Positions 1 to 64,000 of a stretch of DNA of 64,000 nucleotides are shown here, piece by piece. The position numbers were made by a program, and so were the translations under genes. Numbering within the stretch: position 1 is the first letter of the stretch; each line of letters begins with the position of its first letter. Source of the stretch: a virus (Duplodnaviria; Heunggongvirae; Uroviricota; Caudoviricetes); IMG/VR virus record IMGVR_UViG_3300035208_002606. One strand, given 5' to 3'. The notes beneath the pieces were generated by a model. It worked only from the letters and a program-made list of their open reading frames with translations, had not been told where the DNA came from and ran no database searches.

Positions 1-2
1 CA

Positions 3-431
3 TCTTCTTCCATAACTGAAAATGTATCGAAGGTTTATTTGGCTGCGTGGACAAATGCTGCTGAAGACTTTAAGGGATTTAGTGGAACCATCGCTCTGTG
101 GGAATCATTCACACCGCCGGCAGGATGGGTTCTTTGTGATGGCAATAATGGAACGAAAGACTTGAAAAAACGATTCGTTATTTTTGGCCCAAATGCTTCA
201 GTTGGTCAATATCAAGGGAATGGAACAATTACACTTTCTTCTTCATTAGATAGCAACAATTTCAGCCACACCCATATGAATAAAGACGATTACTTAGCAT
301 CAAGAGTAACGGGAACTGTAAGTAATGTAAATCATGATACTGAATCCGTCCCCCACACCCATACTGTTGACGCGAGTACAGTAGAATTCCTTCCCGATTA
401 TTATTCCTTAGTATTTATACAGAAATTATAA
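3..431 (+). CDS. Tail fibre/baseplate protein with phage tail-collar domain (5' partial)
   Basis: Frame is open from the window edge; GTIALW..PPAGWVLCDGNNGTKDL..RFV collar motif and HTH-HTH Zn-knot-like motifs. Confidence 0.8.
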   Translation, partial: SSSITENVSKVYLAAWTNAAEDFKGFSGTIALWESFTPPAGWVLCDGNNGTKDLKKRFVIFGPNASVGQYQGNGTITLSSSLDSNNFSHTHMNKDDYLASRVTGTVSNVNHDTESVPHTHTVDASTVEFLPDYYSLVFIQKL

Positions 432-455
432 TTCTGATAAATACATTTAGATAAG

Positions 456-776
456 ATGGCACAAGAAACAGAAATTATCCTGAACAATAATCAAGCAGAT
501 TATGCAGATTTATTGACCTTTGATATTTTATCATTCAAAGGAATTCGTATAGATTACAGCGTCAGCAGGGCAGACTTAATTGAACAGGGGGAAATTTATT
601 TGGCATTTAATCGTTTTGGACAAACTCCGCAAATCATAGTAATCAGCAATTTCGATTCTACGGGAGTGAGATTTTGCGCCGACTTAGATAAATCCCGTAT
701 AAGATTAGTATATACAAGCACAAATACAGGGGTTAGGCCCGTGTTGAGATATTCCACCGTATTCTTCCCACTATAA
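456..776 (+). CDS. Hypothetical virion-associated protein
   Basis: ORF in the tail cluster, preceded by the ATAAATA late-promoter motif at 437-443. Confidence 0.55.
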   Translation: MAQETEIILNNNQADYADLLTFDILSFKGIRIDYSVSRADLIEQGEIYLAFNRFGQTPQIIVISNFDSTGVRFCADLDKSRIRLVYTSTNTGVRPVLRYSTVFFPL

Positions 777-779
777 ACC

Positions 780-3700
780 ATGAGCCACAGAATTTATCAA
801 AAACTTACTTCGGGAGCGCAGTCGGGATATTGTGTCGAAAACTTTGCAATAAAAGAAAATGGCGTTTTGTCCGTAGGAGAAGTCAGCGGATACGAAGGAC
901 TACTTTCCGATATCAATGATATCCCCAACTTGGGATACCTGTGGGGAATGAGTGGAAGTTCAGGAATTTTATCAGGGTCGGGATATTCAGGATATATTCC
1001 ACGATGGGAAGGAAGCACCATCCTCGGCATTTCCCACCTTTATGACGATGGGGATAATATCGGTCTTGATACTTTAACCCCTACGGCAAAATTTTCTCAG
1101 AAAACAACGGAAGAATTTGAAACCCCGACAGCAGAATTCGAAAGTTACGGCCCCACTTATAATATTATCGACCATAATAACGACACCACATTTGAAATCC
1201 GTTCTTCGCCAAGTTCATATAATAACACTCTTGTCGGATTAAATGCAGGACTGCATAATTATACAGGCGCGGCAAATACGATATTTGGTGCAAACGCTTT
1301 TTACGAAAATATAAGTGGAGATGCAAATACCGCAATTGGTTCAAATGCTTTAAAAAACAATCAAAGTGGTGGGCAAAATACAGCAATTGGGTGGCAATCT
1401 CTTTTTTATGCAAATACAACGGGATTGACCGCTGTTGGCTCACGGTCTTTATTTTCAAATACAGGTGGGCAATATAATACTGCTGTAGGAACGAAATCTT
1501 TATTCTCCAATACCATCGGGGAAAATAATAGCGCATTGGGGTATTATTCTTTATACTCCGTTGTAAGTGGAATGGATAACACCGCCGTAGGGTCTTACGC
1601 TTTATACTCCAACACAACAGACGGCAATACGGCATTCGGAAGTTATGCCCTATATTCAAATGTGAGTGAGGGAGATAATACCGCAGTAGGAGACCATGCG
1701 TTATATTCCAACACGGCACCAAATAATACCGCACTAGGAAGTTTTTCCCTGTATTCAAATGTGGAGGGAATCGACAATACCGCAGTAGGTAGTTATGCCT
1801 TATATTCAGGGGCTACTGAGTATTCAGTTGATAATACCGCAGTAGGCAGTTATGCCTTATATTCCACCGTAGACGCAAGTTGTTGTACAGCGGTAGGAAG
1901 CATGGCCCTATTTGATAGTATAGCCGAATATAATACCGCAGTTGGGGCTTATGCTTTATATGTCCATGCCGCCCCCGATTGGGGGGAAAATGTTTCCGTG
2001 GGGGATTGGTCGTCTTCCTCTCTTCTAGAAGGAACTCAAAACACAGTAGTCGGTTCTAGTGCTTTTGGAAGTCTAGCGGGGGATGAAAATGTTGCCGTAG
2101 GATATGCGGCTTTACAATCGTGGTTAGCCACATCAATTTCTTATAATACGGCAATAGGGGCATGGGCATTAACAAGTAATCTTGTTGACGAAAATGTTGC
2201 CGTGGGATATTCAGCCCTATCGTCAAATACTGAAGGAATTGAAAATACGGCGGTTGGTACAGATTCCTTATATAATAATACAGGCGGCGTTGAGTCTATT
2301 TATGTTTATGATGGAGGCGACACTTGGGTTGATGTTCAATATGGAAGTTGGAATACAGCACTAGGATATCAATCCCTTTATTCGGGAGTAAGCGGAGTCG
2401 CAAACACAGCGATAGGGGACAAGGCTTTATATAACAATCTTGGGGGATGGACGCATGAGGAAGAACTTGGTACTTATTGGTATTGTACGGGTTCATATAA
2501 TACAGCAGTAGGGCATCAATCTCTTTACTCCAATACTGAAGGATACGACAACTCCGCTTTTGGCGCACTTACATTATACAGTAACACGACAGGACATCAT
2601 AATGTCGCTATCGGGGGAGGTCAAATACTTAGTATTCCATATACTGAGCCGCCAGCATGTCCCGCTCTTTACTCCAACACGACAGGTTATAACAATGTTG
2701 GGGTTGGAAATGGGGCATTGTATTCGAATATTACAGGGTATGGAAATACGGCTGATGGGGCATACGCTTTATTCTCAAATATTAGAGGAAAAGGCAATAC
2801 CGCAACAGGTGGAACTCTTGGCGCAACTCAACTTGATATTTACGGAGATTGGAATACATTTCAAGACCTTCCAAGCCCTTATAATCATGTATATTGTTCC
2901 GCAGAATTTTTAGGAAAATTATATTTCGGAGTGGGTACAGGAAGCAGTACCCCTTATGGTGCAAGGATTTATGTATGGGACGGAACAACTTTTTCTTTAT
3001 CTAAAGATATAGGAGCGGCACAGAGTAGATGTTATGGGATTACTGCTCTTTGTGTACATAATGGAAAATTATATGCTGACGCTAGATATCATCAATATGG
3101 AGATGGCTATCTTTGGGTGACGGAAAATGGAACTGATTGGTCAATAGCGTGGGACCACACTTCTAGTACTTATTACGGTGGAAATCCTCACTTATACTCA
3201 GACGGAACTTATTTATATTTTAATGCAAATAGAGCATCAACGATGCTTTCATATCTTTGGAAGAGTTTAGACGGAATAACTTGGACTGCCGTAGGAACTC
3301 TTACGGGACAATATAATAGTTTAGGATATCAATCAATATGTAAACTTGGTGACGCTATTTATATTGGGGGCAGACCAAGTTGGGGCGGACTTCCTTGTAA
3401 AATTTACAAATATGATGGGTCTTCATTAACAAGTGTTTTTGATGGGCCAACGCCTGATGATTTTTGGTGCTCGTATTATTGGAATGGTAAGGCATGGTTT
3501 GGAACTGAGCATGGAAGAATCTATACTTCCGCAGACGGAGTCAATTGGGATTTGGCTTATTATTTCGGAGATGTTGAACTCCAATATTTCTTTGAATATG
3601 GCGGTAAACTTCTATTAGCGCAGGATGATTTAATTTACGAAACAACCGATGGGGTCATTTGGACTTTATTTTATAATTCCCCCGTAACGAATATTTACAC

Positions 3701-6700
3701 CATATACATTTTTAATGAAGAGTTCTATTTAGGAACAGGCAATGCGGGACAAATTTTAAAATATGAAGTAACTACGGTAGAATCAAGTTATCATTATTCT
3801 CCTCTTTATTCAAATACCATAGGCTCTCTTAATGTCGCAACAGGTACAGGGGCATTATACACAAATAACACAGGATATTATAATACGGCACTAGGAGCAT
3901 TTGCTTTATTCTCTAGTGAAACTTCCTATTATAATACAGCCGTAGGTGCTTACTCCCTTTTTAATAATTTAACAAGTCCAAACACAGCAGTCGGATACAA
4001 ATCCCTTTATTCAAATCTTACAGGATACAATAACACGGCCTTGGGTCATTTGTCTTTATATTACAATACCACAGGATACAAAAATACGGCTACAGGCACA
4101 AACAGTCTACTTTCAAATTCTAGCGGATATAATAATACAGCAAATGGATATGGCACTCTCTACAATAATCTTGACGGATACTGCAATACTGCAATCGGGG
4201 ACGAATCGCTTTATGCCAATGTCTCAGGTTGGGAAAATACAGCCGTGGGTTGTCATGCCCTTTATCAATCTTCAGGATATTCAAATACGGCAATCGGCGT
4301 AAATGCGGGACGTAGCCTAACAACGGGAAGTGAGAATACTTTCCTTGGTCCTGCGGCAGGATATCATGACGAACAAAAAGTCGATGCCGAAAATTCTATT
4401 GCCTTGGGATACAACTCCTTTAGTTGGCAGGATAATCAGGCCGTCCTAGGAAACTCAGGAACCTCCGAAACCATCCTTTACGGACATCTCGGTATTGCAA
4501 CTGAAGCACCTGACCCGTGCGCCGCTGTAGATTTGGGGGCAACAGATGGCGGCTTGTTAATCAATCGTTTAGACACAACGGCTCGTGATGCTCTCACCCC
4601 TGTCAACGGCCTCATCATCTACAACATTACTGACCAACAATTTCAGCAGTATGCCAACGGCGTTTGGATTCCTGTACTTTCTTATCTTTCCACAGGTATT
4701 TTTTCTTTCGATGGACTGAGTAAAAATACTTCCGACCCAAGCGTCAACGATAAATTCGATGTCGGCGCAATTGAAGGGTGGATTGTTGACAACACTACCG
4801 ACCCTAGTGCGCCTGTCGTGCAGTACATCGTGTATCCGGGTTCATTGGACGATACTCCTGGCGGGATAGAAATCACCAATATCCTGACCCACCCCGTAAC
4901 TTATGTGGGTATTCAGGGGGATTCGACTGCTGATATCGTTCAACAGACGACACCGTTCACCGAAGCACAACAACGAGATATTATTAAACTCGGTGTTATT
5001 GTCCACAGCGACAATGCAAGCGTTGTCACTACGAACAATCAGACGGTTTCAATGTACGATGCCATCCCGCAATTTAACGACTTGGCTGGAGCATTGAGAA
5101 AATTCAATATTCCTATTCGTCCTATGGGCAATCATTTCTCCGCAATCGGAGGATTGGAAGTCGCAAGGTCGGCGGGAAAAATATTCTCGCTCGGAAGCAA
5201 TTATCAAACCGACCCAAAAAACCCGCACGTTAAATCCATCGCCGCCGAATCGCCAGTAACATTCCGATACCGCCTGCAAGACTCTACAGAGTACGGCAAC
5301 ACGACAGATGTAGACCCCGATTATTACGATGACGCAGGGGTAAAAACCGCTGTGCCTCTATTTAAGTTCACGGTACAAAGGGCTTGTATCTTTGAATCGG
5401 GATTGAGCCGATGGCAGTATGGTCAAAAAATTTACGACAATATTGACGATGCCGAAGCACAAATTCCTGAAACGGTAGACGAATTTATTGTGGAGGATAA
5501 TTTAGACGCAAACGGAATTCTCTGCTCGTTTGTCATCGTTCGTCAGGGCTGTACAGACCTGACTGACCCGTTGCAATGTAAAATCGTTCCTGCGGGACGA
5601 TGGGGATATGCGAGAGAAACCATTCCGGGCCAAACCCATCGAACAGAAATTGTCAACAATCTTTCCACAGGTTTGAGACACGGCGGCGCACTTTCAGGAT
5701 GGGCAGGAACCGACAGTTTTTCCGTCGAAGCGGGTTGCGGCCTCATCATCGACAATTCAACAGACCCTCACAATCCAACATTCACCGAAGTTCTTTGGGA
5801 CGGATATTCAGGAGTTGTAGACGATTTGGGAACCGTAACAGGAAATCCGGCAACTCACATCTTTATTGACGAGACGGGAGCGGTTGTACAAAAATCATTC
5901 ATTATTGACCCGCCGACTCCTGAATACAAAAGAGAACATATCTATCTTGGTCTTTTGGGACACAGTATTCATACGTCCGTAACCTCTATCTTTAATACAC
6001 CGATTACTTTCGTCTCCCCGATGAATAACTTGGAAGACTTGGCTTCTGCAATCGGGTTATTCAGTTTATCAGGAAATATTGTAAATTACGGAACGGAAGC
6101 GATGGAGTTGTCGAAAACTTCAGGATATGCCTATATGTTCGGGTCGAACTTTCAGAGCAATCCAGACAGTCCTTCGAGAATTGAAACCATCGCCGTTGAC
6201 GGACAGTACACTCCTGCATCGTTGCTGATTTATTCGCACGGTACGGGATTTATTAACCCAAGCACGTTCGTTATTGATGCGGCTCAATATGACCCTGCGG
6301 GGGCAGGAATACTTTCTGCACTGGGGCCGAATAAATGGCAGATTGCGAGAATTTGGCATATGGCCTCCCCGAACTTCCTTGTCTATCAATACGGACAAAC
6401 GGAATACGCAAATTACAATGACGCTATTGCCGCTGTAGGAACTGAGACTTCTTTCGTCAATACACCAAGTCTCGAAGGTATTGCTTATCTTTCATCGTTA
6501 CTTCTTGTCAGAGGCGGGGCGGCAGATTTGTCCAATCCTGCGGATGCCAAGTTCATTCCTGTTGGTAAATTTGGAGGGGGTGGAGGAGCAGGCGGCGCAG
6601 GAGAATCGGGATATTCGGGATATGGCGAAAGTGGATGGAGCGGGTATTCAGGATATTCGGGATACGGGGAAAGTGGGTATTCAGGATACTCAGGATATGG

Positions 6701-7148
6701 AGAGAGTGGGTATTCGGGATATTCGGGATATGGAGAGAGTGGGTATTCGGGATATTCAGGTATTGCAGGAGCCTATGACGCATCAGGCTTCAGCGGGTAT
6801 TCAGGCCCGTCAGGATGGAGTGGATATTCTTCCGACAGCGGGTGGAGTGGGTATTCAGGCGAGTCAGGATATTCAGGATACGGCGAAAGTGGATGGAGCG
6901 GGTATTCAGGATACGGAGAGAGTGGATGGAGCGGGTATTCAGGCGAGTCAGGATGGAGTGGATATTCTTCCGACAGCGGTTGGAGTGGATATTCAGGCCC
7001 GTCAGGATGGAGTGGATATTCTTCCGACAGCGGGTGGAGTGGGTATTCAGGCGAGTCAGGATATTCAGGGTATGGAGAAAGTGGGTATTCAGGATATTCG
7101 GGCGGTGGTGGTGGTATTACATTTGATGATTTAAAGAAATATTTTTAG
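780..7148 (+). CDS. Giant tail fibre/adhesin (2122 aa) with NTAVG beta-roll repeats, an inserted beta-propeller-like module, a duplicated ~310 aa domain and a C-terminal SGYSG repeat
   Basis: Dozens of N(T/V)A(V/I/L)G..(A/S)L..N repeats, Trp/Asp-box-like segment, Gly-Ser-Tyr repeat tail, tail-cluster context. Confidence 0.8.
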   Translation: MSHRIYQKLTSGAQSGYCVENFAIKENGVLSVGEVSGYEGLLSDINDIPNLGYLWGMSGSSGILSGSGYSGYIPRWEGSTILGISHLYDDGDNIGLDTLTPTAKFSQKTTEEFETPTAEFESYGPTYNIIDHNNDTTFEIRSSPSSYNNTLVGLNAGLHNYTGAANTIFGANAFYENISGDANTAIGSNALKNNQSGGQNTAIGWQSLFYANTTGLTAVGSRSLFSNTGGQYNTAVGTKSLFSNTIGENNSALGYYSLYSVVSGMDNTAVGSYALYSNTTDGNTAFGSYALYSNVSEGDNTAVGDHALYSNTAPNNTALGSFSLYSNVEGIDNTAVGSYALYSGATEYSVDNTAVGSYALYSTVDASCCTAVGSMALFDSIAEYNTAVGAYALYVHAAPDWGENVSVGDWSSSSLLEGTQNTVVGSSAFGSLAGDENVAVGYAALQSWLATSISYNTAIGAWALTSNLVDENVAVGYSALSSNTEGIENTAVGTDSLYNNTGGVESIYVYDGGDTWVDVQYGSWNTALGYQSLYSGVSGVANTAIGDKALYNNLGGWTHEEELGTYWYCTGSYNTAVGHQSLYSNTEGYDNSAFGALTLYSNTTGHHNVAIGGGQILSIPYTEPPACPALYSNTTGYNNVGVGNGALYSNITGYGNTADGAYALFSNIRGKGNTATGGTLGATQLDIYGDWNTFQDLPSPYNHVYCSAEFLGKLYFGVGTGSSTPYGARIYVWDGTTFSLSKDIGAAQSRCYGITALCVHNGKLYADARYHQYGDGYLWVTENGTDWSIAWDHTSSTYYGGNPHLYSDGTYLYFNANRASTMLSYLWKSLDGITWTAVGTLTGQYNSLGYQSICKLGDAIYIGGRPSWGGLPCKIYKYDGSSLTSVFDGPTPDDFWCSYYWNGKAWFGTEHGRIYTSADGVNWDLAYYFGDVELQYFFEYGGKLLLAQDDLIYETTDGVIWTLFYNSPVTNIYTIYIFNEEFYLGTGNAGQILKYEVTTVESSYHYSPLYSNTIGSLNVATGTGALYTNNTGYYNTALGAFALFSSETSYYNTAVGAYSLFNNLTSPNTAVGYKSLYSNLTGYNNTALGHLSLYYNTTGYKNTATGTNSLLSNSSGYNNTANGYGTLYNNLDGYCNTAIGDESLYANVSGWENTAVGCHALYQSSGYSNTAIGVNAGRSLTTGSENTFLGPAAGYHDEQKVDAENSIALGYNSFSWQDNQAVLGNSGTSETILYGHLGIATEAPDPCAAVDLGATDGGLLINRLDTTARDALTPVNGLIIYNITDQQFQQYANGVWIPVLSYLSTGIFSFDGLSKNTSDPSVNDKFDVGAIEGWIVDNTTDPSAPVVQYIVYPGSLDDTPGGIEITNILTHPVTYVGIQGDSTADIVQQTTPFTEAQQRDIIKLGVIVHSDNASVVTTNNQTVSMYDAIPQFNDLAGALRKFNIPIRPMGNHFSAIGGLEVARSAGKIFSLGSNYQTDPKNPHVKSIAAESPVTFRYRLQDSTEYGNTTDVDPDYYDDAGVKTAVPLFKFTVQRACIFESGLSRWQYGQKIYDNIDDAEAQIPETVDEFIVEDNLDANGILCSFVIVRQGCTDLTDPLQCKIVPAGRWGYARETIPGQTHRTEIVNNLSTGLRHGGALSGWAGTDSFSVEAGCGLIIDNSTDPHNPTFTEVLWDGYSGVVDDLGTVTGNPATHIFIDETGAVVQKSFIIDPPTPEYKREHIYLGLLGHSIHTSVTSIFNTPITFVSPMNNLEDLASAIGLFSLSGNIVNYGTEAMELSKTSGYAYMFGSNFQSNPDSPSRIETIAVDGQYTPASLLIYSHGTGFINPSTFVIDAAQYDPAGAGILSALGPNKWQIARIWHMASPNFLVYQYGQTEYANYNDAIAAVGTETSFVNTPSLEGIAYLSSLLLVRGGAADLSNPADAKFIPVGKFGGGGGAGGAGESGYSGYGESGWSGYSGYSGYGESGYSGYSGYGESGYSGYSGYGESGYSGYSGIAGAYDASGFSGYSGPSGWSGYSSDSGWSGYSGESGYSGYGESGWSGYSGYGESGWSGYSGESGWSGYSSDSGWSGYSGPSGWSGYSSDSGWSGYSGESGYSGYGESGYSGYSGGGGGITFDDLKKYF
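6598..7101 (+). repeat. Coding tandem repeat GESGYSGYSGY / SGWSGYS
   Basis: Repeated ggatattcagg / ggatggagtgg units, including an ~80 nt near-exact duplication. Confidence 0.9.
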
Positions 7149-7157
7149 GAGGAACAA

Positions 7158-7517
7158 ATGGCATACGATTGGACAAGACTTTGTGAAATTACTACTTTAA
7201 CAACATCTGCTGCAACTTATTATACACATAATGATGCATATAGTTCAAAGAGTTATGTAAAATTAATTGTTTTACATAATACTAGTGCTATAGATGTTGT
7301 TGTTCAATTATGGTTAGTTCCAGATGATGTATATGGAAGTGCAGGAACTGCTGCTGATGCAAATCAATTCTTTAAACAAGCAATTCCTGCTGGAAGAACA
7401 GTTGATATCAATTTTGAACAACCAGGATTAATAATGATTGATGATAATGAAACTATTCAAGCAATGGCAGAATATGCAGATGTAATTACAATGCAAATTA
7501 TGGGGGCTACTGAATGA
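7158..7517 (+). CDS. Hypothetical tail-fibre-associated (adapter-like) protein
   Basis: AGGAGG RBS, directly after the fibre gene, beta-rich 119 aa. Confidence 0.55.
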   Translation: MAYDWTRLCEITTLTTSAATYYTHNDAYSSKSYVKLIVLHNTSAIDVVVQLWLVPDDVYGSAGTAADANQFFKQAIPAGRTVDINFEQPGLIMIDDNETIQAMAEYADVITMQIMGATE

Positions 7518-8527
7518 TTCAATCTTCTATTGGAAAAATTCTTGGAGTAACTTTTCCTTCTGGTAGTCAAATTTATTATACTCAACCTTATGCAAATGTT
7601 TTTGGAGCAAGGTGTTCTTATAATACTTTGAACATATCTCCTGCATCTTTATATAATGGAGTAATTCATATTTGGTCGGGTTATCCTGATACAACTAATA
7701 GATATGCAAAATATGATATAGCAACAAATACTTGGTCTTATGTTACAATGCCTAGTACAAAAGCTCATTATCGATATGGGCATGGAGGAGGAATAATTGG
7801 AGATTATTTTTATATTTTTGGAGGAAGATATAGTACAACTTACTACAATGATACTTGGAGATATGATATTGCTGCAAATACTTGGTTAAATATGTCGCCT
7901 GCATCTCCTCCTACAGGTAGATATATGATAGATAAACAAAGTGTAGTCTACGATGAAAAATTATATGTATTGGGAGGGAGAGATGCTGCTAGCGCAGATT
8001 TAGTAGAATTTTGGGTTTATGACCCTTCTGCAAATACTTGGACATCTTTAGCAGCACCTTCTATTGTATACATAGCTGGTTCAATAACGGCATATAATGG
8101 AAAAATTTATTATTTAAGAGGAAATGCTTCACCTACAGTAAGAAATCTTTTTTATTGTTATGACATTGCTACAAATACATGGGACGAAACCTCTTTAGAA
8201 GATTGTCCTACAAAATTATATTATCAAAATCTTGTTAGTTTAGATGATGGAAATCTTATAGCAGTTGCAGGATATACAACTGTTCCTAGCGCAGGTTCGC
8301 AGCCATATAGTTATGGTTGTGATTTAGTAATTTATAATATTAAAACTAATAAATGGAGATTTGGTGCAGTAACAAGTGAAAATAGATATAATACAGTAAG
8401 AGCAGTTGCATATAAAGGACAAGTATATGTTTATGGTGGAATAGAAGGAAGTGGAGCATATCAATATGAAATGATGGTATATCCAAATCCTTTGGGACCT
8501 AGATATATTGTTAGAGAGGAGTATTAA
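7514..8527 (+). CDS. Kelch-repeat beta-propeller protein
   Basis: Repeated (Y/F)IFGG...YD(I/P)..NTW Kelch signatures. Confidence 0.9.
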   Translation: MIQSSIGKILGVTFPSGSQIYYTQPYANVFGARCSYNTLNISPASLYNGVIHIWSGYPDTTNRYAKYDIATNTWSYVTMPSTKAHYRYGHGGGIIGDYFYIFGGRYSTTYYNDTWRYDIAANTWLNMSPASPPTGRYMIDKQSVVYDEKLYVLGGRDAASADLVEFWVYDPSANTWTSLAAPSIVYIAGSITAYNGKIYYLRGNASPTVRNLFYCYDIATNTWDETSLEDCPTKLYYQNLVSLDDGNLIAVAGYTTVPSAGSQPYSYGCDLVIYNIKTNKWRFGAVTSENRYNTVRAVAYKGQVYVYGGIEGSGAYQYEMMVYPNPLGPRYIVREEY

Positions 8528-9622
8528 ATGGGAATAAAAATCTTAGGAATAAATGAAGTTGGGCATCAATCTGTAGATGATAATAGTAGTGTACCGTATG
8601 TATTTGTAAAAAGACCTACATCAACTCCTACATATAGTGTATATTTGCCTTCTGCTGGGTGTGTTAATATGCAATATTTTTATCAAGCTGCATTTTGTCA
8701 AGTAGGGAATATACTTTATATTTTCAGTGGTTATGATAGTTCTGTCTCATCAGAAACTTTTAAACAAAGACTGATTGTTGTTCATTTAGATACATGGAAA
8801 GTTTATGAAGAAGAAGGAATGACTAATACTCCTTCAGCACGAGCAGAGGCTACAATGGGGCATATTGATGGAAAATTATATGTTGTAGGTGGTACAACGG
8901 CATCTGCATCAGTAAACGAAGTTTGGGAATATGACATAGCAACAAAAGTTTGGACTGAATTATCATCAACAGACCCATTTCCTTCAACAACTTCTTTTAC
9001 AAACTCTTCAAGAATTGCTCATGCTTATAATAATAAATTATATTTTTCATGCGGGTCTGTTGATGGTTCTCTTTCTAATGGAATTTGGTCATTCGACCCA
9101 TTTGCAGAAGCTGGTTCAAAATGGACAACATTAACTCCTAATGCATCTGTAACTGCAAGAATTTATTACGGTCTTGCAATTTATGAAGATAAACTTTATA
9201 TTATAGGTGGAAGAAATGCTACAGGAACGACTTCGCCTGAAGCTTCAGTTTGGATGTATGACATAACTAATGATACTTGGACACGAAAAGCAAATCTTGT
9301 AGGATGGAATTCAAATTTATCTACTACTGGCGGAGTTATGTATCATAATGCTTGGACTATTGGAAAGAAAATTTATGTACATGATGGATTTACATATGAA
9401 AATAATTATAATAGATGGGTAGAAGAATATGATGTTATTAGTAATACGTGGACAAGAAAAGGCCCTACTAGACAAGATAGATATTTATGTGCTTCAGCTG
9501 TTTATAATGGAAGCATTTATACTTTAGCAGGTAAAGGATATAGTGCAACTACAACAGGTCATAGTGCACATGAATTGATATATAATCCTGGACTTGGAAG
9601 AATTTTACTTGCAGAAGTTTAA
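8528..9622 (+). CDS. Kelch-repeat beta-propeller protein
   Basis: LYVVGG, YDIATKVW, LYIIGG, YDITNDTW repeats. Confidence 0.9.
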   Translation: MGIKILGINEVGHQSVDDNSSVPYVFVKRPTSTPTYSVYLPSAGCVNMQYFYQAAFCQVGNILYIFSGYDSSVSSETFKQRLIVVHLDTWKVYEEEGMTNTPSARAEATMGHIDGKLYVVGGTTASASVNEVWEYDIATKVWTELSSTDPFPSTTSFTNSSRIAHAYNNKLYFSCGSVDGSLSNGIWSFDPFAEAGSKWTTLTPNASVTARIYYGLAIYEDKLYIIGGRNATGTTSPEASVWMYDITNDTWTRKANLVGWNSNLSTTGGVMYHNAWTIGKKIYVHDGFTYENNYNRWVEEYDVISNTWTRKGPTRQDRYLCASAVYNGSIYTLAGKGYSATTTGHSAHELIYNPGLGRILLAEV

Positions 9623-9692
9623 AAGCAAAAACAAACAAAGATTGTAAACTAAATTTTTTTAAAAATATATTATAATAAAATAGAGGTAAATT

Positions 9693-9971
9693 ATGAATAC
9701 AACATTGGCAATTTGCATGATAGTAAAAAATGAAGAACAAATGATAGGAGATTGTTTACATTTACAAAGAAATGCAAGTGATGTTTGGTGGGGATGGGTA
9801 AATTTTACAGGTGGTAAAAATACATGGTTTGAATGTGGTAGTATGACAAAATCAGTTTCTATTGAAAAAATTGTCGTTAGTTGTGGAATGGGAACTACAT
9901 CGGGACAAAGTGCTTTTACAGGAAGTCCAGGTGGCATAGATTGGATAAGAAAAGATTGGATAACGCTCTAA
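9693..9971 (+). pseudogene. Chimeric remnant: GT2 glycosyltransferase N-terminus fused to unrelated sequence
   Basis: LAICMIVKNEEQMIGDCL is a canonical GT2 start, but the ORF is only 92 aa and has no DxD. Confidence 0.55.
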
Positions 9972-10004
9972 ACAATAAATACATATAGATGAGAATAACC
10001 ACAC

Positions 10005-10721
10005 ATGGCTAAGAAAAAAGAAATAATTTACGGTTTTATTTACTTTTTTGATATTAATGAAAAAAAATATGTGGGGCAAGCCGTAAATTTAAAAAGAAGA
10101 TTTAAGACTCATTTTAAAGAAAAAAGAAGAAATCTTTATTTTCATAATTCTTTAAGAAAATATTTTTTTAATTCTGAAAATTGTTTTAAAATCTTAGAAA
10201 CTTGGAAGAAAAATGAAAGACCTTTGGGGGAATTTAAAAAATTATTAAACAGTAGAGAAATATTTTGGATAAAAAAATTAAACACTTATGACCCCGAACA
10301 AAAGAAAGGTTGGAATTTAACAAAAGGTGGGGGTGGGATTTTAGGGTCAACGTCATTAAAAGGAAAAGTTCCTTGGAATAAGGGAAAAATAGGACTACAA
10401 AAAGCGTGGAATAAAGGAATTATTCTTTCTGAAAAACAAAAAGAAAATATGTCAGGAGAAAAAAATCACAATTTTGGAAAACCTGCTTGGAATAGAGGTA
10501 TACCCCAAAGTAAAGAAGCAAAAATAAAAAACTCAAAGGCACATCAGGGGGAAAAACATCCTAGAGTAAAATTAACAGAGAGTAAAATACAAGAAATTAA
10601 AAAAAGCAGTTTAACACAAAAAAAATTAGCCGAAATTTATAAAGTAGATAGAACCACTATTGGGTATGTGAAAAATGGTAAAAGTTGGAAGCATTTAAAC
10701 ATAAATAGATTAGAGGGTTAA
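10005..10721 (+). CDS. GIY-YIG homing endonuclease (Seg-like) with NUMOD3-type repeats and a C-terminal HTH
   Basis: GFIY..YVGQA, REIFWI, GWNLTKGG, PWNKG repeats. Confidence 0.85.
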   Translation: MAKKKEIIYGFIYFFDINEKKYVGQAVNLKRRFKTHFKEKRRNLYFHNSLRKYFFNSENCFKILETWKKNERPLGEFKKLLNSREIFWIKKLNTYDPEQKKGWNLTKGGGGILGSTSLKGKVPWNKGKIGLQKAWNKGIILSEKQKENMSGEKNHNFGKPAWNRGIPQSKEAKIKNSKAHQGEKHPRVKLTESKIQEIKKSSLTQKKLAEIYKVDRTTIGYVKNGKSWKHLNINRLEG

Positions 10722-10722
10722 A

Positions 10723-10854
10723 ATGAAAATCACAGTCAGAACTGCAATTCGCATTGCGTACAGAACACGAAGTCTTTGGGTCTGTCAAATAACAACCCGT
10801 AAGGCTATACGTTTCTCAATCCGTTTAAGGGGCTTGAGTTTTGGGAATTTTTAA
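10723..10854 (+). CDS. Small Arg-rich peptide (43 aa), absent from the ORF track
   Basis: ATAAATA at 10701 and GAGGG RBS; MKITVRTAIRIAYRTRSLWVCQITTRKAIRFSIRLRGLSFGNF. Confidence 0.45.
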   Translation: MKITVRTAIRIAYRTRSLWVCQITTRKAIRFSIRLRGLSFGNF

Positions 10855-10871
10855 AACATAGGAGAACTAAA

Positions 10872-11279
10872 ATGACAGGAAATACTTATAGAATGGGGGA
10901 AAGTGTTGTTATTGACGCAGAGTTAGAAGGAGTAGACACTTCCATTTCGGATGTCTGTATTGAAATTAAAACCACTACCCCTTGTAGCGGCATATCGGGT
11001 TGGACAAGTTATTATCCTGTCGCCGTGTCGGGAACCCCTATGGAAGAACGAGGCAATCAACAATATAGGTATGTATGGGACACAAGGGTCGGATACTCAG
11101 GATACTTTGGATGGTCTTGTTGGTCAGGATATGTTACGGCTAGTGGGGTCGTATGGTCGGGATATACTGGAATCTCAGGATATTCAGCCTCCGTATCGGG
11201 TCTGTATAATGTAACAATTACTGCACGAGACAGCAACAACCATTACGGGTCGGAGGAGTTCAAGATAAGAATTTCTTAA
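10872..11279 (+). CDS. Putative virion protein with SGY motifs (Ig-like fold possible)
   Basis: AGGAG RBS; SGYF/SGYV/SGYT/SGYS motifs like those in the tail fibre. Confidence 0.55.
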   Translation: MTGNTYRMGESVVIDAELEGVDTSISDVCIEIKTTTPCSGISGWTSYYPVAVSGTPMEERGNQQYRYVWDTRVGYSGYFGWSCWSGYVTASGVVWSGYTGISGYSASVSGLYNVTITARDSNNHYGSEEFKIRIS

Positions 11280-11284
11280 TAACA

Positions 11285-11383
11285 ATAAATAATAGTGAAG
11301 GACAAGGAGTAATTACCCTTTCAGAATACCTTAGTTATTCTGAATTACTTCACTTTATATTTTGACCAACTAAGGAGGGCGAA
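11285..11383 (+). promoter_or_regulatory. Endonuclease leader element copy 1 (late promoter plus structured pseudoknot 5' UTR)
   Basis: ATAAATA; P1 agtgaag/cttcact; P3 ttcagaata/tattctgaa; loop ccttagt pairs with actaagg at the RBS. Confidence 0.8.
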
Positions 11384-12079
11384 ATGAGAAAAAGATTTAA
11401 TGTTATTTATAAAATAAAAAACGAACAACGAAAATGTTTTTATATAGGGTATTCTACTTTAGGATTAAATCACAGAAAACACACACATAAATATGATTGT
11501 TTTAAACGAAAATTAAATACTAAACTTTATAATTTTATCAGGAAATATGGTTGGGATTCTTTTAATTGGAAAATTATTGCTGTTTATTCTACCCCTGAAG
11601 AACTTCAGCAAGCAGAAATAAATTGGATAAAACAACAAAAAGAAGAATTTTCTGATTGGGAATGTTTGAATTCAGTAGAGGGCGGGTCAGGAAATTTAGG
11701 ATGGGTTCCTTCTATTGATACAAGAAATAGAATGAGTGAGAGTCGTAAAAAATATTTAAAAGAGAATCCCGATATACTCATAAAGCAAATAAAAAAAATG
11801 AAAGAAAATTATTCTCCTCAAAACCACTCTATAAAAATGAAAGAGTTATATTTAAAAAACCCAAACAGAACAAGAGGCGAAAATAATTCAATGTATGGTA
11901 AACACCACTCAAAAGAAGAAAAAAAAAGAAGAAGTAAAATGATGGCTGGAAATAATAATCCAATGTATAAAAAATCTTTTTATAGTGTTTGGTTAGAAAA
12001 ATATGGGAAAGAAATAGCAAATGAAAAACTAAAGAAATGGGCAGATAAACATAGAAAAACACAACACCCTGTGATATAA
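11384..12079 (+). CDS. GIY-YIG homing endonuclease
   Basis: VIYKI..FYIGYS, AEINWI, LNSVEGG, NUMOD3-like MYGKHHS. Confidence 0.85.
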   Translation: MRKRFNVIYKIKNEQRKCFYIGYSTLGLNHRKHTHKYDCFKRKLNTKLYNFIRKYGWDSFNWKIIAVYSTPEELQQAEINWIKQQKEEFSDWECLNSVEGGSGNLGWVPSIDTRNRMSESRKKYLKENPDILIKQIKKMKENYSPQNHSIKMKELYLKNPNRTRGENNSMYGKHHSKEEKKRRSKMMAGNNNPMYKKSFYSVWLEKYGKEIANEKLKKWADKHRKTQHPVI

Positions 12080-12087
12080 TAGTAGTA

Positions 12088-12303
12088 GTGAAGAAAACAA
12101 AATTTGATTTATGGGTAGTTCTCCATCCTGAAAGACATTCAGGATGCTTCAACTGCAAGCATTGGCAGAAGTACAATATTTGTTTCAACCTTGGAAACAA
12201 AGATTGCGACCTGTTCCTGAAAAAGGAAGGGGAAATTACGGAAGAAGAATGGGCGAGAACTTTTCCCCACAGAAAAGGGCCGATTAAAGAAATTTTATTC
12301 TAA
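12088..12303 (+). CDS. Hypothetical Cys-rich protein
   Basis: CxxC motif; GTG start just after TGATATAAT. Confidence 0.45.
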   Translation: MKKTKFDLWVVLHPERHSGCFNCKHWQKYNICFNLGNKDCDLFLKKEGEITEEEWARTFPHRKGPIKEILF

Positions 12304-13601
12304 TGAAAATTAAGGAAAGTTTTTCACATCTTTTGGACCAAGAAAAACCACTACTCCCACAATTAAATAAAATAAAAAGAAGGTGTTTTGCACCTTACAA
12401 AAGTAACTTACAACTACTTCGGTACGAGTGTGAAAATTGCAGTCGAGAGGGAAAGTTCAGGAGTTGCCTATTTTACGAGGCCACGCACCTTTCCTGTTTC
12501 TCCAAGCACCTAAAGGAAATTCAGGAGAGTAAATCGATTCCAAGGCCCAAGAACTTTCACCCCAAGACAGAACGCCTTTGCGTTCGCAAGTACCCGTTGG
12601 AAACAATCCTGAAGGGTACTTGGGCCGTCTTTCTCCACGACAGGGAGGAGCCGTTCAACATCAACACCCCCGAACATAAGGAGTGGCGGCAGGAGCGCAA
12701 GGAAGTCGTAAAGAAACTCCCCTGCGAAAGCACTTGTAAGATGGTAAACTACTGCCCCTTCTATCAAAACGGTGTGAATGTCCGACTCTGCTTCACCGAA
12801 ATAGAGTCGTACGATGACGAAGAAGTCTATTACAAGAAGCACACCCACGACACTCACAAAGGTTATATCAAGGACTCCTACCTCTACAAGAATTTCATCA
12901 AGGGGTCGAAGGTTAAGGAACTTCCCTATGTCAGGACGAACGGAAGCCGCAAGAAATTGGACGAGTGGCATTACAGGGTCTACGAAAAAATCTTCGCCGC
13001 CGTTCAACATCAAAAGAAACAAAAGCGGGTCGTTCTGAAAGGGGTGTTGGACTCCCTGTTGGGACAAGTCGAGACAGAGGAAGAAACTTTAAAAATCCTG
13101 AACGAAAATTCCGAACTTGACTTTCAAAAAATCAGAACCTTCGCAAAGAAGAACGCCGACCTGTTCTCCCAGAATCCTCAGGAGTTGGTCGAAGTGGATT
13201 TTACCTTTTGGCGGGAGTGGGCCAAACAGAGAAATTTGAAATTCTCGGATATTCTCTACGGTTGGTTCTTGGGTCAAGAAGAGTGTCCATCTAGGAAGGA
13301 ACTAGAGGAAAGATTTAAAATAACAAGGTGGACTCAGGTTGAAATTGAAAGACGGTTGGGGGTTCGCAAAGAGTTCAAAAACATCGGAGCCTCTCAAGTC
13401 GAGAACAACTACATTATCAACCCCTACTGCCTGAAAGCCGTATTCAGGATTCTCTCACAAGTCGAAAAAAATAAATTCTTGGAGCCTGTTAGAAAAAGGA
13501 ATAATTTACACTTGGCAACACTTCAGGGAATTACAAATAATAAAAACACAACAGAGTATGATATAATTAATTCAACAGGAAAAATAATAAATAATACTTA
13601 G
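12303..13601 (+). CDS. Hypothetical 432 aa protein with Cys clusters and a possible C-terminal HTH
   Basis: Long ORF with phage-core codon usage; CENC..C..C, CESTC..C..C; PSRKELEERFKITRWTQVEIERRLG. Confidence 0.65.
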   Translation: MKIKESFSHLLDQEKPLLPQLNKIKRRCFAPYKSNLQLLRYECENCSREGKFRSCLFYEATHLSCFSKHLKEIQESKSIPRPKNFHPKTERLCVRKYPLETILKGTWAVFLHDREEPFNINTPEHKEWRQERKEVVKKLPCESTCKMVNYCPFYQNGVNVRLCFTEIESYDDEEVYYKKHTHDTHKGYIKDSYLYKNFIKGSKVKELPYVRTNGSRKKLDEWHYRVYEKIFAAVQHQKKQKRVVLKGVLDSLLGQVETEEETLKILNENSELDFQKIRTFAKKNADLFSQNPQELVEVDFTFWREWAKQRNLKFSDILYGWFLGQEECPSRKELEERFKITRWTQVEIERRLGVRKEFKNIGASQVENNYIINPYCLKAVFRILSQVEKNKFLEPVRKRNNLHLATLQGITNNKNTTEYDIINSTGKIINNT

Positions 13602-14021
13602 GGAAAAATTTTACCAAGGAAAAAGTTTACCAAGGAAAAGGGAAAACGGTTACAAACTTCTCAGAATGCCAGGAGCGACCTAGGCAGTCGTATTCCGCAA
13701 GTTTAGTAACTCACAAGGTTGTCCTAACATCAGGTTGGTGTTAGCAAACAGTCCGCTAGGGAAGTTGAAAAATTGGCCCTAGGAATACTCTTAACTGCAA
13801 TTCACCCCTAATAGTTGTATCGTCTTCGAAATTATTGTAAAGGTTCCTTATTTTTTCAAAGGGGTTAGGACGATTAGAAATTCCTAAGTCTTAGGAATTT
13901 TAAAATTAGGGTAAAAAAAGAAGTGGCACATGGTGGTCTATTCGGAAGACTCCGAATCACGATTTATTTTTATTCTTCTTTTTTATTTCTAGGTGTGGTA
14001 TAATAGGGTTAGGAGTGAAAA
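13602..14021. other. Non-coding block with direct and inverted repeats (possible origin or regulatory region)
   Basis: tttaccaaggaaaa twice (13610, 13626); perfect inverted repeat aaattcctaag-t-cttaggaattt at 13878-13900; TGTGGTATAAT at 13994. Confidence 0.45.
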
Positions 14022-14228
14022 ATGATAAAGAACTTTTGGAATTGGATGAACGAAAAAATTTTCCGTCTGTATCTTGGCTTGATGTTTTTGGGGTGGTTAG
14101 TTCTGATAGGGTGCGCCCTTATGAATTTTACTGAATTTCAAACGATGGTGGCCCTGATTGCGATTTGGCTCCCCTTAGTAGCGGCCCTGATTATTAAGGA
14201 TATTAAGAATAATAATGAGATTTTATAG
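14022..14228 (+). CDS. Small membrane protein (2 TM)
   Basis: AGGAG RBS, two hydrophobic stretches. Confidence 0.55.
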   Translation: MIKNFWNWMNEKIFRLYLGLMFLGWLVLIGCALMNFTEFQTMVALIAIWLPLVAALIIKDIKNNNEIL

Positions 14229-14412
14229 GTTTCTTAAAATCTGTAAGTGGTTCCTGTTTTTTCTCTCTCTTCTCTGCTTTTTCTTGGGAGGCTCCTTTGC
14301 GTGGAGTTCCCTCTATTCTATCGCCTTCTTTTTCTACCTTCAATTCTTCGGCCTCTTCATCGGGGCTGTGGGCCTGAAAAGGCTTTCGATTATTTACAAA
14401 CCCAACCCTTGA
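14215..14412 (+). CDS. Small membrane protein
   Basis: Hydrophobic 65 aa ORF overlapping the previous stop. Confidence 0.45.
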   Translation: MRFYRFLKICKWFLFFLSLLCFFLGGSFAWSSLYSIAFFFYLQFFGLFIGAVGLKRLSIIYKPNP

Positions 14413-14437
14413 CAAGTCCTTAAAATCCTGATATACT
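14409..14437 (+). promoter_or_regulatory. Sigma70-type early promoter
   Basis: TTGACA-17 nt-TATACT. Confidence 0.8.
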
Positions 14438-14514
14438 AAAATTATGAGGAGGAACAGAATTGTTCAACTGTCGAAGAGGGCCGATAACAAAATCAAAAAA
14501 AAGTTCCAAACCCC

Positions 14515-14543
14515 TTGACAAGTCTGAATGGGTCTGTTATAAT
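14515..14543 (+). promoter_or_regulatory. Consensus sigma70 early promoter, probably giving a leaderless mRNA
   Basis: TTGACA-17 nt-TATAAT with an A-tract upstream; ATG at 14550 lies 6 nt after the -10 box. Confidence 0.85.
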
Positions 14544-14549
14544 TAAGGT

Positions 14550-15932
14550 ATGAAAAAGATAAAGTTTATGAGGTATACGGCGAACGGGGCTGAGTATGTT
14601 TCCCTTGAAATTCCTCAGGAGTTCATCGACAAGTACTCGACCTGTGATGTTTCGTCCGTCAAGCAACGGATGCGCTTTTGGAACAGCCCCAAAAAGAAGA
14701 ATGATTGGGGTTGTCATATCGTTGGAAAACTTCTGACCGACAGCGAGTTCGTGGATACCTTGACGGGGCAGATGAACCCCTCTATCTACAAGTGGTTCTC
14801 CAAGTCCTTTAACAACTTTACCACGAACTTCTATGTCCTTTTCAACGACTTAGAGGCTCCTGCTGAGGCTCCTGCTGAGGCTCCTGCTGAGGAACCTATC
14901 GAAGAGGCTCCTGCTGAGGAACCTGTCGAAGAGGCTCCCGTTGAAGTTAAGAAAGAGCGCAAGAAGAGGGAGAAGAAACCTGTTGACCCGCTGAAAGAGG
15001 CTCGTAAGGTCTACAGAACCGCCAAGACCCGCCTCAACAACAAAATCAGACTGCTCAAGACCCTGAATCATTGGGTTGACCCCTATTCGTTGTCGAATCG
15101 TGGGGATGTTGCGGAGCGTGAACGGGCTGATAATGTTCTGAAGAACATTTTCAACGCCTACAAGGTCTATTTTGAAGAGGGTCTTGCCGCCAAGGGCGTT
15201 CCCTTCTATATCAAAAAGGAAGGCTTCGACCTCAGCAACACCTACAGGAACCGTGGGGCGCAGATTTACGCTGAGTATGTCCTTGTCAACAACACCGAAA
15301 ATGTTCCCGATGAAGTTATGGCAAAGCAGGATTACAATGTCCTGACGCTTGCGTGGTGCTTCAAGAAAACCATGAAAAATCGTTGGGATTACGAACGGTT
15401 TATGACCATCGACAAAATCGGCATCACCTACAAGAGCCACGATTATGTTCTCAGGGGTAAAATTAAGTCCTTCAAGGGGCTTCGTGAGTCCACCTTCACC
15501 GAAATGGTTGAGAAGGTTTTCAACGCAAACAACCAACTCTACGCTTCCAAGATTGAAGACTTCAAATCCCTTCAGACCCGTGTTGTTCAGAATCAGGTCG
15601 AAGAGAACAAACTGAAGGACTTCTTGACGAAGAATGTTATCTCCGTTCTGAATCCGACCTATCTCAAGAACTCCGCTCTCGACTTTACCAAAGAAGAGTT
15701 TGAGGTCGCTGTTCCCCTTCCGAGAACGGGTTGGAGCAATTCGGAAATCGAGATTCTCAATATTCGGAAGAAAACGGATAACCTTGAGAAAATGACGATT
15801 CGTCTCACCTTCTTCGGGGCGAAGACCAAAGAGGCAACGACTGCCGCCGAAGCGATTTCGTTTATCAATGCCGTCTTTCAGAATGAACTTGCCAAGACAG
15901 TTGAAATCATTTCTAGGACGAACATTGTTTAA
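14550..15932 (+). CDS. Hypothetical early protein with an EAPA linker
   Basis: 460 aa ORF with strongly biased codons; gaggctcctgct repeats at about 14853-14940. Confidence 0.75.
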   Translation: MKKIKFMRYTANGAEYVSLEIPQEFIDKYSTCDVSSVKQRMRFWNSPKKKNDWGCHIVGKLLTDSEFVDTLTGQMNPSIYKWFSKSFNNFTTNFYVLFNDLEAPAEAPAEAPAEEPIEEAPAEEPVEEAPVEVKKERKKREKKPVDPLKEARKVYRTAKTRLNNKIRLLKTLNHWVDPYSLSNRGDVAERERADNVLKNIFNAYKVYFEEGLAAKGVPFYIKKEGFDLSNTYRNRGAQIYAEYVLVNNTENVPDEVMAKQDYNVLTLAWCFKKTMKNRWDYERFMTIDKIGITYKSHDYVLRGKIKSFKGLRESTFTEMVEKVFNANNQLYASKIEDFKSLQTRVVQNQVEENKLKDFLTKNVISVLNPTYLKNSALDFTKEEFEVAVPLPRTGWSNSEIEILNIRKKTDNLEKMTIRLTFFGAKTKEATTAAEAISFINAVFQNELAKTVEIISRTNIV

Positions 15933-15943
15933 GGAGGAAAAAC

Positions 15944-16261
15944 ATGGATAATTACAAACTCACGGATATTTTCGGAGAGAGAAAGCGTCCTCAGAAAACT
16001 GCGGCGCAGTTGGAAAAGGAACGCAAGTGGAACATGGAAGCGGTTGAAGAAGAGAAGAAGCGCAGGGAGTCCAACCGCTTGAAGCGTCAGACCTTCAAGG
16101 TAGGTGATAAGGTGAAAGTCAAGCCGTTTTTAGTGTTTGAAGATTACAAGACAACCGTTAAAGGTGTTATTACCAAATTGAACCGCAACTATGTTTATGT
16201 TTTTATCAAGAGTTGGAAAGAAGATAAGGCTTGCGGTTACGAAGAAGTCGAGAAGATTTAA
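15944..16261 (+). CDS. Hypothetical protein with KOW/SH3-like C-terminus
   Basis: AGGAGG RBS; FKVGDKVKV motif. Confidence 0.6.
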   Translation: MDNYKLTDIFGERKRPQKTAAQLEKERKWNMEAVEEEKKRRESNRLKRQTFKVGDKVKVKPFLVFEDYKTTVKGVITKLNRNYVYVFIKSWKEDKACGYEEVEKI

Positions 16262-16272
16262 GGAGGAAAAAC

Positions 16273-16488
16273 ATGGCTAACAAAAGCCCTTATTACGATT
16301 CAATCAAGGCTCTCGTTGACCCCAAGTATAATCCCCGTCATGTTGAGGCTTATATGCGGGTTGCGAACTCTTGCTTGGATGGCCTGAGCCACAGCGAGTT
16401 TACAGAAGAGGTCAAGTGGTCTTGCTTCTGTATTGACGAGCAGGGCAAGCGCAATGCCGAGCGAGTGGCAAAGAGTTTTGGACTTTAA
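16273..16488 (+). CDS. Hypothetical protein
   Basis: AGGAGG RBS before ATG 16273. Confidence 0.6.
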   Translation: MANKSPYYDSIKALVDPKYNPRHVEAYMRVANSCLDGLSHSEFTEEVKWSCFCIDEQGKRNAERVAKSFGL

Positions 16489-16497
16489 GGAGAATAA

Positions 16498-16839
16498 ATG
16501 ACCCGAAGCGTAATTAAGTTGGACAATGACGAGCAGGATACCCTAGGACGCTTCTACAATCGTTTAAGAGGGGCTTTAGTCAAAGGGTACGGCTACGGAG
16601 AGGAAGAAGCGGACTTTGAGGCCTACAAGTGGATTCTGAAGGAAACTAGCAAGCCCCCGAAGGACTACTTCAAGATTTTAGCCTGTATCCCCCAAGAGGC
16701 GCAGGATAAGATTGTCAAGCACTTAGGATATTCGAACTTTAAGGACTTTAAGAAGAACTTCAGCAAGCAGTTGAATATCTATCGGCAGGGTTCTTTTCGC
16801 AGGGATGAAAAAGGAGAAAACGATGACTTTAAGAATTGA
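16498..16839 (+). CDS. Hypothetical protein
   Basis: AAGGAG RBS. Confidence 0.6.
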   Translation: MTRSVIKLDNDEQDTLGRFYNRLRGALVKGYGYGEEEADFEAYKWILKETSKPPKDYFKILACIPQEAQDKIVKHLGYSNFKDFKKNFSKQLNIYRQGSFRRDEKGENDDFKN

Positions 16840-17035
16840 CAGGAATTTGGTTTGTGAAGTGTGCGGTAGTTTCGTGGAACACGAAGCGGGAGTTTTCAAC
16901 GGCAGAGTGGAACGGCATTTTTCCTGTAGCAACCCCGCCTGTAGTCATTACACGGAACCCGATGTTCAAGTGGAGAACGATACGATTCCATCTTGGGTAG
17001 TGTTTAAAAACACCTACAGAAATATTGAGGCGTAA
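16823..17035 (+). CDS. Small Zn-ribbon protein
   Basis: CEVC...CSNPAC; AAGGAG RBS. Confidence 0.55.
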   Translation: MTLRIDRNLVCEVCGSFVEHEAGVFNGRVERHFSCSNPACSHYTEPDVQVENDTIPSWVVFKNTYRNIEA

Positions 17036-17036
17036 A

Positions 17037-17303
17037 ATGAAAAAGAAAAATTGTGACTGTCGCTTGTGCAAGCGCAATCGGAAGTTCGAAAGGTTCCTGA
17101 AGAAGTACCCTTTCACCAAGAAGGATACGGAGTTCTTGAATAAAATCTACGATGATTTGAATATGACGGAGTCCGAGTTGAATCATCGTGAAGCCGTTTT
17201 GGACGGCTCTTGGCCTCAGGCTGTCGAGATTCTAGAGCGCAGTCTTGAAGAGGCCAAAAAGTTTCGTGCCGAGCAGGAGAAGAAGAATGTCGAGAGAGTT
17301 TAA
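17037..17303 (+). CDS. Hypothetical protein
   Basis: Packed ORF with CDCRLC. Confidence 0.55.
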   Translation: MKKKNCDCRLCKRNRKFERFLKKYPFTKKDTEFLNKIYDDLNMTESELNHREAVLDGSWPQAVEILERSLEEAKKFRAEQEKKNVERV

Positions 17304-17601
17304 GTTTAAGGAGAACGAACCCAATATCGAGAAATTGTACCGCTACGCCCTCTACAAGTTTCCTAAGCATAAAAAAAGGCTTGATTATGACGAGTGGGGG
17401 CAGTTCGTGATGTTTACGAAAAACGAGACCACAACGATTTTCTATTATGTCAACGGCCTAGGCCACCTGTATTACAATGTCTACAAGAAAAGGGAAGCGA
17501 AGGCCGACAAGAAGATTGTGGACGATTTTAAGAGTCAGACTTATTCGGAAGATAAACTGAAGAAATTCTTCGACAAGATTTTGGTTCCGCTTAATCGCTA
17601 G
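17287..17601 (+). CDS. Hypothetical protein
   Basis: AGGAG RBS before ATG 17287. Confidence 0.55.
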   Translation: MSREFKFKENEPNIEKLYRYALYKFPKHKKRLDYDEWGQFVMFTKNETTTIFYYVNGLGHLYYNVYKKREAKADKKIVDDFKSQTYSEDKLKKFFDKILVPLNR

Positions 17602-17809
17602 GCGGTTCAGTAAACCCCAATCTTTTTGTGTGTTCGTGGGCGACTGTAAAAATACCAACGATAAGAGTCATTAAAGTTACGAACTCCCCACCCGTCAATT
17701 TATTCATAGCAAAAAACGCAACGCTAGGAATCCACACCAATATAAAGACGGTGAATTTAATCGATTTAATACGTTCCCGCCAAGGGTAATATTTTTTGGT
17801 TTCTGCCAT
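17591..17809 (-). CDS. Small 2-TM membrane protein (holin-like)
   Basis: Two hydrophobic helices with charged termini; follows a late minus-strand gene. Confidence 0.45.
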   Translation of the reverse strand: MAETKKYYPWRERIKSIKFTVFILVWIPSVAFFAMNKLTGGEFVTLMTLIVGIFTVAHEHTKRLGFTEPPSD

Positions 17810-17819
17810 TTCAACCCCC

Positions 17820-18863
17820 TTACGCCAACTGAAGCACCGCTAAGGTTTGGTCAACCGTTCCACGGTAATACAGGATTTGGTCGTGCGTGATATCATCGAC
17901 AAAGGTCTCCCCCTTATTCAAAACAATTCCTACGACAGTTGCCGCATCCGACAATGTCGGGACTGAGTACTTGTAAAAGTCAACTTTGCGATTGGTGATA
18001 TTCTTTTGGAGTATGCTGTTTGCTTTTTTGTCGTGAACGGCTACGCTGACGGCTGAAATATTTCCAACCCAAGTTCCACCCGCTCCAGGATTGAATGTCA
18101 ATGCTCCTGCGCTCTCTGCCGTAAAGTACATCGTGTAAGTTCCGTTGGCTGAAATATTAGATTGTCCCTGACCACCCGCAACGATGTTAAGCCCCGTTCC
18201 AGGAACTGTAACATTACTTAAAGTCACCACGAGTTTATAGGTCACACCAACAACAGGAACCCATCCTGTATCAACTACTAACGGAACGATGTTGCCTGTT
18301 GCGTGGCTCCATCCCGTTGCGGCGGCATAGGTAAATCCTGCTACAGGGGTCCAGCCCCCGATGGCATCTGCGCCCGTTATGAGTTCCGCACCGTCAAGAG
18401 TAAAGGTGTAAGTGGTTCCTATCGTATTCACAACATTTCTCAACACCATACTGATTTCATCTTCCGACCCCGAACTTCTTGCCACATCATAAGGCCTGAA
18501 AACCAAATAAGTTTCATCAGAAACAGGAATCAATTGGGGTAGAACAGGGTCGGTATCAAAAGTATAAAGACCCGTTACCGTACTATAAGAAACACTTCTA
18601 ACAATATGGTCGATATGATAAGGGGCAAAATAAATTTCAATTTTACCGTCCGTGGTATTGTCCCCATTTTTACCTGTATTTTTAAGATAAAGGCGTTCTC
18701 TGTATTTCAGAACTTGTCCCCAAGTTAAACCGTCAGGACAGGCTATACATCCCCCGCCAACCCCTGCGGTGTAAGTAGTAAGATTACCCCATACAGTCGC
18801 ACTCGCCATAGGAACGCTTAACAACGATGATTTCTCATATCTACGAAATTTCTCAATAATCAT
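17820..18863 (-). CDS. Putative virion structural protein (beta-rich)
   Basis: 347 aa rich in T/G/V; GAGG RBS and ATAAATA on the minus strand at 18880-18886. Confidence 0.6.
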   Translation of the reverse strand: MIIEKFRRYEKSSLLSVPMASATVWGNLTTYTAGVGGGCIACPDGLTWGQVLKYRERLYLKNTGKNGDNTTDGKIEIYFAPYHIDHIVRSVSYSTVTGLYTFDTDPVLPQLIPVSDETYLVFRPYDVARSSGSEDEISMVLRNVVNTIGTTYTFTLDGAELITGADAIGGWTPVAGFTYAAATGWSHATGNIVPLVVDTGWVPVVGVTYKLVVTLSNVTVPGTGLNIVAGGQGQSNISANGTYTMYFTAESAGALTFNPGAGGTWVGNISAVSVAVHDKKANSILQKNITNRKVDFYKYSVPTLSDAATVVGIVLNKGETFVDDITHDQILYYRGTVDQTLAVLQLA

Positions 18864-18916
18864 TTGCCACCTCTAAAGTTATTTATTAGAATTTGAAATA
18901 AACATTATAAAAAATA

Positions 18917-19015
18917 ATAAATAATAGTGTAGGGACAGGGGATGCAACCCTTTTTGAAAAGCCCAATTCTTTTCAAATTACCTACAATAAATTAAACTTA
19001 ATTGGGAGGTTTAAG
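18917..19015 (+). promoter_or_regulatory. Endonuclease leader element copy 2
   Basis: ATAAATA; P1 tgtagg/cctaca; P3 tttgaaaag/cttttcaaa; loop cccaatt pairs with aattggg(agg). Confidence 0.8.
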
Positions 19016-19726
19016 ATGAGAAATAATCAAAAGGTTGTTTGGGGGTTTATTTATCTTTTTATTGTTTGTAATAAAGGGTATGTGGGACAAACCCCTTATT
19101 TAAAAAATAGATTTAAATGTCATTTTAAAATTAAAAAATCAAATTCTTACTTCCACAATTCTTTACGCAAATACTTTAAAGAAAATAGTTCTTTCGAAAT
19201 TTTAGAATGTTGGAAAAGAAATGAAAGAAGTTTAGAAGAATTTAAAAAATTACTTAATAATAGAGAAATATTTTGGATTGATAAATTAGGCACTTTTGAC
19301 CCTGAACAAAAAAAGGGTTGGAATTTAACCCGTGGTGGTGGGGGAATTCTTGGATTAAAAGGAAAATTTAGTCCAAATTGGAATAAAAAATTGTCTATAG
19401 AAACTAGAAGAAAAATAAGTGAAAATCACGCAAATATGTCAGGAATGAATAATCCTTGTTTTGGAAGAACGAAAGAGAAACATCCCTTTTTTGGAAAAAG
19501 GGGGAGTTCAACTTACTATTTTGGAAAGCACCATACAAAAGAAACAAAAAATAATATTTCTAAAAAAACAAGAGGGGAAAATAATGGTTCGGTAAAATTA
19601 ACAGAAAAAGAAGTAATTGAAATAAAAAATAGTAGTTTATCTCAAATAGAGTTAGGAAAAATTTATAAAATACATCAATCTCATGTTTCTAGAATAAAAA
19701 GAAATGTAAATTGGAAATATTTATAA
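19016..19726 (+). CDS. GIY-YIG homing endonuclease, close paralog of 10005-10721
   Basis: GFIY..YVGQT, REIFWI, DPEQKKGWNLTRGG. Confidence 0.85.
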   Translation: MRNNQKVVWGFIYLFIVCNKGYVGQTPYLKNRFKCHFKIKKSNSYFHNSLRKYFKENSSFEILECWKRNERSLEEFKKLLNNREIFWIDKLGTFDPEQKKGWNLTRGGGGILGLKGKFSPNWNKKLSIETRRKISENHANMSGMNNPCFGRTKEKHPFFGKRGSSTYYFGKHHTKETKNNISKKTRGENNGSVKLTEKEVIEIKNSSLSQIELGKIYKIHQSHVSRIKRNVNWKYL

Positions 19727-19748
19727 CCATATATGATATAATATAAGT

Positions 19749-20084
19749 ATGAAAAAGATAATTAACAAACTTGTGCGAGATAAAATTCCTGAATTAATTT
19801 TAAAAAATGGAGAAGAGGGGGATTATTATCAATTTCCACTTGGCCCTGATTATGAAATAGAACTTATTAATAAATTAGGTGAAGAAATTGGTGAATATCT
19901 AGATAGCAAGAACCCTGAGGAACTGGCTGATATCTTGGAAGTTTTGATGGAGTTGGCGAAAATTAGGGATATCCCCTTTTCAGAAATCGAGGCCATTCGT
20001 CAGAAAAAGTTGAACGACCGAGGTGGCTTCAGTAAGAGAATATTCCTGGTGAAGGTGAGGGAAAATGAGAAACATGACGGATAA
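19749..20084 (+). CDS. MazG/HisE-like nucleoside triphosphate pyrophosphohydrolase
   Basis: NKLVRDKIPE...KLGEEIGEY...EELADILEV...RGGF signature. Confidence 0.8.
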   Translation: MKKIINKLVRDKIPELILKNGEEGDYYQFPLGPDYEIELINKLGEEIGEYLDSKNPEELADILEVLMELAKIRDIPFSEIEAIRQKKLNDRGGFSKRIFLVKVRENEKHDG

Positions 20085-20520
20085 GGAAACCGCCCAACAC
20101 TTGAGAGAGTGGGTCAAGACTAATCATGCGACTTTTGCATGGCCTACCGATGCTTGCGGATACGAACAACATATTAAATTCGTAGAGCATCGAAACAAGA
20201 ATTGGAACGGTTCGAGCATAGAGGAATTCAATAAGTTTATTTTGGACTATGCGGATTCATTAGATGCATGTGATGAATTGGAAAAAATGATGCAGAAAAC
20301 TCGCAACGCTCAAATTCGACCCAAGAAAAGATGGTGGCACATCAGGAAAAAGGTTTATTGCACCGAATGTAAGTACGAACGCGGCATGCAGATGGAAATG
20401 TTCGGGGTTGTTACGGAGATACCTATATGTGGTAAAGCCGAAAAAGATGGTGGCTATAAAAACCGTTATCGTAAAAACAAAAGTAACAACTGCAAAGATT
20501 TTGAAGTAAAGGATAATTAA
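20065..20520 (+). CDS. Hypothetical protein
   Basis: Packed ORF with a C-terminal CxxC..C..C. Confidence 0.55.
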   Translation: MRNMTDKETAQHLREWVKTNHATFAWPTDACGYEQHIKFVEHRNKNWNGSSIEEFNKFILDYADSLDACDELEKMMQKTRNAQIRPKKRWWHIRKKVYCTECKYERGMQMEMFGVVTEIPICGKAEKDGGYKNRYRKNKSNNCKDFEVKDN

Positions 20521-20521
20521 A

Positions 20522-20740
20522 ATGACCAAACAAGAATTCCTTGATAAGATTGATGATGTTCGTGTAATGACAAACCATCTTTTTGTAACCGAAGATGATG
20601 GAGAGGAGTGGCAGGATGAAGCGGCCCAAGTAATCAAAACGCTAGGGGAACTTAGGAGTGATGCAGAACTCCTGCTTGAAGAAGAATACGATGCGGGTTA
20701 TGAATTGGGGCTGAACAGAAGCGAAAATCTAAAGGAGTAA
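20522..20740 (+). CDS. Hypothetical acidic protein
   Basis: Packed ORF with RBS. Confidence 0.55.
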   Translation: MTKQEFLDKIDDVRVMTNHLFVTEDDGEEWQDEAAQVIKTLGELRSDAELLLEEEYDAGYELGLNRSENLKE

Positions 20741-20742
20741 TA

Positions 20743-20973
20743 ATGCACCTGTTCACCCTTGCCGAGAAAATGAGGTTGTGGATGAAATTACATCCCGACA
20801 TGCAAAGTTCTTGCGAGTCATGTCCGATAAACAGAAGGGATGAGGGTTTTTCGGCAGATATCTGTAATGATTTGATAGCGATATTTCAAAAGAGATACAA
20901 CATGCCCACTACGACAAAAATTTATGATTTATGCCCCGTTCCATTTATGGAGAGAGAGGATTTTGGAGAATGA
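20743..20973 (+). CDS. Hypothetical protein
   Basis: AAGGAG RBS, CESCP. Confidence 0.55.
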   Translation: MHLFTLAEKMRLWMKLHPDMQSSCESCPINRRDEGFSADICNDLIAIFQKRYNMPTTTKIYDLCPVPFMEREDFGE

Positions 20974-21416
20974 ACAGAGAAGAGATATCTTCCCAACTTC
21001 GTCTGATTTACGCCAAGACGAAACGCCAAGTAAACTTAGGAGACAGCGAACTTATCTTGCACGACCTCTTCGGAATTGAAGATATTAAAATTTCAGTTGC
21101 CGAACATTTTGAAGATGCCTACAAGGATTATTTCGTTGTTCAAAAATTTGACGACTCCAAGAGAGAGTTATGGAGTTACGAAGACATTTATGATTTTCTC
21201 AACACCCTGCTCCATATCAACATGGATGACCTGATTATTTTTTTCACCCACGATGAAATATTGGAGTATACTATTTCTTTAATAAATGTTTTGAATCGTG
21301 CCTTCAATAATTGGGTTCAAAACAAGAGAAGCGGTTTCAGGAAGGGAACGAAAATTTATTTGGAGATGGACTCCGATGGAATTCATTTATATCTGAAGCC
21401 GGAGATAAAGACATAA
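20970..21416 (+). CDS. Hypothetical protein
   Basis: ATGA overlap with the previous gene. Confidence 0.55.
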   Translation: MNREEISSQLRLIYAKTKRQVNLGDSELILHDLFGIEDIKISVAEHFEDAYKDYFVVQKFDDSKRELWSYEDIYDFLNTLLHINMDDLIIFFTHDEILEYTISLINVLNRAFNNWVQNKRSGFRKGTKIYLEMDSDGIHLYLKPEIKT

Positions 21417-21650
21417 ATGAGAGAACAACTAGAATCCCTTATGATTAATTCCTTTATGTCGTACAAGCAATTGGAACGCATTTTAGAAGAGAGCGAAAAA
21501 ATCCCCGCTAGGGATATGCAGACTTTGAAAAATTTGCAACGAGAATTTTTTAAAATAATAAATAGTTTTGTTCGGGCAATTCCTGAGACCAAAAACGAAG
21601 ATAAAAAAGAAAATAAAAATAACGAAGATAAAAACGAATTAATTGTGTAA
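21417..21650 (+). CDS. Hypothetical protein
   Basis: Abuts the previous stop. Confidence 0.5.
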   Translation: MREQLESLMINSFMSYKQLERILEESEKIPARDMQTLKNLQREFFKIINSFVRAIPETKNEDKKENKNNEDKNELIV

Positions 21651-21655
21651 CACTT

Positions 21656-21666
21656 TGTGGTATAAT
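21656..21666 (+). promoter_or_regulatory. Extended -10 promoter probably driving the Y RNA array and Ro60
   Basis: TGTGGTATAAT; the same motif occurs at 13994, 33649, 44725 and 60624. Confidence 0.7.
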
Positions 21667-21706
21667 ATTCTTGTTGAAAGGATTTGAGAGTTATTTGACA
21701 TTTTTG

Positions 21707-21810
21707 TTGAACGTGGCGACAGGGAAGAGTTACTTCTATCGAAATGGGAATGCACCCAAATATGGGCGCTTGGGCTTCGGCCTTCTCTCTTTCCGCATGT
21801 TCCCGTTCAA
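21707..21810 (+). ncRNA. Y RNA-like unit 1
   Basis: Terminal stem ttgaacg/cgttcaa, TGGCGACAG motif, stem 2 ggaagag/ctctttcc, TTACTTC, 3' GCATGTTCC. Confidence 0.8.
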
Positions 21811-21819
21811 AGCAATATT

Positions 21820-22010
21820 AAAGATGTGGCGACAGAATGAGTTACTTCATTACAACTATTATTTCTTACCCACGGGTAAGAAGCGGCGGGTAAACCCGCT
21901 GAAAGCCGCAAGGCGAAATGCCGTGAAATTCGGTGAGAGTCATAGGAACTACGCTTATGACTCGCCCACAATAAAGTGGGCGAGAAACTCGTTCGCTCAT
22001 TCCCATCTTT
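21820..22010 (+). ncRNA. Y RNA-like unit 2 (large multi-hairpin cargo)
   Basis: aaagatg/catcttt, TGGCGACAG, gaatgagt/actcgttc; at least 5 internal hairpins. Confidence 0.8.
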
Positions 22011-22020
22011 TAGCATTATT

Positions 22021-22132
22021 CGGATGTGGCGACAGAATGAGTTACTTCGGTTAATAACTACACAGTAGTTTAGCGGGTTCAAACCCCGCAAAGGCCTTCG
22101 GGCTTTAAGACTTATTCGCTCATTCCCATCCG
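22021..22132 (+). ncRNA. Y RNA-like unit 3 (T-arm-like cargo)
   Basis: cggatg/catccg, gaatgagt/acttattc, gcgggTTCAAAccccgc, CUUCGG hairpin. Confidence 0.8.
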
Positions 22133-22142
22133 TAGCATTATT

Positions 22143-22203
22143 AAGGCGTGGTGTAGACAGAGATACTTCATTGGAAAAAGCCTCTGTCGATTGTTCCCGC
22201 TTT
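22143..22203 (+). ncRNA. Y RNA-like unit 4 (minimal, no cargo)
   Basis: aaggcg/cgcttt, gacagag/ctctgtc, ATACTTC, TTGTTCC. Confidence 0.75.
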
Positions 22204-22214
22204 TAGCATTATTA

Positions 22215-22299
22215 GAGTGTGGCGATAGATATGGGTTACTTCAAAACTAACCATCTTGGTTCTGCCGAAAGGCAATAGCCCTGTCGCATGTTCCCACTC
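22215..22299 (+). ncRNA. Y RNA-like unit 5
   Basis: gagtg/cactc, TGGCGATAG, TTACTTC, tgccGAAAggca hairpin. Confidence 0.8.
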
Positions 22300-22311
22300 G
22301 TAGCATTATTA

Positions 22312-22450
22312 GGAAGTGGTGTAGATATGAGATACTTCAATAAGATTAAACTGGCAGTTATGGGTTCGAATCCCATCCAACCTCACGAGGCCGGTAGTTC
22401 AATGGTAGAACGGCTAGTCCCCAAAAAGCCTCTATCGCTTGTTCCCTTCC
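22312..22450 (+). ncRNA. YrlA-like Y RNA unit 6 (circularly permuted tRNA mimic)
   Basis: ggaag/cttcc; T-arm atgggTTCGAATcccat, closed acceptor stem, D-arm TAgttcAATGGTAgaac, anticodon-stem pair ctggc/gctag. Confidence 0.85.
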
Positions 22451-22461
22451 GTAGCAATATT

Positions 22462-22607
22462 TACTTGCGTGGTGAAAGGTGAAAGTTACTTCAATGTAAT
22501 GAAACGATTTCAGGTTCGAGTCCTGACTTAGCCGCAAGGTTATGTAGCCTAATTGGTAAGGCGTTAGCCCGTAAGGGCAAGACTTTTGCCGCCTGTTCCC
22601 GCGAGTA
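22462..22607 (+). ncRNA. YrlA-like Y RNA unit 7 (circularly permuted tRNA mimic)
   Basis: tacttgcg/cgcgagta; T-arm tcaggTTCGAGTcctga, acceptor stem closed by GCAA, D-arm TAgcctAATTGGTAaggc. Confidence 0.85.
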
Positions 22608-22638
22608 CTGAACAAAAATTAAAAATAGGAGATAAACA

Positions 22639-23955
22639 ATGAAGACCAACAAGAAGACCGTGGCGCAAACGAAGACGACTCACGAAGGTGGTCGTGCTTC
22701 TCGTATTACCGCTCTTCAAGAACTAAAGAGGTCGGTAATGTCGTGTCTGCTTTTCGAAGACCAATTCTACGAGAACGGCGTGGATAACGCAACTCGTATC
22801 AAGAATTTGGTGGCGAAGGTAGACCCGCAGGATGCCGTTGCCGTGGCTATTTCAGCACGAAACGACATGCACCTTCGACATGCCCCGTTGTGGATTGCAC
22901 GATGGTTGGCAAAGAATCCCGAAGCAAAGGTAGGAGAACTCTTGCCGCAAATTATCCAACGAGCAGACGAACTCGCAGAGTTCGTTGCGATGTATTGGAA
23001 GGACAAGAAGCAACCGCTCTCCAAGCAAGTTAAGAAAGGTCTAGCCCAAGCATTTACGAAGTTCAACGAGTATGCTTTGGCGAAGCACAACAGGGAAGGC
23101 GCAGTCAAACTGCGAGATGTCTTGTTCCTTTCTCACGCCAAGCCGAAGGATAAGGAGCAGGCAGAACTGTGGAAGAAACTCATTGACGGAACTCTCGCAA
23201 CTCCCGACACTTGGGAAGTCGCCCTGTCAGCAGGGAAGGACAAGAAGGAAACCTTTGAGCGCATGTTGAAGGAGAACACTCTTGGGGACATGGCGTTCAT
23301 GCGTAACCTGAGGAACATGGCCCAAGCCAAGGTGGACGAAAAACTCATCAAGGAGTCCTTCAAGAAGAGGAATTTCAACAAGGTATTCCCCTACCGTTTC
23401 ATTGCGGCGGCTGAAAATGCGCCGTCCTTTGCGGCAGAGTTGGAGAAGAAAATGTTGGAGTCCCTGTCCGAGCATCCGAAGTTGGACGGCAAGACCGTTC
23501 TGCTCATCGATGTTTCGGGTTCGATGGACATGGAGATGTCGGGCAAGTCAGAGATGACGAGAATCCATGCGGCTTCGGCTATCGCAGTACTCGCAAGGGA
23601 AATCTGCGAGAATGTTCAAATCTTCACTTTCTCCGAAAGGGCAAAGGAAGTGCCGAATGTTCACGGGTTCGGACTCATCGACAAGATTTGGAATTCGCAA
23701 ATGCGCGGCGGCACGAATCTGTGGGGAAGCATTCGACAGATTGATGCCAAGGTGGACTACGACAGGATGATTGTCTTCACGGACGAACAGGCTCACGACA
23801 GCATGACGAGTAAGCCGAAAGGTCAACTCTATGTCGTGAATGTCGGAGCCTATCAGAACGGCGTGGCCTACAAGAACTCCGTGCATATTGACGGATTCTC
23901 CGAGAAGGTTATTGACTTCATCATGGAGTACGAAAAACAAAGTGTGGTAGAATAG
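22639..23955 (+). CDS. rsr: Ro60/TROVE domain RNA-binding protein with vWA domain
   Basis: THEGG..ELKRSVMSCLLFEDQFYE, RADELAE, KLRDVLFLSHAKP, TPDTWEVALS, MRNLRNM, vWA MIDAS DVSGSM, FTDEQ. Confidence 0.95.
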   Translation: MKTNKKTVAQTKTTHEGGRASRITALQELKRSVMSCLLFEDQFYENGVDNATRIKNLVAKVDPQDAVAVAISARNDMHLRHAPLWIARWLAKNPEAKVGELLPQIIQRADELAEFVAMYWKDKKQPLSKQVKKGLAQAFTKFNEYALAKHNREGAVKLRDVLFLSHAKPKDKEQAELWKKLIDGTLATPDTWEVALSAGKDKKETFERMLKENTLGDMAFMRNLRNMAQAKVDEKLIKESFKKRNFNKVFPYRFIAAAENAPSFAAELEKKMLESLSEHPKLDGKTVLLIDVSGSMDMEMSGKSEMTRIHAASAIAVLAREICENVQIFTFSERAKEVPNVHGFGLIDKIWNSQMRGGTNLWGSIRQIDAKVDYDRMIVFTDEQAHDSMTSKPKGQLYVVNVGAYQNGVAYKNSVHIDGFSEKVIDFIMEYEKQSVVE

Positions 23956-23956
23956 T

Positions 23957-23988
23957 AAAAGGGGTGGTGGAAACACCACCCCTTTTTT
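23957..23988 (+). terminator. Rho-independent terminator of the Y RNA/Ro60 unit
   Basis: aaaaggggtggtg-GAAA-caccacccc followed by T6. Confidence 0.9.
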
Positions 23989-23999
23989 AAAGGAGTAGA

Positions 24000-24305
24000 A
24001 TGAAAAGTGATTTTGTAGAAGGGCGGCAGTATATTGAATGTACTTGTGGAAGCACCGACCATTTGTTAGTATTTGAACTCGACCCTCATTTTTGCGAAAA
24101 GTGGGGAGAGGTTTCAGTTTCTTTCACAAGCGGATATCACGAAAGATTTTTTGCGAGGTTAAAGGCCGCTGTCAAATATCTGTTTAAAAAGGAAAAATAC
24201 TTACACATCAGCGACAGCATCATCATCAACGAGAAAAATTTAAAAGCACTAAAAACAGCAATTAAGGAAATAGAAAAATTAGCCAAAACAAAAAAATTAG
24301 TTTAA
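24000..24305 (+). CDS. Hypothetical protein
   Basis: AAGGAG RBS; CTCGSTDH. Confidence 0.6.
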   Translation: MKSDFVEGRQYIECTCGSTDHLLVFELDPHFCEKWGEVSVSFTSGYHERFFARLKAAVKYLFKKEKYLHISDSIIINEKNLKALKTAIKEIEKLAKTKKLV

Positions 24306-24348
24306 CAAAGCATAGGGAAAAATTTCAAATAAGGAGGAAAAATTAACT

Positions 24349-25209
24349 ATGGACATTAACAGTTTAATCAGCAGGGACGAGATTCAGAAGGACTTGGAGA
24401 AGAAGTCCGGCGGCGGGGAGATGAGCGACAGTCGTTTCGTTCGCATCCCCGATGGAAAGATGAAGGTGCGGCTCCTGCCACGCCTTGAATCGAAGGTTCC
24501 TTGGAAGACGGTATTCAGTCACCGTTACAACAAGAACGGCGAGAAATTATTCTCGACCTGTCGCAAGACTTTCGGAAAGACCGATTGCCCAATTTGCAAG
24601 AGGTCATGGGCGATGTGGAATTCAGAGAACAAGGAAACGAAGGACACGGGCTATACGGTTCGTGCAACCCCACGTTATATGTTCAACTGCTACATCGTAG
24701 ACAACCCGACTAGGCCCGAAGAGAACGGAAGTGTTAAGATTCTTTCCGTGGGTAAGAAACTCTTCGACCTCATCTCAGAGAGTTTCAATTCCGAGGACTT
24801 GGGTGCGGCTATCTTTGACGCAGTCAACGGGTTCGATTTCGAAATCAACCGCAAGAAGTCAGGAGATAATCCTGATTATCCCGACTACTCTTCATCCCGC
24901 TTTATCTTCAAGAAGAGCGGCATCGTGAAGAGTTGGAAGGAAATCGAGGACAAACTCATCAACATCAACGAACTCATCAAGGAAGAGTCTGTTGGCGAAC
25001 TGATGGAGGCCTTCAAGTTCTTGGGGTTTGACGATATTCCTGTAGAGGAAAAGTCAGCACCGAAGAAACAGGCTCCCGTAAAGAAAGAGGAGAAGAAAGA
25101 GGAAGAAGAGGTTGACCTTGATGACCTAGAGGGAGACAACGGCGAAGAGACGAACGGTTCCGACTCGCTTGACGATATCGACATCGAAGACGAGTTGGCA
25201 AACCTGTAG
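24349..25209 (+). CDS. Single-stranded DNA-binding protein, T4 gp32-like
   Basis: VRLLP, C..TFG..DCPIC Zn site, YIVDNP..PEENGSVKIL..GKK, GFDF, Y..SRF, acidic tail. Confidence 0.9.
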   Translation: MDINSLISRDEIQKDLEKKSGGGEMSDSRFVRIPDGKMKVRLLPRLESKVPWKTVFSHRYNKNGEKLFSTCRKTFGKTDCPICKRSWAMWNSENKETKDTGYTVRATPRYMFNCYIVDNPTRPEENGSVKILSVGKKLFDLISESFNSEDLGAAIFDAVNGFDFEINRKKSGDNPDYPDYSSSRFIFKKSGIVKSWKEIEDKLININELIKEESVGELMEAFKFLGFDDIPVEEKSAPKKQAPVKKEEKKEEEEVDLDDLEGDNGEETNGSDSLDDIDIEDELANL

Positions 25210-25233
25210 TAGTTTTTTACGCCAGGGCTTTCG

Positions 25234-25265
25234 GCCCGTTTCTCCCTTAGAAACGGGCATTTTTT
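25234..25265 (+). terminator. Rho-independent terminator after the ssb gene
   Basis: gcccgtttct/agaaacgggc stem followed by a T-run. Confidence 0.75.
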
Positions 25266-25279
25266 CATAAGGAGAAATA

Positions 25280-26308
25280 ATGCCAAGAACAGTAGATACT
25301 TCAAAAAAGAACGAAGAGAAACCAAACGGAAAAATCAAGGAAACAATAGCAGACCTTATCAAGATTCTTGACGCTGAACCCGCTGAAGAGGTACAAACAA
25401 AGGCGTGGATTAGTACAGGGGTCAGGTCGCTTAACTTTCTACTTTCAGGAGATACGGAGAAAGGAATTCCCGTGGGTAAGATGGTTGTAGTAGCAGGAGA
25501 ACAGCAGTCGGGTAAGTCGCTCTTAGGCGCACGGATTGCGGCTCACGCACAGAAGCAGGGATATGTCGTGGTGTGGCTTGATTCTGAACTTGCGGGAAGC
25601 AAGCAGTTTCTAGGCCGTCAGGGTTTGGATGTCAACCAAGTTGTCTACAGGAATGTGGACACGGTTGAGGATTTTCAGTTGCTCACCATCAAAGCCCTGA
25701 ACAGAGCCAAGGAAAAAGGACTTAAACTTTTTATTGTTCTCGACTCCTTGGGCGCACTTTCAGGGGCGAAGGAGATGGACGATGCCGATGCCGAGAAGAT
25801 GACGATGGATATGGGCCTGAGGGCAAAGAACATTCGCACCGCCTTCAAGCAAATCATTCACCGTCTTGGTGTTACGGACAGTTGCTTTTTCTGTATCAAC
25901 CATCAGTACATCTCCCCAGGATTTATTCCGAAGAAGGAGATGGGCGGCGGCATGGCGGCATGGTACTTGGGGCAAATCGTCCTGTTCCTTGCCAAGTTGA
26001 AGGGAGAGGACGGCGTGTTTTCAAGGGTTAAGATTGTATCAAAAAAGAACAGGGAATTTATCGAAGGGCGAATCACCGAGTTCGTTATCAATTTCCGAGA
26101 GGGTATCGACCCCAATGACGGCTTGATAGACTTGTTTGACGAGTTCAAGGTGATAAAAAAAAGCGGAGCGTGGTATAATGTCGAAGGAGATGAAAAATCT
26201 TACCGAGAACAGGATATCATGAAGAACGAAGAACTGCTTGCAAAAATCATTGCGCTGTTGAAGGAGAAAACGAAAGACTACGTCTACTCTAGTTTTAGTG
26301 CTACCTAA
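25280..26308 (+). CDS. uvsX: RecA-like recombinase UvsX
   Basis: ISTG..LNFLLSG, Walker A GEQQSGKS, IVLDSLGAL, INH, MGGG, KSGAWY. Confidence 0.92.
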   Translation: MPRTVDTSKKNEEKPNGKIKETIADLIKILDAEPAEEVQTKAWISTGVRSLNFLLSGDTEKGIPVGKMVVVAGEQQSGKSLLGARIAAHAQKQGYVVVWLDSELAGSKQFLGRQGLDVNQVVYRNVDTVEDFQLLTIKALNRAKEKGLKLFIVLDSLGALSGAKEMDDADAEKMTMDMGLRAKNIRTAFKQIIHRLGVTDSCFFCINHQYISPGFIPKKEMGGGMAAWYLGQIVLFLAKLKGEDGVFSRVKIVSKKNREFIEGRITEFVINFREGIDPNDGLIDLFDEFKVIKKSGAWYNVEGDEKSYREQDIMKNEELLAKIIALLKEKTKDYVYSSFSAT

Positions 26309-27693
26309 TGCCTAACACGATAGAAAATTATTCGGAAGTATTTCTGAAGACGGTGTTGGAGTTCACGGAATTCCGACATCTTTTCATTTCCAATTGGAAT
26401 CCCGAATATTTTGACACCACCGAAGAACGAATTTTTTACAAGGTCATCAGAACGGTTTGGATAAACGACCACAAGATTCTGACGAAGAAAGATTTAATCT
26501 TGGAGTTCACCACCAAGAGCAAGTACGAAAAGATAAGAATGAAACTCGTTGAAGTGGTCGAGAGGGTCTACTCTCTCGACCTTTCCGAGTATACTGAATC
26601 TTTCGTGCGAGACCAATTCCTAGATATTCTTCGCAAGAAGAAATTACAATCCGCAGTACAGAGGATTGTGGAGGAAGTCAGCAAGTCGGGAAAGGTGGAC
26701 GAGTCTGCCATCAAGGGAGACATCATCAAGTCGTTGGATATTGAAGACCACCTTCAGGACTTGGGAATCAATTATTACGAAGGCGACTTACTCAACCGAA
26801 TGAAGGTGTTGCAGGAGTTGCAAGTCGCCCACTTCAAGACGGGATTCAACGCCGACTTGGACGATGTCCTCAGGTTGAAACGAAAGACGGTAGTGGCGGT
26901 TTCGGCGCAGTTGGGCGTTGGCAAGAGTTTGTTCCTTAACAACCTAGCAATCAATATGTCCTTGGAAGGTCATAATATTCTGTACCTTTCGTTGGAAATG
27001 GATGCCTTTGATATTTCAAAAAGATTGGACAGGATAGCCTTGGGATTTCACGAGGACGAATATTTCAAGTCTAGCGACTTGGTCTTGGAGAAGATGGACG
27101 AGGTCATAAAGGAAAATCCCAAGCACGGAAAATTATTTATCCGCAGTTACTCACCCCGAAGTCTTTCCGCTTTTCAAATCCGAACCCTGTTGGAAACCTA
27201 CAGGATGAAGAATATCGGCATCGATGTCATTCTTGTGGACTACCTGACCCTGATGCGGCCTAACAATAATCGCAAAGATGATACTATGTACCAAAGAGGT
27301 AAAGATATAACAGAAGAGTTACAATCTGTTGCGAAAGATGAGCGTTGTCTGATTTTTACGGCCCTTCAGGTCAAGAATGAGGCGTACGGAAAGAAGAAGC
27401 AAGGTTCCGAACTAGTTGCAGAGTCTCTCGCAATTCCTCAAATTTTAGATAGCCTTATTAATATGAGGGAAATAATTATAGATGAAAGTGATAAGTTTTT
27501 TATTTTACATTTTGAAAAAGTTCGTGATTCAAAAAAAACAAATAAAATGATTTTTTTGAAATTGAAAGATAATTTGCGTATGGTTTCTGTAACAGAGGAG
27601 GAACGAAAGAATTTAGAAGAATTAACAAATAAAAGAAAAACCGTAGAAAGCAACAAAACCAATACCCAAACAGTTGATTTAGATGTATTATAA
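26308..27693 (+). CDS. DnaB-like replicative helicase (T4 gp41-like)
   Basis: AQLGVGKS, LYLSLEM, ILVDYLTLM, TALQ, AESLAIPQILD. Confidence 0.9.
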   Translation: MPNTIENYSEVFLKTVLEFTEFRHLFISNWNPEYFDTTEERIFYKVIRTVWINDHKILTKKDLILEFTTKSKYEKIRMKLVEVVERVYSLDLSEYTESFVRDQFLDILRKKKLQSAVQRIVEEVSKSGKVDESAIKGDIIKSLDIEDHLQDLGINYYEGDLLNRMKVLQELQVAHFKTGFNADLDDVLRLKRKTVVAVSAQLGVGKSLFLNNLAINMSLEGHNILYLSLEMDAFDISKRLDRIALGFHEDEYFKSSDLVLEKMDEVIKENPKHGKLFIRSYSPRSLSAFQIRTLLETYRMKNIGIDVILVDYLTLMRPNNNRKDDTMYQRGKDITEELQSVAKDERCLIFTALQVKNEAYGKKKQGSELVAESLAIPQILDSLINMREIIIDESDKFFILHFEKVRDSKKTNKMIFLKLKDNLRMVSVTEEERKNLEELTNKRKTVESNKTNTQTVDLDVL

Positions 27694-27721
27694 TAAATAT
27701 TATTAACAGAAGATTTTATTT

Positions 27722-28363
27722 ATGAAAAAAAAATATTTTACCGAAGAGGAAAAAAAAGAAGCAAGAAAAAAAGAAAGCGCAAGGTCTTATCAAAAAAACA
27801 AAGAGAAAATAAAAAACTATCAAAAAATATATCGAGAAAAAAATAAAAATATTTTAAAAATAAAAAATGAAGAATACCATGAACTGAATAAGGAAAAATT
27901 AAAAAAATATAGAAAAGTTTATAATCAAAATCATAAAATAGAAAGAAAAAAGTGGTGTAATGAAAATAAAGATAAAGTAAAATTATATAATAAAAAAACT
28001 TATTATAAAAACAAAGAAAAAAGAACAAAAAAAACAATAGAACGATTACACATAGACATTAATTTTAAAATATCTTTTTATTTAAGAAATCGATTACGAG
28101 AGGCCTTTAAACATAATTGGAAATCAGGTTCCGCAGTCAAAGACTTAGGTTGTTCTATCCCCGAACTCAAAACCCATTTAGAATCTAAATTTCAAGAGGG
28201 AATGTCTTGGGATAACTATGGATTTTATGGTTGGCACATCGACCATATTATTCCTTTGGCCTCTTTTGATTTGAGTAATAGAGAAGAATTCTTAAAGGCC
28301 TGTCATTATACAAATCTTCAGCCGATGTGGGCTAAAGAAAATTGGACAAAAGGAAAGAAATGA
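27722..28363 (+). CDS. HNH homing endonuclease
   Basis: GMSWDNYG..WHIDHIIP...CHYTNLQPMWAKEN; Lys-rich N-terminus. Confidence 0.85.
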   Translation: MKKKYFTEEEKKEARKKESARSYQKNKEKIKNYQKIYREKNKNILKIKNEEYHELNKEKLKKYRKVYNQNHKIERKKWCNENKDKVKLYNKKTYYKNKEKRTKKTIERLHIDINFKISFYLRNRLREAFKHNWKSGSAVKDLGCSIPELKTHLESKFQEGMSWDNYGFYGWHIDHIIPLASFDLSNREEFLKACHYTNLQPMWAKENWTKGKK

Positions 28364-28731
28364 AGAGACAGCCGTACGTAACGAACGCAGAAATATTAAA
28401 CGAGTATCAGAAGTATTGGAAGGACGGAACGATTTCCGAAACGATGACGAAACTCATCTACCTGATGGCTAGGAAAATCGCCAACGGCAGGAATTTTTAC
28501 GGCTATCCCTTCAAAGAGGATATGATTCAGGAAGGAGTTATTCACGCCTTGCAAAAAGGCTTGCCAGGATTTGACAGGACGAAGAAAAACCCGTTCTGTT
28601 ATTTATCCGTCATTATTCAGTTCAAATTCATCGAGTATATTAAAAAAGAGAAACGCAATATAACGATTAAGGAAGTGGTGACGGAAAAGTTAAAGGAAGA
28701 TATCCTGCACGATATCAATAAGAGGAAGTAA
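28360..28731 (+). CDS. Late-transcription sigma factor, T4 gp55-like
   Basis: YVTNAE, NFYGYPFKEDMIQEG, FD....NPFCYLS.II...F...IKKEK. Confidence 0.88.
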   Translation: MKRQPYVTNAEILNEYQKYWKDGTISETMTKLIYLMARKIANGRNFYGYPFKEDMIQEGVIHALQKGLPGFDRTKKNPFCYLSVIIQFKFIEYIKKEKRNITIKEVVTEKLKEDILHDINKRK

Positions 28732-28786
28732 AAATGTTTTATGATATGGACGAAGATTGGAAAGATAAAGAAATTAAACAATTAAA

Positions 28787-29026
28787 ATGGATTATTCCAT
28801 TGGGTTTCGTGGTGATTTGTTTTCTTTTTTATTGGTTAGGATAATGAATAAAACACAATACAAAGAAGGCGACATAATAGACACCCCTAAAGAGATGAAT
28901 ATCAAATCCATCAATGAAGAAAAACAAACTGCCATGTTGGTGTGGATTGATGTTAAATCAGGAATGCCCTGTCGCTGTGAAGTTCCTTTAAGTGAATTAC
29001 AAAAGGTGGAGAGGGAACCAAATTGA
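28787..29026 (+). CDS. Hypothetical protein (start uncertain)
   Basis: Packed ORF. Confidence 0.45.
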   Translation: MDYSIGFRGDLFSFLLVRIMNKTQYKEGDIIDTPKEMNIKSINEEKQTAMLVWIDVKSGMPCRCEVPLSELQKVEREPN

Positions 29027-29448
29027 AATACAATTCTTTAGAACTTCATTGGCTTCAAAAAAAATCCAAAGATTTATTCTATCCAAACTTATTGTTTGTG
29101 TCGGAATTAAAAAGTGCGGGTGGGTATTTTCTCCATCCTAGAAAATCAGAAGTTTGGATTGGTAATCGGGTTTATGATTTAACCAAGGGGATGATTATTG
29201 TCACCGAAATATGGGACGATAAAGAAATTCCCAATACGATTGCCCACGAATGGAGACACTTTTTACAATATCATAAATTTGGACCGATTAAAGGCACACA
29301 ATTTAACAATAAAATACCTTATCCAAGTGCAATCAAATCCTTTTTTCAAAATCCTTTTGAGAGGGACGCATTGTTGTATTCTCATAAAGTAGCACCAAGT
29401 TCAACATCAGATTATTGGATGGAAATAATAAATGAAAATGATAAATAG
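29023..29448 (+). CDS. Putative zincin metallopeptidase
   Basis: TIAHEWRHFLQ (HExxH) and a downstream PFERDA. Confidence 0.65.
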   Translation: MKYNSLELHWLQKKSKDLFYPNLLFVSELKSAGGYFLHPRKSEVWIGNRVYDLTKGMIIVTEIWDDKEIPNTIAHEWRHFLQYHKFGPIKGTQFNNKIPYPSAIKSFFQNPFERDALLYSHKVAPSSTSDYWMEIINENDK

Positions 29449-29536
29449 TAGTGAGGGACAGGGTTCGCTACCTTTTCAAAACACTCCTGATGTTTTGAAT
29501 GACCTCACTAATATTTTGGTTTTCAGGAGGAACTAA
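29441..29536 (+). promoter_or_regulatory. Endonuclease leader element copy 3
   Basis: ATAAATA; P1 tagtgagg/cctcacta; P3 ttcaaaaca/tgttttgaa; loop ctcctga pairs with tcaggag. Confidence 0.8.
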
Positions 29537-30241
29537 ATGGAAAAAAATGGATTGATTTATGTCGGGATAAATTTAGAAAATGGAAAAAAATATGTAGGGT
29601 GTACTCGACATACTTTAGAAACAAGATTAAAATATCATTTTTATGATTTAAAAAGAGGCAAAAGATATGCGTTTAATCAAGCGCTTGATAAATATGGATT
29701 ATCTAAATTTATTTTTATAACTATTCCTATTTCTTTTGAAAAAATGCATCATTATGAAGCATTGGCAATTAGATTTTTAAAAACCAAATCACATCAAAAC
29801 GGTTATAATATTTGTGATGGTGGCAGGGGAATAAAGGACTATACGGGAGAGATTAGAAAAAAAATAAGTAAAAATCATGCCGATGTAAGTGGCGAAAAAA
29901 ATCCCATGTTTGGTAAAAAACGGACACAAAAAGAAAAAGATAATTTATCAAAAATGAGAACAGGAAAAATAGGTTATATTAGAACAGAGGAGACAAATCA
30001 AAAACTCTCAATATCAATGAAAAAATATTGGGCAAGTGGTTTACACACCGATAGAAAAAGAGAGAATCACCCAAGAGCAAGAGCAGTAATATTAAAATCC
30101 CCAAATGGAACAGAGTATAATCTCCCTTGTTATCATCCTTTTTGTAAAGAATACAATTTAAACCCCACCCGTATTCGCTCTGTTTTACAAGGAAAACAAC
30201 AAAGTCATCACGGTTGGTCGGGGAGATATATAGAAAAATGA
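29537..30241 (+). CDS. GIY-YIG homing endonuclease
   Basis: GLIY..NLENGKKYVG.T, GYNICDGG, GEKNPMFGK. Confidence 0.85.
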   Translation: MEKNGLIYVGINLENGKKYVGCTRHTLETRLKYHFYDLKRGKRYAFNQALDKYGLSKFIFITIPISFEKMHHYEALAIRFLKTKSHQNGYNICDGGRGIKDYTGEIRKKISKNHADVSGEKNPMFGKKRTQKEKDNLSKMRTGKIGYIRTEETNQKLSISMKKYWASGLHTDRKRENHPRARAVILKSPNGTEYNLPCYHPFCKEYNLNPTRIRSVLQGKQQSHHGWSGRYIEK

Positions 30242-31263
30242 AAATTTTATGTTTTACTGATTTACATATAGGTAAAAACGCAAGTAATTCTTATTTTTTA
30301 GAATTAGACAAAAAAGCAATCAATGCTATTTGTGAAGAAATAAAAAAAGAAAATATTGAAAAGGTTATTTTTTTGGGTGATTTTTTTCATAATCGTAGTG
30401 AATCATCTCCAAAAGCATTAGTAGTGGCTAGAAAAATATTAGACCAATTAAATTCTTTAAATATTCCGATAATAATGATATTAGGAAATCATTGTACGTT
30501 TTATAACAACCGAAAAGATTACAACTATTACAGGATTTTTGATGGGTTATTCGAAAATATTACTTTTGTGGAATCATTTTTAGAAGACGGAGAATTTCTT
30601 TATGTCGGTTGGATGCAAACCCCTGAAGAAGAAAAACGGTACGAGGAACTTTCCAAAAATTACAAATGGATTTTCGGACACTTTGAGTTCAGGGGTGCGG
30701 AGATGTCGGAGTATTACAAGACAACTAGCGGCCTAGAGAACAACAATACCACTTCGTATATCTTCTCAGGCCACATCCACCAACGCTCCCGCCAGGGGCG
30801 GCTTCATTATATCGGCTCCCCTTATCCGCAGACTTGGTCGGGCAGGAACAGAAAGGATTACGGCTTCGTTATTGTGGACACGGAGACGGAAGAGATAAAA
30901 TTCACGGACTTGGAGTTGTACCACTTTAACGAGTACAAACTTCAAAAACTCCTGATGCAAATCAAGATGGACAAGGAAGCAGTCAAGAAGGAAATGATAC
31001 ACTCCGAAACCAAAGTCATAGTCGATATCCCCTTGAGCGAGAAAGACCTTGCGGATGTCAAGATTTTCCTGAACACTTTTCAACCTAAGAATCTCTTGGT
31101 GGAGAAGGAAGACCAAACGATAGTTTCCGAGAATATTAGTTACGACAAGTTGCAACTTTCAGACCCCACATCCTTCATCACGGATTATATCACGGGGATG
31201 AAAATTGATGCCTTGCAGAAAAACAGGATACTTGACAAGGTGCAAAAAATCCTGAACCAATAA
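30238..31263 (+). CDS. Mre11/SbcD-like recombination nuclease (T4 gp47-like)
   Basis: DLHIG, GDFFHNR, GNH, GHFE, SGHIH, YIGSP. Confidence 0.92.
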   Translation: MKILCFTDLHIGKNASNSYFLELDKKAINAICEEIKKENIEKVIFLGDFFHNRSESSPKALVVARKILDQLNSLNIPIIMILGNHCTFYNNRKDYNYYRIFDGLFENITFVESFLEDGEFLYVGWMQTPEEEKRYEELSKNYKWIFGHFEFRGAEMSEYYKTTSGLENNNTTSYIFSGHIHQRSRQGRLHYIGSPYPQTWSGRNRKDYGFVIVDTETEEIKFTDLELYHFNEYKLQKLLMQIKMDKEAVKKEMIHSETKVIVDIPLSEKDLADVKIFLNTFQPKNLLVEKEDQTIVSENISYDKLQLSDPTSFITDYITGMKIDALQKNRILDKVQKILNQ

Positions 31264-32309
31264 TGGCAAACGATATTTTAAATTTCCTGAAGCATTTGGT
31301 GATTTCAAGGCACGGGTCTTTGGAGAAGGCCCGTTGGTCTGTCACGGGCGCAGGGGAAGTAAATTGCCGCTGTCCTTACTGTCTCGACAGCAAGAGGAAC
31401 CCGCACAAGAAACGATTTTACTACAGCCTGAAAGATGGAGTTTTTTACTGTCATAACTGCCAAAGAAAGGGGCCGCTTGCCAAACTTCTTAACGACTTCA
31501 AAAATGTTCCTACCGTTGACTACGACAGCCTCTTAAAGAACGCCAACCTACAAAAAGTTAAGGATTTTATAGACGGCGAACAGCGCATTCAGGAGCAGAA
31601 GGTTCAGGAGGCTGAATGGAGTTTGGAGTATCCTGACGGCGCAAGGTTGGATTCGCTCTTTGCGGACAAGGTCTACAAGAAACTTCCAAGTGAGGACAAA
31701 GCCGCCCTGCTCAAGGCTTGCAAGTATCTTCAGAGCAGGGGAGTGAAGAAGGAGTGGTACAGGTATTTTTATTTTGTTTTCCCTGAAGAAGAAAATGACC
31801 AATATATCCTGACCCTGTTCGAGTACAACGGCAGTTGGGTTTGGAGTGGGAGAAAGATTGACGACAACAGGCCTGGACCCAAATACTTGCATCTCAAGGG
31901 ATTCCCTTTTCATCTCGCCTTGGGATTTGCCAACGAAGTCAGCACCACTAAGGGGGATAAGTTGTATGTGGTGGAATCATTTTGGAGTGCTTTATTATTA
32001 AATCAATCGAATTTAAATTCCGTTTGTGTTTTTGGATTAATGAATATGAAAGCAGACCATTCTCCATTAGATATATTTCGGAAAAAATACGAATTAATAT
32101 GGGTTCCCGATAATGATGACACGCTTCAGCAGTTTTACGAAATGAACAGGGGTGCGGCTAGGAAAATGAAAATTGTTTTGGTCCCCGAAAAGGATGTGGC
32201 AGACAGCGCAGTCAAACAGGGAGACAATTTCCGCAAGTGGTTCCTGTCCCGCAAGAAAATTTCCCTTTATGATTTTAAGACATTGAATTTATTAAAAACG
32301 ATTTTTTAA
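31263..32309 (+). CDS. DNA primase (T4 gp61-like)
   Basis: CRCPYC.DS...CHNC Zn finger; TOPRIM VVES...PDND...KDVAD. Confidence 0.88.
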   Translation: MANDILNFLKHLVISRHGSLEKARWSVTGAGEVNCRCPYCLDSKRNPHKKRFYYSLKDGVFYCHNCQRKGPLAKLLNDFKNVPTVDYDSLLKNANLQKVKDFIDGEQRIQEQKVQEAEWSLEYPDGARLDSLFADKVYKKLPSEDKAALLKACKYLQSRGVKKEWYRYFYFVFPEEENDQYILTLFEYNGSWVWSGRKIDDNRPGPKYLHLKGFPFHLALGFANEVSTTKGDKLYVVESFWSALLLNQSNLNSVCVFGLMNMKADHSPLDIFRKKYELIWVPDNDDTLQQFYEMNRGAARKMKIVLVPEKDVADSAVKQGDNFRKWFLSRKKISLYDFKTLNLLKTIF

Positions 32310-32375
32310 AAAGTTAGATTTTTAACGATTTTCATAAATAGATGTGAACATGAAAACGAAAGGAGTGTACACATT

Positions 32376-32900
32376 ATGGAAATCAAAATCATTCACCAAG
32401 AAGAACTCGTAAAGAACCCCGCTAAGTGGTTACTCAAAAATATGGAACTTTGTGAAGAAGAACAAAAAATGTATGTGAGATATCCGATTGACAAGGCCAA
32501 GGAACTCCGCATCTTTTTCAAGAATACCTTGCTGGAGCCTGAGAAGAGAGAACACATCAAAAAGGTTTGGAAATCAGGAGAGGGTATTGAGGAACTCTTG
32601 GAATCCCTTTGGATTGTTAAGAGTACTTCTTCAGGCGTTCTTTTATTTGTCCCGTACGAAACAGAGGCTAGCGACAAGTCAGGAGTGTTCGTTCTGACAA
32701 TTTCCAAGTCATACTTTTATCCCTCACCACTATATTTTAAACGAAGCCATATTACGGGCCAGGCCATCTCCTTATTTTATTCAACCCCGAAGAGTATTAT
32801 TTTTCTGTTAGGAGAGGATACCGTCAACCTTGTGTACAATAATGCCAATTCCATCTCCCTCAAGAAGTATATCGATATTGACACGATAGAGAAGAAATAA
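32376..32900 (+). CDS. Hypothetical protein (late promoter upstream)
   Basis: ATAAATA at 32334, AAGGAG RBS. Confidence 0.6.
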   Translation: MEIKIIHQEELVKNPAKWLLKNMELCEEEQKMYVRYPIDKAKELRIFFKNTLLEPEKREHIKKVWKSGEGIEELLESLWIVKSTSSGVLLFVPYETEASDKSGVFVLTISKSYFYPSPLYFKRSHITGQAISLFYSTPKSIIFLLGEDTVNLVYNNANSISLKKYIDIDTIEKK

Positions 32901-32952
32901 TCTCCCTTGTCTGCCAATTCAATAAATAGTATTGACTGAACAGGAGGAAATT

Positions 32953-33636
32953 ATGGCTTATCCATTCATCGATGTCATTGGTGGCGGTTTAACAGTTGAA
33001 GATTGGTTTAAAAATCAATGCATGTATATAGGCACACAAAAATCTGCTTTGAGATTGTTATCAATTGTACGAAATCAATTACATAAATATGAACATTCAA
33101 AAACAATGACTCCTGAAACTTTAAAAAAAATGAAAAAATTGGAGTCTAAATTAATATCAAAAGGAAAATCCTCGCTCAGTCAAGATTTTATAGAGAATTT
33201 AGACTTGGATGATTATCAGGTCGCCGTCCCGAAAAAGAGACCATCAAGGGCCGACCTTCTAAAGATGAGACATGCTGATGAATCGTACACTCCCAACATC
33301 GACAAACTCGTGGATGAGAACAATCGGCGTTATACGATGGACGAGTTCAACGATATTTACGAGGATATGCAAATGAAGGAAGGCTTCGGGCAAAATCCTA
33401 CCAATCCTGCCGCACAGAAGCGTCTAGCCGCAACTCAACAGACAGCGACCAAAGACCCTCAGGCCAAGAGGCTTATCGGGACAATTCAAAGAGATAAGGA
33501 AGCCCTGATAAAGCAAATCCAGAACTTGAGAAAAACAAAAGACCCTAATACACAAAGAATGTATGCCGACAATAACCTGAGAAAGATTTCGGACATTGGA
33601 GAATTAACCAATATTTTAGCCTCTTTGGGTCAATAA
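32953..33636 (+). CDS. Hypothetical late protein
   Basis: ATAAATA at 32922, AGGAGG RBS before ATG 32953. Confidence 0.6.
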   Translation: MAYPFIDVIGGGLTVEDWFKNQCMYIGTQKSALRLLSIVRNQLHKYEHSKTMTPETLKKMKKLESKLISKGKSSLSQDFIENLDLDDYQVAVPKKRPSRADLLKMRHADESYTPNIDKLVDENNRRYTMDEFNDIYEDMQMKEGFGQNPTNPAAQKRLAATQQTATKDPQAKRLIGTIQRDKEALIKQIQNLRKTKDPNTQRMYADNNLRKISDIGELTNILASLGQ

Positions 33637-33683
33637 TTTACTACAGTTTGTGGTATAATTAAGGTAGGAGTTTAATTCCAAGA

Positions 33684-34235
33684 ATGACTAAAATTTGCCC
33701 ATGTTGTAAAAAAGAAAAAGATTTAGAATTAGGGTTTTCTAAGTGCCGCAGATGTAAAAGTGGCTACGCATCTTATTGTAAAAAATGTGTAAGAGAACTC
33801 CAATATAAATGGGAAAAAGAAAATAAACAACACCGAATAGAATATCAAAAAAAATGGAGACAAGGAGATAAATTTAAAGAATGGAGCAGTCGATGGAACC
33901 AAACACCTCGACGTAAAAAACACAATAAAAAACGCTACAAAAAATATTATCAAACCCCGAAAGGACACGCAGTTATTAATTTAATTAAAGCAAAACGAAG
34001 AGAGAAAAAACGGCAACTAATAAATGACTTAACAGCAAATCAAGTTTTAGAACTTCTTCAAGAACAAAATAACAAGTGTAAAATTTGTCAAAAGAATTTT
34101 TCTGAAAATTTACCCTATACCCTTGACCATATTTTTCCCGTTTCATTATCTAAACCCGGAGACCCTGGTTTAACAAAAAGTAATGTACAATTACTTTGTG
34201 CAATTTGTAACAGAAGGAAATCAAATAAAATATGA
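33684..34235 (+). CDS. HNH endonuclease with an N-terminal Zn finger
   Basis: CKIC...LDHIFP...NVQLLCAICNRRK. Confidence 0.88.
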   Translation: MTKICPCCKKEKDLELGFSKCRRCKSGYASYCKKCVRELQYKWEKENKQHRIEYQKKWRQGDKFKEWSSRWNQTPRRKKHNKKRYKKYYQTPKGHAVINLIKAKRREKKRQLINDLTANQVLELLQEQNNKCKICQKNFSENLPYTLDHIFPVSLSKPGDPGLTKSNVQLLCAICNRRKSNKI

Positions 34236-36001
34236 ATGAATTAGTATTTAAAGATGTAGAAATGAGAAATTTTTTAAGCGTGGGGAATAAACCTTTAGCA
34301 ATAACTTTTGATAGAGGTCTTAATTTTTGCTGCGGTTGGAATCATCACACCGCCTCCTCAAACGGTGTGGGTAAGACGGTAATATTCTACTCGTCCATTC
34401 TCTACGGACTTTTTGGAGAAACGGGTCGGGATATTAAGCAAGCCAACCTCATTAACTACCGCAACAGGCAGAAGATGTACGTGCGCTTGACGATAGAGAA
34501 GAACGGGGAGGAAATCGTCATCTACAGAGGCCGCAAACCCAATGTTTTCTACTACATCCATAACGGTACGACTTATCAGAACGACAATGTCTACGAAACT
34601 CAGACCCAACTTAACAAACTTCTCGATATTTCCGAGGATATCTTCACAAATGTCTTTATTATCAACGCTTCGGATATACTAGATTTTATCAAGGAAGAAG
34701 GAAGTGTTAAACTCCGAGACCGCTTCGAAAAACTATTCTTCAAGGATGTGATATTCAAAAAAGTCCTTGAAACCGTCCGCAAGGAATACAACATCGTTCA
34801 GAAACAGCAGGAACTCAACCAATCCAAGATTCAGGAAAAGATAACATTCCTCAAGAGGCTCAAGGCCATTATCACTTCTTCCAAAAAGACCGACAACTAC
34901 GAAAAACAGTTAGAAAAGTATAACCAACGAAGCAAGGAACTCCAAGAAAAACTGATGCTTGTCGAAAATAAAATTTCCCAACGCCAAGACATCGAAAAAT
35001 CCAAAAAATTAAAGGAAAAACGGAAGGAGTACTTGGAGAAGCATCACGAAATCACTTCCAAAATCTATTACTACGAAGAAAAGATAAAAGAGACAGACGA
35101 AAAGATGAAAACCGTCTTCTCCGCAGAGTCCACTTGCCCCCTTTGCCGTCAAAATATCAACGAACACACAAGAGAGAAGTTAGACAAGGAATATCATCAG
35201 GAATATTCCGAACTGCAAAGGTTAAAAAAAGAATTCGAGGCCAATTCCACCCTCTGTCGAAGAAAATTGGACAAAATCAACGAGTTGGACGGACAAATTC
35301 AGGACACAATCTACAAGTACGACCAAGAAAAGACCAACACCAAGACCGCACTCAACGAAATCGCCCAACAAATCAAGTTTTTTCAGGAAAATTACAAGAC
35401 CCACTTGGGAATGGTGCAGGAGTTCAATGCCGTTCGTTCAGATTTACTTAAAATCCGCAACGAGAACGGCTCTCTCGATACCGAAAGAGAAGACTTAACC
35501 CTTTTGGCGCAACTCTTCGACAACTCTTCAGGCGGGATTCTCAATTTCTTCATCGAGAAGGTGCTGAAAGTTCTGAACTTAATCATTCTCAAGTACATCA
35601 GGCAGATGAATATGGACTTCACCTTCCACTTTGACTCCAACCTGAGGTTGAAATTCGATGTTCTCGACACCCTCTCCCTCAATAACTTTAGCGGTGGGGA
35701 GAAAAAAATAATCAACTTCATCGTGCTGTTCAGCCTGTTGGAATTTTTCTACCAAACTTTGAATTTCAAGCCGTCCATCCTGATAATTGACGAGATTGCA
35801 GACACCGCAATATCTAGTTCCAAGGTTGACCTCATCTTTGGGATTCTTGCCAAGTTCAACAAGGATAGCAATGTCGGCGTGTACTGCCTTTCACACGATT
35901 ACGGAGTTCAGCACAATTCCGTCATTCAGTTTGACAGGGTAATAGAATTAGAAAAGAAAAACGGTTTTACAGGAATAAAAGAAATCAAGAACAATAAATA
36001 A
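34232..36001 (+). CDS. Rad50/SbcC-like recombination ATPase (T4 gp46-like)
   Basis: NFLSVGN, NGVGKT, CPLC hook, FSGGEK, IIDE, SH. Confidence 0.92.
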   Translation: MNELVFKDVEMRNFLSVGNKPLAITFDRGLNFCCGWNHHTASSNGVGKTVIFYSSILYGLFGETGRDIKQANLINYRNRQKMYVRLTIEKNGEEIVIYRGRKPNVFYYIHNGTTYQNDNVYETQTQLNKLLDISEDIFTNVFIINASDILDFIKEEGSVKLRDRFEKLFFKDVIFKKVLETVRKEYNIVQKQQELNQSKIQEKITFLKRLKAIITSSKKTDNYEKQLEKYNQRSKELQEKLMLVENKISQRQDIEKSKKLKEKRKEYLEKHHEITSKIYYYEEKIKETDEKMKTVFSAESTCPLCRQNINEHTREKLDKEYHQEYSELQRLKKEFEANSTLCRRKLDKINELDGQIQDTIYKYDQEKTNTKTALNEIAQQIKFFQENYKTHLGMVQEFNAVRSDLLKIRNENGSLDTEREDLTLLAQLFDNSSGGILNFFIEKVLKVLNLIILKYIRQMNMDFTFHFDSNLRLKFDVLDTLSLNNFSGGEKKIINFIVLFSLLEFFYQTLNFKPSILIIDEIADTAISSSKVDLIFGILAKFNKDSNVGVYCLSHDYGVQHNSVIQFDRVIELEKKNGFTGIKEIKNNK

Positions 36002-36005
36002 CAGT

Positions 36006-36803
36006 ATGGAAGGAATCGTCTATATCGGCACTAATTTGAAGAATGGGAAACAATATATTGGGAAAACAACTAGAGAATTAAAGGAAAGAACGAAAGAGCA
36101 TGAAAAAGAAAATGGGTGTCGTTGTATTCATTCAGCAATCAAAAAATATGGTATAGAAAACTTCAAATGGATTCCTATAAAATATTTTATTGATGAGTTA
36201 AATGAAATGGAAATGTTTTGGATTAAAACTTTAAATACGGAAACACCGAAGGGATATAATTTAACAAATGGTGGAGATGGCGGGGATACTTTTACTAACA
36301 ATTTAAAAAAAGAAAAAATAAGAGAAAAATCAAAAAAAGCATCACAAAAATATTGGGGGGAACATCCTGAAAAGAAAAAAGAACAATCGACAAAATGGAA
36401 AGGAAAAAATAATCCTATGTTTGGAAAAAAAGGAGAATTATCTCCATATTGGGGTAAAAAAAGACCCCAATATGGGTTAAAAGGAGAAAAAAATCCTTTT
36501 TTTGGAAAACATCATTCTGAAGCAAGTAAAAAAGCAATGAGTAAAAAAAGGATAGGGAAAACAGTTCCACACACAGAAGAATGGAACGAAAATATTTCAA
36601 AAGCACTTATGGGAAAACACCCCACAGAAGAAACGAAAAATAAAATAAGAAATACAATTATTAACAATAAAATATCTGCTGGAAAAAACAACCCCATGTA
36701 TGGTCGGAGCCTTTATTCAGTCTGGGTTGAAAAATATGGAAAAGAAATCGCAGATGAAAAATACAAAAACTGGATAAATAATAAGAGACGGAAAATAATA
36801 TGA
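36006..36803 (+). CDS. GIY-YIG homing endonuclease with NUMOD3 repeats
   Basis: GIVY..NGKQYIGKT, GYNLTNGG, NPFFGKHHSE. Confidence 0.88.
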   Translation: MEGIVYIGTNLKNGKQYIGKTTRELKERTKEHEKENGCRCIHSAIKKYGIENFKWIPIKYFIDELNEMEMFWIKTLNTETPKGYNLTNGGDGGDTFTNNLKKEKIREKSKKASQKYWGEHPEKKKEQSTKWKGKNNPMFGKKGELSPYWGKKRPQYGLKGEKNPFFGKHHSEASKKAMSKKRIGKTVPHTEEWNENISKALMGKHPTEETKNKIRNTIINNKISAGKNNPMYGRSLYSVWVEKYGKEIADEKYKNWINNKRRKII

Positions 36804-37423
36804 TTAATATAGCATTAGTAATCGGCAGATTCCAGCCTTTGACTAAAGGACATGTCGAGTTGGCAAACTACGCATTGAGTTCAAAAGAAAATAATGACTT
36901 GGTATTTATGGCTATCATCGAAGGGGTCAAAACATCCGAAGATAAAACCCGCAATCCTCTTTCGGGTGGCATGCGGGAGCAAATTATCAGGAAAGCGATA
37001 CCTAGCACCAAATTGGAAACCATTATTTGCGGGTCGGCAAATATTCCTGTTATTGCATTTCAAATCATTGAGAACAGGGTGATGGAGCCGTATGATAAGA
37101 AATATCATTTCACCATCTACTCAGGTCCAGACCGTGTGAAAGCATACGAAGCCCAAACTGCCCCAAAGTACATAGAACAACTGAAGAGCGACCTTAACCG
37201 CCCCGACTTGGAAATCACTTTCAGCGTCAACAGCGACCTCCCAAAAAATTATGACGCTACGAAACTTCGGGATGCCATTCGTGCGGGTCAGGACGCTGAA
37301 GCGAGGGGAATGTTGGGGATAGAGGATGAAGGCACATACGATGAAATCAAAGCGGAAGTCGAGAAAGGAATAAAAAAGGAAGCAATGGAGACAAAAATTA
37401 AATCTATATTGGAGAGACTATAA
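36800..37423 (+). CDS. Cytidylyltransferase-like (HxGH-class) nucleotidyltransferase
   Basis: GRFQPLTKGH, RNPLS, GPDR, ATKLRDAI. Confidence 0.8.
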   Translation: MINIALVIGRFQPLTKGHVELANYALSSKENNDLVFMAIIEGVKTSEDKTRNPLSGGMREQIIRKAIPSTKLETIICGSANIPVIAFQIIENRVMEPYDKKYHFTIYSGPDRVKAYEAQTAPKYIEQLKSDLNRPDLEITFSVNSDLPKNYDATKLRDAIRAGQDAEARGMLGIEDEGTYDEIKAEVEKGIKKEAMETKIKSILERL

Positions 37424-39501
37424 TGAACAATTATGCAGCGGAAAAATTTGGTAGCGATAATGCGGCTTGCGAACAAGACGGAAAGACAGCGTCAGGAAAA
37501 ATCGTAACGGAAGACGAACTGTTGGCGCTGCAGGAAGAAACCCTGAAGCGTCAAAGTGCGGGTGAGGCTGTTCACGATGAAGGTCCAGAGGAAGAAGAAG
37601 AACTTGAGGAAGTAGAGGATTTTGACGGGGAGGAATACGGTCTAGATAATTTACCAGAAATGTTAAAAAATGAAGAAGAGTATTTTGGGCCACAGGACAC
37701 TCCTTTGGGGGATGAATACGGAAGTGGGGCTGATGTTTACGAAGGCCTTGACCACCGCTATGACAGGACGGAATATTATTTCCTGACCGAAGAATTGGAT
37801 TGGGACAAACTCGAAAGCGACCCGACCCAATTGTTCACCATAGGCAACAGCAAGGTTGCCGCAGATACCATTATCTACAACCTACAACCCGCAAGATTCT
37901 GTCCTTCGTTCGAGAACGGAATGTGCAAGATTGTTCAGCCCGTAGGCGGCGAGTTTAAGATTGCTTGCTACGCTTATCAGGACGAGCGGCAGTACGATGT
38001 CGCACTCCAACTCCGTCTCCGTCAGATGAGATTTTGGGACACTCATTCAGCCGAAGATATTTACAAGAAACTAGAGGAGTTTTATTATCACAAAAAAGTC
38101 AGAGGCGGTTCAATGGTGTACGCCATCGGCAAGGGGGCAAAGACTAAAACGGCGCACCGTGCCGCAAGAAAGGCAACCCACTTAGGCCGTCCCGAAAAAG
38201 GTTCAGACAGAATGCCCGTCAAGAGCAAGAAACTGAAGTACATCCGCTTCAATCAATCAGGAGACTTGAAGGATAAGGAAGACGCTATCAAGATGGACGA
38301 AGTGGCAAGACTCGCAAAGGAAAAACTTGGTCTTGATTCGTACAGTTATACGGCAAGAAAGGACATCTTAAATCAGTACAAATTCAAATATGTTCACATG
38401 AACGGCTCAGGATTTAATGCCGTCACCGCCATCAACGAGCCTGTTGCGGGTGGAAGAGGCGTGAAGTCCCTAGGAAAAACTTTCGCCGCCTTTCCGTCCC
38501 TCAGAGATAAAAAGGGCAATTGGATGGAAAGAGACCCGAAGGTAAAAATTTATTACGAGGACATCTTCGAAAAACTCCTTCCTGACGGAAGCCCGAACCC
38601 CAAATTCGACAAGTACACCAAAGTCAACCCTTCGGGGTGGTATGCCTGTCCTGGGGATTGCAACTCCTGCCCCGCCTGCAAGGTTGACAAGTTCAAGAAT
38701 ATCGCCGTGAAAATTCACAGGTCATTCCACAAGATTGCATCGGATTGGCACGATGTCGAGAAAGTCGGCGCAAAGGGATACAGAGTTCATCAAAAATTCG
38801 ACCCGTACGAAAGGGGTAAGAAGGGTGAAGCCTTAAAGTGGTCTAAGGAAATGGAAGCGGAATACGAAGCAAGAGCGGAGAAACTTCGCAAGCAGGACGA
38901 GTTCAGCAAACTTCCGAAGAAGGAAAAAGAGAAAATCGCCGCAGACGCATTGAACCACGAATACGAAGCGTTTGATATTGACATGAATCCTGACTCTTAC
39001 GAAGACTGGCAAAAGATTGTCAAGAAGTGGGAAGACAAGGTTAAGAAGTTGAAGTTAAATGTTCCTATTGCCAAGATGAGAGCGGCTCATGGCGTTCCCG
39101 ATAATCGAACCATTAACAAGACAAGAAAACTGATGACGGCAGAGGACATTGATAAGTTCGCAACGGAAGAGGAGAAGGAGTTTTTGAGGGAGTCGATGGG
39201 TGATAAGGTCATGGATTGGAAATCTTATGCGGCAAAACTTAAAAAGAAGAGCATAGATGAACTATTATACATGAGAAAAGATGCATATGAAGCGGCACAG
39301 GCAGGAGACGATTTGGAAAAGGCGGGATTGCCAAATAACGGTGGTTATTACTGGGACGAAGTTCATATGATAACGGATGAACTCAGGAGACGGAAAAAGG
39401 AATTGGAAAGTGTGCCATTAGACCCTGAACCCATATACGGCAATGACGGGGAAGAAATTAAAGACCTCCCCGATGACGATTATTATCGAGAGGACCGCTA
39501 A
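37423..39501 (+). CDS. Large protein with a Gp88-like Cys-rich domain and an acidic N-terminus
   Basis: GNSK..IYNLQPARFCP..C..CYA, IRFNQSGD, YSYT, CPGDCNSCPAC. Confidence 0.6.
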   Translation: MNNYAAEKFGSDNAACEQDGKTASGKIVTEDELLALQEETLKRQSAGEAVHDEGPEEEEELEEVEDFDGEEYGLDNLPEMLKNEEEYFGPQDTPLGDEYGSGADVYEGLDHRYDRTEYYFLTEELDWDKLESDPTQLFTIGNSKVAADTIIYNLQPARFCPSFENGMCKIVQPVGGEFKIACYAYQDERQYDVALQLRLRQMRFWDTHSAEDIYKKLEEFYYHKKVRGGSMVYAIGKGAKTKTAHRAARKATHLGRPEKGSDRMPVKSKKLKYIRFNQSGDLKDKEDAIKMDEVARLAKEKLGLDSYSYTARKDILNQYKFKYVHMNGSGFNAVTAINEPVAGGRGVKSLGKTFAAFPSLRDKKGNWMERDPKVKIYYEDIFEKLLPDGSPNPKFDKYTKVNPSGWYACPGDCNSCPACKVDKFKNIAVKIHRSFHKIASDWHDVEKVGAKGYRVHQKFDPYERGKKGEALKWSKEMEAEYEARAEKLRKQDEFSKLPKKEKEKIAADALNHEYEAFDIDMNPDSYEDWQKIVKKWEDKVKKLKLNVPIAKMRAAHGVPDNRTINKTRKLMTAEDIDKFATEEEKEFLRESMGDKVMDWKSYAAKLKKKSIDELLYMRKDAYEAAQAGDDLEKAGLPNNGGYYWDEVHMITDELRRRKKELESVPLDPEPIYGNDGEEIKDLPDDDYYREDR

Positions 39502-39533
39502 CCAAAATTAAAATAGGAGACGAATGAGAAAGA

Positions 39534-41033
39534 ATGATTCTTGTCGAGAAAACCGCTAACCCTAATTACTTAAAAGTCTCAGCCGAGAAATCTATTTTCG
39601 GTTTCCTAAGCCTTCACTTCACGGTCAAAGACAAAAATTGTTTCTTTCACCCCCTGTACAAGAAAAAACTTTGGGACGGCAAGATAAGATTCCTAAGGTC
39701 TGACGGAACCATTCTGTCGGGCCTACTCGTTGAGATTCTCAGGATTGCCAAAATCAATCATTGGCAAGTACAGTTCGACAAAGACCTCATCCTGAACCCG
39801 CACAAGTTCCAACGCCCTGAAATCGAACTCAGCCTGAAGGATGTCACCCTATTTCCTGACCAAGTGGACACGATAGAAAAACTCCTGAAGTATAATTACG
39901 GACTCTGTAAACTTCCCACGAGCGCAGGAAAGAGTTATATCGAGATAGCCATCATGAACCTCTACAGGCTCCGAGGCCTGAAGAATATGATTTTAATCGT
40001 TCCACGGCAGACGCTCGTGGAACAGATTTACGAGGATGTCGTTCTGAAATCCCCCTTTCTCAAGCCTGAAGAAGTGGGCCGTCTCTACGGCGGCATGAAG
40101 GAATGGGACAAGCCCGTTGTCGTTGCGACTTGGCAGAGCCTCAACACGCTCTTGCAGTTGGACTCCGATTACGGCAAGCGGTTTGAACTGCTCATCCTTG
40201 ATGAGTGTCATATATCTTCTTCAGTAGCAAAAGTTACTAAAGAAGTCATCACCGCCTTCCCCACCAAGCACAAATATGGATTCTCTGCAACAATTTTAAG
40301 TAGAGACGCTGATAAACTTGAGTATCTTAATTCAGTTTCACTCTTTGGCCCAATAACCGCAAGTGGGAGTATCCAAAAACTTCAAGAAATAGATAGAATT
40401 TCTGATGCCGAGATACAAATCAAATTGCTGAAGTATTCCATTCAGCCAGAAATAAAAACATACAACGAATATCAAGATTTTGTGCGTTATTCTCCGAAAC
40501 GAAGAGAATATATCGTGGAATTAATTAAAGAAGTAAAAAATAGATTACCGAACTCTAATGGCCTTCTTCTTATTCGTAATGTTGATTTTGCTAGAGAAAT
40601 GACTGAAATGTTACAGAAAGATTTTGGTGAAAATGTTCATTTAATTGAAGGGTCTGTTAAAGTCGAGGATAGAATTGAAATAAAAAACACTATAAAAAGA
40701 AATGAGAATCAGATATTGGTGGCTTCGGTAGGAACATTTTCTATAGGAGAAAATTTACCCAATCTCCATTGGCTGATTTTGGTTCAATCCCGCAAATCCG
40801 AAATAGAAACCATTCAACAGGTCGGCAGATTATTGAGAAAATATCCAGGGAAAGAAAAGGCACTCATATATGATATAACGGATGACTTGACGGTAATTCG
40901 GACAAACGAAAATGGCAAAGAAATAAAGAAAAATTTCGGGAAAAAACACTTGAAAAAACGCATAGAAGTCTTCCAACGACACGGATTAAAAGTAGTAGGG
41001 ATAGAACAAGTTTATCTTCAAAATAATAAATAG
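39534..41033 (+). CDS. uvsW: SF2 DNA helicase UvsW
   Basis: YKKKLWDGKIRF, PTSAGKS, ATWQSL, DECH, GFSAT, QQVGRLLR. Confidence 0.92.
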   Translation: MILVEKTANPNYLKVSAEKSIFGFLSLHFTVKDKNCFFHPLYKKKLWDGKIRFLRSDGTILSGLLVEILRIAKINHWQVQFDKDLILNPHKFQRPEIELSLKDVTLFPDQVDTIEKLLKYNYGLCKLPTSAGKSYIEIAIMNLYRLRGLKNMILIVPRQTLVEQIYEDVVLKSPFLKPEEVGRLYGGMKEWDKPVVVATWQSLNTLLQLDSDYGKRFELLILDECHISSSVAKVTKEVITAFPTKHKYGFSATILSRDADKLEYLNSVSLFGPITASGSIQKLQEIDRISDAEIQIKLLKYSIQPEIKTYNEYQDFVRYSPKRREYIVELIKEVKNRLPNSNGLLLIRNVDFAREMTEMLQKDFGENVHLIEGSVKVEDRIEIKNTIKRNENQILVASVGTFSIGENLPNLHWLILVQSRKSEIETIQQVGRLLRKYPGKEKALIYDITDDLTVIRTNENGKEIKKNFGKKHLKKRIEVFQRHGLKVVGIEQVYLQNNK

Positions 41034-41119
41034 TAGTGAGGGACAGGGTTCGCTACCTTTTCAAAATGTCCTACCATTTTGAATAACCTCACTAATATTT
41101 TAGTCAGTAGGAGGGCCAA
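41026..41119 (+). promoter_or_regulatory. Endonuclease leader element copy 4
   Basis: ATAAATA; P1 tagtgagg/cctcacta; P3 ttcaaaatg/cattttgaa; loop tcctac pairs with gtagga. Confidence 0.8.
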
Positions 41120-41782
41120 ATGGATTTAGAAAACGGAATTATTTATATTGCCACCAATTTAGTTAATGGAAAACAATATGTGGGCCAAACAGTTAGAAGT
41201 ATAAAAGATAGAATATACGAACATAAAACAAGAAATAAAAAAACTTGTCCTGTTTTTCATTCCGCTATTGTCAAGTATAATATTTCATCTTTCAAATGGG
41301 TGTATTTTGAATATCCTATTGAAAATTTAGATTGGGCTGAAAATTTTTGGATAAAAACCCTGGACACAATATCACCTAATGGTTATAATTTAGATTCAGG
41401 GGGAAACACAACGAAACGACATCATAATTTATCCAAATTAAAAATGAAAATGAAAAAACTTGGGCAAAACAATCCTAATTTTGGACGAATAGGGGAAAAA
41501 CATCCGATGTTTGGTTTAAGAGGTGAAAAAAGTCCTTTGTATGGAAAACCTAGACCAGAATCGTTTAAATTAAAAATGAAAAAAATAATGGAAGGGGATA
41601 ATCATCCTAATTTTGGAAACCATTTGTCACAGACTACAAGAGAAAAAATATCCAAGGCCTTAAAAAATAAATCAAAAAGTGAAAAACATAAATTGTCATT
41701 ATCCAAATCACATAAAGGACAAACTCCTTGGAATAAAGGAAAGTTGGGATGGAAAAAGAAAAAGAGACAGGCTGTGATATAA
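41120..41782 (+). CDS. GIY-YIG homing endonuclease
   Basis: GIIY..NLVNGKQYVGQT, PNGYNLDSGG, PWNKG. Confidence 0.88.
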   Translation: MDLENGIIYIATNLVNGKQYVGQTVRSIKDRIYEHKTRNKKTCPVFHSAIVKYNISSFKWVYFEYPIENLDWAENFWIKTLDTISPNGYNLDSGGNTTKRHHNLSKLKMKMKKLGQNNPNFGRIGEKHPMFGLRGEKSPLYGKPRPESFKLKMKKIMEGDNHPNFGNHLSQTTREKISKALKNKSKSEKHKLSLSKSHKGQTPWNKGKLGWKKKKRQAVI

Positions 41783-41812
41783 TAAATAGTAGTAGAGTCT
41801 AGGAGGAATAAA

Positions 41813-42298
41813 ATGTTAATTCTTGACGAGAACGGAAAAGTAATCGAAAGTAACAATAAAAGTGTAGACGAGTTAAAGCGTGAATCCTACAAGCACGGCA
41901 ACGAGCAAATCCTGAAGGAAGAGGAAAAGGAAGAACTTACATCCTTCGTAGACAGCCTGGAAGAATTAGAGGGTGACGGGGAGGAAGATGCCAACATGGA
42001 AGCCGATAATCTCGACCCCTCTGCTGCCGAAGTAGCAATGGTTTTTGCAGAGTTCAAGGCCAATTTCGTCCGACAATTCGGAGAGGAAGAGTGTCAGGAC
42101 GCTTTTTTGCAGTTTGAGGACTTCTTTAGCGGCAAAGGTGTGGATGTCAGCATAGACTTAGGCGACCTTGGAGCAGGAGAAGGAATCCCAGGAGTTGAAA
42201 GTTCCGAACAGGAAATCATTTCAAGCGAGATTGAAGAACAAATCAACCACACAAAGCAACAATTCAACAGTTGGTTGGAGAGGAAAGGGAAGAAGTAA
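41813..42298 (+). CDS. Acidic late protein (possible head core protein)
   Basis: ATAAATA at 41782, AGGAGG RBS, very E/D-rich. Confidence 0.55.
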   Translation: MLILDENGKVIESNNKSVDELKRESYKHGNEQILKEEEKEELTSFVDSLEELEGDGEEDANMEADNLDPSAAEVAMVFAEFKANFVRQFGEEECQDAFLQFEDFFSGKGVDVSIDLGDLGAGEGIPGVESSEQEIISSEIEEQINHTKQQFNSWLERKGKK

Positions 42299-42299
42299 A

Positions 42300-42479
42300 A
42301 TGACCCAATCCCAACTTAAATCAAAAATCAAAGACTTGCAAGACGAAATAATCCGATTAGACCATAAATATCACTTCAGTACGGACGATGTGGAAGTAGA
42401 CGAAAAGACATTGGATATGATTTCAAAAAAGATTGACCACTTGCAAATGCTTCAGGATATGTTAGAAACAGCAAATTAA
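42300..42479 (+). CDS. Small hypothetical protein
   Basis: ATG 42300 directly after the previous stop. Confidence 0.5.
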   Translation: MTQSQLKSKIKDLQDEIIRLDHKYHFSTDDVEVDEKTLDMISKKIDHLQMLQDMLETAN

Positions 42480-42497
42480 TAACGAAAGGAAGTACGA

Positions 42498-43073
42498 ATG
42501 ACTGCCAACGATGCTTGGATAATTTACAAACGAATCGACAATGAAATCAATGCCCTTGAAGTACCCTTGCAGACGTACATAGGCATGGAATTGAAAGACC
42601 CCCGCAAACTTCAAATCTATCAGTCCATTGTGGATTCGGGAGTGGATGTCAAGAAGTTTTTCCTTGCCAATTGTACCCTGAATAAGGAGTTTTGGATTGA
42701 TTTTTACAAGTTCAACCCTGAACGATGCCTGACTCTTTATCACTCTTGGGATGAGTTCCTACGGTCGAACCGTCCCGACTACTTCAGACGGGTCATGGAA
42801 GAACTCAAGAAGGGAATCAGGCTGAATTTGGACGATAGGGACAAGTTCTTGGAGTTGGTACAGGTTCATGACCCATTGTTATTCTCAGCCCTTTATCCTG
42901 AGGATTTGGAATTACTGCTATCCTTGGATGACGATTGGGTAAAATTCCACATCCCGCCATATCAGAACGCAATGGAGTATATCCGCAAGGTCATTCGGGG
43001 GCATTTGATTCTGAAGGAGATGAAGAGTTTCGACAAATTACGAGCAGGGGTTTTAAAGATAATTGATAAATAG
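42498..43073 (+). CDS. Hypothetical protein, possibly a gp59-like helicase loader
   Basis: Size, context and weak similarity (A..IY, FFLAN...FWI). Confidence 0.35.
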   Translation: MTANDAWIIYKRIDNEINALEVPLQTYIGMELKDPRKLQIYQSIVDSGVDVKKFFLANCTLNKEFWIDFYKFNPERCLTLYHSWDEFLRSNRPDYFRRVMEELKKGIRLNLDDRDKFLELVQVHDPLLFSALYPEDLELLLSLDDDWVKFHIPPYQNAMEYIRKVIRGHLILKEMKSFDKLRAGVLKIIDK

Positions 43074-43096
43074 GGGTAGAGGAGATTCCGATTCAG

Positions 43097-43465
43097 ATGA
43101 AATTCACAATAGTAACTGAAAATTTATTGATAGAAGAAACAGTCAATCAACTAAGAAGTAATTTATCACAAATTTCTAAAGAAATAAAATCGACTTATGA
43201 TGTCGAATTACGAACATATATAGAACCTAAAGAAAGAGGGAGTCAAAAAAAGAATAGAGTTTTTATCGAGTGGATTAAAGCATTGCGCCCGGGCGCAGCC
43301 GCTTTCGCCATGCAAAAATTTTGCGAATGGGCAGACCAAAATGGTATTACTTTGGGATTAAAGGCTAGTGATGATTTTGGCACGAATAAAGAAAAATTAA
43401 TATCATTTTATAACCATTTCAACTTTATTCCCATTATAAGTGAAATGGAAAGAGAACCTAAATAA
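43097..43465 (+). CDS. GNAT-like protein
   Basis: G.A..AMQKFCEWADQNGITLGL...KLISFY..FNF. Confidence 0.5.
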   Translation: MKFTIVTENLLIEETVNQLRSNLSQISKEIKSTYDVELRTYIEPKERGSQKKNRVFIEWIKALRPGAAAFAMQKFCEWADQNGITLGLKASDDFGTNKEKLISFYNHFNFIPIISEMEREPK

Positions 43466-43480
43466 CAAGGAGGGCCGCAG

Positions 43481-44122
43481 ATGATAAAATTAAAAGAAAT
43501 TCGTAGAAAAGACATAGAATATAGTACGTCCAAAAAAGGTGATGTGATAACAGTTGATATTACGGGAAATCCTGATGAAAGAAAGGCAAGGATTTTAACA
43601 AATAAATGGCAAAAACTTGAAACATCAATGCGAATTCTTAAAAAGCATTTAGATGAAACCAAATCTGAAATTAGAAACACCATTAAAGACATTGTTGATG
43701 CCGCTGACCTCCTTAATACAGTTAAATTTGAGGCAGAAAAATTTATTGTCACGATGGATAAACAAGTCAATTTAACAAAGGAGAATAAAGATAAATATTA
43801 TGCCTACCTTGCCAAAGCATTAAACATGAGCGAGGAGGCAGTTCAGGCTTTAGAAAAGAGTTTAACAGAAAGGGTAGAAACAGGGAGTATTAAAGAACCC
43901 ACATTACGCTATACCCCAAAAATGGAATCTGTTTTTTCAACCATTAAATCTGCTTTTTATAATTTATTTGTCAAAAAATACATCAACCCCATTAAAGATA
44001 TTTTAAGCATGGTCGCTTCCGTTGCAGAAGAAGAAAATATTTATAATAATTTGACTTCAGAAGATATTCAAAAATATGGAACCGAAAAGGAACAAGAATT
44101 TCTTAACGAATATATAAAATGA
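43481..44122 (+). CDS. Hypothetical late protein
   Basis: AAGGAGG RBS; its C-terminal motif is shared with 37423-39501. Confidence 0.6.
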   Translation: MIKLKEIRRKDIEYSTSKKGDVITVDITGNPDERKARILTNKWQKLETSMRILKKHLDETKSEIRNTIKDIVDAADLLNTVKFEAEKFIVTMDKQVNLTKENKDKYYAYLAKALNMSEEAVQALEKSLTERVETGSIKEPTLRYTPKMESVFSTIKSAFYNLFVKKYINPIKDILSMVASVAEEENIYNNLTSEDIQKYGTEKEQEFLNEYIK

Positions 44123-44706
44123 AACTAAAAATATTAAACGAAACCAAAATCAGCAGGGTGTGGCAATTCGTTGAGAACCCTAAGTATTCCTTCGGAATTA
44201 TGTCCGCACATCGTAGCGACCTCTCAAGAGACGAGAACGAAGAGAACGAGACCGAACTCCTGAAGAATATTCTCGACAACGGCTACGGATTCATCGAACT
44301 TGTCGGCGGCAGTACGGAAAAGTTGGACAGCGGCGAAGAGGTCGAAATCACCGAACCCTCTTACCTTATCAACGGCATCACCCGCAGAAAACTTGTCAAT
44401 TGGGGGGTCAAGTACAATCAGGACTCAGTTCTCTACAAGAACAAGGACGGTTTTGAACTTATCTCGACTTCCGAACGGAACAACAAGAAGGTCGGGGATA
44501 TCCTAGGACAGTTTAACTTCGCCCAAGGTCGGGAGAATATTGCCCTAGGCATCGAGGCCGTTCGTCAATATTATTCAAGATTAAAGAAGGGCAGTCACCG
44601 CCGCAAGAAGTTTTCCTTCGTCTTCAAGGAAAAACTAAGACCGAATTGGATGGGCGGGATGGCAAACCAAGCACCTGTTTGGATAACCCTAATCGAAGAT
44701 AAATAA
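44119..44706 (+). CDS. Conserved T4-like-phage hypothetical protein
   Basis: GIMSAHR..EN...L...GYG...GG...E.SY...G.KYNQDSVL. Confidence 0.6.
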   Translation: MKLKILNETKISRVWQFVENPKYSFGIMSAHRSDLSRDENEENETELLKNILDNGYGFIELVGGSTEKLDSGEEVEITEPSYLINGITRRKLVNWGVKYNQDSVLYKNKDGFELISTSERNNKKVGDILGQFNFAQGRENIALGIEAVRQYYSRLKKGSHRRKKFSFVFKEKLRPNWMGGMANQAPVWITLIEDK

Positions 44707-44744
44707 TCCCATCACACTTCAACCTGTGGTATAATAAGAGTAAG

Positions 44745-45668
44745 ATGAAACAAAAGAAACTCATACTCTTGGATTTTAATAACATGGTTTACATCGTGGT
44801 GTTTTCCAGATACCTTGTAGACAAGTACAAAGGAATCACCACAAAGGCAATGACGAAAGAGAAGATGGACGAACTGATGCGGGATTCGTTAAAGATGATG
44901 TTCTGTAAAATCTTTAACATTCTCGAATGGAATCAGGATTACCAGATTGACCTCCTATTTGCCAAGGACGGCTACAGGCTTTGGCGCAGGAACAGGCTCT
45001 TTCAGGAGTACAAGGCCCACCGCAAGAGCAAAAGAGATGCCTCTTCCGTTGACTTTGAACTCGTCTTCAATATCTTTGATGAAATTTGGGAGCAGTTGAA
45101 GGCCGTCTTGCCGTATCGTTTCATAAATTTGGACGGCATTGAAGTGGACGATATTATTTACGAAACGATAATGTCGGAATACGACAGTTACGATGCCTTT
45201 CAGATTTATTCAGCCGATGCCGACTTCGTTCAAATCCTGAGGAATAAAAAGGTCGAACTGTACAACCCTAAAATGAAGGAGTTCCGTAAGCCTGAGGATT
45301 CGGAGTTCGACCTGTTCGAGAAAATTATAAGGGGGGACAAATCAGATGGTATTCCGAATATTTACACAGACTCCATCACGGAGCGTCAAAAGCCAATCTT
45401 TACCACTTCTATCAAGGCTTGGTATCAAGACAAAAATGCTTTTAAGGAATTTCTCAAAGCCCAACCCAAGGAAGTGCAAAAGCGATTCATCCGCAACAAG
45501 CGGTTGATTGACATGCGGGATATTCCTGACGATATTCGGAACGATATTCGTACTGCCCTTGTAGTTCCGTCTAAAAATTTCAACCTTCAGGAATACATGA
45601 AAACGGCAAAAAAATATTACATCGAAATGATGGAAGAAAAGGCTGAGATGATTTTCAGAACGGAATAA
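44745..45668 (+). CDS. rnh: RNase H / 5'-3' flap exonuclease (T4 rnh-like)
   Basis: LLDFNN, WRR....EYKAHR, EVDDII, SADADFVQ, GDKSDGIPNI, RNKRLID. Confidence 0.9.
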   Translation: MKQKKLILLDFNNMVYIVVFSRYLVDKYKGITTKAMTKEKMDELMRDSLKMMFCKIFNILEWNQDYQIDLLFAKDGYRLWRRNRLFQEYKAHRKSKRDASSVDFELVFNIFDEIWEQLKAVLPYRFINLDGIEVDDIIYETIMSEYDSYDAFQIYSADADFVQILRNKKVELYNPKMKEFRKPEDSEFDLFEKIIRGDKSDGIPNIYTDSITERQKPIFTTSIKAWYQDKNAFKEFLKAQPKEVQKRFIRNKRLIDMRDIPDDIRNDIRTALVVPSKNFNLQEYMKTAKKYYIEMMEEKAEMIFRTE

Positions 45669-45669
45669 A

Positions 45670-46068
45670 ATGACAATAGAAGAAATCAGGAAACAGGTTT
45701 TTGAGGATGCCCGTCAGCAGTATGAAGACCCCACCGACAGGCTTCAGTCCAACGGGGATAAGGCATTAAAGTATGCAGAATACCGATATCGTATTAGCAA
45801 GGAAAGGGACAAGCAGAAGCGATTGCTAGACCTAAAATACGCAGAATTGTACAAGGCGAACAAGTTCGAATCCAATCGTATTCTTAAAAATAAGCAGGAT
45901 GTGGAGTGCTTCATCGACACGGACGAAGAATATCAAAAGTTAAGAGCCGCTTTCGATACATTGGAAAGTATACTAACTTTTCTTGACCAAGTGGTTCAGG
46001 TCTATCAACAGCGTGAAGCATCGGAACGCCTTATCTTTAAATCCAAAACAGGAATAGGGGACAGATGA
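45670..46068 (+). CDS. uvsY: Recombination mediator, UvsY-like
   Basis: Helical 132 aa; K.DVECFIDTDEEY, FL...V....QR; context. Confidence 0.7.
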   Translation: MTIEEIRKQVFEDARQQYEDPTDRLQSNGDKALKYAEYRYRISKERDKQKRLLDLKYAELYKANKFESNRILKNKQDVECFIDTDEEYQKLRAAFDTLESILTFLDQVVQVYQQREASERLIFKSKTGIGDR

Positions 46069-46256
46069 AATACGATTTAACAGCAACGATAAAAGATGGT
46101 TTTGGTCGCACCCAAACATTCGCCCATTATTCCAATATTTCTGTTTGGAAGGCATTTTGGGTATTTATCGATATTTATTTTAAAACGAAAAAGAATAAAA
46201 GAAACCATATCATTATCACACTTGATGAAAAATTAATAAGGAGTAAAAATGAATAA
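46065..46256 (+). CDS. Hypothetical protein
   Basis: ATGA-coupled small ORF. Confidence 0.45.
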   Translation: MKYDLTATIKDGFGRTQTFAHYSNISVWKAFWVFIDIYFKTKKNKRNHIIITLDEKLIRSKNE

Positions 46257-46986
46257 AGACAATTTTATACTTCTAGATATAGAAGTTAACGTCAACGAGA
46301 ATTTGCAAATCGACAGGCACTTCCACGCCATTCAAATCGGCGCAACCAAAATCACAGACGGAGACTTTAAGAACTATCAGACCTTCAATGCTTTTATCAA
46401 GACACAGAAGATTGAAGAGTATCCCGAAGTCGGCACGGAACTGACGAAGTTCATCAAGAAACTGACGAAGATTACTCAGAAGCAAGTGGATACGGCAGAG
46501 GCTTTTCCCGAAGTGTGGAACAAGTTCTTGGTGTTTTCTGCCCCGTACTTCGAGTTCTTCGCAAGTTGGGGTAAGTACGATTGGGATGTTCTCAAACGTA
46601 ATTGTGATTATTATGACCTTCCGTTCCCGTTCAAGTACCATGTCAACCTGAAGGATTATTACAAGGTGATTTTTAAGAACGAAGATGTTCAAATGGGTGC
46701 AGGGGTTAGAGCGGCTTGCAACTATTTTAAAATCCCCTTCAACGAACAGGGTCAACACAACGGCCTAGAGGATGCCAAGATGATTACGGCTATTGCGGCT
46801 GCTATGGTCGAAAGGGGATTTTACACTTTCAAGAAAACACCATATAATATAGATACGGAAGAGTTGCTAAGACCCACCCCTAAAGACCTTTCGGCCTATA
46901 GATATTTTCTCAATCCCATTCTAGTCAAGGAGTGGAACAAGACTCAAAAACGGTTGAAAGAAATCAAGTATTTCATGTTTCCGTGA
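46249..46986 (+). CDS. DEDDh 3'-5' exonuclease (ERI-1/KapD-like)
   Basis: LDIE, IQIGA, LTKITQ..VD.A, SWG.YD, HNGLEDA. Confidence 0.85.
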   Translation: MNKDNFILLDIEVNVNENLQIDRHFHAIQIGATKITDGDFKNYQTFNAFIKTQKIEEYPEVGTELTKFIKKLTKITQKQVDTAEAFPEVWNKFLVFSAPYFEFFASWGKYDWDVLKRNCDYYDLPFPFKYHVNLKDYYKVIFKNEDVQMGAGVRAACNYFKIPFNEQGQHNGLEDAKMITAIAAAMVERGFYTFKKTPYNIDTEELLRPTPKDLSAYRYFLNPILVKEWNKTQKRLKEIKYFMFP

Positions 46987-46994
46987 GGACAAAA

Positions 46995-48119
46995 ATGGAA
47001 AAAAAGTTTTGGCATCCGTCCGTTACATCCCAATTTACTGTTTGCCCCATTCCTTATCATATGGATACTTACAGAGGGTGTACCTACAACTGCCTCTACT
47101 GCTTCGCAAGAGACTTCGTTGTATTCTCCCGTAGGAATTCCGAACACAAGGAATTTTCATATCTAGTCGGCAACAAAGCAGACTCCCTAGACAAATGGAT
47201 TCAGCGAACTCTCAAGAAGGATTACGATTACGACAAAGCGGAGGAAGTGGCTTTCAAGGAGCGCATCCCCATCAAGATTGGTGCAACTTCCGACCCCTTT
47301 CCACGCTCCGAAGCGCAGGACAAAATCACTTACGATATTTTGAAGGTGTTCGAAAAGTACGATTACCCCTTGGAAATTCAGACGAAGAATCCCGAAGTAC
47401 TTGCAACTTACGCAGAAGACTTTAAAAATCCAAATTGGGTCGTAGCAGTTACGCTGATTTCAACAGATGAAGATTTCCTGAAAGTGGTTGAACCTCTCGC
47501 CCCTTCTGCAAAGGAACGTCTAGCCGCAATTAAGAAATTGACGGAGCAGGGTAAGAAAGTGATGGTGAAAATACAACCCGCCATCTATCCCAAAATCCTG
47601 AAGGACTTGCCCGACTTGGTCGAGAAGATTCACGAGGCAGGGTGCTTCGGCTTCAACACCGAAGGATTGAAAATCAGGAAATCAATGCCTGAAAGTGAAC
47701 GGCTTCTTTTTACTAAAATCAGTAAGGCCATCGGTTACGACCTGAGGAATTATTACGCCAAGAATGGAATTACAACAGGTTCGGATTGGGAGATGACCAA
47801 TCCGAAGAAAATGGAATATATCAACTTGGCACAATCTTTGGCAGATAAATACGGACTGAAATTCTATGTTGCAGACAACAATATGGGCTGTCTAGGTTGT
47901 AACGGAGAATGTTGCGGGACAGACCTTCTGCACGATTACAGGATTTGGGGAAACAACACCCGCAGTCGGCAGTTTCCCGATAAGTCAAAATATTCCGAAG
48001 AACTAGGAAAGTGCAAGGTCAACTTCGTCCGCAGTCAGACCAATGCCAACAAAACAATGAATGAAGTTTCTCAACGCTATAACGAGAAACAGAAGTACGC
48101 TTTGAAGACATTAGTATGA
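46995..48119 (+). CDS. Radical SAM protein (SplB-like family)
   Basis: DTYRGCTYNCLYCFA, GATSDPF, IQTK, EP.APS..ER. Confidence 0.88.
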   Translation: MEKKFWHPSVTSQFTVCPIPYHMDTYRGCTYNCLYCFARDFVVFSRRNSEHKEFSYLVGNKADSLDKWIQRTLKKDYDYDKAEEVAFKERIPIKIGATSDPFPRSEAQDKITYDILKVFEKYDYPLEIQTKNPEVLATYAEDFKNPNWVVAVTLISTDEDFLKVVEPLAPSAKERLAAIKKLTEQGKKVMVKIQPAIYPKILKDLPDLVEKIHEAGCFGFNTEGLKIRKSMPESERLLFTKISKAIGYDLRNYYAKNGITTGSDWEMTNPKKMEYINLAQSLADKYGLKFYVADNNMGCLGCNGECCGTDLLHDYRIWGNNTRSRQFPDKSKYSEELGKCKVNFVRSQTNANKTMNEVSQRYNEKQKYALKTLV

Positions 48120-48151
48120 AACATATCGATTTATTTGCAGGAAGAGTATGA
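48116..48151 (+). pseudogene. Stranded 5' stub of the DNA methyltransferase gene
   Basis: Encodes MKHIDLFAGRV*, matching HIDLFAG of 48839; ATGA-coupled to the radical SAM stop. Confidence 0.75.
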
Positions 48152-48156
48152 AAACA

Positions 48157-48258
48157 ATAAATAATAGTGTAGGGACAAGGAGTAATTACCCATTCGGAAT
48201 ACCTCGTATATTCTGGATTACCTACACTATTTTAATAATTTTACGAGGAGGTTGTTAA
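48157..48258 (+). promoter_or_regulatory. Endonuclease leader element copy 5
   Basis: ATAAATA; P1 atagtgtagg/cctacactat; P3 ttcggaata/tattctgga; loop cctcgta pairs with tacgagg. Confidence 0.8.
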
Positions 48259-48858
48259 ATGGAAAATAATATTGAACTTAAAGAGAAAAAACGATTAAAA
48301 TATTGTTGGGTTTGTGGAAAAGAATTTGAGGCACATACGCCGTGGCACAGATATTGCTCGCACAAATGTGAAGCAGAAAATCAAAGAAATATTAAAGGAA
48401 GAGTTGTTGATAAAGGAAGATATTGTAGACAATGTGGGAAAAAATTTATTCCTTCACGAAATGGGGGACAAAATAAACAACATTGCTCTCCCGAATGTGC
48501 AGTTAAAAGTGCTAGAGAATCTAGGTCTAAATTTTATAAACTAAATCCACAAAAACGAAAAGAGTATGGTTTAAATAGAGAAAAAAAAGTAGGAAAAGAC
48601 AATAATTTATTAAGATTTTATTTGCGATATCCTGAAGCCCCTAAAAAATGTCAAGGTTGTGGCAATGATAGGGTTCTTGATATTGCACACAGACCCGAAT
48701 TTAGGAGAAATGGGGCTTGGAGGTCTAAATCAAATACAACAATCAAAAAAGTATGGATTTTATGCCCAACTTGTCACGCTTTGTTAGATAGAAAAGGCTG
48801 GACTCCAGAAGAGATTGGGATAAAGGAGGAGGAGTCAAATGCCGCTAAAGAAATTTAA
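48259..48858 (+). CDS. HNH-like endonuclease with two Zn fingers
   Basis: CxxC..YCS..C twice; CQGC...LDIAH...LCPTCH. Confidence 0.75.
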   Translation: MENNIELKEKKRLKYCWVCGKEFEAHTPWHRYCSHKCEAENQRNIKGRVVDKGRYCRQCGKKFIPSRNGGQNKQHCSPECAVKSARESRSKFYKLNPQKRKEYGLNREKKVGKDNNLLRFYLRYPEAPKKCQGCGNDRVLDIAHRPEFRRNGAWRSKSNTTIKKVWILCPTCHALLDRKGWTPEEIGIKEEESNAAKEI

Positions 48859-50314
48859 TCATATTGATTTGTTCGCGGGAATTGGGGGATTTTCTTATGC
48901 CGCCCGACAGATTTGGGGTGAGGAATATGAACCCGCATTCTTCTGCGAAATCGACAAGTACTGCCAAGCCGTACTCAGAAAAAATTTTGGAAAGGAGATA
49001 AAGATTTATGGGGACATTAGAAAAGTCACCAAAGAGAGATACCTTAGAGATATTGCCAACGCCAAGGGCATCCAAAACGACAAACGAGAACGAGGAAAAT
49101 TGGAAGAAGAGGCAAGCGGCAGGAAAGGTCTCGACTCCCCCTCTCGCTCTCGCCATTCAAATGTCCCGCCGCAAGAAAACCAAGACTTTAAAATTGACCT
49201 CCTTACCGCTGGCCCACCCTGCCAACCCGCATCTCAAGCAGGAAAGCGAGAAGGAGAGGAAGATGACCGTTGGCTCTGGGACGAAATGTTTAAAGTTATA
49301 CAAGACTTTAAACCGACATGGTGCATCGTTGAAAATGTTTACGGACTTCTTAGTCTCAAAAGGGGAGTGGTATTCGACTCGTTGTTCTCTAAGATGGAAA
49401 GCCTTGGTTACGAAGTCCAACCATTTGTTATTGGTGCAGTCGGCAAAAACGCTCCCCACAAAAGATACCGAGTCTGGTTTATTGCTCACGCCAAGGGCAA
49501 CGGAAGTGTTGGAAAGTCAGGAGGGGTTCGTCAACAGGAACAACGACAGGTCGATGAATTGCTATCCCAACTTGACAACGCAAATCAGCGGGATGCTGAC
49601 TACTCCGAATGTTCAGGACTCAAGGAATGTTCCTGCGGCGCTGAGGCCGAGCAGAATCGAGACGGGGAGAAAGACGGATTATCTCAGCCGCCAAATTGCA
49701 ATGGTTCCGACCCCGACAGGCACGGATTACAAGAGCAGAGGGCCGAACAGCAAACAGATGGGCGTGGACAATTTGATGAAAATGCTCCCGACCCCAAGCA
49801 CGAAGGATATGTCGGGCGGGGCAGTACAGGCAGAGGCAACGGAGACGGGATTCAAGAGGGTGAGCAAACAGGGCAAATCTCACGGGGCGCAACTTCACGA
49901 TGTGGTGAAGACCGTCTCGATGTTGGGAACTCCGAAGGAACAGGACAGTCGTGCGGCTTTGACGGACAGGGGCCGAAGCAATATGGGGGAGCAAGTGAAT
50001 CAGGCTTTGAAAGATGGGACAGAGGGTGGTATGAAGTTGCAACCAAACTTTGTAGAGTGGCTAATGGGCTTCCCGCAAAATTGGACGGACTTGAACTCAC
50101 CGCCTCCAAACACAGAGAAGAAAGATTGAGAGCGTTAGGAAATGCCGTAGTGCCGCCGTTGGTTGCCGAGTTTCTCAAGGCCATTAAAAAGGTCGAAGAG
50201 ATGAATTTGACGGACGAGCCAAAAGTGAAAAAAACGATTGAACACATAAATATAGATGAGAGTGGAGAAAAGTATTTCGTGACAAAGACACTAAAGAATT
50301 TTGGAGTGAAGTAA
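48839..50314 (+). CDS. C5 cytosine DNA methyltransferase, large (alpha) polypeptide
   Basis: Motifs I FAGIGG, II EID, III GDI, IV GPPCQ, VI ENV, VIII R.RVW, X LGNAV; motif IX not evident. Confidence 0.9.
   Translation: MPLKKFNHIDLFAGIGGFSYAARQIWGEEYEPAFFCEIDKYCQAVLRKNFGKEIKIYGDIRKVTKERYLRDIANAKGIQNDKRERGKLEEEASGRKGLDSPSRSRHSNVPPQENQDFKIDLLTAGPPCQPASQAGKREGEEDDRWLWDEMFKVIQDFKPTWCIVENVYGLLSLKRGVVFDSLFSKMESLGYEVQPFVIGAVGKNAPHKRYRVWFIAHAKGNGSVGKSGGVRQQEQRQVDELLSQLDNANQRDADYSECSGLKECSCGAEAEQNRDGEKDGLSQPPNCNGSDPDRHGLQEQRAEQQTDGRGQFDENAPDPKHEGYVGRGSTGRGNGDGIQEGEQTGQISRGATSRCGEDRLDVGNSEGTGQSCGFDGQGPKQYGGASESGFERWDRGWYEVATKLCRVANGLPAKLDGLELTASKHREERLRALGNAVVPPLVAEFLKAIKKVEEMNLTDEPKVKKTIEHINIDESGEKYFVTKTLKNFGVK
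49008..50129 (+). CDS. Nested +1-frame methyltransferase (beta) polypeptide carrying motif IX and (L/P)TP repeats (start uncertain)
   Basis: 373 open codons; repeated LPTP/LTTP/VPTP/LGTP units; LQPNFVEWLMGFPQNWT. Confidence 0.75.
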   Translation: MGTLEKSPKRDTLEILPTPRASKTTNENEENWKKRQAAGKVSTPPLALAIQMSRRKKTKTLKLTSLPLAHPANPHLKQESEKERKMTVGSGTKCLKLYKTLNRHGASLKMFTDFLVSKGEWYSTRCSLRWKALVTKSNHLLLVQSAKTLPTKDTESGLLLTPRATEVLESQEGFVNRNNDRSMNCYPNLTTQISGMLTTPNVQDSRNVPAALRPSRIETGRKTDYLSRQIAMVPTPTGTDYKSRGPNSKQMGVDNLMKMLPTPSTKDMSGGAVQAEATETGFKRVSKQGKSHGAQLHDVVKTVSMLGTPKEQDSRAALTDRGRSNMGEQVNQALKDGTEGGMKLQPNFVEWLMGFPQNWTDLNSPPPNTEKKD

Positions 50315-50553
50315 TGAAAAAATCAAAATATAACTATGTTATGTTTTTCACCTATGTAAAAGATAATAAAGAACATTTGGTGGGTCATATTATTTGCACG
50401 GAAGAAATTCCATCATTAGAGGGAATTGATTATAATAAAAAAGAAGTAATAGAAGATGCAAAATTAAATTTAACAATTGATGATTTAAGAGTCATTATGG
50501 TATCTAGTGAAATGATTTATCAAACTTATCATCATATGTTCGAGGGGAAATAA
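50314..50553 (+). CDS. Hypothetical protein
   Basis: TAATG-coupled. Confidence 0.5.
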   Translation: MKKSKYNYVMFFTYVKDNKEHLVGHIICTEEIPSLEGIDYNKKEVIEDAKLNLTIDDLRVIMVSSEMIYQTYHHMFEGK

Positions 50554-51023
50554 TGAGTATCGTGCTAGGGATTGACCCCGGAAATGTTCAATCGGCATTG
50601 GTCTTGCTAGACACCGAAACTCAGGAAATCCTGTATAAGGCCATTCTGCCGAACCTTGAATGTTTTCTAGCGTTCGAGCAGATGAAACCCGCTCCTGATA
50701 TTTGCGTAATCGAGCAAGTTGCAGGAATGGGAATGGTTGTTGGCGAAACTGTATTTGAAACTGCCGTGTGGAGCGGGAGGTTTTGGCAGATGTTGGATTC
50801 GTTAGGATATCGTGTGGATAGAATAAAACGAAATGAAATCAAAAATATTCTTTGCGGTTCAAGCAGGGCCAAGGATAAAAATATTCGTCAACGGCTGATA
50901 GATATTTACGGCGAACAGGGAACGAAGAAGAATCCCGGGAAGACATATCAGATTCGTGCCGATATGTGGGCTGCTTTGGCTGTTGCAACGGCGTGGGATA
51001 TAAAACAGAAGGAGAAGAAATGA
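50553..51023 (+). CDS. RuvC-like Holliday junction resolvase
   Basis: VLGIDPG, VIEQ, AKDK, ADMWAALAVA. Confidence 0.8.
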   Translation: MSIVLGIDPGNVQSALVLLDTETQEILYKAILPNLECFLAFEQMKPAPDICVIEQVAGMGMVVGETVFETAVWSGRFWQMLDSLGYRVDRIKRNEIKNILCGSSRAKDKNIRQRLIDIYGEQGTKKNPGKTYQIRADMWAALAVATAWDIKQKEKK

Positions 51024-51149
51024 TTGGTAAAATATTATGTTTCTTCGGTTTTCATAAGTGGTATTTGTGGCAACCTTATCCGAATCTTTATCCCGAAATA
51101 AAAATAAAAAGATGCTCTCGCTGTGACGATTTTTATGAGTGGAGATAAA

Positions 51150-51459
51150 AATGTTTAGCCTTAAACAAAAACAGTTCATTGCCGCAGAAATTGAGAAATT
51201 ACTTTTGAGCCTCAATCATCCTGAAATGCCAACATCAAAACCAAATTTTACCCTGCATGTCGATGGGAAAGAGGAATGGTCGTGGGCAGACATCAAGCCC
51301 AATTGGATATACGAAGGGGAATCTCAACAGCCATCAATAAACCCATTCAATGAAATGATTGCCAATCAAACCCCCGTGCCCCCCGATATTCAAAAAATAG
51401 TAAACGAGAACTTCATGAGCCTGATAACCAAAGATAGTGATTTAAAGGAGAAAAAATAA
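51150..51459 (+). CDS. Hypothetical protein (start approximate)
   Basis: ORF track 51139-51459; GGAG RBS before an internal ATG. Confidence 0.5.
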
Positions 51460-51460
51460 A

Positions 51461-51700
51461 ATGAAAGTTTTTTGTCAAAGTTGCAAACATTTTTGGTCAA
51501 GTACTTTTTGTGCCGCCCCATCTAATGTAAAAGATACTTGGTTTGGCCCAAATAGTGCTATGATATTAACCCCCGAAGAAAAAAACAAAAACAATGATTG
51601 TCCCGATTATATTGATAAGAAATTAGCGGAGAGGAAAGAACAACTACAAAAAGAGATTGAGATATGGAATAATAAAAAATGGTGGCAATTTTGGAAGTAA
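51461..51700 (+). CDS. Hypothetical Cys-rich protein with KKWWQFWK tail
   Basis: AAGGAG RBS. Confidence 0.55.
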   Translation: MKVFCQSCKHFWSSTFCAAPSNVKDTWFGPNSAMILTPEEKNKNNDCPDYIDKKLAERKEQLQKEIEIWNNKKWWQFWK

Positions 51701-51714
51701 GGAGAAGAAATAAA

Positions 51715-51957
51715 ATGAAAAAAAATGAAAAACAATTTGGAGAAAAATTGTATTCAAATTGGAAAAAGTGGCAAGAAGAAAATGCCGAAATAAGTAGAAA
51801 GGAACGCGCTGATATTGAAAAACTTGAGGGAAAAGAAAAACTATCGGCAGAAACTCAACAATTTTTAACCGAATTAAAGAGATTTCAAAAATTCATGAAA
51901 AAACAAGAAAAAATTGTCAATACTTTTTATGGTGAACCGAAAAAGGAGAAGAAATAA
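51715..51957 (+). CDS. Hypothetical protein
   Basis: AAGGAGAAGAAATAAAATG start. Confidence 0.55.
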   Translation: MKKNEKQFGEKLYSNWKKWQEENAEISRKERADIEKLEGKEKLSAETQQFLTELKRFQKFMKKQEKIVNTFYGEPKKEKK

Positions 51958-51958
51958 A

Positions 51959-52048
51959 ATGAAAAAGCGTTATTGGGTACTGTTGGGATTGGTTGCGATT
52001 GGCGGCTACTTGTATTGGAAAATCAATCAAGACCTGTTTGATTTTTAA
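51959..52048 (+). CDS. 29 aa single-TM peptide, absent from the ORF track
   Basis: Same RBS cassette; MKKRYWVLLGLVAIGGYLYWKINQDLFDF. Confidence 0.55.
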   Translation: MKKRYWVLLGLVAIGGYLYWKINQDLFDF

Positions 52049-52057
52049 GGAGCAATT

Positions 52058-52366
52058 ATGGATAACATTATAGAACAATTCGATAAATATTTGAAGTCAA
52101 ATGCATCAGAAGTCAAATTTATTTATTGCGGCATAATGACTTCTCCGGTGGAATTAGAATGGCTTGCCCATCAGTATAAAACAGATGTCACTCTCCCTGA
52201 TGAAAACATCACTCCCGATATTTTTCCCGTAATATTAGAAACGATGAATGATAAGTTTTCAGGAGAAGAAATAAAAATTTATCAAATATTCACTAAAAAA
52301 GCAGTAAGGGAAACCATGAATAATGTTGTGAATATACTTCATTTTCGTTTTGGAGTAAAGGAATAA
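52058..52366 (+). CDS. Hypothetical protein
   Basis: AAGGAG RBS. Confidence 0.55.
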   Translation: MDNIIEQFDKYLKSNASEVKFIYCGIMTSPVELEWLAHQYKTDVTLPDENITPDIFPVILETMNDKFSGEEIKIYQIFTKKAVRETMNNVVNILHFRFGVKE

Positions 52367-52382
52367 ATTTAGGAGTGATGAA

Positions 52383-52625
52383 ATGAAAGACATATTTTGG
52401 TGGGAACCAAAAATTTCGAAGCATAAAGCAATATGTTTACAGTTAAGTTGGGTGCAACCTAGACATATTGATTTTGGTTGTGAATTTGACTCTTCGTGGA
52501 AAGATGACCATGCAGGATTTGCCATCACGATAAGTCTGTTTAAGATTATGTTCCACTTTAACTTTTATGACATTCGCCATTGGGATGATGAAAAAGACCA
52601 ATGGGTAATATATGAGGAGAACTAA
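52383..52625 (+). CDS. Hypothetical protein
   Basis: AGGAG RBS; DHAG..FNFYD.RHWD. Confidence 0.55.
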   Translation: MKDIFWWEPKISKHKAICLQLSWVQPRHIDFGCEFDSSWKDDHAGFAITISLFKIMFHFNFYDIRHWDDEKDQWVIYEEN

Positions 52626-52626
52626 A

Positions 52627-53385
52627 ATGAACGAAAAACTGAAAGTATTTTTTAAGAAATTCATGACCTTCTTGGCGAACAATTGGATTGCTATTCTTAT
52701 CATTTTCGCCCTGTTGGGATTGAGCGGGATTACCAAAAGTTGTGCCGACAACAAACTCAGGAATGCCAACGCAAGGATTGCCGAGTTGGAAAAAGCAAAC
52801 AAAGATTTAGAGGCTCAACTTGCACAGAGTGCCGAGTCGCAAGACCTTCTTGACATTCAATTGAAGGAACTTTTGGCTGTTGTGGAATCATTGAAGAAGG
52901 ATAAGGAATCCCTAGAAAAAGACAAGGCTAAGATTGCCAAGAAGTACAAGGACTTGCAGGACAAGTTCGGACAACTTTCACAGGAACAGCAAGACCAACT
53001 TCTTATCGAGTTGATGGAGAAGTACAACATTCAGGCAGAGATTCGGGACAATATGCTCATCATCACGATGGAGGACAGAGGCAGACTCTACACCTTCATG
53101 ATTGATATTGACAAGGTGAAAGAGGATTTGGAAAATACCAACGAACTGCTTCTGAATTGCAGAGCGACAGTAACGGCAAAGGACGAAATCATCTCTAATA
53201 GGAACGCAACCATCGTACTGAAAGATAAGGATATTACGACACTAAAAACCGTGTTGAATAACAAGGACGAGATTATCAGGAAGTTGAACAACAAGGTTCT
53301 GTGGACGAAGGTTAAGTTCTTTGGAAGCAGGGCCATCCCTGCATTATTGGTGGGTTTAGTTGTCGGGTTCTTGGTGGGGAAGTAA
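52627..53385 (+). CDS. Coiled-coil membrane protein with N- and C-terminal hydrophobic segments
   Basis: TM..C, long heptad region, C-terminal ALLVGLVVGFLVG. Confidence 0.65.
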   Translation: MNEKLKVFFKKFMTFLANNWIAILIIFALLGLSGITKSCADNKLRNANARIAELEKANKDLEAQLAQSAESQDLLDIQLKELLAVVESLKKDKESLEKDKAKIAKKYKDLQDKFGQLSQEQQDQLLIELMEKYNIQAEIRDNMLIITMEDRGRLYTFMIDIDKVKEDLENTNELLLNCRATVTAKDEIISNRNATIVLKDKDITTLKTVLNNKDEIIRKLNNKVLWTKVKFFGSRAIPALLVGLVVGFLVGK

Positions 53386-53386
53386 A

Positions 53387-53662
53387 ATGAAATATAAACA
53401 ATTGGAAACTTTAGATTATACTAGTGAAGATAATTGTATGGGTGAAATAATTTTTAACGGGCAAACGAGTGGTTCATTTCGTAAAGCAAATTCAAAAGAA
53501 GGTTGGGTTGATACTTGGATTATTTATGGTTTAACAAAACAACATTTTCCAGATTTTCTTAAAGATGAAAATGGTAAATGTATAGTTGTTAGGTTATATG
53601 GCAAAGTAGAAATATTTGCCCTGGATAAACAAGGCAAAAGAATAGAAGAAAAGGAGGAATAA
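53387..53662 (+). CDS. Hypothetical protein
   Basis: Packed ORF. Confidence 0.5.
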   Translation: MKYKQLETLDYTSEDNCMGEIIFNGQTSGSFRKANSKEGWVDTWIIYGLTKQHFPDFLKDENGKCIVVRLYGKVEIFALDKQGKRIEEKEE

Positions 53663-53663
53663 T

Positions 53664-54008
53664 ATGTGTATAAGTAAAGAAATGGCAGGGAATTATCCAA
53701 AAGAAATGACAGGGAATTATCCATCTCACCCTTATGTGGGTGCAGAGGTAAAAAGACCCACTAATCAAAGGGATGAGAATGAAAAGATTTTGGCAGTATT
53801 AATGGAAATACAGAGTTTCTCTGCTAAGATTTTAGAAATGGCTGAGGATATGAAAGATTATTATTTAGGGGCGAGGCCCGAAAAGTCAGGGGAAGACGAG
53901 GTAATCAATCCTGCGCCGCGGAATGGCTTTTTCGACAAAATATTGAGTATTTCAAATGAGACTCAACGTAATTTGTCAGAGATTTGGGAAATATTGCATA
54001 AGATGTAA
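53664..54008 (+). CDS. Hypothetical protein with a 24 nt tandem duplication
   Basis: KEMAGNYP-KEMTGNYP. Confidence 0.5.
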   Translation: MCISKEMAGNYPKEMTGNYPSHPYVGAEVKRPTNQRDENEKILAVLMEIQSFSAKILEMAEDMKDYYLGARPEKSGEDEVINPAPRNGFFDKILSISNETQRNLSEIWEILHKM

Positions 54009-54032
54009 GGAGGATAACAAGGAAAAATAAAG

Positions 54033-54251
54033 ATGGAAATTAAAATCACCAATGCGAAAAAAATTAAAATAAAAGAAGGCGACCTTTTGGTCTTTGAAGT
54101 GGATGCTAAGTTGTCGCCTAAAAGGTTTATTGAATGGGCAGAAAAATTCACAAAGGGGATGGAAGAGTTATATCCAAATATCAAGGTTTTGGTTTTACCA
54201 AAAGAAGTACAACTAAAAACTATTCTTAATGCGGAAAAGTTGAAAAAATAA
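54033..54251 (+). CDS. Hypothetical protein
   Basis: RBS plus ORF. Confidence 0.5.
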   Translation: MEIKITNAKKIKIKEGDLLVFEVDAKLSPKRFIEWAEKFTKGMEELYPNIKVLVLPKEVQLKTILNAEKLKK

Positions 54252-54268
54252 TAACACAAGGAGACATA

Positions 54269-54343
54269 ATGGACGATATGGAATTGCTATCGATTGCGGA
54301 AAAACACTTTAACGGCGATGTCAACATTGCGAAAATTTGGTAA
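54269..54343 (+). pseudogene. Stranded 5' stub of the ribonucleotide reductase gene
   Basis: MDDMELLSIAEKHFNGDVNIAKIW* versus NrdJ start ..VADRFFDGDVNIAKIWY; has its own AAGGAG RBS. Confidence 0.85.
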
Positions 54344-54361
54344 CAAAATAAAACCAAAATG

Positions 54362-54457
54362 ATAAATACAGGTGAAGGACAGGGAGTCGCGACCTTTCTA
54401 AATGTCCTAGCATTTAGATTACTTCACTTGATTATTTTAACTCTAGGAGGTTAGAAG
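54362..54457 (+). promoter_or_regulatory. Endonuclease leader element copy 6
   Basis: ATAAATA; P1 aggtgaag/cttcactt; P3 tctaaatg/catttaga; loop tcctag pairs with ctagga. Confidence 0.8.
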
Positions 54458-55432
54458 ATGAATCGTGAAGAAATAAAGAAAAAAATTAAAGAAAAAATTT
54501 CTTTGTTGAAAAATGAAAGATTAGATGGTTTAGTTTTATCTTTAAAAAATAGAAATAAAAACATTTATAATTCCATTATCGAAGAAACAGAATATTTGGG
54601 TGAAGAATGCAAATTTATGGAAAGAATTTATCATATTACAAATGATTTAAAAGAACGGCCCAAATGTCTTATCTGCGGAAAAGAATTGCTATTTATTCGA
54701 TATAATGACGCTTATAGAAAATATTGTAATAAATGTTCCCAAAAATCAGAAGAAAGAAATAAAAAAATAAGTGAATCTAAATTAAATATGGGTGAAGAAA
54801 GAAAGAAAAAATTATATGTTGATATAACAAAAAAAAGAGTTCCTAAATATATAAAGACTTGGGAAAATAAACCATTAGCCGAAAAAATAAAAATTTGGGA
54901 CAAGCAACAAAAAACGAGAAACGATAAATCTCAGGAAGAAAAAAATATTATTTTAGAAAAAAACAGAAGGGGGGTTCATAAATATCAATCAAAACTAACA
55001 AATGAAGAGGTAATAAAAATATGTGATAAAATTGCACAGACTCGTATAAAAAATGGAATACATTCATCTTATGCTGCCTATTGTGGTTATTATAAAGAAA
55101 TTTATTTCCAAAGTTTATCTGAACTTATTTTTTTAATTTTCTGTTTTGACCATAATATTAAAATAGAAAGGGCAAAAATAATATCAAAATATTATAATTT
55201 AATAGACGACAAAAACCATCGTTATTATCCAGATTTTTATTTACCAGAAGTAGACCAATATATAGAAATTAAAGGGCGAGTTTTTCCCGATGATGAAATA
55301 AAATGGAAAACATTTCCATATAAATTGGATATTTATTTAGACCGTAGTGGGAAATTTAAAATATTAAAACAATATGTTGTTGGAAAATATGGAAAGTGTT
55401 TTTACAAAGAGCATATAAAAAAGGAGTTATAA
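54458..55432 (+). CDS. PD-(D/E)xK (TnsA-like) putative homing endonuclease
   Basis: FQSLSE, YYPDFYL...YIEIKG; N-terminal CLICG..YCNKC. Confidence 0.75.
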   Translation: MNREEIKKKIKEKISLLKNERLDGLVLSLKNRNKNIYNSIIEETEYLGEECKFMERIYHITNDLKERPKCLICGKELLFIRYNDAYRKYCNKCSQKSEERNKKISESKLNMGEERKKKLYVDITKKRVPKYIKTWENKPLAEKIKIWDKQQKTRNDKSQEEKNIILEKNRRGVHKYQSKLTNEEVIKICDKIAQTRIKNGIHSSYAAYCGYYKEIYFQSLSELIFLIFCFDHNIKIERAKIISKYYNLIDDKNHRYYPDFYLPEVDQYIEIKGRVFPDDEIKWKTFPYKLDIYLDRSGKFKILKQYVVGKYGKCFYKEHIKKEL

Positions 55433-55434
55433 AT

Positions 55435-57651
55435 ATGAATCAAGATTTACAAAAAGTTGCAGACCGATTTTTCGATGGCGATGTTAATATTGCGAAAATT
55501 TGGTACAAGAAATATACAACAACCGAGGAAACGCCGCAAGATGTTTGGAAGAGGATGGCGAAACTTTGTTCCGAAGTAGAAAAGGCAGACTCACAAAAAG
55601 AATGGGAAAATAAATTTTATGAGGTAATGAAAGATTGGCGGTTTGTTCCTGCTGGAAGAATTTTATTTGGTTTAACAGAAAATATAAAAGATAAAACGAG
55701 AAGAAAGGTTACTTTAAGTAATTGTTTTGTTGTTGAACCACCACAAGATTCATTAGAAAGTATAATGGATGTTGCTTATAAAATGAGTAAAATTTATTCC
55801 AATGGTGGAGGGTGTGGTGTGGATTTAAGCAATATCCGACCCCAGGGGAGTTTGGTAAATAATGCGGCTATTTATAGTGATGGTGTTATTCCGTTTATGA
55901 ATTTATATAGCCAAATAACAAGCACTATTGCCATATCAGGTCGCCGGGGCGCACTTATGATTACTTTAGATTGTTCACATCCTGATGTTGAAAATTTTAT
56001 TAATGCAAAAAAAGATTTAAGTAAAATAAACTCTGCAAATATTTCTGTAAAGATTACAGATAAATTTATGAATGCGGTATTGGCAGATGAACCGTGGGAA
56101 ACGACGTTCAAAATAAAAGACACGGGTGAAGAAATTAAGAAAACATTTTCTGCCAAAAAATTATTTGAATTGATTATAAAAAATAATTGGGAGAGTGCTG
56201 AACCTGGAATCATTTTTTTTGACAGGGCAAAAAATTATACACCCTTATCACATTTTAGTAAATATGTACCCATTTCTTCTAATCCATGTAGTGAAATTTT
56301 TCTTTCGGGTAATGGGGCTTGTTTATTGGGTTCATTAAATTTATCAAAATTTGTCAAATATGGGTTTACAAAAAGAGCAGAATTTGATTTTGTTGAATTT
56401 GAAAAAGCGACACAATTGGCTGTGAGAATATTGGATAACATACTGGAACTTCAGGTGAAGTATAAACTATATCCGTTCCAAGAACAAATTAATCATGCCG
56501 CAGGAAGTAGACAAATTGGGCTTGGGATTATGGGATTAGCAGATATGTTTGCTCTCTTGGGACTAAAATATGATTCAGATGAATCTTTATTTTTCGCAAA
56601 TAATCTTTTTGAAAAATTTAGAAATATTTCATATACAGCATCGATAGACCTAGCAAAAGAAAAAGGAAAATTCCCAGATTTTGACAAGGATGTATATTTT
56701 AAATCCGAATATGTGAAAACTCTTCCTGAAGAAATAAAAAAGAATATAGAACAATATGGAATTAGAAATATCACTTTAAATGCCTGCGCTCCTACGGGAA
56801 GTTTAGCAATTTTGGCAGGGTGTTCTTCTGGAATAGAACCTATTTTTTCTTTGGAATATACTAGAAAGGTTAAATTAAGAGATGATGGGGGAGAGGAAAC
56901 TATTAAAGTTTATCATAATTTATATAGAAAATTTTTGGAAAAACAATACGATTATGATGTGAGTAATTGGATAACTGCCCACCATATTGATTGGCGATTT
57001 AGAATTAAAATGCAAGGGGCAATCCAAAAGTATATTGATAATTCTATAAGTTCAACAATTAATTTACCAACAAATACTCCTGAAATTACCATTTCTGAAA
57101 TTTATAAAATGGCTTGGAAGTATGGTTTAAAGGGGGTGACTATATATAGAGATTCGTGCAGAGAAAATATCCTGACCACTAAGAAATCCCGACCCTACGA
57201 ACTCGTAGGCAAGACCTACCAAATCTACGATGAGAACGATGTTACTTATTATGTGACGGTCAACAATATTCTTGAGGGGGTGAAGTATCGACCCTTCGAA
57301 ATATTCATCAACTCCAAAGAGAGTAGCGAGTATCTCAATGTTATCACCCGCCTGCTGTCCGCAATTTTCCGCAGAACAAGTGATGCGGAGTTCGTTATCA
57401 AGCAGTTGGAAAAGTCGTCCAAGAATGAGGATGGATTATTGAGACAGTTGGCAAAGGTTATTGCGGGTCATATGGGTGTCAACCCCAATTCTACACCCAT
57501 TAATACACCCATTCCTGCGGTTACTACACTCAATACCCAATCAGACGGATTGCAGATTTGTCCTTCTTGTGGACAAAAAACGTTAAAGAAAGAAGGGGGT
57601 TGCGAAGAATGCACCTCCACCACCTGTGGCTACGGGAAATGTTCAATATAA
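55435..57651 (+). CDS. nrdJ: Adenosylcobalamin-dependent (class II) ribonucleotide reductase
   Basis: PAGRIL, SNCFV, GGGCG, RRGA, SNPCSE, CLLGS, APTGS, SSTINLP, KGVTIYRD, C-terminal TSCPD-like region and Zn ribbon; no nrdB nearby. Confidence 0.88.
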   Translation: MNQDLQKVADRFFDGDVNIAKIWYKKYTTTEETPQDVWKRMAKLCSEVEKADSQKEWENKFYEVMKDWRFVPAGRILFGLTENIKDKTRRKVTLSNCFVVEPPQDSLESIMDVAYKMSKIYSNGGGCGVDLSNIRPQGSLVNNAAIYSDGVIPFMNLYSQITSTIAISGRRGALMITLDCSHPDVENFINAKKDLSKINSANISVKITDKFMNAVLADEPWETTFKIKDTGEEIKKTFSAKKLFELIIKNNWESAEPGIIFFDRAKNYTPLSHFSKYVPISSNPCSEIFLSGNGACLLGSLNLSKFVKYGFTKRAEFDFVEFEKATQLAVRILDNILELQVKYKLYPFQEQINHAAGSRQIGLGIMGLADMFALLGLKYDSDESLFFANNLFEKFRNISYTASIDLAKEKGKFPDFDKDVYFKSEYVKTLPEEIKKNIEQYGIRNITLNACAPTGSLAILAGCSSGIEPIFSLEYTRKVKLRDDGGEETIKVYHNLYRKFLEKQYDYDVSNWITAHHIDWRFRIKMQGAIQKYIDNSISSTINLPTNTPEITISEIYKMAWKYGLKGVTIYRDSCRENILTTKKSRPYELVGKTYQIYDENDVTYYVTVNNILEGVKYRPFEIFINSKESSEYLNVITRLLSAIFRRTSDAEFVIKQLEKSSKNEDGLLRQLAKVIAGHMGVNPNSTPINTPIPAVTTLNTQSDGLQICPSCGQKTLKKEGGCEECTSTTCGYGKCSI

Positions 57652-57759
57652 AGGAGGAACAAAATGAAAAGAAAAAACAAATTTGATTTGTCATTGAAGG
57701 AATTGAAACAAAACAGATTTGACAACCTAAAGAAGCCAAAGAAAATAAGGAGAAATAAA

Positions 57760-57987
57760 ATGAGTATGGAATGGGCAAGACAAAAAGTGGCACTCGCATG
57801 GTGTCAACCAAAAACAGAGAACAAGGAAATGGATGTAGATTTAGCAGAGGAATTTGCAAAAATCTTGGACAGGGAAACGAGTATGCCATTATTGGGAAAT
57901 GCAACAACAGGAGAGTTGCTTAATGAACTCATAGCAAGAGCAGAAGTTGCTGGATATATTAATTATAAAACCGTTGATGATGTGTAA
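57760..57987 (+). CDS. Hypothetical protein (real start probably 57760)
   Basis: AAGGAGAAATAAAATG; the upstream in-frame part duplicates the start of the next gene. Confidence 0.55.
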   Translation: MSMEWARQKVALAWCQPKTENKEMDVDLAEEFAKILDRETSMPLLGNATTGELLNELIARAEVAGYINYKTVDDV

Positions 57988-58001
57988 TAAGGAGTAATAA
58001 A

Positions 58002-58355
58002 ATGAGAAAAACAAAAGAGGCTATTGATTTGTCATTGGAGGAGTTGAGAAAAAATAGGATTGATAATTTTATTCAACGATTATATTTTGCTCTGTACGAA
58101 AACTATTATGGCAACAATAGAATTGTTGTAAAAAATTCTACCTCTTCAAAAGGAGCGGGGGAATTTGGGGTTCTATGTGTCAATACCCTATTCACCAAAG
58201 AAGAACTAGAATACATTCGAAAGGAACCTGAAATTTTTGGGGAGTTTGTCCGTCAGGGTTGGCATGTCACAACAAGAATTGATAAAGACCATGAGGATTT
58301 TGAAGAAGAAGATTCTCATTTATTCACGGAGTTCACTTTTACAGTAGAAAAATAA
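58002..58355 (+). CDS. Hypothetical protein
   Basis: AAGGAG RBS. Confidence 0.55.
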   Translation: MRKTKEAIDLSLEELRKNRIDNFIQRLYFALYENYYGNNRIVVKNSTSSKGAGEFGVLCVNTLFTKEELEYIRKEPEIFGEFVRQGWHVTTRIDKDHEDFEEEDSHLFTEFTFTVEK

Positions 58356-58411
58356 GGTCGGTATGAAATAAGGAAATAAAATGGAGGTAGTCGTTTACAA
58401 CAAAAAACAAT

Positions 58412-59731
58412 ATGTATGTTAAAGTAAAAATTAAATTTGTTTTATCTTTGCTAGTGTCATTTGCGTGGATTGCGGTTGCCACATATTTGGCGATACCGTG
58501 GTTTTATGACATAGCGGCACAATTAGGCTCTGTTTTGGCGGTCATAATCATTTTGACACTAGCGATTATCCCGGGGTGGGCAATGTCGTTTGTGATATCT
58601 TCTTTATGTTTTGATAAACGCCCAAATTATAAAGAGAAAGTGTTTAATGCGCCGCCGCTTACTTTATTAATAGCGGCATATAATGAGGAAAATAATATTA
58701 TTGATACCTTATCATCGATATCTTCCCAAGAATACAATAGTCATTTACGGGTTATAATAATTGATGATGGCTCGACTGATAAAACGGCAGAAAAAGCATC
58801 TGAATTTATAAATAATCATTTTAGTGAAAGTAAAACCTTTGAATTGGTGAAGCACGAAAAAAATCAAGGCAAAGCCCAAGCACTACAAACAGGTTTAAAT
58901 CTTACAGAAACCAAATATATTATCACGATGGATGGAGACTCTTACCTTTTAAAAAACTCCGTTGATAACCTTGTAAGAAATATTGTTTTCGGCCCACCAA
59001 TGACCGCGGCTGTTGCGGGTAGTGTTTTGGTTCGTAATTCCCGAAAAAATTTAATTACTAGACTTCAAGAGTGGGATTATTTTCACGGCATTGCCACCAT
59101 CAAAAGAGTGCAATCTCTTTACCAAGGAACGATGGTCGCCCAAGGTTCTTTCTCCGTTTATCGAACTGATTTTGTGAGACGAGTTGGTGGGTGGCCTTCA
59201 AAAATAGGAGAAGATATTGTTTTAACTTGGGGATTACGAGAAAAGGGGGATAGAATTTCTTACGCTGAAAATGCATTTTGTTTTACCCATGTTCCCGAAA
59301 CCTACAAACAATTTTTTAGACAACGAAAGCGATGGGCAAGAGGATTGATAGAAGCATTTAAAAAGTATCCACGGTCTCTGACCCAATTAAAAATGACTTT
59401 GCCTTTTATTTGGTATAACCTTTGTTTCCCATTAGTGGATAGTAGTTATCTATTATTTTTTATTCCTGGAATAGTTTTAGCATTATTATTCAAGTGTTAT
59501 CTATTAGTAGGATTGATGACAATATTGTTGCTTCCGTTGGCAGTTATTGCTAATATCATATTTTTCTATAAACAAAAAAAGATATTTAAAAAATATGGAT
59601 TAAAAGTGAGACGAAATGTTTTTGGTTTTCTTTTTTATATGTTAATTTATCAAACACTAATGGCCCCCGCTACGGTGGCAGGATATCTCAGCGAAGTATT
59701 AAATTTAACAAAGAAATGGGGGACGAAATAA
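58412..59731 (+). CDS. Processive GT2 polysaccharide synthase (PgaC/IcaA-like)
   Basis: AAYNEE, DDGSTD, GKAQAL, DGD, GED, QRKRW, 2 N-terminal and 3 C-terminal TM segments. Confidence 0.9.
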   Translation: MYVKVKIKFVLSLLVSFAWIAVATYLAIPWFYDIAAQLGSVLAVIIILTLAIIPGWAMSFVISSLCFDKRPNYKEKVFNAPPLTLLIAAYNEENNIIDTLSSISSQEYNSHLRVIIIDDGSTDKTAEKASEFINNHFSESKTFELVKHEKNQGKAQALQTGLNLTETKYIITMDGDSYLLKNSVDNLVRNIVFGPPMTAAVAGSVLVRNSRKNLITRLQEWDYFHGIATIKRVQSLYQGTMVAQGSFSVYRTDFVRRVGGWPSKIGEDIVLTWGLREKGDRISYAENAFCFTHVPETYKQFFRQRKRWARGLIEAFKKYPRSLTQLKMTLPFIWYNLCFPLVDSSYLLFFIPGIVLALLFKCYLLVGLMTILLLPLAVIANIIFFYKQKKIFKKYGLKVRRNVFGFLFYMLIYQTLMAPATVAGYLSEVLNLTKKWGTK

Positions 59732-59732
59732 A

Positions 59733-60602
59733 ATGAAAAAAATAAAAATAATAATATTGATATTATTGTTCTGTACACAAATATTACCTGCGGACGATTT
59801 GGAAATAAAAACATTATTATTTAATGACGATGAATACTCCCAATCTATTAACTTGTATCAAATTTGGCATTGGGGAAACGCCATCAATAAAATAGGATTA
59901 GGGGCAACCCAAACTTTTATCATCGAAAATGATAACAACCGTTCATTTTACGGCGGGTTAGTAGAATTTAAAACCAAATCCAAAAACACCGAATTGTTTG
60001 GGCAAGTTAATTTTTTACGGTGGAATAAAAAACTAAAAATACCTTTTAATATTTCCTTTGCTCAAATGATTGGAAAATTCAGGTTCGAAGAAACGCTAGA
60101 TTACGACACTATTAATTCTGTAAAATCTTACGATGCCCAACTTGATTTTATTGCGGCATCATTCACTCTCGATTATTATATTTTTAAGAATTTAACCCTT
60201 ATCAACTCTTATTGGTACAGAAGGGTGTCGGACAAAAACGATGCTTATCGTTATCTTGGTAGAGTTATTTTGGATTTTAATAAACATTATCACTTGCAAT
60301 ATTCATATCGGAATTTTCGTAATGATTACAAGACGATAAATTATTTCAGCCCTGAAAATTTTACCCAACATATTTTAGCCTTGGGGTATTATGGGGTATC
60401 AAAGGATAAATTTAAAATAAAAATATGGGCCGGCCCAATTTTTCAGGACGATAGTTACGAAACAAGTTGGGGGATAATCGAACGAATTTATTCTGTTTGG
60501 ACTATTGGTGAAAAATGGTCTCTAGAGGGGAAAATTGAGGCAAATCAAATCAAGTCAGGATATCAATACACTCAATTTCTTTTGTCTATTATTTATAGAT
60601 AG
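59733..60602 (+). CDS. Secreted putative outer-membrane beta-barrel protein
   Basis: Signal peptide; alternating aromatic beta-strands; YFSP motif reminiscent of PgaA barrels; C-terminal aromatic. Confidence 0.55.
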   Translation: MKKIKIIILILLFCTQILPADDLEIKTLLFNDDEYSQSINLYQIWHWGNAINKIGLGATQTFIIENDNNRSFYGGLVEFKTKSKNTELFGQVNFLRWNKKLKIPFNISFAQMIGKFRFEETLDYDTINSVKSYDAQLDFIAASFTLDYYIFKNLTLINSYWYRRVSDKNDAYRYLGRVILDFNKHYHLQYSYRNFRNDYKTINYFSPENFTQHILALGYYGVSKDKFKIKIWAGPIFQDDSYETSWGIIERIYSVWTIGEKWSLEGKIEANQIKSGYQYTQFLLSIIYR

Positions 60603-60650
60603 AAAGCCAAATTTATTACAGAGTGTGGTATAATAGAGATAGGAGCAAGA

Positions 60651-60884
60651 ATGAAAATTAGAAAATGGATTTGTAAACATTTCGGTCATGTTGGGTTTAC
60701 CCGAATTGACAATATTCTAGTAGATATGGCAATGATTGAAATTAAGAATATGGGGAAAACAGACACTACCATTAAATGTTCTCGCTGTAAACAGAAAATT
60801 TCAATTCAGAAAATTTACGATTTGACCCACGATGGCGTGAAGAGGGCAAATAAAGAAATCATTAAATTATCAGAGGTAGAGTAA
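60651..60884 (+). CDS. Hypothetical protein (C..FGH / CSRC)
   Basis: TGTGGTATAAT at 60624, AGGAG RBS. Confidence 0.55.
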   Translation: MKIRKWICKHFGHVGFTRIDNILVDMAMIEIKNMGKTDTTIKCSRCKQKISIQKIYDLTHDGVKRANKEIIKLSEVE

Positions 60885-60886
60885 AA

Positions 60887-61378
60887 ATGAGAGACGCTTT
60901 AAAAGGCAGACCACTTTATTTAAAAAACAGAAAGAATGAAAATGATTTAGAAAGCGGACTTACCCACTCTCATCCCGAACCTGAAGGAGAGTCCCCGACA
61001 AAAAGACAGATGACATTCACTCCCGAACAGGAAGAGGCTAGGAAAGCCGCAAAAGCAGGAAAGTTGGGAATCAAGTTTGACGATGACCCTGATAAACTTC
61101 GCTGGGATTTAATGCCTTGGCGTGAAGCGGAACAAATCGTGGAAATCCTGACCATAGGGGCCAACAAGTACGCAGATGATAATTGGAAGTACATTCCAAA
61201 CCTTAGAAGGCGGTATTTTGCGGCGGCAATGCGCCATTTCATCAAGTGGTTTATGGGGTTTAAATACGACAAGGAAACTAAAAAGAACCATCTTGCCCAC
61301 GCTCTCTGTTGTATTATGTTTTTACTGTGGCAAGACAACGAAAATGAGAACAAGAAGGACGATGAAAACAATAAATAA
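60887..61378 (+). CDS. dATP/dGTP diphosphohydrolase domain protein (DUF5664)
   Basis: KFD...RWDLMP..V..L..GA.KY..DNW...A.MRH..W..G...D.ET..HLAHA. Confidence 0.85.
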   Translation: MRDALKGRPLYLKNRKNENDLESGLTHSHPEPEGESPTKRQMTFTPEQEEARKAAKAGKLGIKFDDDPDKLRWDLMPWREAEQIVEILTIGANKYADDNWKYIPNLRRRYFAAAMRHFIKWFMGFKYDKETKKNHLAHALCCIMFLLWQDNENENKKDDENNK

Positions 61379-61452
61379 CAGTATATTAAACCGCCGAAGC
61401 GTTGCGACCTTTAAGCAGTTTTAAACAAAAACTACACCAGAGGAGGAAAACG

Positions 61453-62256
61453 GTGGACGAACAAAATTTAATAAGCAACACTTCGGACAATATGAACGAA
61501 AATATGACCGAAGAGGGGGATGAGCAGATAAAAGAACCTTGGCTCATAAGGAACAAGACTAAAATCCTTTTTTCAATTATTGGGATTTTGGCAATTTGTC
61601 TGCTTGGAACATTGGATAGTGCCTACAAAACAGAAAAACGATTACAACATCAACTGAAACAAAGGACGGAAAGCCTGACTTGGTTGGCTTGGGAACATAA
61701 ACGAGTCAGAACGGAAAGGGACTTTTTCGCCAAAGTTACCGAAGATGTGAACTACTACAAGTTCATCAAGACGGTTTACGAAGGCAAAGACAGGGATGGA
61801 TTTTTCGAGACCATTTCCATCATTTACGAAGAGTCCAAACGGGCAGGAATCAGCCCTTGGGAAACCCTGAGTATTGTTCATCAGGAATCAGGATTTAATC
61901 CTTCCGCAGTTAGTATGATTTGGAAAAGGGATAAAGATGGGAATATGGAACAAGTCCCCTGTGCTTACGGTTTGATGCAAATCAACTACAATGCGTGGAA
62001 GGACGAAAAAGGATTAACCCCTGAAAATCGGTTTGATAAAAGGTTCAATGTGAGAACAGGATTGGAGATTTACAAGTATTATTTGGGGCTTGCCAATGGG
62101 GATAAATTTTTGGCCTTGTTCTATTACAATAACGGACCGGCCCCTAGAAACCCCAATCACAGTTATGCCCCCGCAGTAATGGCTTCCAGGTTTATGAAGA
62201 TGTCTGTAAACTATGAACCCATTGAATTAGAGAAATCAATAGGAATAAGCCAATAA
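61453..62256 (+). CDS. Membrane-anchored lytic transglycosylase (SLT)
   Basis: QESGFNPSAVS, YGLMQIN, AL..YNNG; N-terminal TM; GTG start after AGGAGG. Confidence 0.85.
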   Translation: MDEQNLISNTSDNMNENMTEEGDEQIKEPWLIRNKTKILFSIIGILAICLLGTLDSAYKTEKRLQHQLKQRTESLTWLAWEHKRVRTERDFFAKVTEDVNYYKFIKTVYEGKDRDGFFETISIIYEESKRAGISPWETLSIVHQESGFNPSAVSMIWKRDKDGNMEQVPCAYGLMQINYNAWKDEKGLTPENRFDKRFNVRTGLEIYKYYLGLANGDKFLALFYYNNGPAPRNPNHSYAPAVMASRFMKMSVNYEPIELEKSIGISQ

Positions 62257-62516
62257 TGCCACGCTCACATTCTCAAGTCGTTTTCGATTCCCGCATCAGT
62301 AAACGGGCAACAGAAGCAGACCTGTCGGTGTCATACAAAATTACTGAAGAAGAATTGAATTTTGTTACGAAACTCTATCAGGCCTACAAAATCAAGGGGA
62401 TTACCAAAGCACCAACTATCGAAATGTTCCTTAAAGACCTAGTATTCAGCAATAGCGAATTATTTAAGAAGGAGTGTAATTATGCCGACATATATTCTGA
62501 AATGCCCAAAGTGTAA
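62256..62516 (+). CDS. Hypothetical protein
   Basis: TAATG-coupled. Confidence 0.5.
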   Translation: MPRSHSQVVFDSRISKRATEADLSVSYKITEEELNFVTKLYQAYKIKGITKAPTIEMFLKDLVFSNSELFKKECNYADIYSEMPKV

Positions 62517-62826
62517 AAAGGAATTTGAGTTTTTAAAATTGAGGGCGAACTCTAAGGCAATTTGTCCGAAATGCGGATACGCTGAAGACTTTGAAAAATT
62601 ACCTACGGCCCCTGCTCTGTCTTTCAAAGGAGAAGGGTGGACAACTACAAATTACTCAGCATCGGTTGACCCCACAACGGTTCCAGGGGTTAAGAAAATC
62701 GAGAACCCCACAAGAGAGCAACGCACCTTGTACAAGACAAGAAAACAAGCAACAGGCCGAAGAAAGAAAGTCAAAGTTGCAGGACTTCCCGAAGTTAAAA
62801 GGCAACTTCCTTTGGGAAAGGCCTAA
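62482..62826 (+). CDS. FmdB-family Zn-ribbon protein
   Basis: MPTY..KCPKC...FE...CPKCG...FKGEGW. Confidence 0.85.
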   Translation: MPTYILKCPKCKKEFEFLKLRANSKAICPKCGYAEDFEKLPTAPALSFKGEGWTTTNYSASVDPTTVPGVKKIENPTREQRTLYKTRKQATGRRKKVKVAGLPEVKRQLPLGKA

Positions 62827-62837
62827 GGAGAAATAAA

Positions 62838-63035
62838 ATGGAACCATATTGTCCTGAGTGTGGAAAGAACCACCCGACTTTTACGGGAGGCTGTCCGTAC
62901 AAGAATGAACGCCAAATTCCTATGGTGTATCCAAATAATTTTCAAGCACCTGAAAAAGAAGAAGTAATAAAGAAATTGAATAGGATTATTGAACTGTTAG
63001 AAAAGATGGAATATTATCTTCGTACACAAAAATGA
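62838..63035 (+). CDS. Hypothetical protein
   Basis: AAGGAG RBS, CPECGK.H. Confidence 0.5.
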   Translation: MEPYCPECGKNHPTFTGGCPYKNERQIPMVYPNNFQAPEKEEVIKKLNRIIELLEKMEYYLRTQK

Positions 63036-63724
63036 TTTCTATAGTCATTCCAACTTATACGAACTTCAGCGGACTAAAAGCGTGTATTGCATCCATAGAA
63101 GAATACACAAATTTAGACGATATTGAAATTATTGTATCAGCCAACGGCGCACCCAAGGAAGTAAAGCCTTATCCCTTTAATGATGTTACAAAAATTATAT
63201 GGCATGATGCCCCTATAGGCTATGCCAAGGCCTGTAATGCGGGAATTAAAGAAGCCAAGGGTGAGTACATTATCTTACTGAACGATGATTGTGTTCTAAC
63301 TCCTCAAGCGCAGAATCGATGGCTGAATATGCTTCTGCGACCCTTTCAAGAAAATTCAAAGGTCGGGCTAAGTGGGCCGCTGATAAATTTTTCTCCTCCC
63401 GCCAATTCCCGATTTATTGTATTTTTTATTGTGATGATTAAAAGGGAAGTCTTCGACAAGATAGGACTCCTTTCCGAAGATTACGGAATGGGGGCAGGGG
63501 AAGATACGCAGTTCTGCATCGAAGCCATGCAAGCGGGATATGAATTAGGTTGCGCTAGCATTGGTCCAGTTATCAAAGGTGAAAAATATATGACTGGAAA
63601 TTTTCCTATATTTCATGCAGGAGAAGAAACCGTTAGTAAACTTAAAAATTGGCAAGAAATATTTAATAATAATTCCAAAATTCTAGCCCGTAAATATAAC
63701 CCAAATTGGTCAGGATTAAAATAA
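63032..63724 (+). CDS. GT2 glycosyltransferase
   Basis: ISIVIPTY, GYAKACNAG, LLNDD, GED..FC. Confidence 0.88.
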   Translation: MISIVIPTYTNFSGLKACIASIEEYTNLDDIEIIVSANGAPKEVKPYPFNDVTKIIWHDAPIGYAKACNAGIKEAKGEYIILLNDDCVLTPQAQNRWLNMLLRPFQENSKVGLSGPLINFSPPANSRFIVFFIVMIKREVFDKIGLLSEDYGMGAGEDTQFCIEAMQAGYELGCASIGPVIKGEKYMTGNFPIFHAGEETVSKLKNWQEIFNNNSKILARKYNPNWSGLK

Positions 63725-63805
63725 AAAATACTAAATAATAGTAGGCTTGGGGAACAAGCCGTGGCAGGAAACGCCACAATTGCTTAACAAATAGGAGGAT
63801 AAACT

Positions 63806-64000
63806 ATGAGCAGCAACTTACCAACAAAAAGAAAAGTCAGTTCGTTTTTAACACCCCGTTCCATTTTCTCACCTTTTTTCAGGGACTTTGATTTCGAGGA
63901 TAATCTACAAGATATTCTTTCAGAGTTCAGAGGCCTGATGCAATGGGACGAGAGAATGGGTTCCTGCGACTTTGAGAAGACCAAAGACGAGTATATCGTT
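63806..64000 (+). CDS. Hsp20/small heat-shock protein (3' partial)
   Basis: AGGAGG RBS; MSSNLP..SIFSPFFRDFDFEDNL...CDFEKTKDEYIV resembles an sHSP N-terminus and first strands. Confidence 0.6.
   Translation, partial: MSSNLPTKRKVSSFLTPRSIFSPFFRDFDFEDNLQDILSEFRGLMQWDERMGSCDFEKTKDEYIV

Follow-up and report, generated by a model that had tools for sequence, protein, structure and literature searches.

Homing endonucleases need sparing and well-timed expression. To our knowledge, their restraint has so far been described via gene-specific hairpins in a few T-even phages. In these phages, the translation of homing endonuclease genes is repressed by structures that sequester the ribosome-binding site (RBS); the comparators considered here are I-TevI, I-TevII, I-TevIII, and segB, together with mobE of Aeh1 (PMC2988022, PMC3014915). 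The PeSL, a regulatory module of T4-type genomes, consists of an early sigma-70 promoter and a terminator-like stem-loop and serves as a DNA homology patch (PMC2839356, PMC4122927). In this study, we describe an RNA leader of homing endonuclease genes in an uncultured T4-like phage. The window (the whole 64,000-nucleotide stretch of DNA that was analysed) carries six leader copies of ~100 bases each, all on the + strand. The leaders with their loops L3 and L4, the genes that follow them, and the late sigma factor gene are listed below.

11285..11383, + strand: leader copy 1; L3 11329-11335 CCTTAGT; L4 11369-11375 ACTAAGG, running into GGAGG
11285-11291, + strand: box of copy 1; the P1 5' strand begins at 11293 and the predicted late start is 11297
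11384..12079, + strand: GIY-YIG + NUMOD3 homing endonuclease gene after copy 1, 231 aa
18917..19015, + strand: leader copy 2; L3 18962-18968 CCCAATT; L4 19000-19006 AATTGGG
19016..19726, + strand: GIY-YIG + NUMOD3 homing endonuclease gene after copy 2, 236 aa
28342..28731, + strand: gp55-like late sigma factor gene (28435-28671 matches T4 gp55 by tblastn, E 4.6e-9; Sigma70_r2, E 9e-5)
29441..29536, + strand: leader copy 3; L3 29484-29490 CTCCTGA; L4 29523-29529 TCAGGAG
29537..30241, + strand: GIY-YIG + NUMOD3 homing endonuclease gene after copy 3, 234 aa
41026..41119, + strand: leader copy 4; L3 41069-41074 TCCTAC; L4 41107-41112 GTAGGA
41120..41782, + strand: GIY-YIG + NUMOD3 homing endonuclease gene after copy 4, 220 aa
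48157..48258, + strand: leader copy 5; L3 48202-48208 CCTCGTA; L4 48242-48248 TACGAGG
48259..48858, + strand: zinc-ribbon HNH-type endonuclease gene after copy 5, 199 aa, phrog_1271
54362..54457, + strand: leader copy 6, the most divergent; L3 54405-54410 TCCTAG; L4 54443-54448 CTAGGA
54458..55432, + strand: DUF7487-family nuclease gene after copy 6, 324 aa, PD...EIK motif

Copy 2 is placed after a divergent gene on the - strand. The box of copy 4 contains the stop codon of a UvsW-like gene.

The leader elements follow one another in the order ATAAATA box, P1, GACA, P2, P3, U-N-A, P1', AT-rich linker, and GGAGG. A first-pass annotation of this DNA had reported the elements and the pairs of P3 loop and Shine-Dalgarno (SD) sequence, and they are present exactly as it listed them in all six copies. 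As deduced from the compared sequences, P1, P2, and P3 meet in a three-way junction, and a separate fourth hairpin, P4, follows. P1 has 8 bp, P2 3-5 bp (GG..CC), P3 9 bp, and P4 7-11 bp. Minimum free energy (MFE) folding recovered the junction and P4 in five of the six window copies. P1, P3, P4, and both loops vary freely, while GACA, the GG/CC of P2, and U-N-A stay constant. Nearly all 74 unique leaders have GACA (exceptions seen: GACG twice, AACA, and GACT), and the U-N-A junction strand is near-invariant across the same set; GACA and U-N-A are conserved unpaired bases from which a pocket could be built. Both P3 and P4 often contain G-U pairs, which fit only the + strand there and support a + strand RNA. 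The first-pass annotation had drawn the same conclusion from G-U pairing, which stands for P3 and P4 but not for the loop-loop helix, where such pairs are nearly absent.

In 6/6 window copies, the P3 loop (6-7 nt) is complementary over its full length to the sequence that leads into the SD. Its partner is the loop of P4, a hairpin missed in the first-pass annotation, whose stem of 7-11 bp encloses an exactly complementary loop. The contact is therefore an intramolecular kissing loop and not the pseudoknot originally named; an H-type pseudoknot was rejected because the partner is not single-stranded but the loop of a covariation-supported hairpin. The P4 loop carries the first 2-4 bases of the GGAGG SD, and the P4 3' strand pairs with the remaining SD and the spacer and in some copies reaches the AUG. 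The SD of the homing endonuclease gene hence lies in conserved RNA helix, made up of the P4 stem and the loop-loop helix.

The complementarity between the P3 loop and the SD is far beyond chance. Although 52 distinct P3 loop sequences occur across the unique leaders, 6-7 contiguous loop pairs were found in 69 of the 73 with enough 3' sequence, which upholds the earlier description of a conserved multi-copy structured leader whose loop co-varies with the RBS. Of the 321 loop pairs in the first 48 leaders, 320 were Watson-Crick, and non-cognate combinations of loop and tail mostly gave 3-5 pairs. Alignment A7 was made with a model from which the kissing helix had been left out. In this alignment, 94.5% of the cells were paired; shuffles gave 74%, and sliding the partner columns gave no more than 51.5%. 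Changes on both sides were seen in 32 of 35 pairs. In the kissing helix, 91% of the cells were paired, and single positions showed as many as four pair types. Covariation in the aligned sequences thus shows the four predicted helices and the kiss. This bears on the idea that the leader is mainly an element of mRNA stability or processing, in which a structured 5' end protects the message or directs an RNase and SD occlusion is secondary. Transcripts initiated at the box are predicted to have P1 at their 5' end or close to it, and the GGAG at the boundary of P4 loop and stem is the target motif of T4 RegB (PMC3014915). However, the strongest covariation joins the P3 loop to the SD loop, which a 5' stabiliser would not need, and we regard this explanation as improbable.

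The six copies are the sole credible matches of covariance model R1 in the window (filters off; E 1e-18 to 6e-12), as the first-pass annotation had placed them; the next-best match has E 0.2. That annotation had also proposed a metagenome scan with a covariance model and a comparison with Rfam. The scan found 74 distinct relatives in viral and metagenome contigs and none among the genome-contig pattern hits, and blastn found none in GenBank phages. With Rfam 15, nothing in the whole window reached any family's gathering threshold, no riboswitch model matched the leader, and a search at E up to 10 gave only chance-level matches, on two copies. The RNA family is not described in the literature searched. 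Within a group of large uncultured phages, a single contig carries as many as 11 of its members. The leader is a new, putatively cis-regulatory RNA family, rich in covariation, and a candidate for Rfam.

Each of the 41 downstream ORFs with 100 aa or more encodes a nuclease, and these nucleases fall into five protein clusters: GIY-YIG (20), endonuclease VII-like (11), DUF7487 (8), and two other HNH types. In the window, the four GIY-YIG labels of the first-pass annotation held; its HNH-like gene after copy 5 was corrected to a zinc-ribbon HNH-type, and its PD-(D/E)xK gene after copy 6 to DUF7487 with a PD...EIK motif (36% identical to a DUF7487 member, E 4e-40). Its view that unrelated nuclease families have the leader in common agrees with these five clusters. 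Mean leader identity is 0.73 within a nuclease cluster vs. 0.72 between clusters; judged by these alignments, leader similarity does not track nuclease family. Near-identical leaders, down to the start codon, stand in front of different nuclease families. For instance, identity is 96% between window copy 5 and leader L083, and the loop CTCCTGA occurs in both copy 3 and L034. In genome G001, the junction between UvsW and the next gene has one box and lacks a nuclease gene, whereas in the window and in genome G002 a box, a leader, and a gene are inserted upstream of the retained native box. In the window, this second AATAAATA box lies at 41781, behind the copy-4 nuclease gene, and serves the next gene. 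The allele without the nuclease gene shows box, leader, and gene to be one inserted cassette. In the contigs compared, the leader is associated exclusively with nuclease genes of several families, and the cassette borders are visible. The window also has two nuclease genes without a leader, and these lack an SD altogether.

Such exchange could also be the whole story, i.e., the leader could be a DNA-level recombination module for PeSL-like shuffling of nuclease cassettes, with an incidental RNA fold. Leaders have passed from one nuclease family to another with the start codon as the breakpoint, each end of the cassette carries a copy of the box, and the PeSL provides a precedent (PMC2839356, PMC4122927). 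Compensatory change in 32/35 pairs contradicts this, the many G-U pairs would turn into A-C mismatches if the opposite strand were read, and homology-driven recombination would not select for hypervariable loops that stay complementary. We consider a module of this kind highly implausible.

The box was compared with the gp55-type late promoter consensus, TATAAATA / NATAAATA. In g55-bearing cyanophages, the late promoter is NATAAATA (PMC2984593); the leader box departs from it and reads ACTAAATA in 24/74 leaders. On the + strand, 12/12 occurrences of AATAAATA fall at gene boundaries, in a window of which 82% is gene interior; on the - strand, the count is 2/5. TAAATA alone is only weakly enriched upstream of ORFs preceded by an SD. 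Homologues of gp55 are encoded in the window and in G001 and G002. Given a gp55-like sigma factor and a + strand AATAAATA confined to gene boundaries, the (A/C)TAAATA box is probably a gp55-type late promoter. In the one stretch scanned for a terminator-like site, around copy 2, none was found.

Extrapolation from T4 places the start ~6 nt downstream of the octamer. If T4-like, transcription from the box would begin at the third base of GTG, inside the P1 5' strand. The first-pass annotation had set the promoter upstream of the whole structure, so that late transcripts would contain all of it. That holds for P3, P4, and the kiss, which predicted promoter-proximal transcripts keep (the P3 loop follows the box by ~40 nt and P4 by ~80 nt), but not for P1, of which only 4-5 of the 8 pairs would be left. 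In MFE folds of these +1 forms, P1 was lost in 3/6 copies and P3 and P4 were kept.

These features allow for a temporal switch by transcript isoform, in which the logic of T4 has moved to P1. Early or middle read-through transcripts with the full 8-bp P1 would fix the junction and hold P3 against P4, so that the gene is off; box transcripts starting at the G of GTG would lose half of P1, and the looser lock would permit late nuclease synthesis. Consistent with such a switch are the fixed 3-nt spacing between box and P1 (73/74 leaders), the loss of P1 in half of the +1 folds, the presence of a gp55 homologue, and the T4 precedent (PMC3014915). In addition, the outer P1 pairs upstream of the predicted start are kept by compensatory change (in copy 6, CAG/TTG on the two sides vs. 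ATA/TAT in the others), which argues that transcripts beginning further upstream matter. However, P3, P4, and the kiss all lie downstream of the predicted start, and there is no sign of the kiss needing P1. The position of the start is an extrapolation from T4, and a sigma-70-like site (18864-18892) is also present 25 nt upstream of copy 2. We hold this switch to be possible but doubtful.

We favor another reading as likely: the leader is a cis-acting translational lock on nuclease cassettes with a putative late box. The cassette of box, leader, and homing endonuclease gene supplies a sense-strand 5' leader at each site. The near-invariant GACA and U-N-A strands join P1, P2, and P3, with P4 following separately, and the 6-7-nt P3 loop, fully Watson-Crick, kisses the P4 loop with the start of GGAGG. 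Since the P4 loop and 3' strand hold SD and spacer, the RBS would be locked twice, by the stem and by the kissing loop. This double lock should hold nuclease translation down; repression of nuclease synthesis is what the structure predicts. Read-through transcripts would carry the full P1 and promoter-proximal ones the shortened P1. Counting against the lock, the box is upstream of P3 and P4; hence, box transcripts keep the lock, unlike in T4, and no route to efficient nuclease synthesis is visible. Moreover, a perfect GGAGG at ideal spacing behind so elaborate a lock hints at regulated release, and the invariant junction bases exceed what plain occlusion needs.

The last two points could be accommodated by a sensor switch, as proposed in the first-pass annotation, in which the conserved junction binds a protein of phage or host origin or a small molecule, e.g., a nucleotide tied to replication or DNA damage, that strengthens or breaks the P3-P4 kiss, giving one common control over all homing endonuclease mRNAs of the phage. 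In its favor, the junction bases and P2 stay constant while helices and loops change, the strong SD combined with a lock suggests conditional release, and the leaderless nuclease genes of the window do without an SD. On the other hand, no mutually exclusive fold was seen in MFE or centroid folds, and the pairing of the P3 and P4 5' strands, which inspection showed to be possible in copy 1, is absent in copy 2. The genes have no common metabolic theme, riboswitch models did not match, and the conserved junction is also explicable as a scaffold aiming P3 at P4. A sensor is therefore considered unlikely. Should the junction turn out to be a sensor, it would show how the selfish nucleases of a phage are all coordinated, as a shared master switch captured by unrelated nuclease genes via cassette exchange.

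With the translational lock as the preferred reading, the leader would be one modular RNA device that brings along a promoter-like box and a programmable 7-bp address, matched in each case to the RBS of the gene behind it. It offers a natural example of an intramolecular kissing loop as a putative translational lock, and the regulatory leader, besides the nuclease gene, is a mobile and exchangeable unit.

The comparison with the RBS-occluding hairpins of T4, already made in the first-pass annotation, is apt (PMC2988022, PMC3014915). Both stand before homing endonuclease genes of T4-type phages, bury a consensus SD in RNA structure, have a late-promoter-like box tied to that structure, and presumably restrain nuclease translation. 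Distinct from the T-even elements, which are single, gene-specific hairpins without shared sequence, the phage leader is one conserved ~100-nt four-helix kissing-loop fold reused by at least five nuclease families. The position of the T-even late promoter leaves late transcripts without the 5' strand of the inhibitory stem, whereas the box of the leader precedes the whole P3-P4 lock and its predicted +1 removes part of P1 only. A T-even-type embedded late promoter was thus rejected, with the RBS-hiding helices downstream of the box. Like the PeSL, the leaders recur at gene boundaries of T4-type genomes as regulatory modules that travel with variable genes and mark recombination junctions (PMC2839356, PMC4122927). 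Unlike the PeSL, they combine a late-type box with a structured leader of a translated gene under RNA-level selection; assignment as a PeSL cassette was rejected on the late-type box and the four-helix fold. Antisense kissing complexes with fully complementary 7-nt loops are formed by ColE1 RNA I/RNA II and R1 CopA/CopT, in trans between two RNAs, and control replication. The leader likewise has two hairpins with 6-7-nt loops complementary over their whole length, but its contact is within one mRNA and covers the SD. In the purine riboswitch and similar three-way-junction aptamers, two junction arms kiss and the ligand sits in the junction. The P1-closed junction, the conserved junction bases, and the tertiary loop-loop helix are common to both, whereas in the leader the kiss is with a hairpin outside the junction, and the leader has no matching Rfam model. 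Finally, HEARO, the omega RNA of IscB, is also a structured RNA beside the nuclease gene of a selfish element and acts as a guide for an RNA-guided HNH nuclease. In the leader, by contrast, the nucleases belong to protein-guided families, and the variable 7 nt match the gene's own RBS.

All six leader sites proposed in the first-pass annotation were found by direct reading of the sequence, and a regular-expression scan of the window returned these six copies and no seventh. In each copy, ATAAATA is followed by 3 nt, P1, GACA, a short P2 hairpin, 1-2 U, P3, U-N-A, and P1'. The 5' strand of P1 reads GTGAAG, GTGAGG or GTGTAGG, and P3 is a 9-bp hairpin with a 6-7-nt loop. An AT-rich stretch after P1' leads to GGAGG, with ATG 7-10 nt beyond. 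The covariance model R1, built from 30 copies and run on the window with filters off, recovered the six copies at E-values of 1e-18 to 6e-12 and nothing else credible (next match, E 0.2). At 63732-63790, the sequence after ACTAAATAATAGTAGG forms a GC-rich hairpin unlike those of the leader (GGCTTGGGGAACAAGCC), along with a second inverted repeat; this element has the box and first bases of the leader with another structure downstream.

Features of the window
780-7148: single ORF of 2122 codons, at the start of the window
11285, 18917, 29441, 41026, 48157, 54362: leader copies 1 to 6

Exact-pattern matching across IMG/VR returned 99 loci, about 45 of them true copies, and a metagenome scan added further copies to a total of 74 distinct leaders. 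Prokaryotic genome contigs of 185,579 species gave 22 pattern matches, none confirmed by the covariance model, and no host clue. Neither blastn of the leader nor a 6-kb megablast found a match among GenBank phages. Remnant leaders were seen at three loci (L067:8851-8955, L012:8593-8700, and L015:8339-8419), which retain a recognisable three-way junction but have lost P4 together with the Shine-Dalgarno and the ORF.

Leader copies per record (whole-record search)
G001, complete 223-kb genome with terminal repeats: 8
169-kb contig: 5
89-kb contig: 11
56-kb contig: 6
33-kb contig: 2

P1, P2, and P3 were recovered by RNAalifold. Downstream, nearly every leader can form a further hairpin, P4, with a 7-11-bp stem enclosing exactly the 6-7 nt complementary to the P3 loop; its 3' strand comprises the remaining Shine-Dalgarno and the spacer and terminates at or in the start codon. 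Single-sequence folding predicted the junction and P4 in five of the six window copies. A second covariance model, R2, described P1-P4 without the loop-loop helix; for pair counting on the alignment it produced, the kiss was entered as a pseudoknot. Paired cells made up 94.5%, compared with 74% in shuffled and at most 51.5% in slid controls, and 32 of 35 pairs had changed on both sides. The paired fraction was 98% for P1, 85% for P2, 99% for P3, 91% for P4, and 91% for the loop-loop helix, which the alignment had left unfitted and which shows double changes at six of seven positions. Own scripts found 6-7 contiguous loop-loop pairs in 69 of the 73 leaders with enough 3' sequence, across 52 different loop sequences. 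Among the first 48 leaders, Watson-Crick pairs accounted for 320 of the 321 loop-loop pairs, and non-cognate loop/tail combinations gave mostly 3-5 pairs. Both P3 and P4 contain many G-U pairs, so it is the + strand RNA that folds. As read from this covariation, the leader structure is a three-way junction and an external hairpin, joined by an intramolecular kissing loop. An H-type pseudoknot had been proposed earlier; it gives way to the kissing loop, since the covariation-supported partner of the P3 loop is the loop of P4.

Other folds and readings were considered. A conserved alternative pairing between the 5' strands of P3 and P4 was rejected, because copy 1 could form it and copy 2 could not. 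An extended P1, with the box pairing to the linker, is a possible addition to the fold; the covariation seen is confined to the 8-bp P1. tRNA-like, ribozyme, and guide-RNA readings were rejected, as they found no model match and the only counterpart of the variable loop is the ribosome-binding site (RBS) of the gene itself. Comparison with Rfam, a check proposed with the initial description, gave no Rfam 15 family match.

The borders of the inserted unit can be read at the UvsW site. In the complete relative G001, only a short stretch, ...ctgtaatata ATAAATA cagt AGGAGG ccgaca ATG, separates the UvsW-like gene from the body of the next one. The window and the related genome G002 have three additional elements between UvsW and that native box: a box, a leader, and a GIY-YIG gene. 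Box and leader are thus parts of the inserted cassette, and the gene downstream retains its own box. The nuclease ORF at this site ends CTGTGATA(T/C)AA, similar to what precedes the native box. The box is repeated right after the copy-4 nuclease gene, and a related sequence follows the copy-1 nuclease gene. DNA contigs of four landfill/groundwater runs were examined over 28900-48899, where assemblies break at the leader repeats; a candidate nuclease-less allele joining 29441 to 30333 (891 nt skipped) was rejected as too weak, one side being 21 nt with 85% likeness.

Two further insertion sites were noted. The copy-5 cassette is inserted in a DNA cytosine methyltransferase gene, among its opening codons. 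A short leftover ORF upstream (48116-48151), MKHIDLFAGRV*, duplicates the motif I region (…NHIDLFAGIGG…), and the working methyltransferase gene (48839-50314) begins anew within the 3' end of the nuclease gene. The copy-6 cassette immediately precedes the ribonucleotide reductase large-subunit gene (55435 onward). Upstream of it, a 24-codon ORF (54269-54343) ends FNGDVNIAKIW*, a repeat of FDGDVNIAKIW in the reductase N-terminus, and is a duplicated or replaced gene start.

The leader had been described as moving independently of nuclease family, and this was borne out. The 41 ORFs of 100 codons or more behind the leaders formed five BLAST clusters, and leader identity was 0.73 within and 0.72 between them. 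Different families stand behind near-identical leaders, both loops and P4 included: copy 5 and the leader L083 are 96% identical, and copy 3 shares the loop CTCCTGA with L034. This places the end of the exchangeable unit at the start codon. In G001, five of eight leaders (L112, L116, L119, L126, and L012:6059) precede nuclease ORFs shortened to 15-50 codons; these leaders are intact and keep loop complementarity, as in decaying nuclease genes with surviving locks.

Clusters of downstream genes
GIY-YIG / NUMOD3: 20 members
Endonuclease VII-like: 11 members
DUF7487 proteins with a PD...EIK motif, including window copy 6: 8 members
Zinc-ribbon HNH type, window copy 5: 1 member
DUF723 / HNH type: 1 member

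In T-even phages, the nuclease genes I-TevI, I-TevII, I-TevIII, segB, and mobE have their RBS buried in RNA structures, which prevents translation until late promoters within those structures release the block (PMC2988022, PMC3014915). By analogy, a cis-acting translational lock is the best-supported reading of the leader, because the RBS would be buried twice. Without any release, the lock would be a constitutive throttle. Against this option, leader-bearing nuclease genes have a perfect GGAGG at ideal spacing, whereas two leaderless homing endonuclease genes (27722-28363 and 36006-36803), an endonuclease VII-like and a GIY-YIG gene, start shortly after a AATAAATA box without a recognisable Shine-Dalgarno. 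This difference argues for some release of the lock, for which a factor acting on the conserved junction is one option.

A looser lock in transcripts starting inside P1 is another option, and it concerns the late promoter. A gp55-like sigma gene lies at 28342-28731 (T4 gp55 tblastn, E 4.6e-9; Sigma70_r2, E 9e-5), with homologues at the same position in G001 (54869-55240) and G002 (164632-165000). The window gene has only 129 codons, and it may be split or shortened, since two internal TAA stops were reported in the G001 and G002 matches. A leader-nuclease cassette lies about 700 nt downstream of the window gene, and a G001 leader at 56594 lies downstream of its gp55-like match. In g55-bearing T4-like cyanophages, the late promoter is NATAAATA (PMC2984593). 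On the + strand of the window, 12 of 12 AATAAATA occurrences fall at gene boundaries, although gene interior makes up 82% of the window; on the - strand, three of five are interior. TAAATA alone was weakly enriched 8-60 nt upstream of ORFs preceded by a Shine-Dalgarno (5 of 45 occurrences in 6.8% of the sequence). Of these two enrichment tests, the octamer test alone is informative. The box-to-P1 spacing is constant in 73 of 74 leaders. Caution about the promoter reading comes from this weak enrichment, from the 24 of 74 boxes that read ACTAAATA, and from a sigma-70-like site that lies upstream of copy 2.

The T4 late promoter octamer spans -13 to -6. With this spacing, the predicted +1 is the last G of GTG, within the 5' strand of P1. 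The late promoter was first proposed to lie upstream of the whole structure; the box precedes the entire lock, and the predicted start falls inside P1. When folded, RNAs truncated at this +1 retained P3 and P4 in every copy and P1 in only three of the six. The outer P1 pairs upstream of the predicted start keep compensatory change (CAG/TTG in copy 6 versus ATA/TAT in the others), which suggests that longer read-through transcripts also matter. A second late-promoter-like box in the linker, which would permit a T4-style bypass, was rejected; some copies read TAAAT(T/C), with the last A absent, and the site is unconserved.

Full-text literature searches on this theme turned up no account of a leader like this. 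The function is of a known kind; what is new is the architecture, its spread as a module among nuclease families, and the copy number. The copy-6 insertion at the reductase gene recalls that of mobE in the nrd genes of Aeh1. In contrast to T-even phages, in which late promoters lie inside the blocking structures, the putative lock of this phage lies entirely downstream of the box.

What the first reader, a model, noticed from the sequence alone, without database searches (positions are those of the whole stretch)
21707..23988. Phage Ro60 operon with a tandem array of seven modular Y RNAs
Seen in the sequence: between a TGTGGTATAAT promoter (21656) and the TROVE/Ro60 gene lie seven units with one architecture, [stem1]-TGGYG(A)HAG-[stem2]-WTACTTC-[cargo]-[stem2']-...TTCC-[stem1']. 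They are joined by near-invariant (T)AGCAWTATT linkers. Stem 1 differs in every copy yet always pairs (ttgaacg/cgttcaa, aaagatg/catcttt, cggatg/catccg, aaggcg/cgcttt, gagtg/cactc, ggaag/cttcc, tacttgcg/cgcgagta), and stem 2 also covaries. Cargo ranges from about 12 nt (unit 4) to about 140 nt (unit 2). One terminator closes the unit after Ro60. Established: bacterial Ro60 (Rsr) binds the terminal stem of Y RNAs encoded beside it, and the distal Y RNA module recruits effectors such as PNPase in Deinococcus; described loci generally carry one or a few Y RNAs. Inference: this is a polycistronic array processed at the linkers into seven different adaptors for one Ro60 ring, a modular RNP toolkit that could redirect or decoy host RNA enzymes.
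Basis: partly seen in the sequence, partly recalled or inferred. Interest (0 to 1): 0.93.

Follow-up and report, generated by a model that had tools for sequence, protein, structure and literature searches.

The report
Seven Y RNAs beside phage Ro60
A large T4-like phage carries seven different small "Y RNA" genes in a row in front of the gene for the ring protein Ro60 that binds them, an unusually large set that Rfam's YrlA model misses and that also recurs (2-8 copies) in many other phages and some bacteria.

Summary
Window 21707-22607 (+) contains exactly seven tandem units. Each has a closing stem, an unpaired U, a GG:CC pair, an asymmetric internal loop (UGGYG(N)NAG opposite CGNNNRUUCC), an upper stem, (W)UACUUC, and then a variable insert of 12-138 nt. 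Six AGCAWTATT linkers separate them.

A conserved extended -10 promoter lies upstream. A TROVE+vWA Ro60 gene (22639-23955) and one terminator follow.

A covariance model built from 37 units finds only these seven in the 64 kb. It also finds 2-8 tandem units beside Ro60 in loci it was not trained on:
- Caulobacter phage CcrColossus: 8
- Xanthomonas phage Tenjo: 5
- Brevundimonas phage Bambus: 5
- crAss001: 2-3
- acidobacterial chromosomes: 4-5

The stems covary strongly. Units 6 and 7 carry YrlA-type tRNA-like domains, unit 3 only a T-arm, and the others plain hairpins. None reaches Rfam's YrlA threshold.

This is a Y RNA/Ro60 locus of a known kind in an enlarged, diversified form. I found no paper describing such arrays, but two key reviews were not readable. 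Processing at the linkers and adaptor function are inferred, not shown.

This scan has already noted similar RNA arrays beside Ro60-like genes on other DNA.

The parts
21656..21666 (+). Extended -10 promoter TGTGGTATAAT
   Evidence: Read. TGTTATAAT sits at the same place in L001 and L002. The consensus scan did not call it because there is no -35 box.
21688..21701 (+). Conserved leader element GAGTTATTTGACAT between promoter and unit 1; function unknown
   Evidence: Identical in L001 and L002 while the flanks differ. It occurs once in the window.
21707..21810 (+). Y RNA unit 1; insert of two small hairpins, one UUCG-capped
   Evidence: R1 51.5 bits. Fold z -2.8. The insert is most similar to L002 unit 5.
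21820..22010 (+). Y RNA unit 2; 138-nt insert of about five hairpins
   Evidence: R1 46.9 bits. Orthologues in L001 and L002 show 5 compensated pairs in the insert.
22021..22132 (+). Y RNA unit 3; T-arm-like hairpin plus UUCG hairpin, no D-arm
   Evidence: R1 61 bits. Fold z -3.8. T-arm motif found, no D-arm.
22143..22203 (+). Y RNA unit 4; minimal unit with a 12-nt insert (hairpin-only, YrlB/Yrn2-like)
   Evidence: R1 52.3 bits. Mini-fold.
22215..22299 (+). Y RNA unit 5; two small hairpins, one GAAA-capped
   Evidence: R1 54.7 bits. Orthologue is L001 unit 5.
22312..22450 (+). Y RNA unit 6; YrlA-type tRNA-like domain (T-arm 22360-22376, closed acceptor-like stem, D-arm 22395-22411)
   Evidence: Rfam YrlA 30.6 bits at 22355-22412. 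R1 77.7 bits. Consensus fold has 24 of 33 pairs compensated.
22462..22607 (+). Y RNA unit 7; YrlA-type tRNA-like domain (T-arm 22510-22526, D-arm 22545-22563) plus an extra hairpin
   Evidence: Rfam YrlA 32.1 bits at 22503-22565. R1 67.8 bits. Fold z -3.1.
21811..22461 (+). Span holding the six inter-unit linkers (T)AGCAWTATT, at 21811-19, 22012-20, 22134-42, 22205-13, 22302-10 and 22453-61
   Evidence: The related AGCAWTWWT motif sits in most gaps of L001 and L002 but not in more distant arrays.
22639..23955 (+). Ro60 gene (438 aa; TROVE ring plus vWA with MIDAS DxSxS); RBS TAGGAG at 22626-22631
   Evidence: Pfam TROVE 1.2e-12; vWA_Ro60 4e-6 at 27.3 bits, just under the 27.7-bit cutoff. PHROG 850, 1e-50. 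PDB 9KOP/9L5Y, E 1.6e-30 over residues 13-430.
23961..23988 (+). Intrinsic terminator (9-bp GC stem, GAAA loop, T run)
   Evidence: Full 9-bp stem read; the scan lists its inner 5 bp at 23966-23980. The one terminator-like site the scan lists inside the array (21975-22001) is the upper stem and last hairpin of unit 2.

Best explanation
This is an operon driven by a host-type promoter. It encodes seven different Y RNAs followed by the phage's own Ro60 protein.

Every unit has the same Ro60-binding handle:
- a closing stem of 5-8 bp;
- an unpaired U;
- a GG:CC pair;
- an asymmetric internal loop carrying a variant of the published Rsr-binding motif;
- an upper stem of 7-10 bp;
- single-stranded (W)UACUUC.

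Each unit also has a different distal module. Two are tRNA-like (YrlA type), one has only a T-arm, three have one or two hairpins (YrlB/Yrn2-like), and one has five hairpins.

Inferred steps:
- The primary transcript is cut in the short A/U-rich AGCAWUAUU linkers.
- Each 61-191-nt RNA is bound and stabilised by a Ro60 ring.
- The distal modules tether or gate Ro60 towards different partners. Host PNPase is the documented precedent, and enzymes that recognise the tRNA elbow are a second candidate.
- The phage thereby reshapes RNA decay or repair early in infection.
For: Shown here:
- Seven units with one architecture, found nowhere else in 64 kb.
- Stems covary. In the training set, 94% of cells are paired, against 41-64% when partners are slid, and 11 of 13 pairs in the helix made of the closing stem plus GG:CC carry double changes.
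- In an independent set of 35 units from 12 loci, the closing stem plus GG:CC is 95% paired and all 8 pairs carry double changes.
- GG:CC changes to AG:CU together in 5 units.
- The tRNA-like subset has 24 of 33 pairs compensated.
- YrlA model matches.
- Full-length Ro60 with a MIDAS motif.
- Linkage of RNA and protein. Model hits in whole phage genomes lie only beside the Ro60 gene. An RNA-motif-only scan of IMG/VR recovered an adjacent Ro60 gene in 19 of 22 validated loci, 18 of them on the same strand.
- No conserved ORF crosses the array.

From the literature:
- Y RNAs are modular Ro60 tethers, and Deinococcus radiodurans processes a polycistronic Yrn2-tRNA-Yrn1 precursor (PMC4201824).
- Phage phiLo Ro60 binds two upstream Y-like RNAs and forms complexes with host PNPase in vitro (PMC12135203).
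- The crAss001 TROVE gene is an early gene (PMC8375218).
Against: - There are no expression, processing or binding data for this phage.
- No unit reaches Rfam's YrlA gathering score of 69 bits; the best in the window is 32.
- None of the seven 5' cores matches GNCGAAN0-1G exactly.
- The linker motif is conserved only in the closest relatives, so it may be clade-specific or partly inherited from recent duplications.
- No terminator separates the array from Ro60, so the array could also act as an unprocessed leader.
- The partners of the five non-tRNA-like modules are unknown.
Confidence: 0.75

Rival explanations
1. The array is not cut into separate RNAs. It works as one long structured leader of the Ro60 mRNA. 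It could load several Ro60 rings side by side as a multi-ring particle, or let Ro60 feed back on its own translation through unit 7, which ends 31 nt before the start codon.
For: There is no terminator or recognisable promoter between unit 7 and the Ro60 gene. The phiLo study reports higher-order Ro60-RNA complexes (PMC12135203).
Against: In D. radiodurans the polycistronic Y RNA precursor is processed (PMC4201824). In crAss001, Mvi-JY20, L077 and L108 the units lie downstream of Ro60, so a leader role cannot be general. The linker is conserved while the neighbouring stems diverge.
Confidence: 0.12
2. The RNAs act mainly as decoys or sponges, largely independent of Ro60. The tRNA-like and hairpin modules would soak up host tRNA-binding or RNA-targeting defence enzymes.
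For: Units 6, 7 and 3 carry tRNA elbow elements. In several relatives the arrays sit next to phage tRNA gene arrays.
Against: The invariant part of every unit is the Ro60-type handle, not the insert. The RNAs travel with Ro60 in nearly all loci. YrlA-type domains lack an anticodon loop and a free CCA end (bioRxiv 10.1101/312249), so they cannot mimic the usual targets of anticodon nucleases.
Confidence: 0.1
3. The region is a decayed tRNA gene cluster or a non-functional tandem repeat.
For: T-arm and D-arm sequences are present.
Against: ARAGORN finds no tRNA in the window. The order of elements is T-arm, closed acceptor-like stem, then D-arm. Four units have no tRNA element at all. Compensatory changes run throughout, and the architecture is conserved between phages whose Ro60 proteins are only 38-55% identical.
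Confidence: 0.02

Closest known systems
Bacterial and phage YrlA Y RNAs with Rsr/Ro60 (Rfam RF02553; Chen et al. 2014, PMC4201824)
   Same: They are encoded beside Ro60 on the same strand. The 5' and 3' ends pair, a GNCGAA-like motif lies near the 5' end and is followed by YUAY, and the tRNA-like domain is circularly permuted in the order T-arm, closed acceptor stem, D-arm (units 6 and 7).
   Different: There are seven units rather than the one or two (up to four small RNAs in D. radiodurans) described in the text of that paper. Five of the seven lack the full tRNA-like domain. The handle consensus is UGGYG(N)NAG plus an almost invariant UACUUC. Rfam scores stay far below threshold.
Thermus phage phiLo Ro60 with Yrl1 and Yrl2 (PMC12135203; PDB 9KOP, 9L5Y)
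   Same: A phage-encoded Ro60 with Y-like RNAs directly upstream. It is the closest solved structure to this protein (E 1.6e-30). Host PNPase joins its complexes in vitro.
   Different: It has two RNAs, identified through a CGAA motif, not an array with diversified modules. The protein is about 60 residues longer.
Deinococcus radiodurans Yrn1/Yrn2 and Salmonella/Mycobacterium YrlB
   Same: Several Y RNAs per locus and a polycistronic precursor. The second class of Y RNA is a plain hairpin with a small loop, like unit 4. Yrn1 keeps only a T-arm, like unit 3.
   Different: Lower copy number, different handle sequence, and no conserved linker motif reported.
Metazoan Y RNAs (hY1, hY3, hY4, hY5; Rfam RF00019)
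   Same: A family of several paralogous RNAs sharing one Ro60-binding stem with a bulged conserved helix and differing in the distal loop.
   Different: They are separate Pol III genes, not a tandem co-transcribed array, and have no tRNA-like domain.

Membership tests
Y RNA, YrlA type (RF02553) | Encoded within about 4 kb of a Ro60 gene, on the same strand | tested here: met
   All seven units lie 32-932 nt upstream of the Ro60 gene on the + strand.
Y RNA, YrlA type (RF02553) | 5' motif GNCGAAN0-1G (proposed Rsr contact) | tested here: inconclusive
   The cores are GGCGACAG, GGTGTAG, GGCGATAG and GGTGAAAG. Each differs from the motif at 1-2 positions and none matches exactly. An exact GGCGAAG occurs in related units of L004.
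Y RNA, YrlA type (RF02553) | Conserved YUAY after the upper stem | tested here: met
   UUAC in 5 units and AUAC in 2. NTACTTC occurs in 63 of 72 units overall.
Y RNA, YrlA type (RF02553) | tRNA-like domain with T-arm, closed acceptor-like stem and D-arm | tested here: met
   Met for units 6 and 7 only. Unit 3 has a T-arm only. Units 1, 2, 4 and 5 have none.
Y RNA, YrlA type (RF02553) | Score at or above Rfam's gathering threshold (69 bits) | tested here: not met
   The best score in the window is 32.1 bits. The best in any related phage is 55.9 bits.
Y RNA (general) | Terminal stem formed by the 5' and 3' ends, supported by covariation | tested here: met
   95-98% of cells paired, double changes in nearly every pair, and slid controls at 41-65%.
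Y RNA (general) | Bound and stabilised by Ro60 | not testable with these tools
   This needs EMSA, RIP or northern blots.
Ro60 / Rsr protein | TROVE HEAT-repeat ring plus vWA domain with a MIDAS motif | tested here: met
   Pfam TROVE passes its cutoff; the vWA_Ro60 match (27.3 bits) falls just under its 27.7-bit cutoff. The alignment to 9KOP covers residues 13-430, with DVSGS, GGT and DEQ conserved.
tRNA gene | Cloverleaf with anticodon arm, detected by ARAGORN or Rfam tRNA | tested here: not met
   ARAGORN finds 0 genes. The Rfam tRNA match is 15.3 bits against a threshold of 29.

The most novel reading that the evidence does not exclude
Ro60 loci of this clade, in phages and in some bacteria, carry an evolving library of adaptor RNAs. 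A constant Ro60 handle is combined with exchangeable distal modules that are gained, lost and swapped between units. Each module would direct the ring to a different host enzyme or RNA. On this reading a phage with seven or eight units runs several distinct Ro60 particles at once to take over host RNA decay or repair, or to blunt RNA-based defences. The hairpin-only and five-hairpin modules would then be effector modules of kinds not yet described.
Probability: 0.3. Interest if true: 0.85.

Novelty: new variant of a known kind. Interest (0 to 1): 0.6.

Why it matters
What the distal module of a Y RNA does is still known for very few cases; PNPase in Deinococcus is one, and the YrlA partner is unknown.

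Arrays like this offer a natural series of up to eight modules on one handle. They occur in cultured phages (CcrColossus, Tenjo, Bambus, crAss001) with tractable hosts, so partner identification by pull-down becomes practical.

The result also shows that current annotation misses most of these RNAs. Rfam calls none of them, and one unit in CcrColossus overlaps a gene annotated as a tRNA. The handle-based model built here finds them specifically.

Tried and rejected
- Rfam at gathering thresholds found nothing in the window or in any related array except true tRNAs.
- ARAGORN found no tRNA.
- blastn of the array against 50,697 phage records gave no match, so similarity is detectable only at the level of structure and motifs.
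- No whole genome is held for the window.
- The two main reviews (PMC10870794, PMC6047535) and the supplementary tables of Chen et al. 2014 could not be read. I therefore cannot exclude that multi-copy phage loci are listed there.
- The MAFFT alignment puts the upper stem in two registers (units with and without a bulged U), which lowers its paired fraction to 72-83%. I did not hand-correct it.
- A motif-only scan of IMG/VR gave mostly chance matches: 58 of 80 loci had no model hit.
- A protein-coding reading was rejected. The 127-codon TTG frame at 21671-22054 has no counterpart in L001 or L002.
- A separate promoter for each unit was rejected, because any -10-like reading of the linker would start transcription inside the closing stem.
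- The model found no units beside the Ro60 genes of Ralstonia phage RsoM2USA, halovirus HGTV-1 or Vibrio phage phiTY18.
Full report
WHAT IS THERE

The + strand between 21656 and 23988 reads as follows:
- an extended -10 promoter, TGTGGTATAAT, at 21656-21666;
- a short leader;
- seven tandem units: 21707-21810, 21820-22010, 22021-22132, 22143-22203, 22215-22299, 22312-22450 and 22462-22607;
- a ribosome-binding site;
- a 438-codon ORF at 22639-23955;
- a strong intrinsic terminator at 23961-23988 (full stem read; inner 5 bp listed).

The ORF is a Ro60 gene. It matches Pfam TROVE at 1.2e-12; its vWA_Ro60 match (4e-6, 27.3 bits) is just under Pfam's 27.7-bit cutoff, and it matches PHROG 850 at 1e-50. 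It aligns over residues 13-430 to the crystal structure of Thermus phage phiLo Ro60, with the MIDAS residues kept (9KOP/9L5Y, E 1.6e-30).

The neighbouring genes are gp32, UvsX, a gp41-type helicase, gp46/47, UvsW, RNase H, ribonucleotide reductase and GIY-YIG homing endonucleases. The window therefore comes from a large T4-like phage. No whole genome is held for it.

THE UNITS

Each unit has these parts in order:
- a closing stem of 5-8 bp that differs in every copy;
- an unpaired U;
- GG paired with the CC of TTCC;
- an internal loop, UGGYG(N)NAG on the 5' side and CGNNNRUU on the 3' side;
- an upper stem of 7-10 bp;
- (W)UACUUC;
- a variable insert of 12 to 138 nt.

The strict 5' motif occurs seven times in the 64 kb, all in the array. 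The linker AGCAWTATT fills all six gaps and occurs once elsewhere, against 1.7 expected. Five of the six units folded score below shuffled sequence, with z from -2.0 to -3.8. Unit 6 does not (z -0.1), because the minimum-energy fold misses its tRNA-like arms.

RELATIVES AND COVARIATION

A protein search of IMG/VR with the Ro60 sequence gave 16 loci. The two closest, at 82-84% protein identity, carry 8 and 7 units behind the same promoter and leader. Most units are orthologous to those in the window, but some have been gained, lost or moved. The insert of window unit 1, for example, matches unit 5 of L002.

I aligned 37 units from 9 loci (A1). On this alignment:
- the closing stem plus GG:CC is 98% paired;
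- 11 of 13 pairs in this helix carry double changes;
- the whole named structure is 94% paired, against 41-64% when partners are slid by 1-3 columns.

Unit ends were chosen partly by complementarity, which biases the closing stem, so I ran an independent test. I built a covariance model, R1, and collected 35 hits from 12 loci that were not used for training. On these the closing stem plus GG:CC is 95% paired, all 8 pairs carry double changes, and the slid controls give 45-65%.

The otherwise invariant GG:CC becomes AG:CU together in five units. In the tRNA-like subset, 24 of 33 predicted pairs are compensated, including the T-arm, the closed acceptor-like stem and the D-arm.

The upper stem aligns in two registers, depending on whether a U is bulged. 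This lowers its paired fraction to 72-83%, and I left it uncorrected.

IDENTITY AS Y RNAs

Units 6 and 7 match the central T / acceptor-stem / D part of Rfam YrlA at 30.6 and 32.1 bits (E 2e-4 and 8e-5). Units in Tenjo, CcrColossus and L007 align to the whole YrlA model at 38-56 bits. None reaches the gathering score of 69 bits.

Chen et al. 2014 (PMC4201824) define YrlA by three features: a 5' GNCGAAN0-1G motif, a following YUAY, and a permuted tRNA-like domain. The handle found here is a variant of the first two. It is present in all seven units whether or not they have the tRNA-like domain.

Unit 3 keeps only a T-arm, as D. radiodurans Yrn1 does. Unit 4 is a bare hairpin, like YrlB and Yrn2. 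Units 1 and 5 carry tetraloop hairpins. Unit 2 carries about five hairpins, with compensatory changes in its orthologues.

The near-invariance of UACUUC in units that have no tRNA-like domain suggests that it serves Ro60 or another shared factor rather than tRNA-like folding. This is inference.

HOW GENERAL IT IS

R1 hits all lie beside a Ro60 gene, and in the loci fetched with the Ro60 protein all are on its strand. Counts at E below 1e-3:

| Locus | Tandem units |
|---|---|
| Window | 7 |
| L001 | 8 |
| L002 | 7 |
| Caulobacter phage CcrColossus | 8 |
| IMG/VR contig of 308 kb (L109) | at least 7 |
| Xanthomonas phage Tenjo | 5 |
| Brevundimonas phage Bambus | 5 |
| L088 | 5 |
| Many other IMG/VR contigs | 2-4 |
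| Rhizobium phage RHph_TM61 | 3 |
| crAss001 (downstream of Ro60) | 2-3 |
| Microcystis phage Mvi-JY20 (downstream of Ro60) | 2 |

In the complete 280-kb CcrColossus genome, the 8 hits are the only ones. A scan of IMG/VR with the RNA motif alone, validated afterwards with R1, gave 22 loci. Of these, 19 have a Ro60 gene right next to the units, and in 18 it is on the same strand.

Bacterial MAG chromosomes with a Ro60 that is 44-54% identical carry 3-5 units. They include Acidoferrales, Bryobacterales, Dongiaceae and Cellvibrionaceae. One such locus sits among housekeeping genes (mutL, cmk, rho, lon), so it is not a prophage.

Multi-unit arrays are therefore a property of this Ro60 clade as a whole. 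They are not peculiar to this phage, which sits at the upper end of the range.

MECHANISM

Shown:
- the architecture of the units;
- covariation of the stems;
- linkage of the RNAs to Ro60;
- one promoter upstream and one terminator after Ro60;
- no conserved ORF across the array.

Inferred from established work:
- Ro60 binds the handle.
- The distal module tethers or gates the ring. The precedents are RYPER with PNPase in D. radiodurans (described in PMC4201824 and in bioRxiv 10.1101/312249) and phiLo Ro60-Yrl-PNPase complexes in vitro (PMC12135203).
- A polycistronic precursor is processed, as for Yrn2-tRNA-Yrn1 (PMC4201824).

The linker is conserved in the three closest phages while the adjoining stems have diverged. 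That fits a processing signal, and an A/U-rich single-stranded stretch is the kind of site RNase E prefers. More distant arrays use other linkers, or long closing stems as in CcrColossus.

The host-type promoter, together with early expression of the crAss001 TROVE gene (PMC8375218), suggests an early role in infection.

NOVELTY

Known:
- Ro60 with Y RNAs in bacteria and phages;
- the modular design of Y RNAs;
- two RNAs per locus, and up to four small RNAs in D. radiodurans;
- polycistronic precursors.

Seven literature searches found no description of arrays of five to eight units, of the hairpin-only units in phages, or of the UACUUC element. Two key reviews and the 2014 supplementary tables could not be read. 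Chen et al. state that all YrlA-like hits within 4 kb of Rsr were reported, so several tRNA-like copies in CcrColossus may already be listed there.

Notes from this scan report similar RNA arrays beside Ro60-like (often DUF2828) genes in many other genomes. I did not test those here.

I class the finding as a new variant of a known kind.

Noticed in passing
L018 2133-2297 (JX100810.1 109124-109288): The 'tRNA-Gln' annotated in Caulobacter phage CcrColossus (record 109217-109284) lies inside one of the eight Y-RNA units (R1 55.1 bits). It is probably the tRNA-like module of a Y RNA and not a tRNA gene.
   Followed up: partly
L007 196-3552; L008 1614-7944; L019 2879-4846; L023 53-4593: In several related phages the Y RNA array and the Ro60 gene are embedded in or next to large tRNA gene arrays, about 25 tRNAs in L007. 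The 64-kb window itself has no tRNA gene.
   Followed up: partly
window 21688-21701: A 14-nt element, GAGTTATTTGACAT, lies between the promoter and unit 1. It is identical in L001 and L002 although the flanking bases differ. Its function is unknown; it could be an operator, a processing site or a promoter element.
   Followed up: partly
L028 2853-3905 (OY969563.1, Acidoferrales MAG chromosome): A chromosomal Ro60 locus among housekeeping genes (mutL, cmk, rho, lon) carries five units of the same handle. A small ORF of about 86 codons (3460-3719) lies between units 4 and 5.
   Followed up: partly
L055 124-543 versus 610-1278; L108 637-3602: These are exceptions to the usual layout. In L055 the four units are on the strand opposite to Ro60, in divergent orientation. 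In L108 the units lie on both sides of the Ro60 gene.
   Followed up: no
window 780-7148, 7514-9622, 19016-19726, 36006-36803: There is a 2122-codon ORF with no Pfam match, two adjacent Kelch-repeat proteins, and two GIY-YIG/NUMOD3 homing endonuclease genes in the replication module.
   Followed up: no
window units 2 and 3 (21820-22132): Units 2 and 3 share an identical 22-nt 5' core and the same 3' TTCGCTCATTCC, yet carry unrelated inserts of 138 and 61 nt. This suggests duplication of a unit followed by replacement of its distal module.
   Followed up: partly
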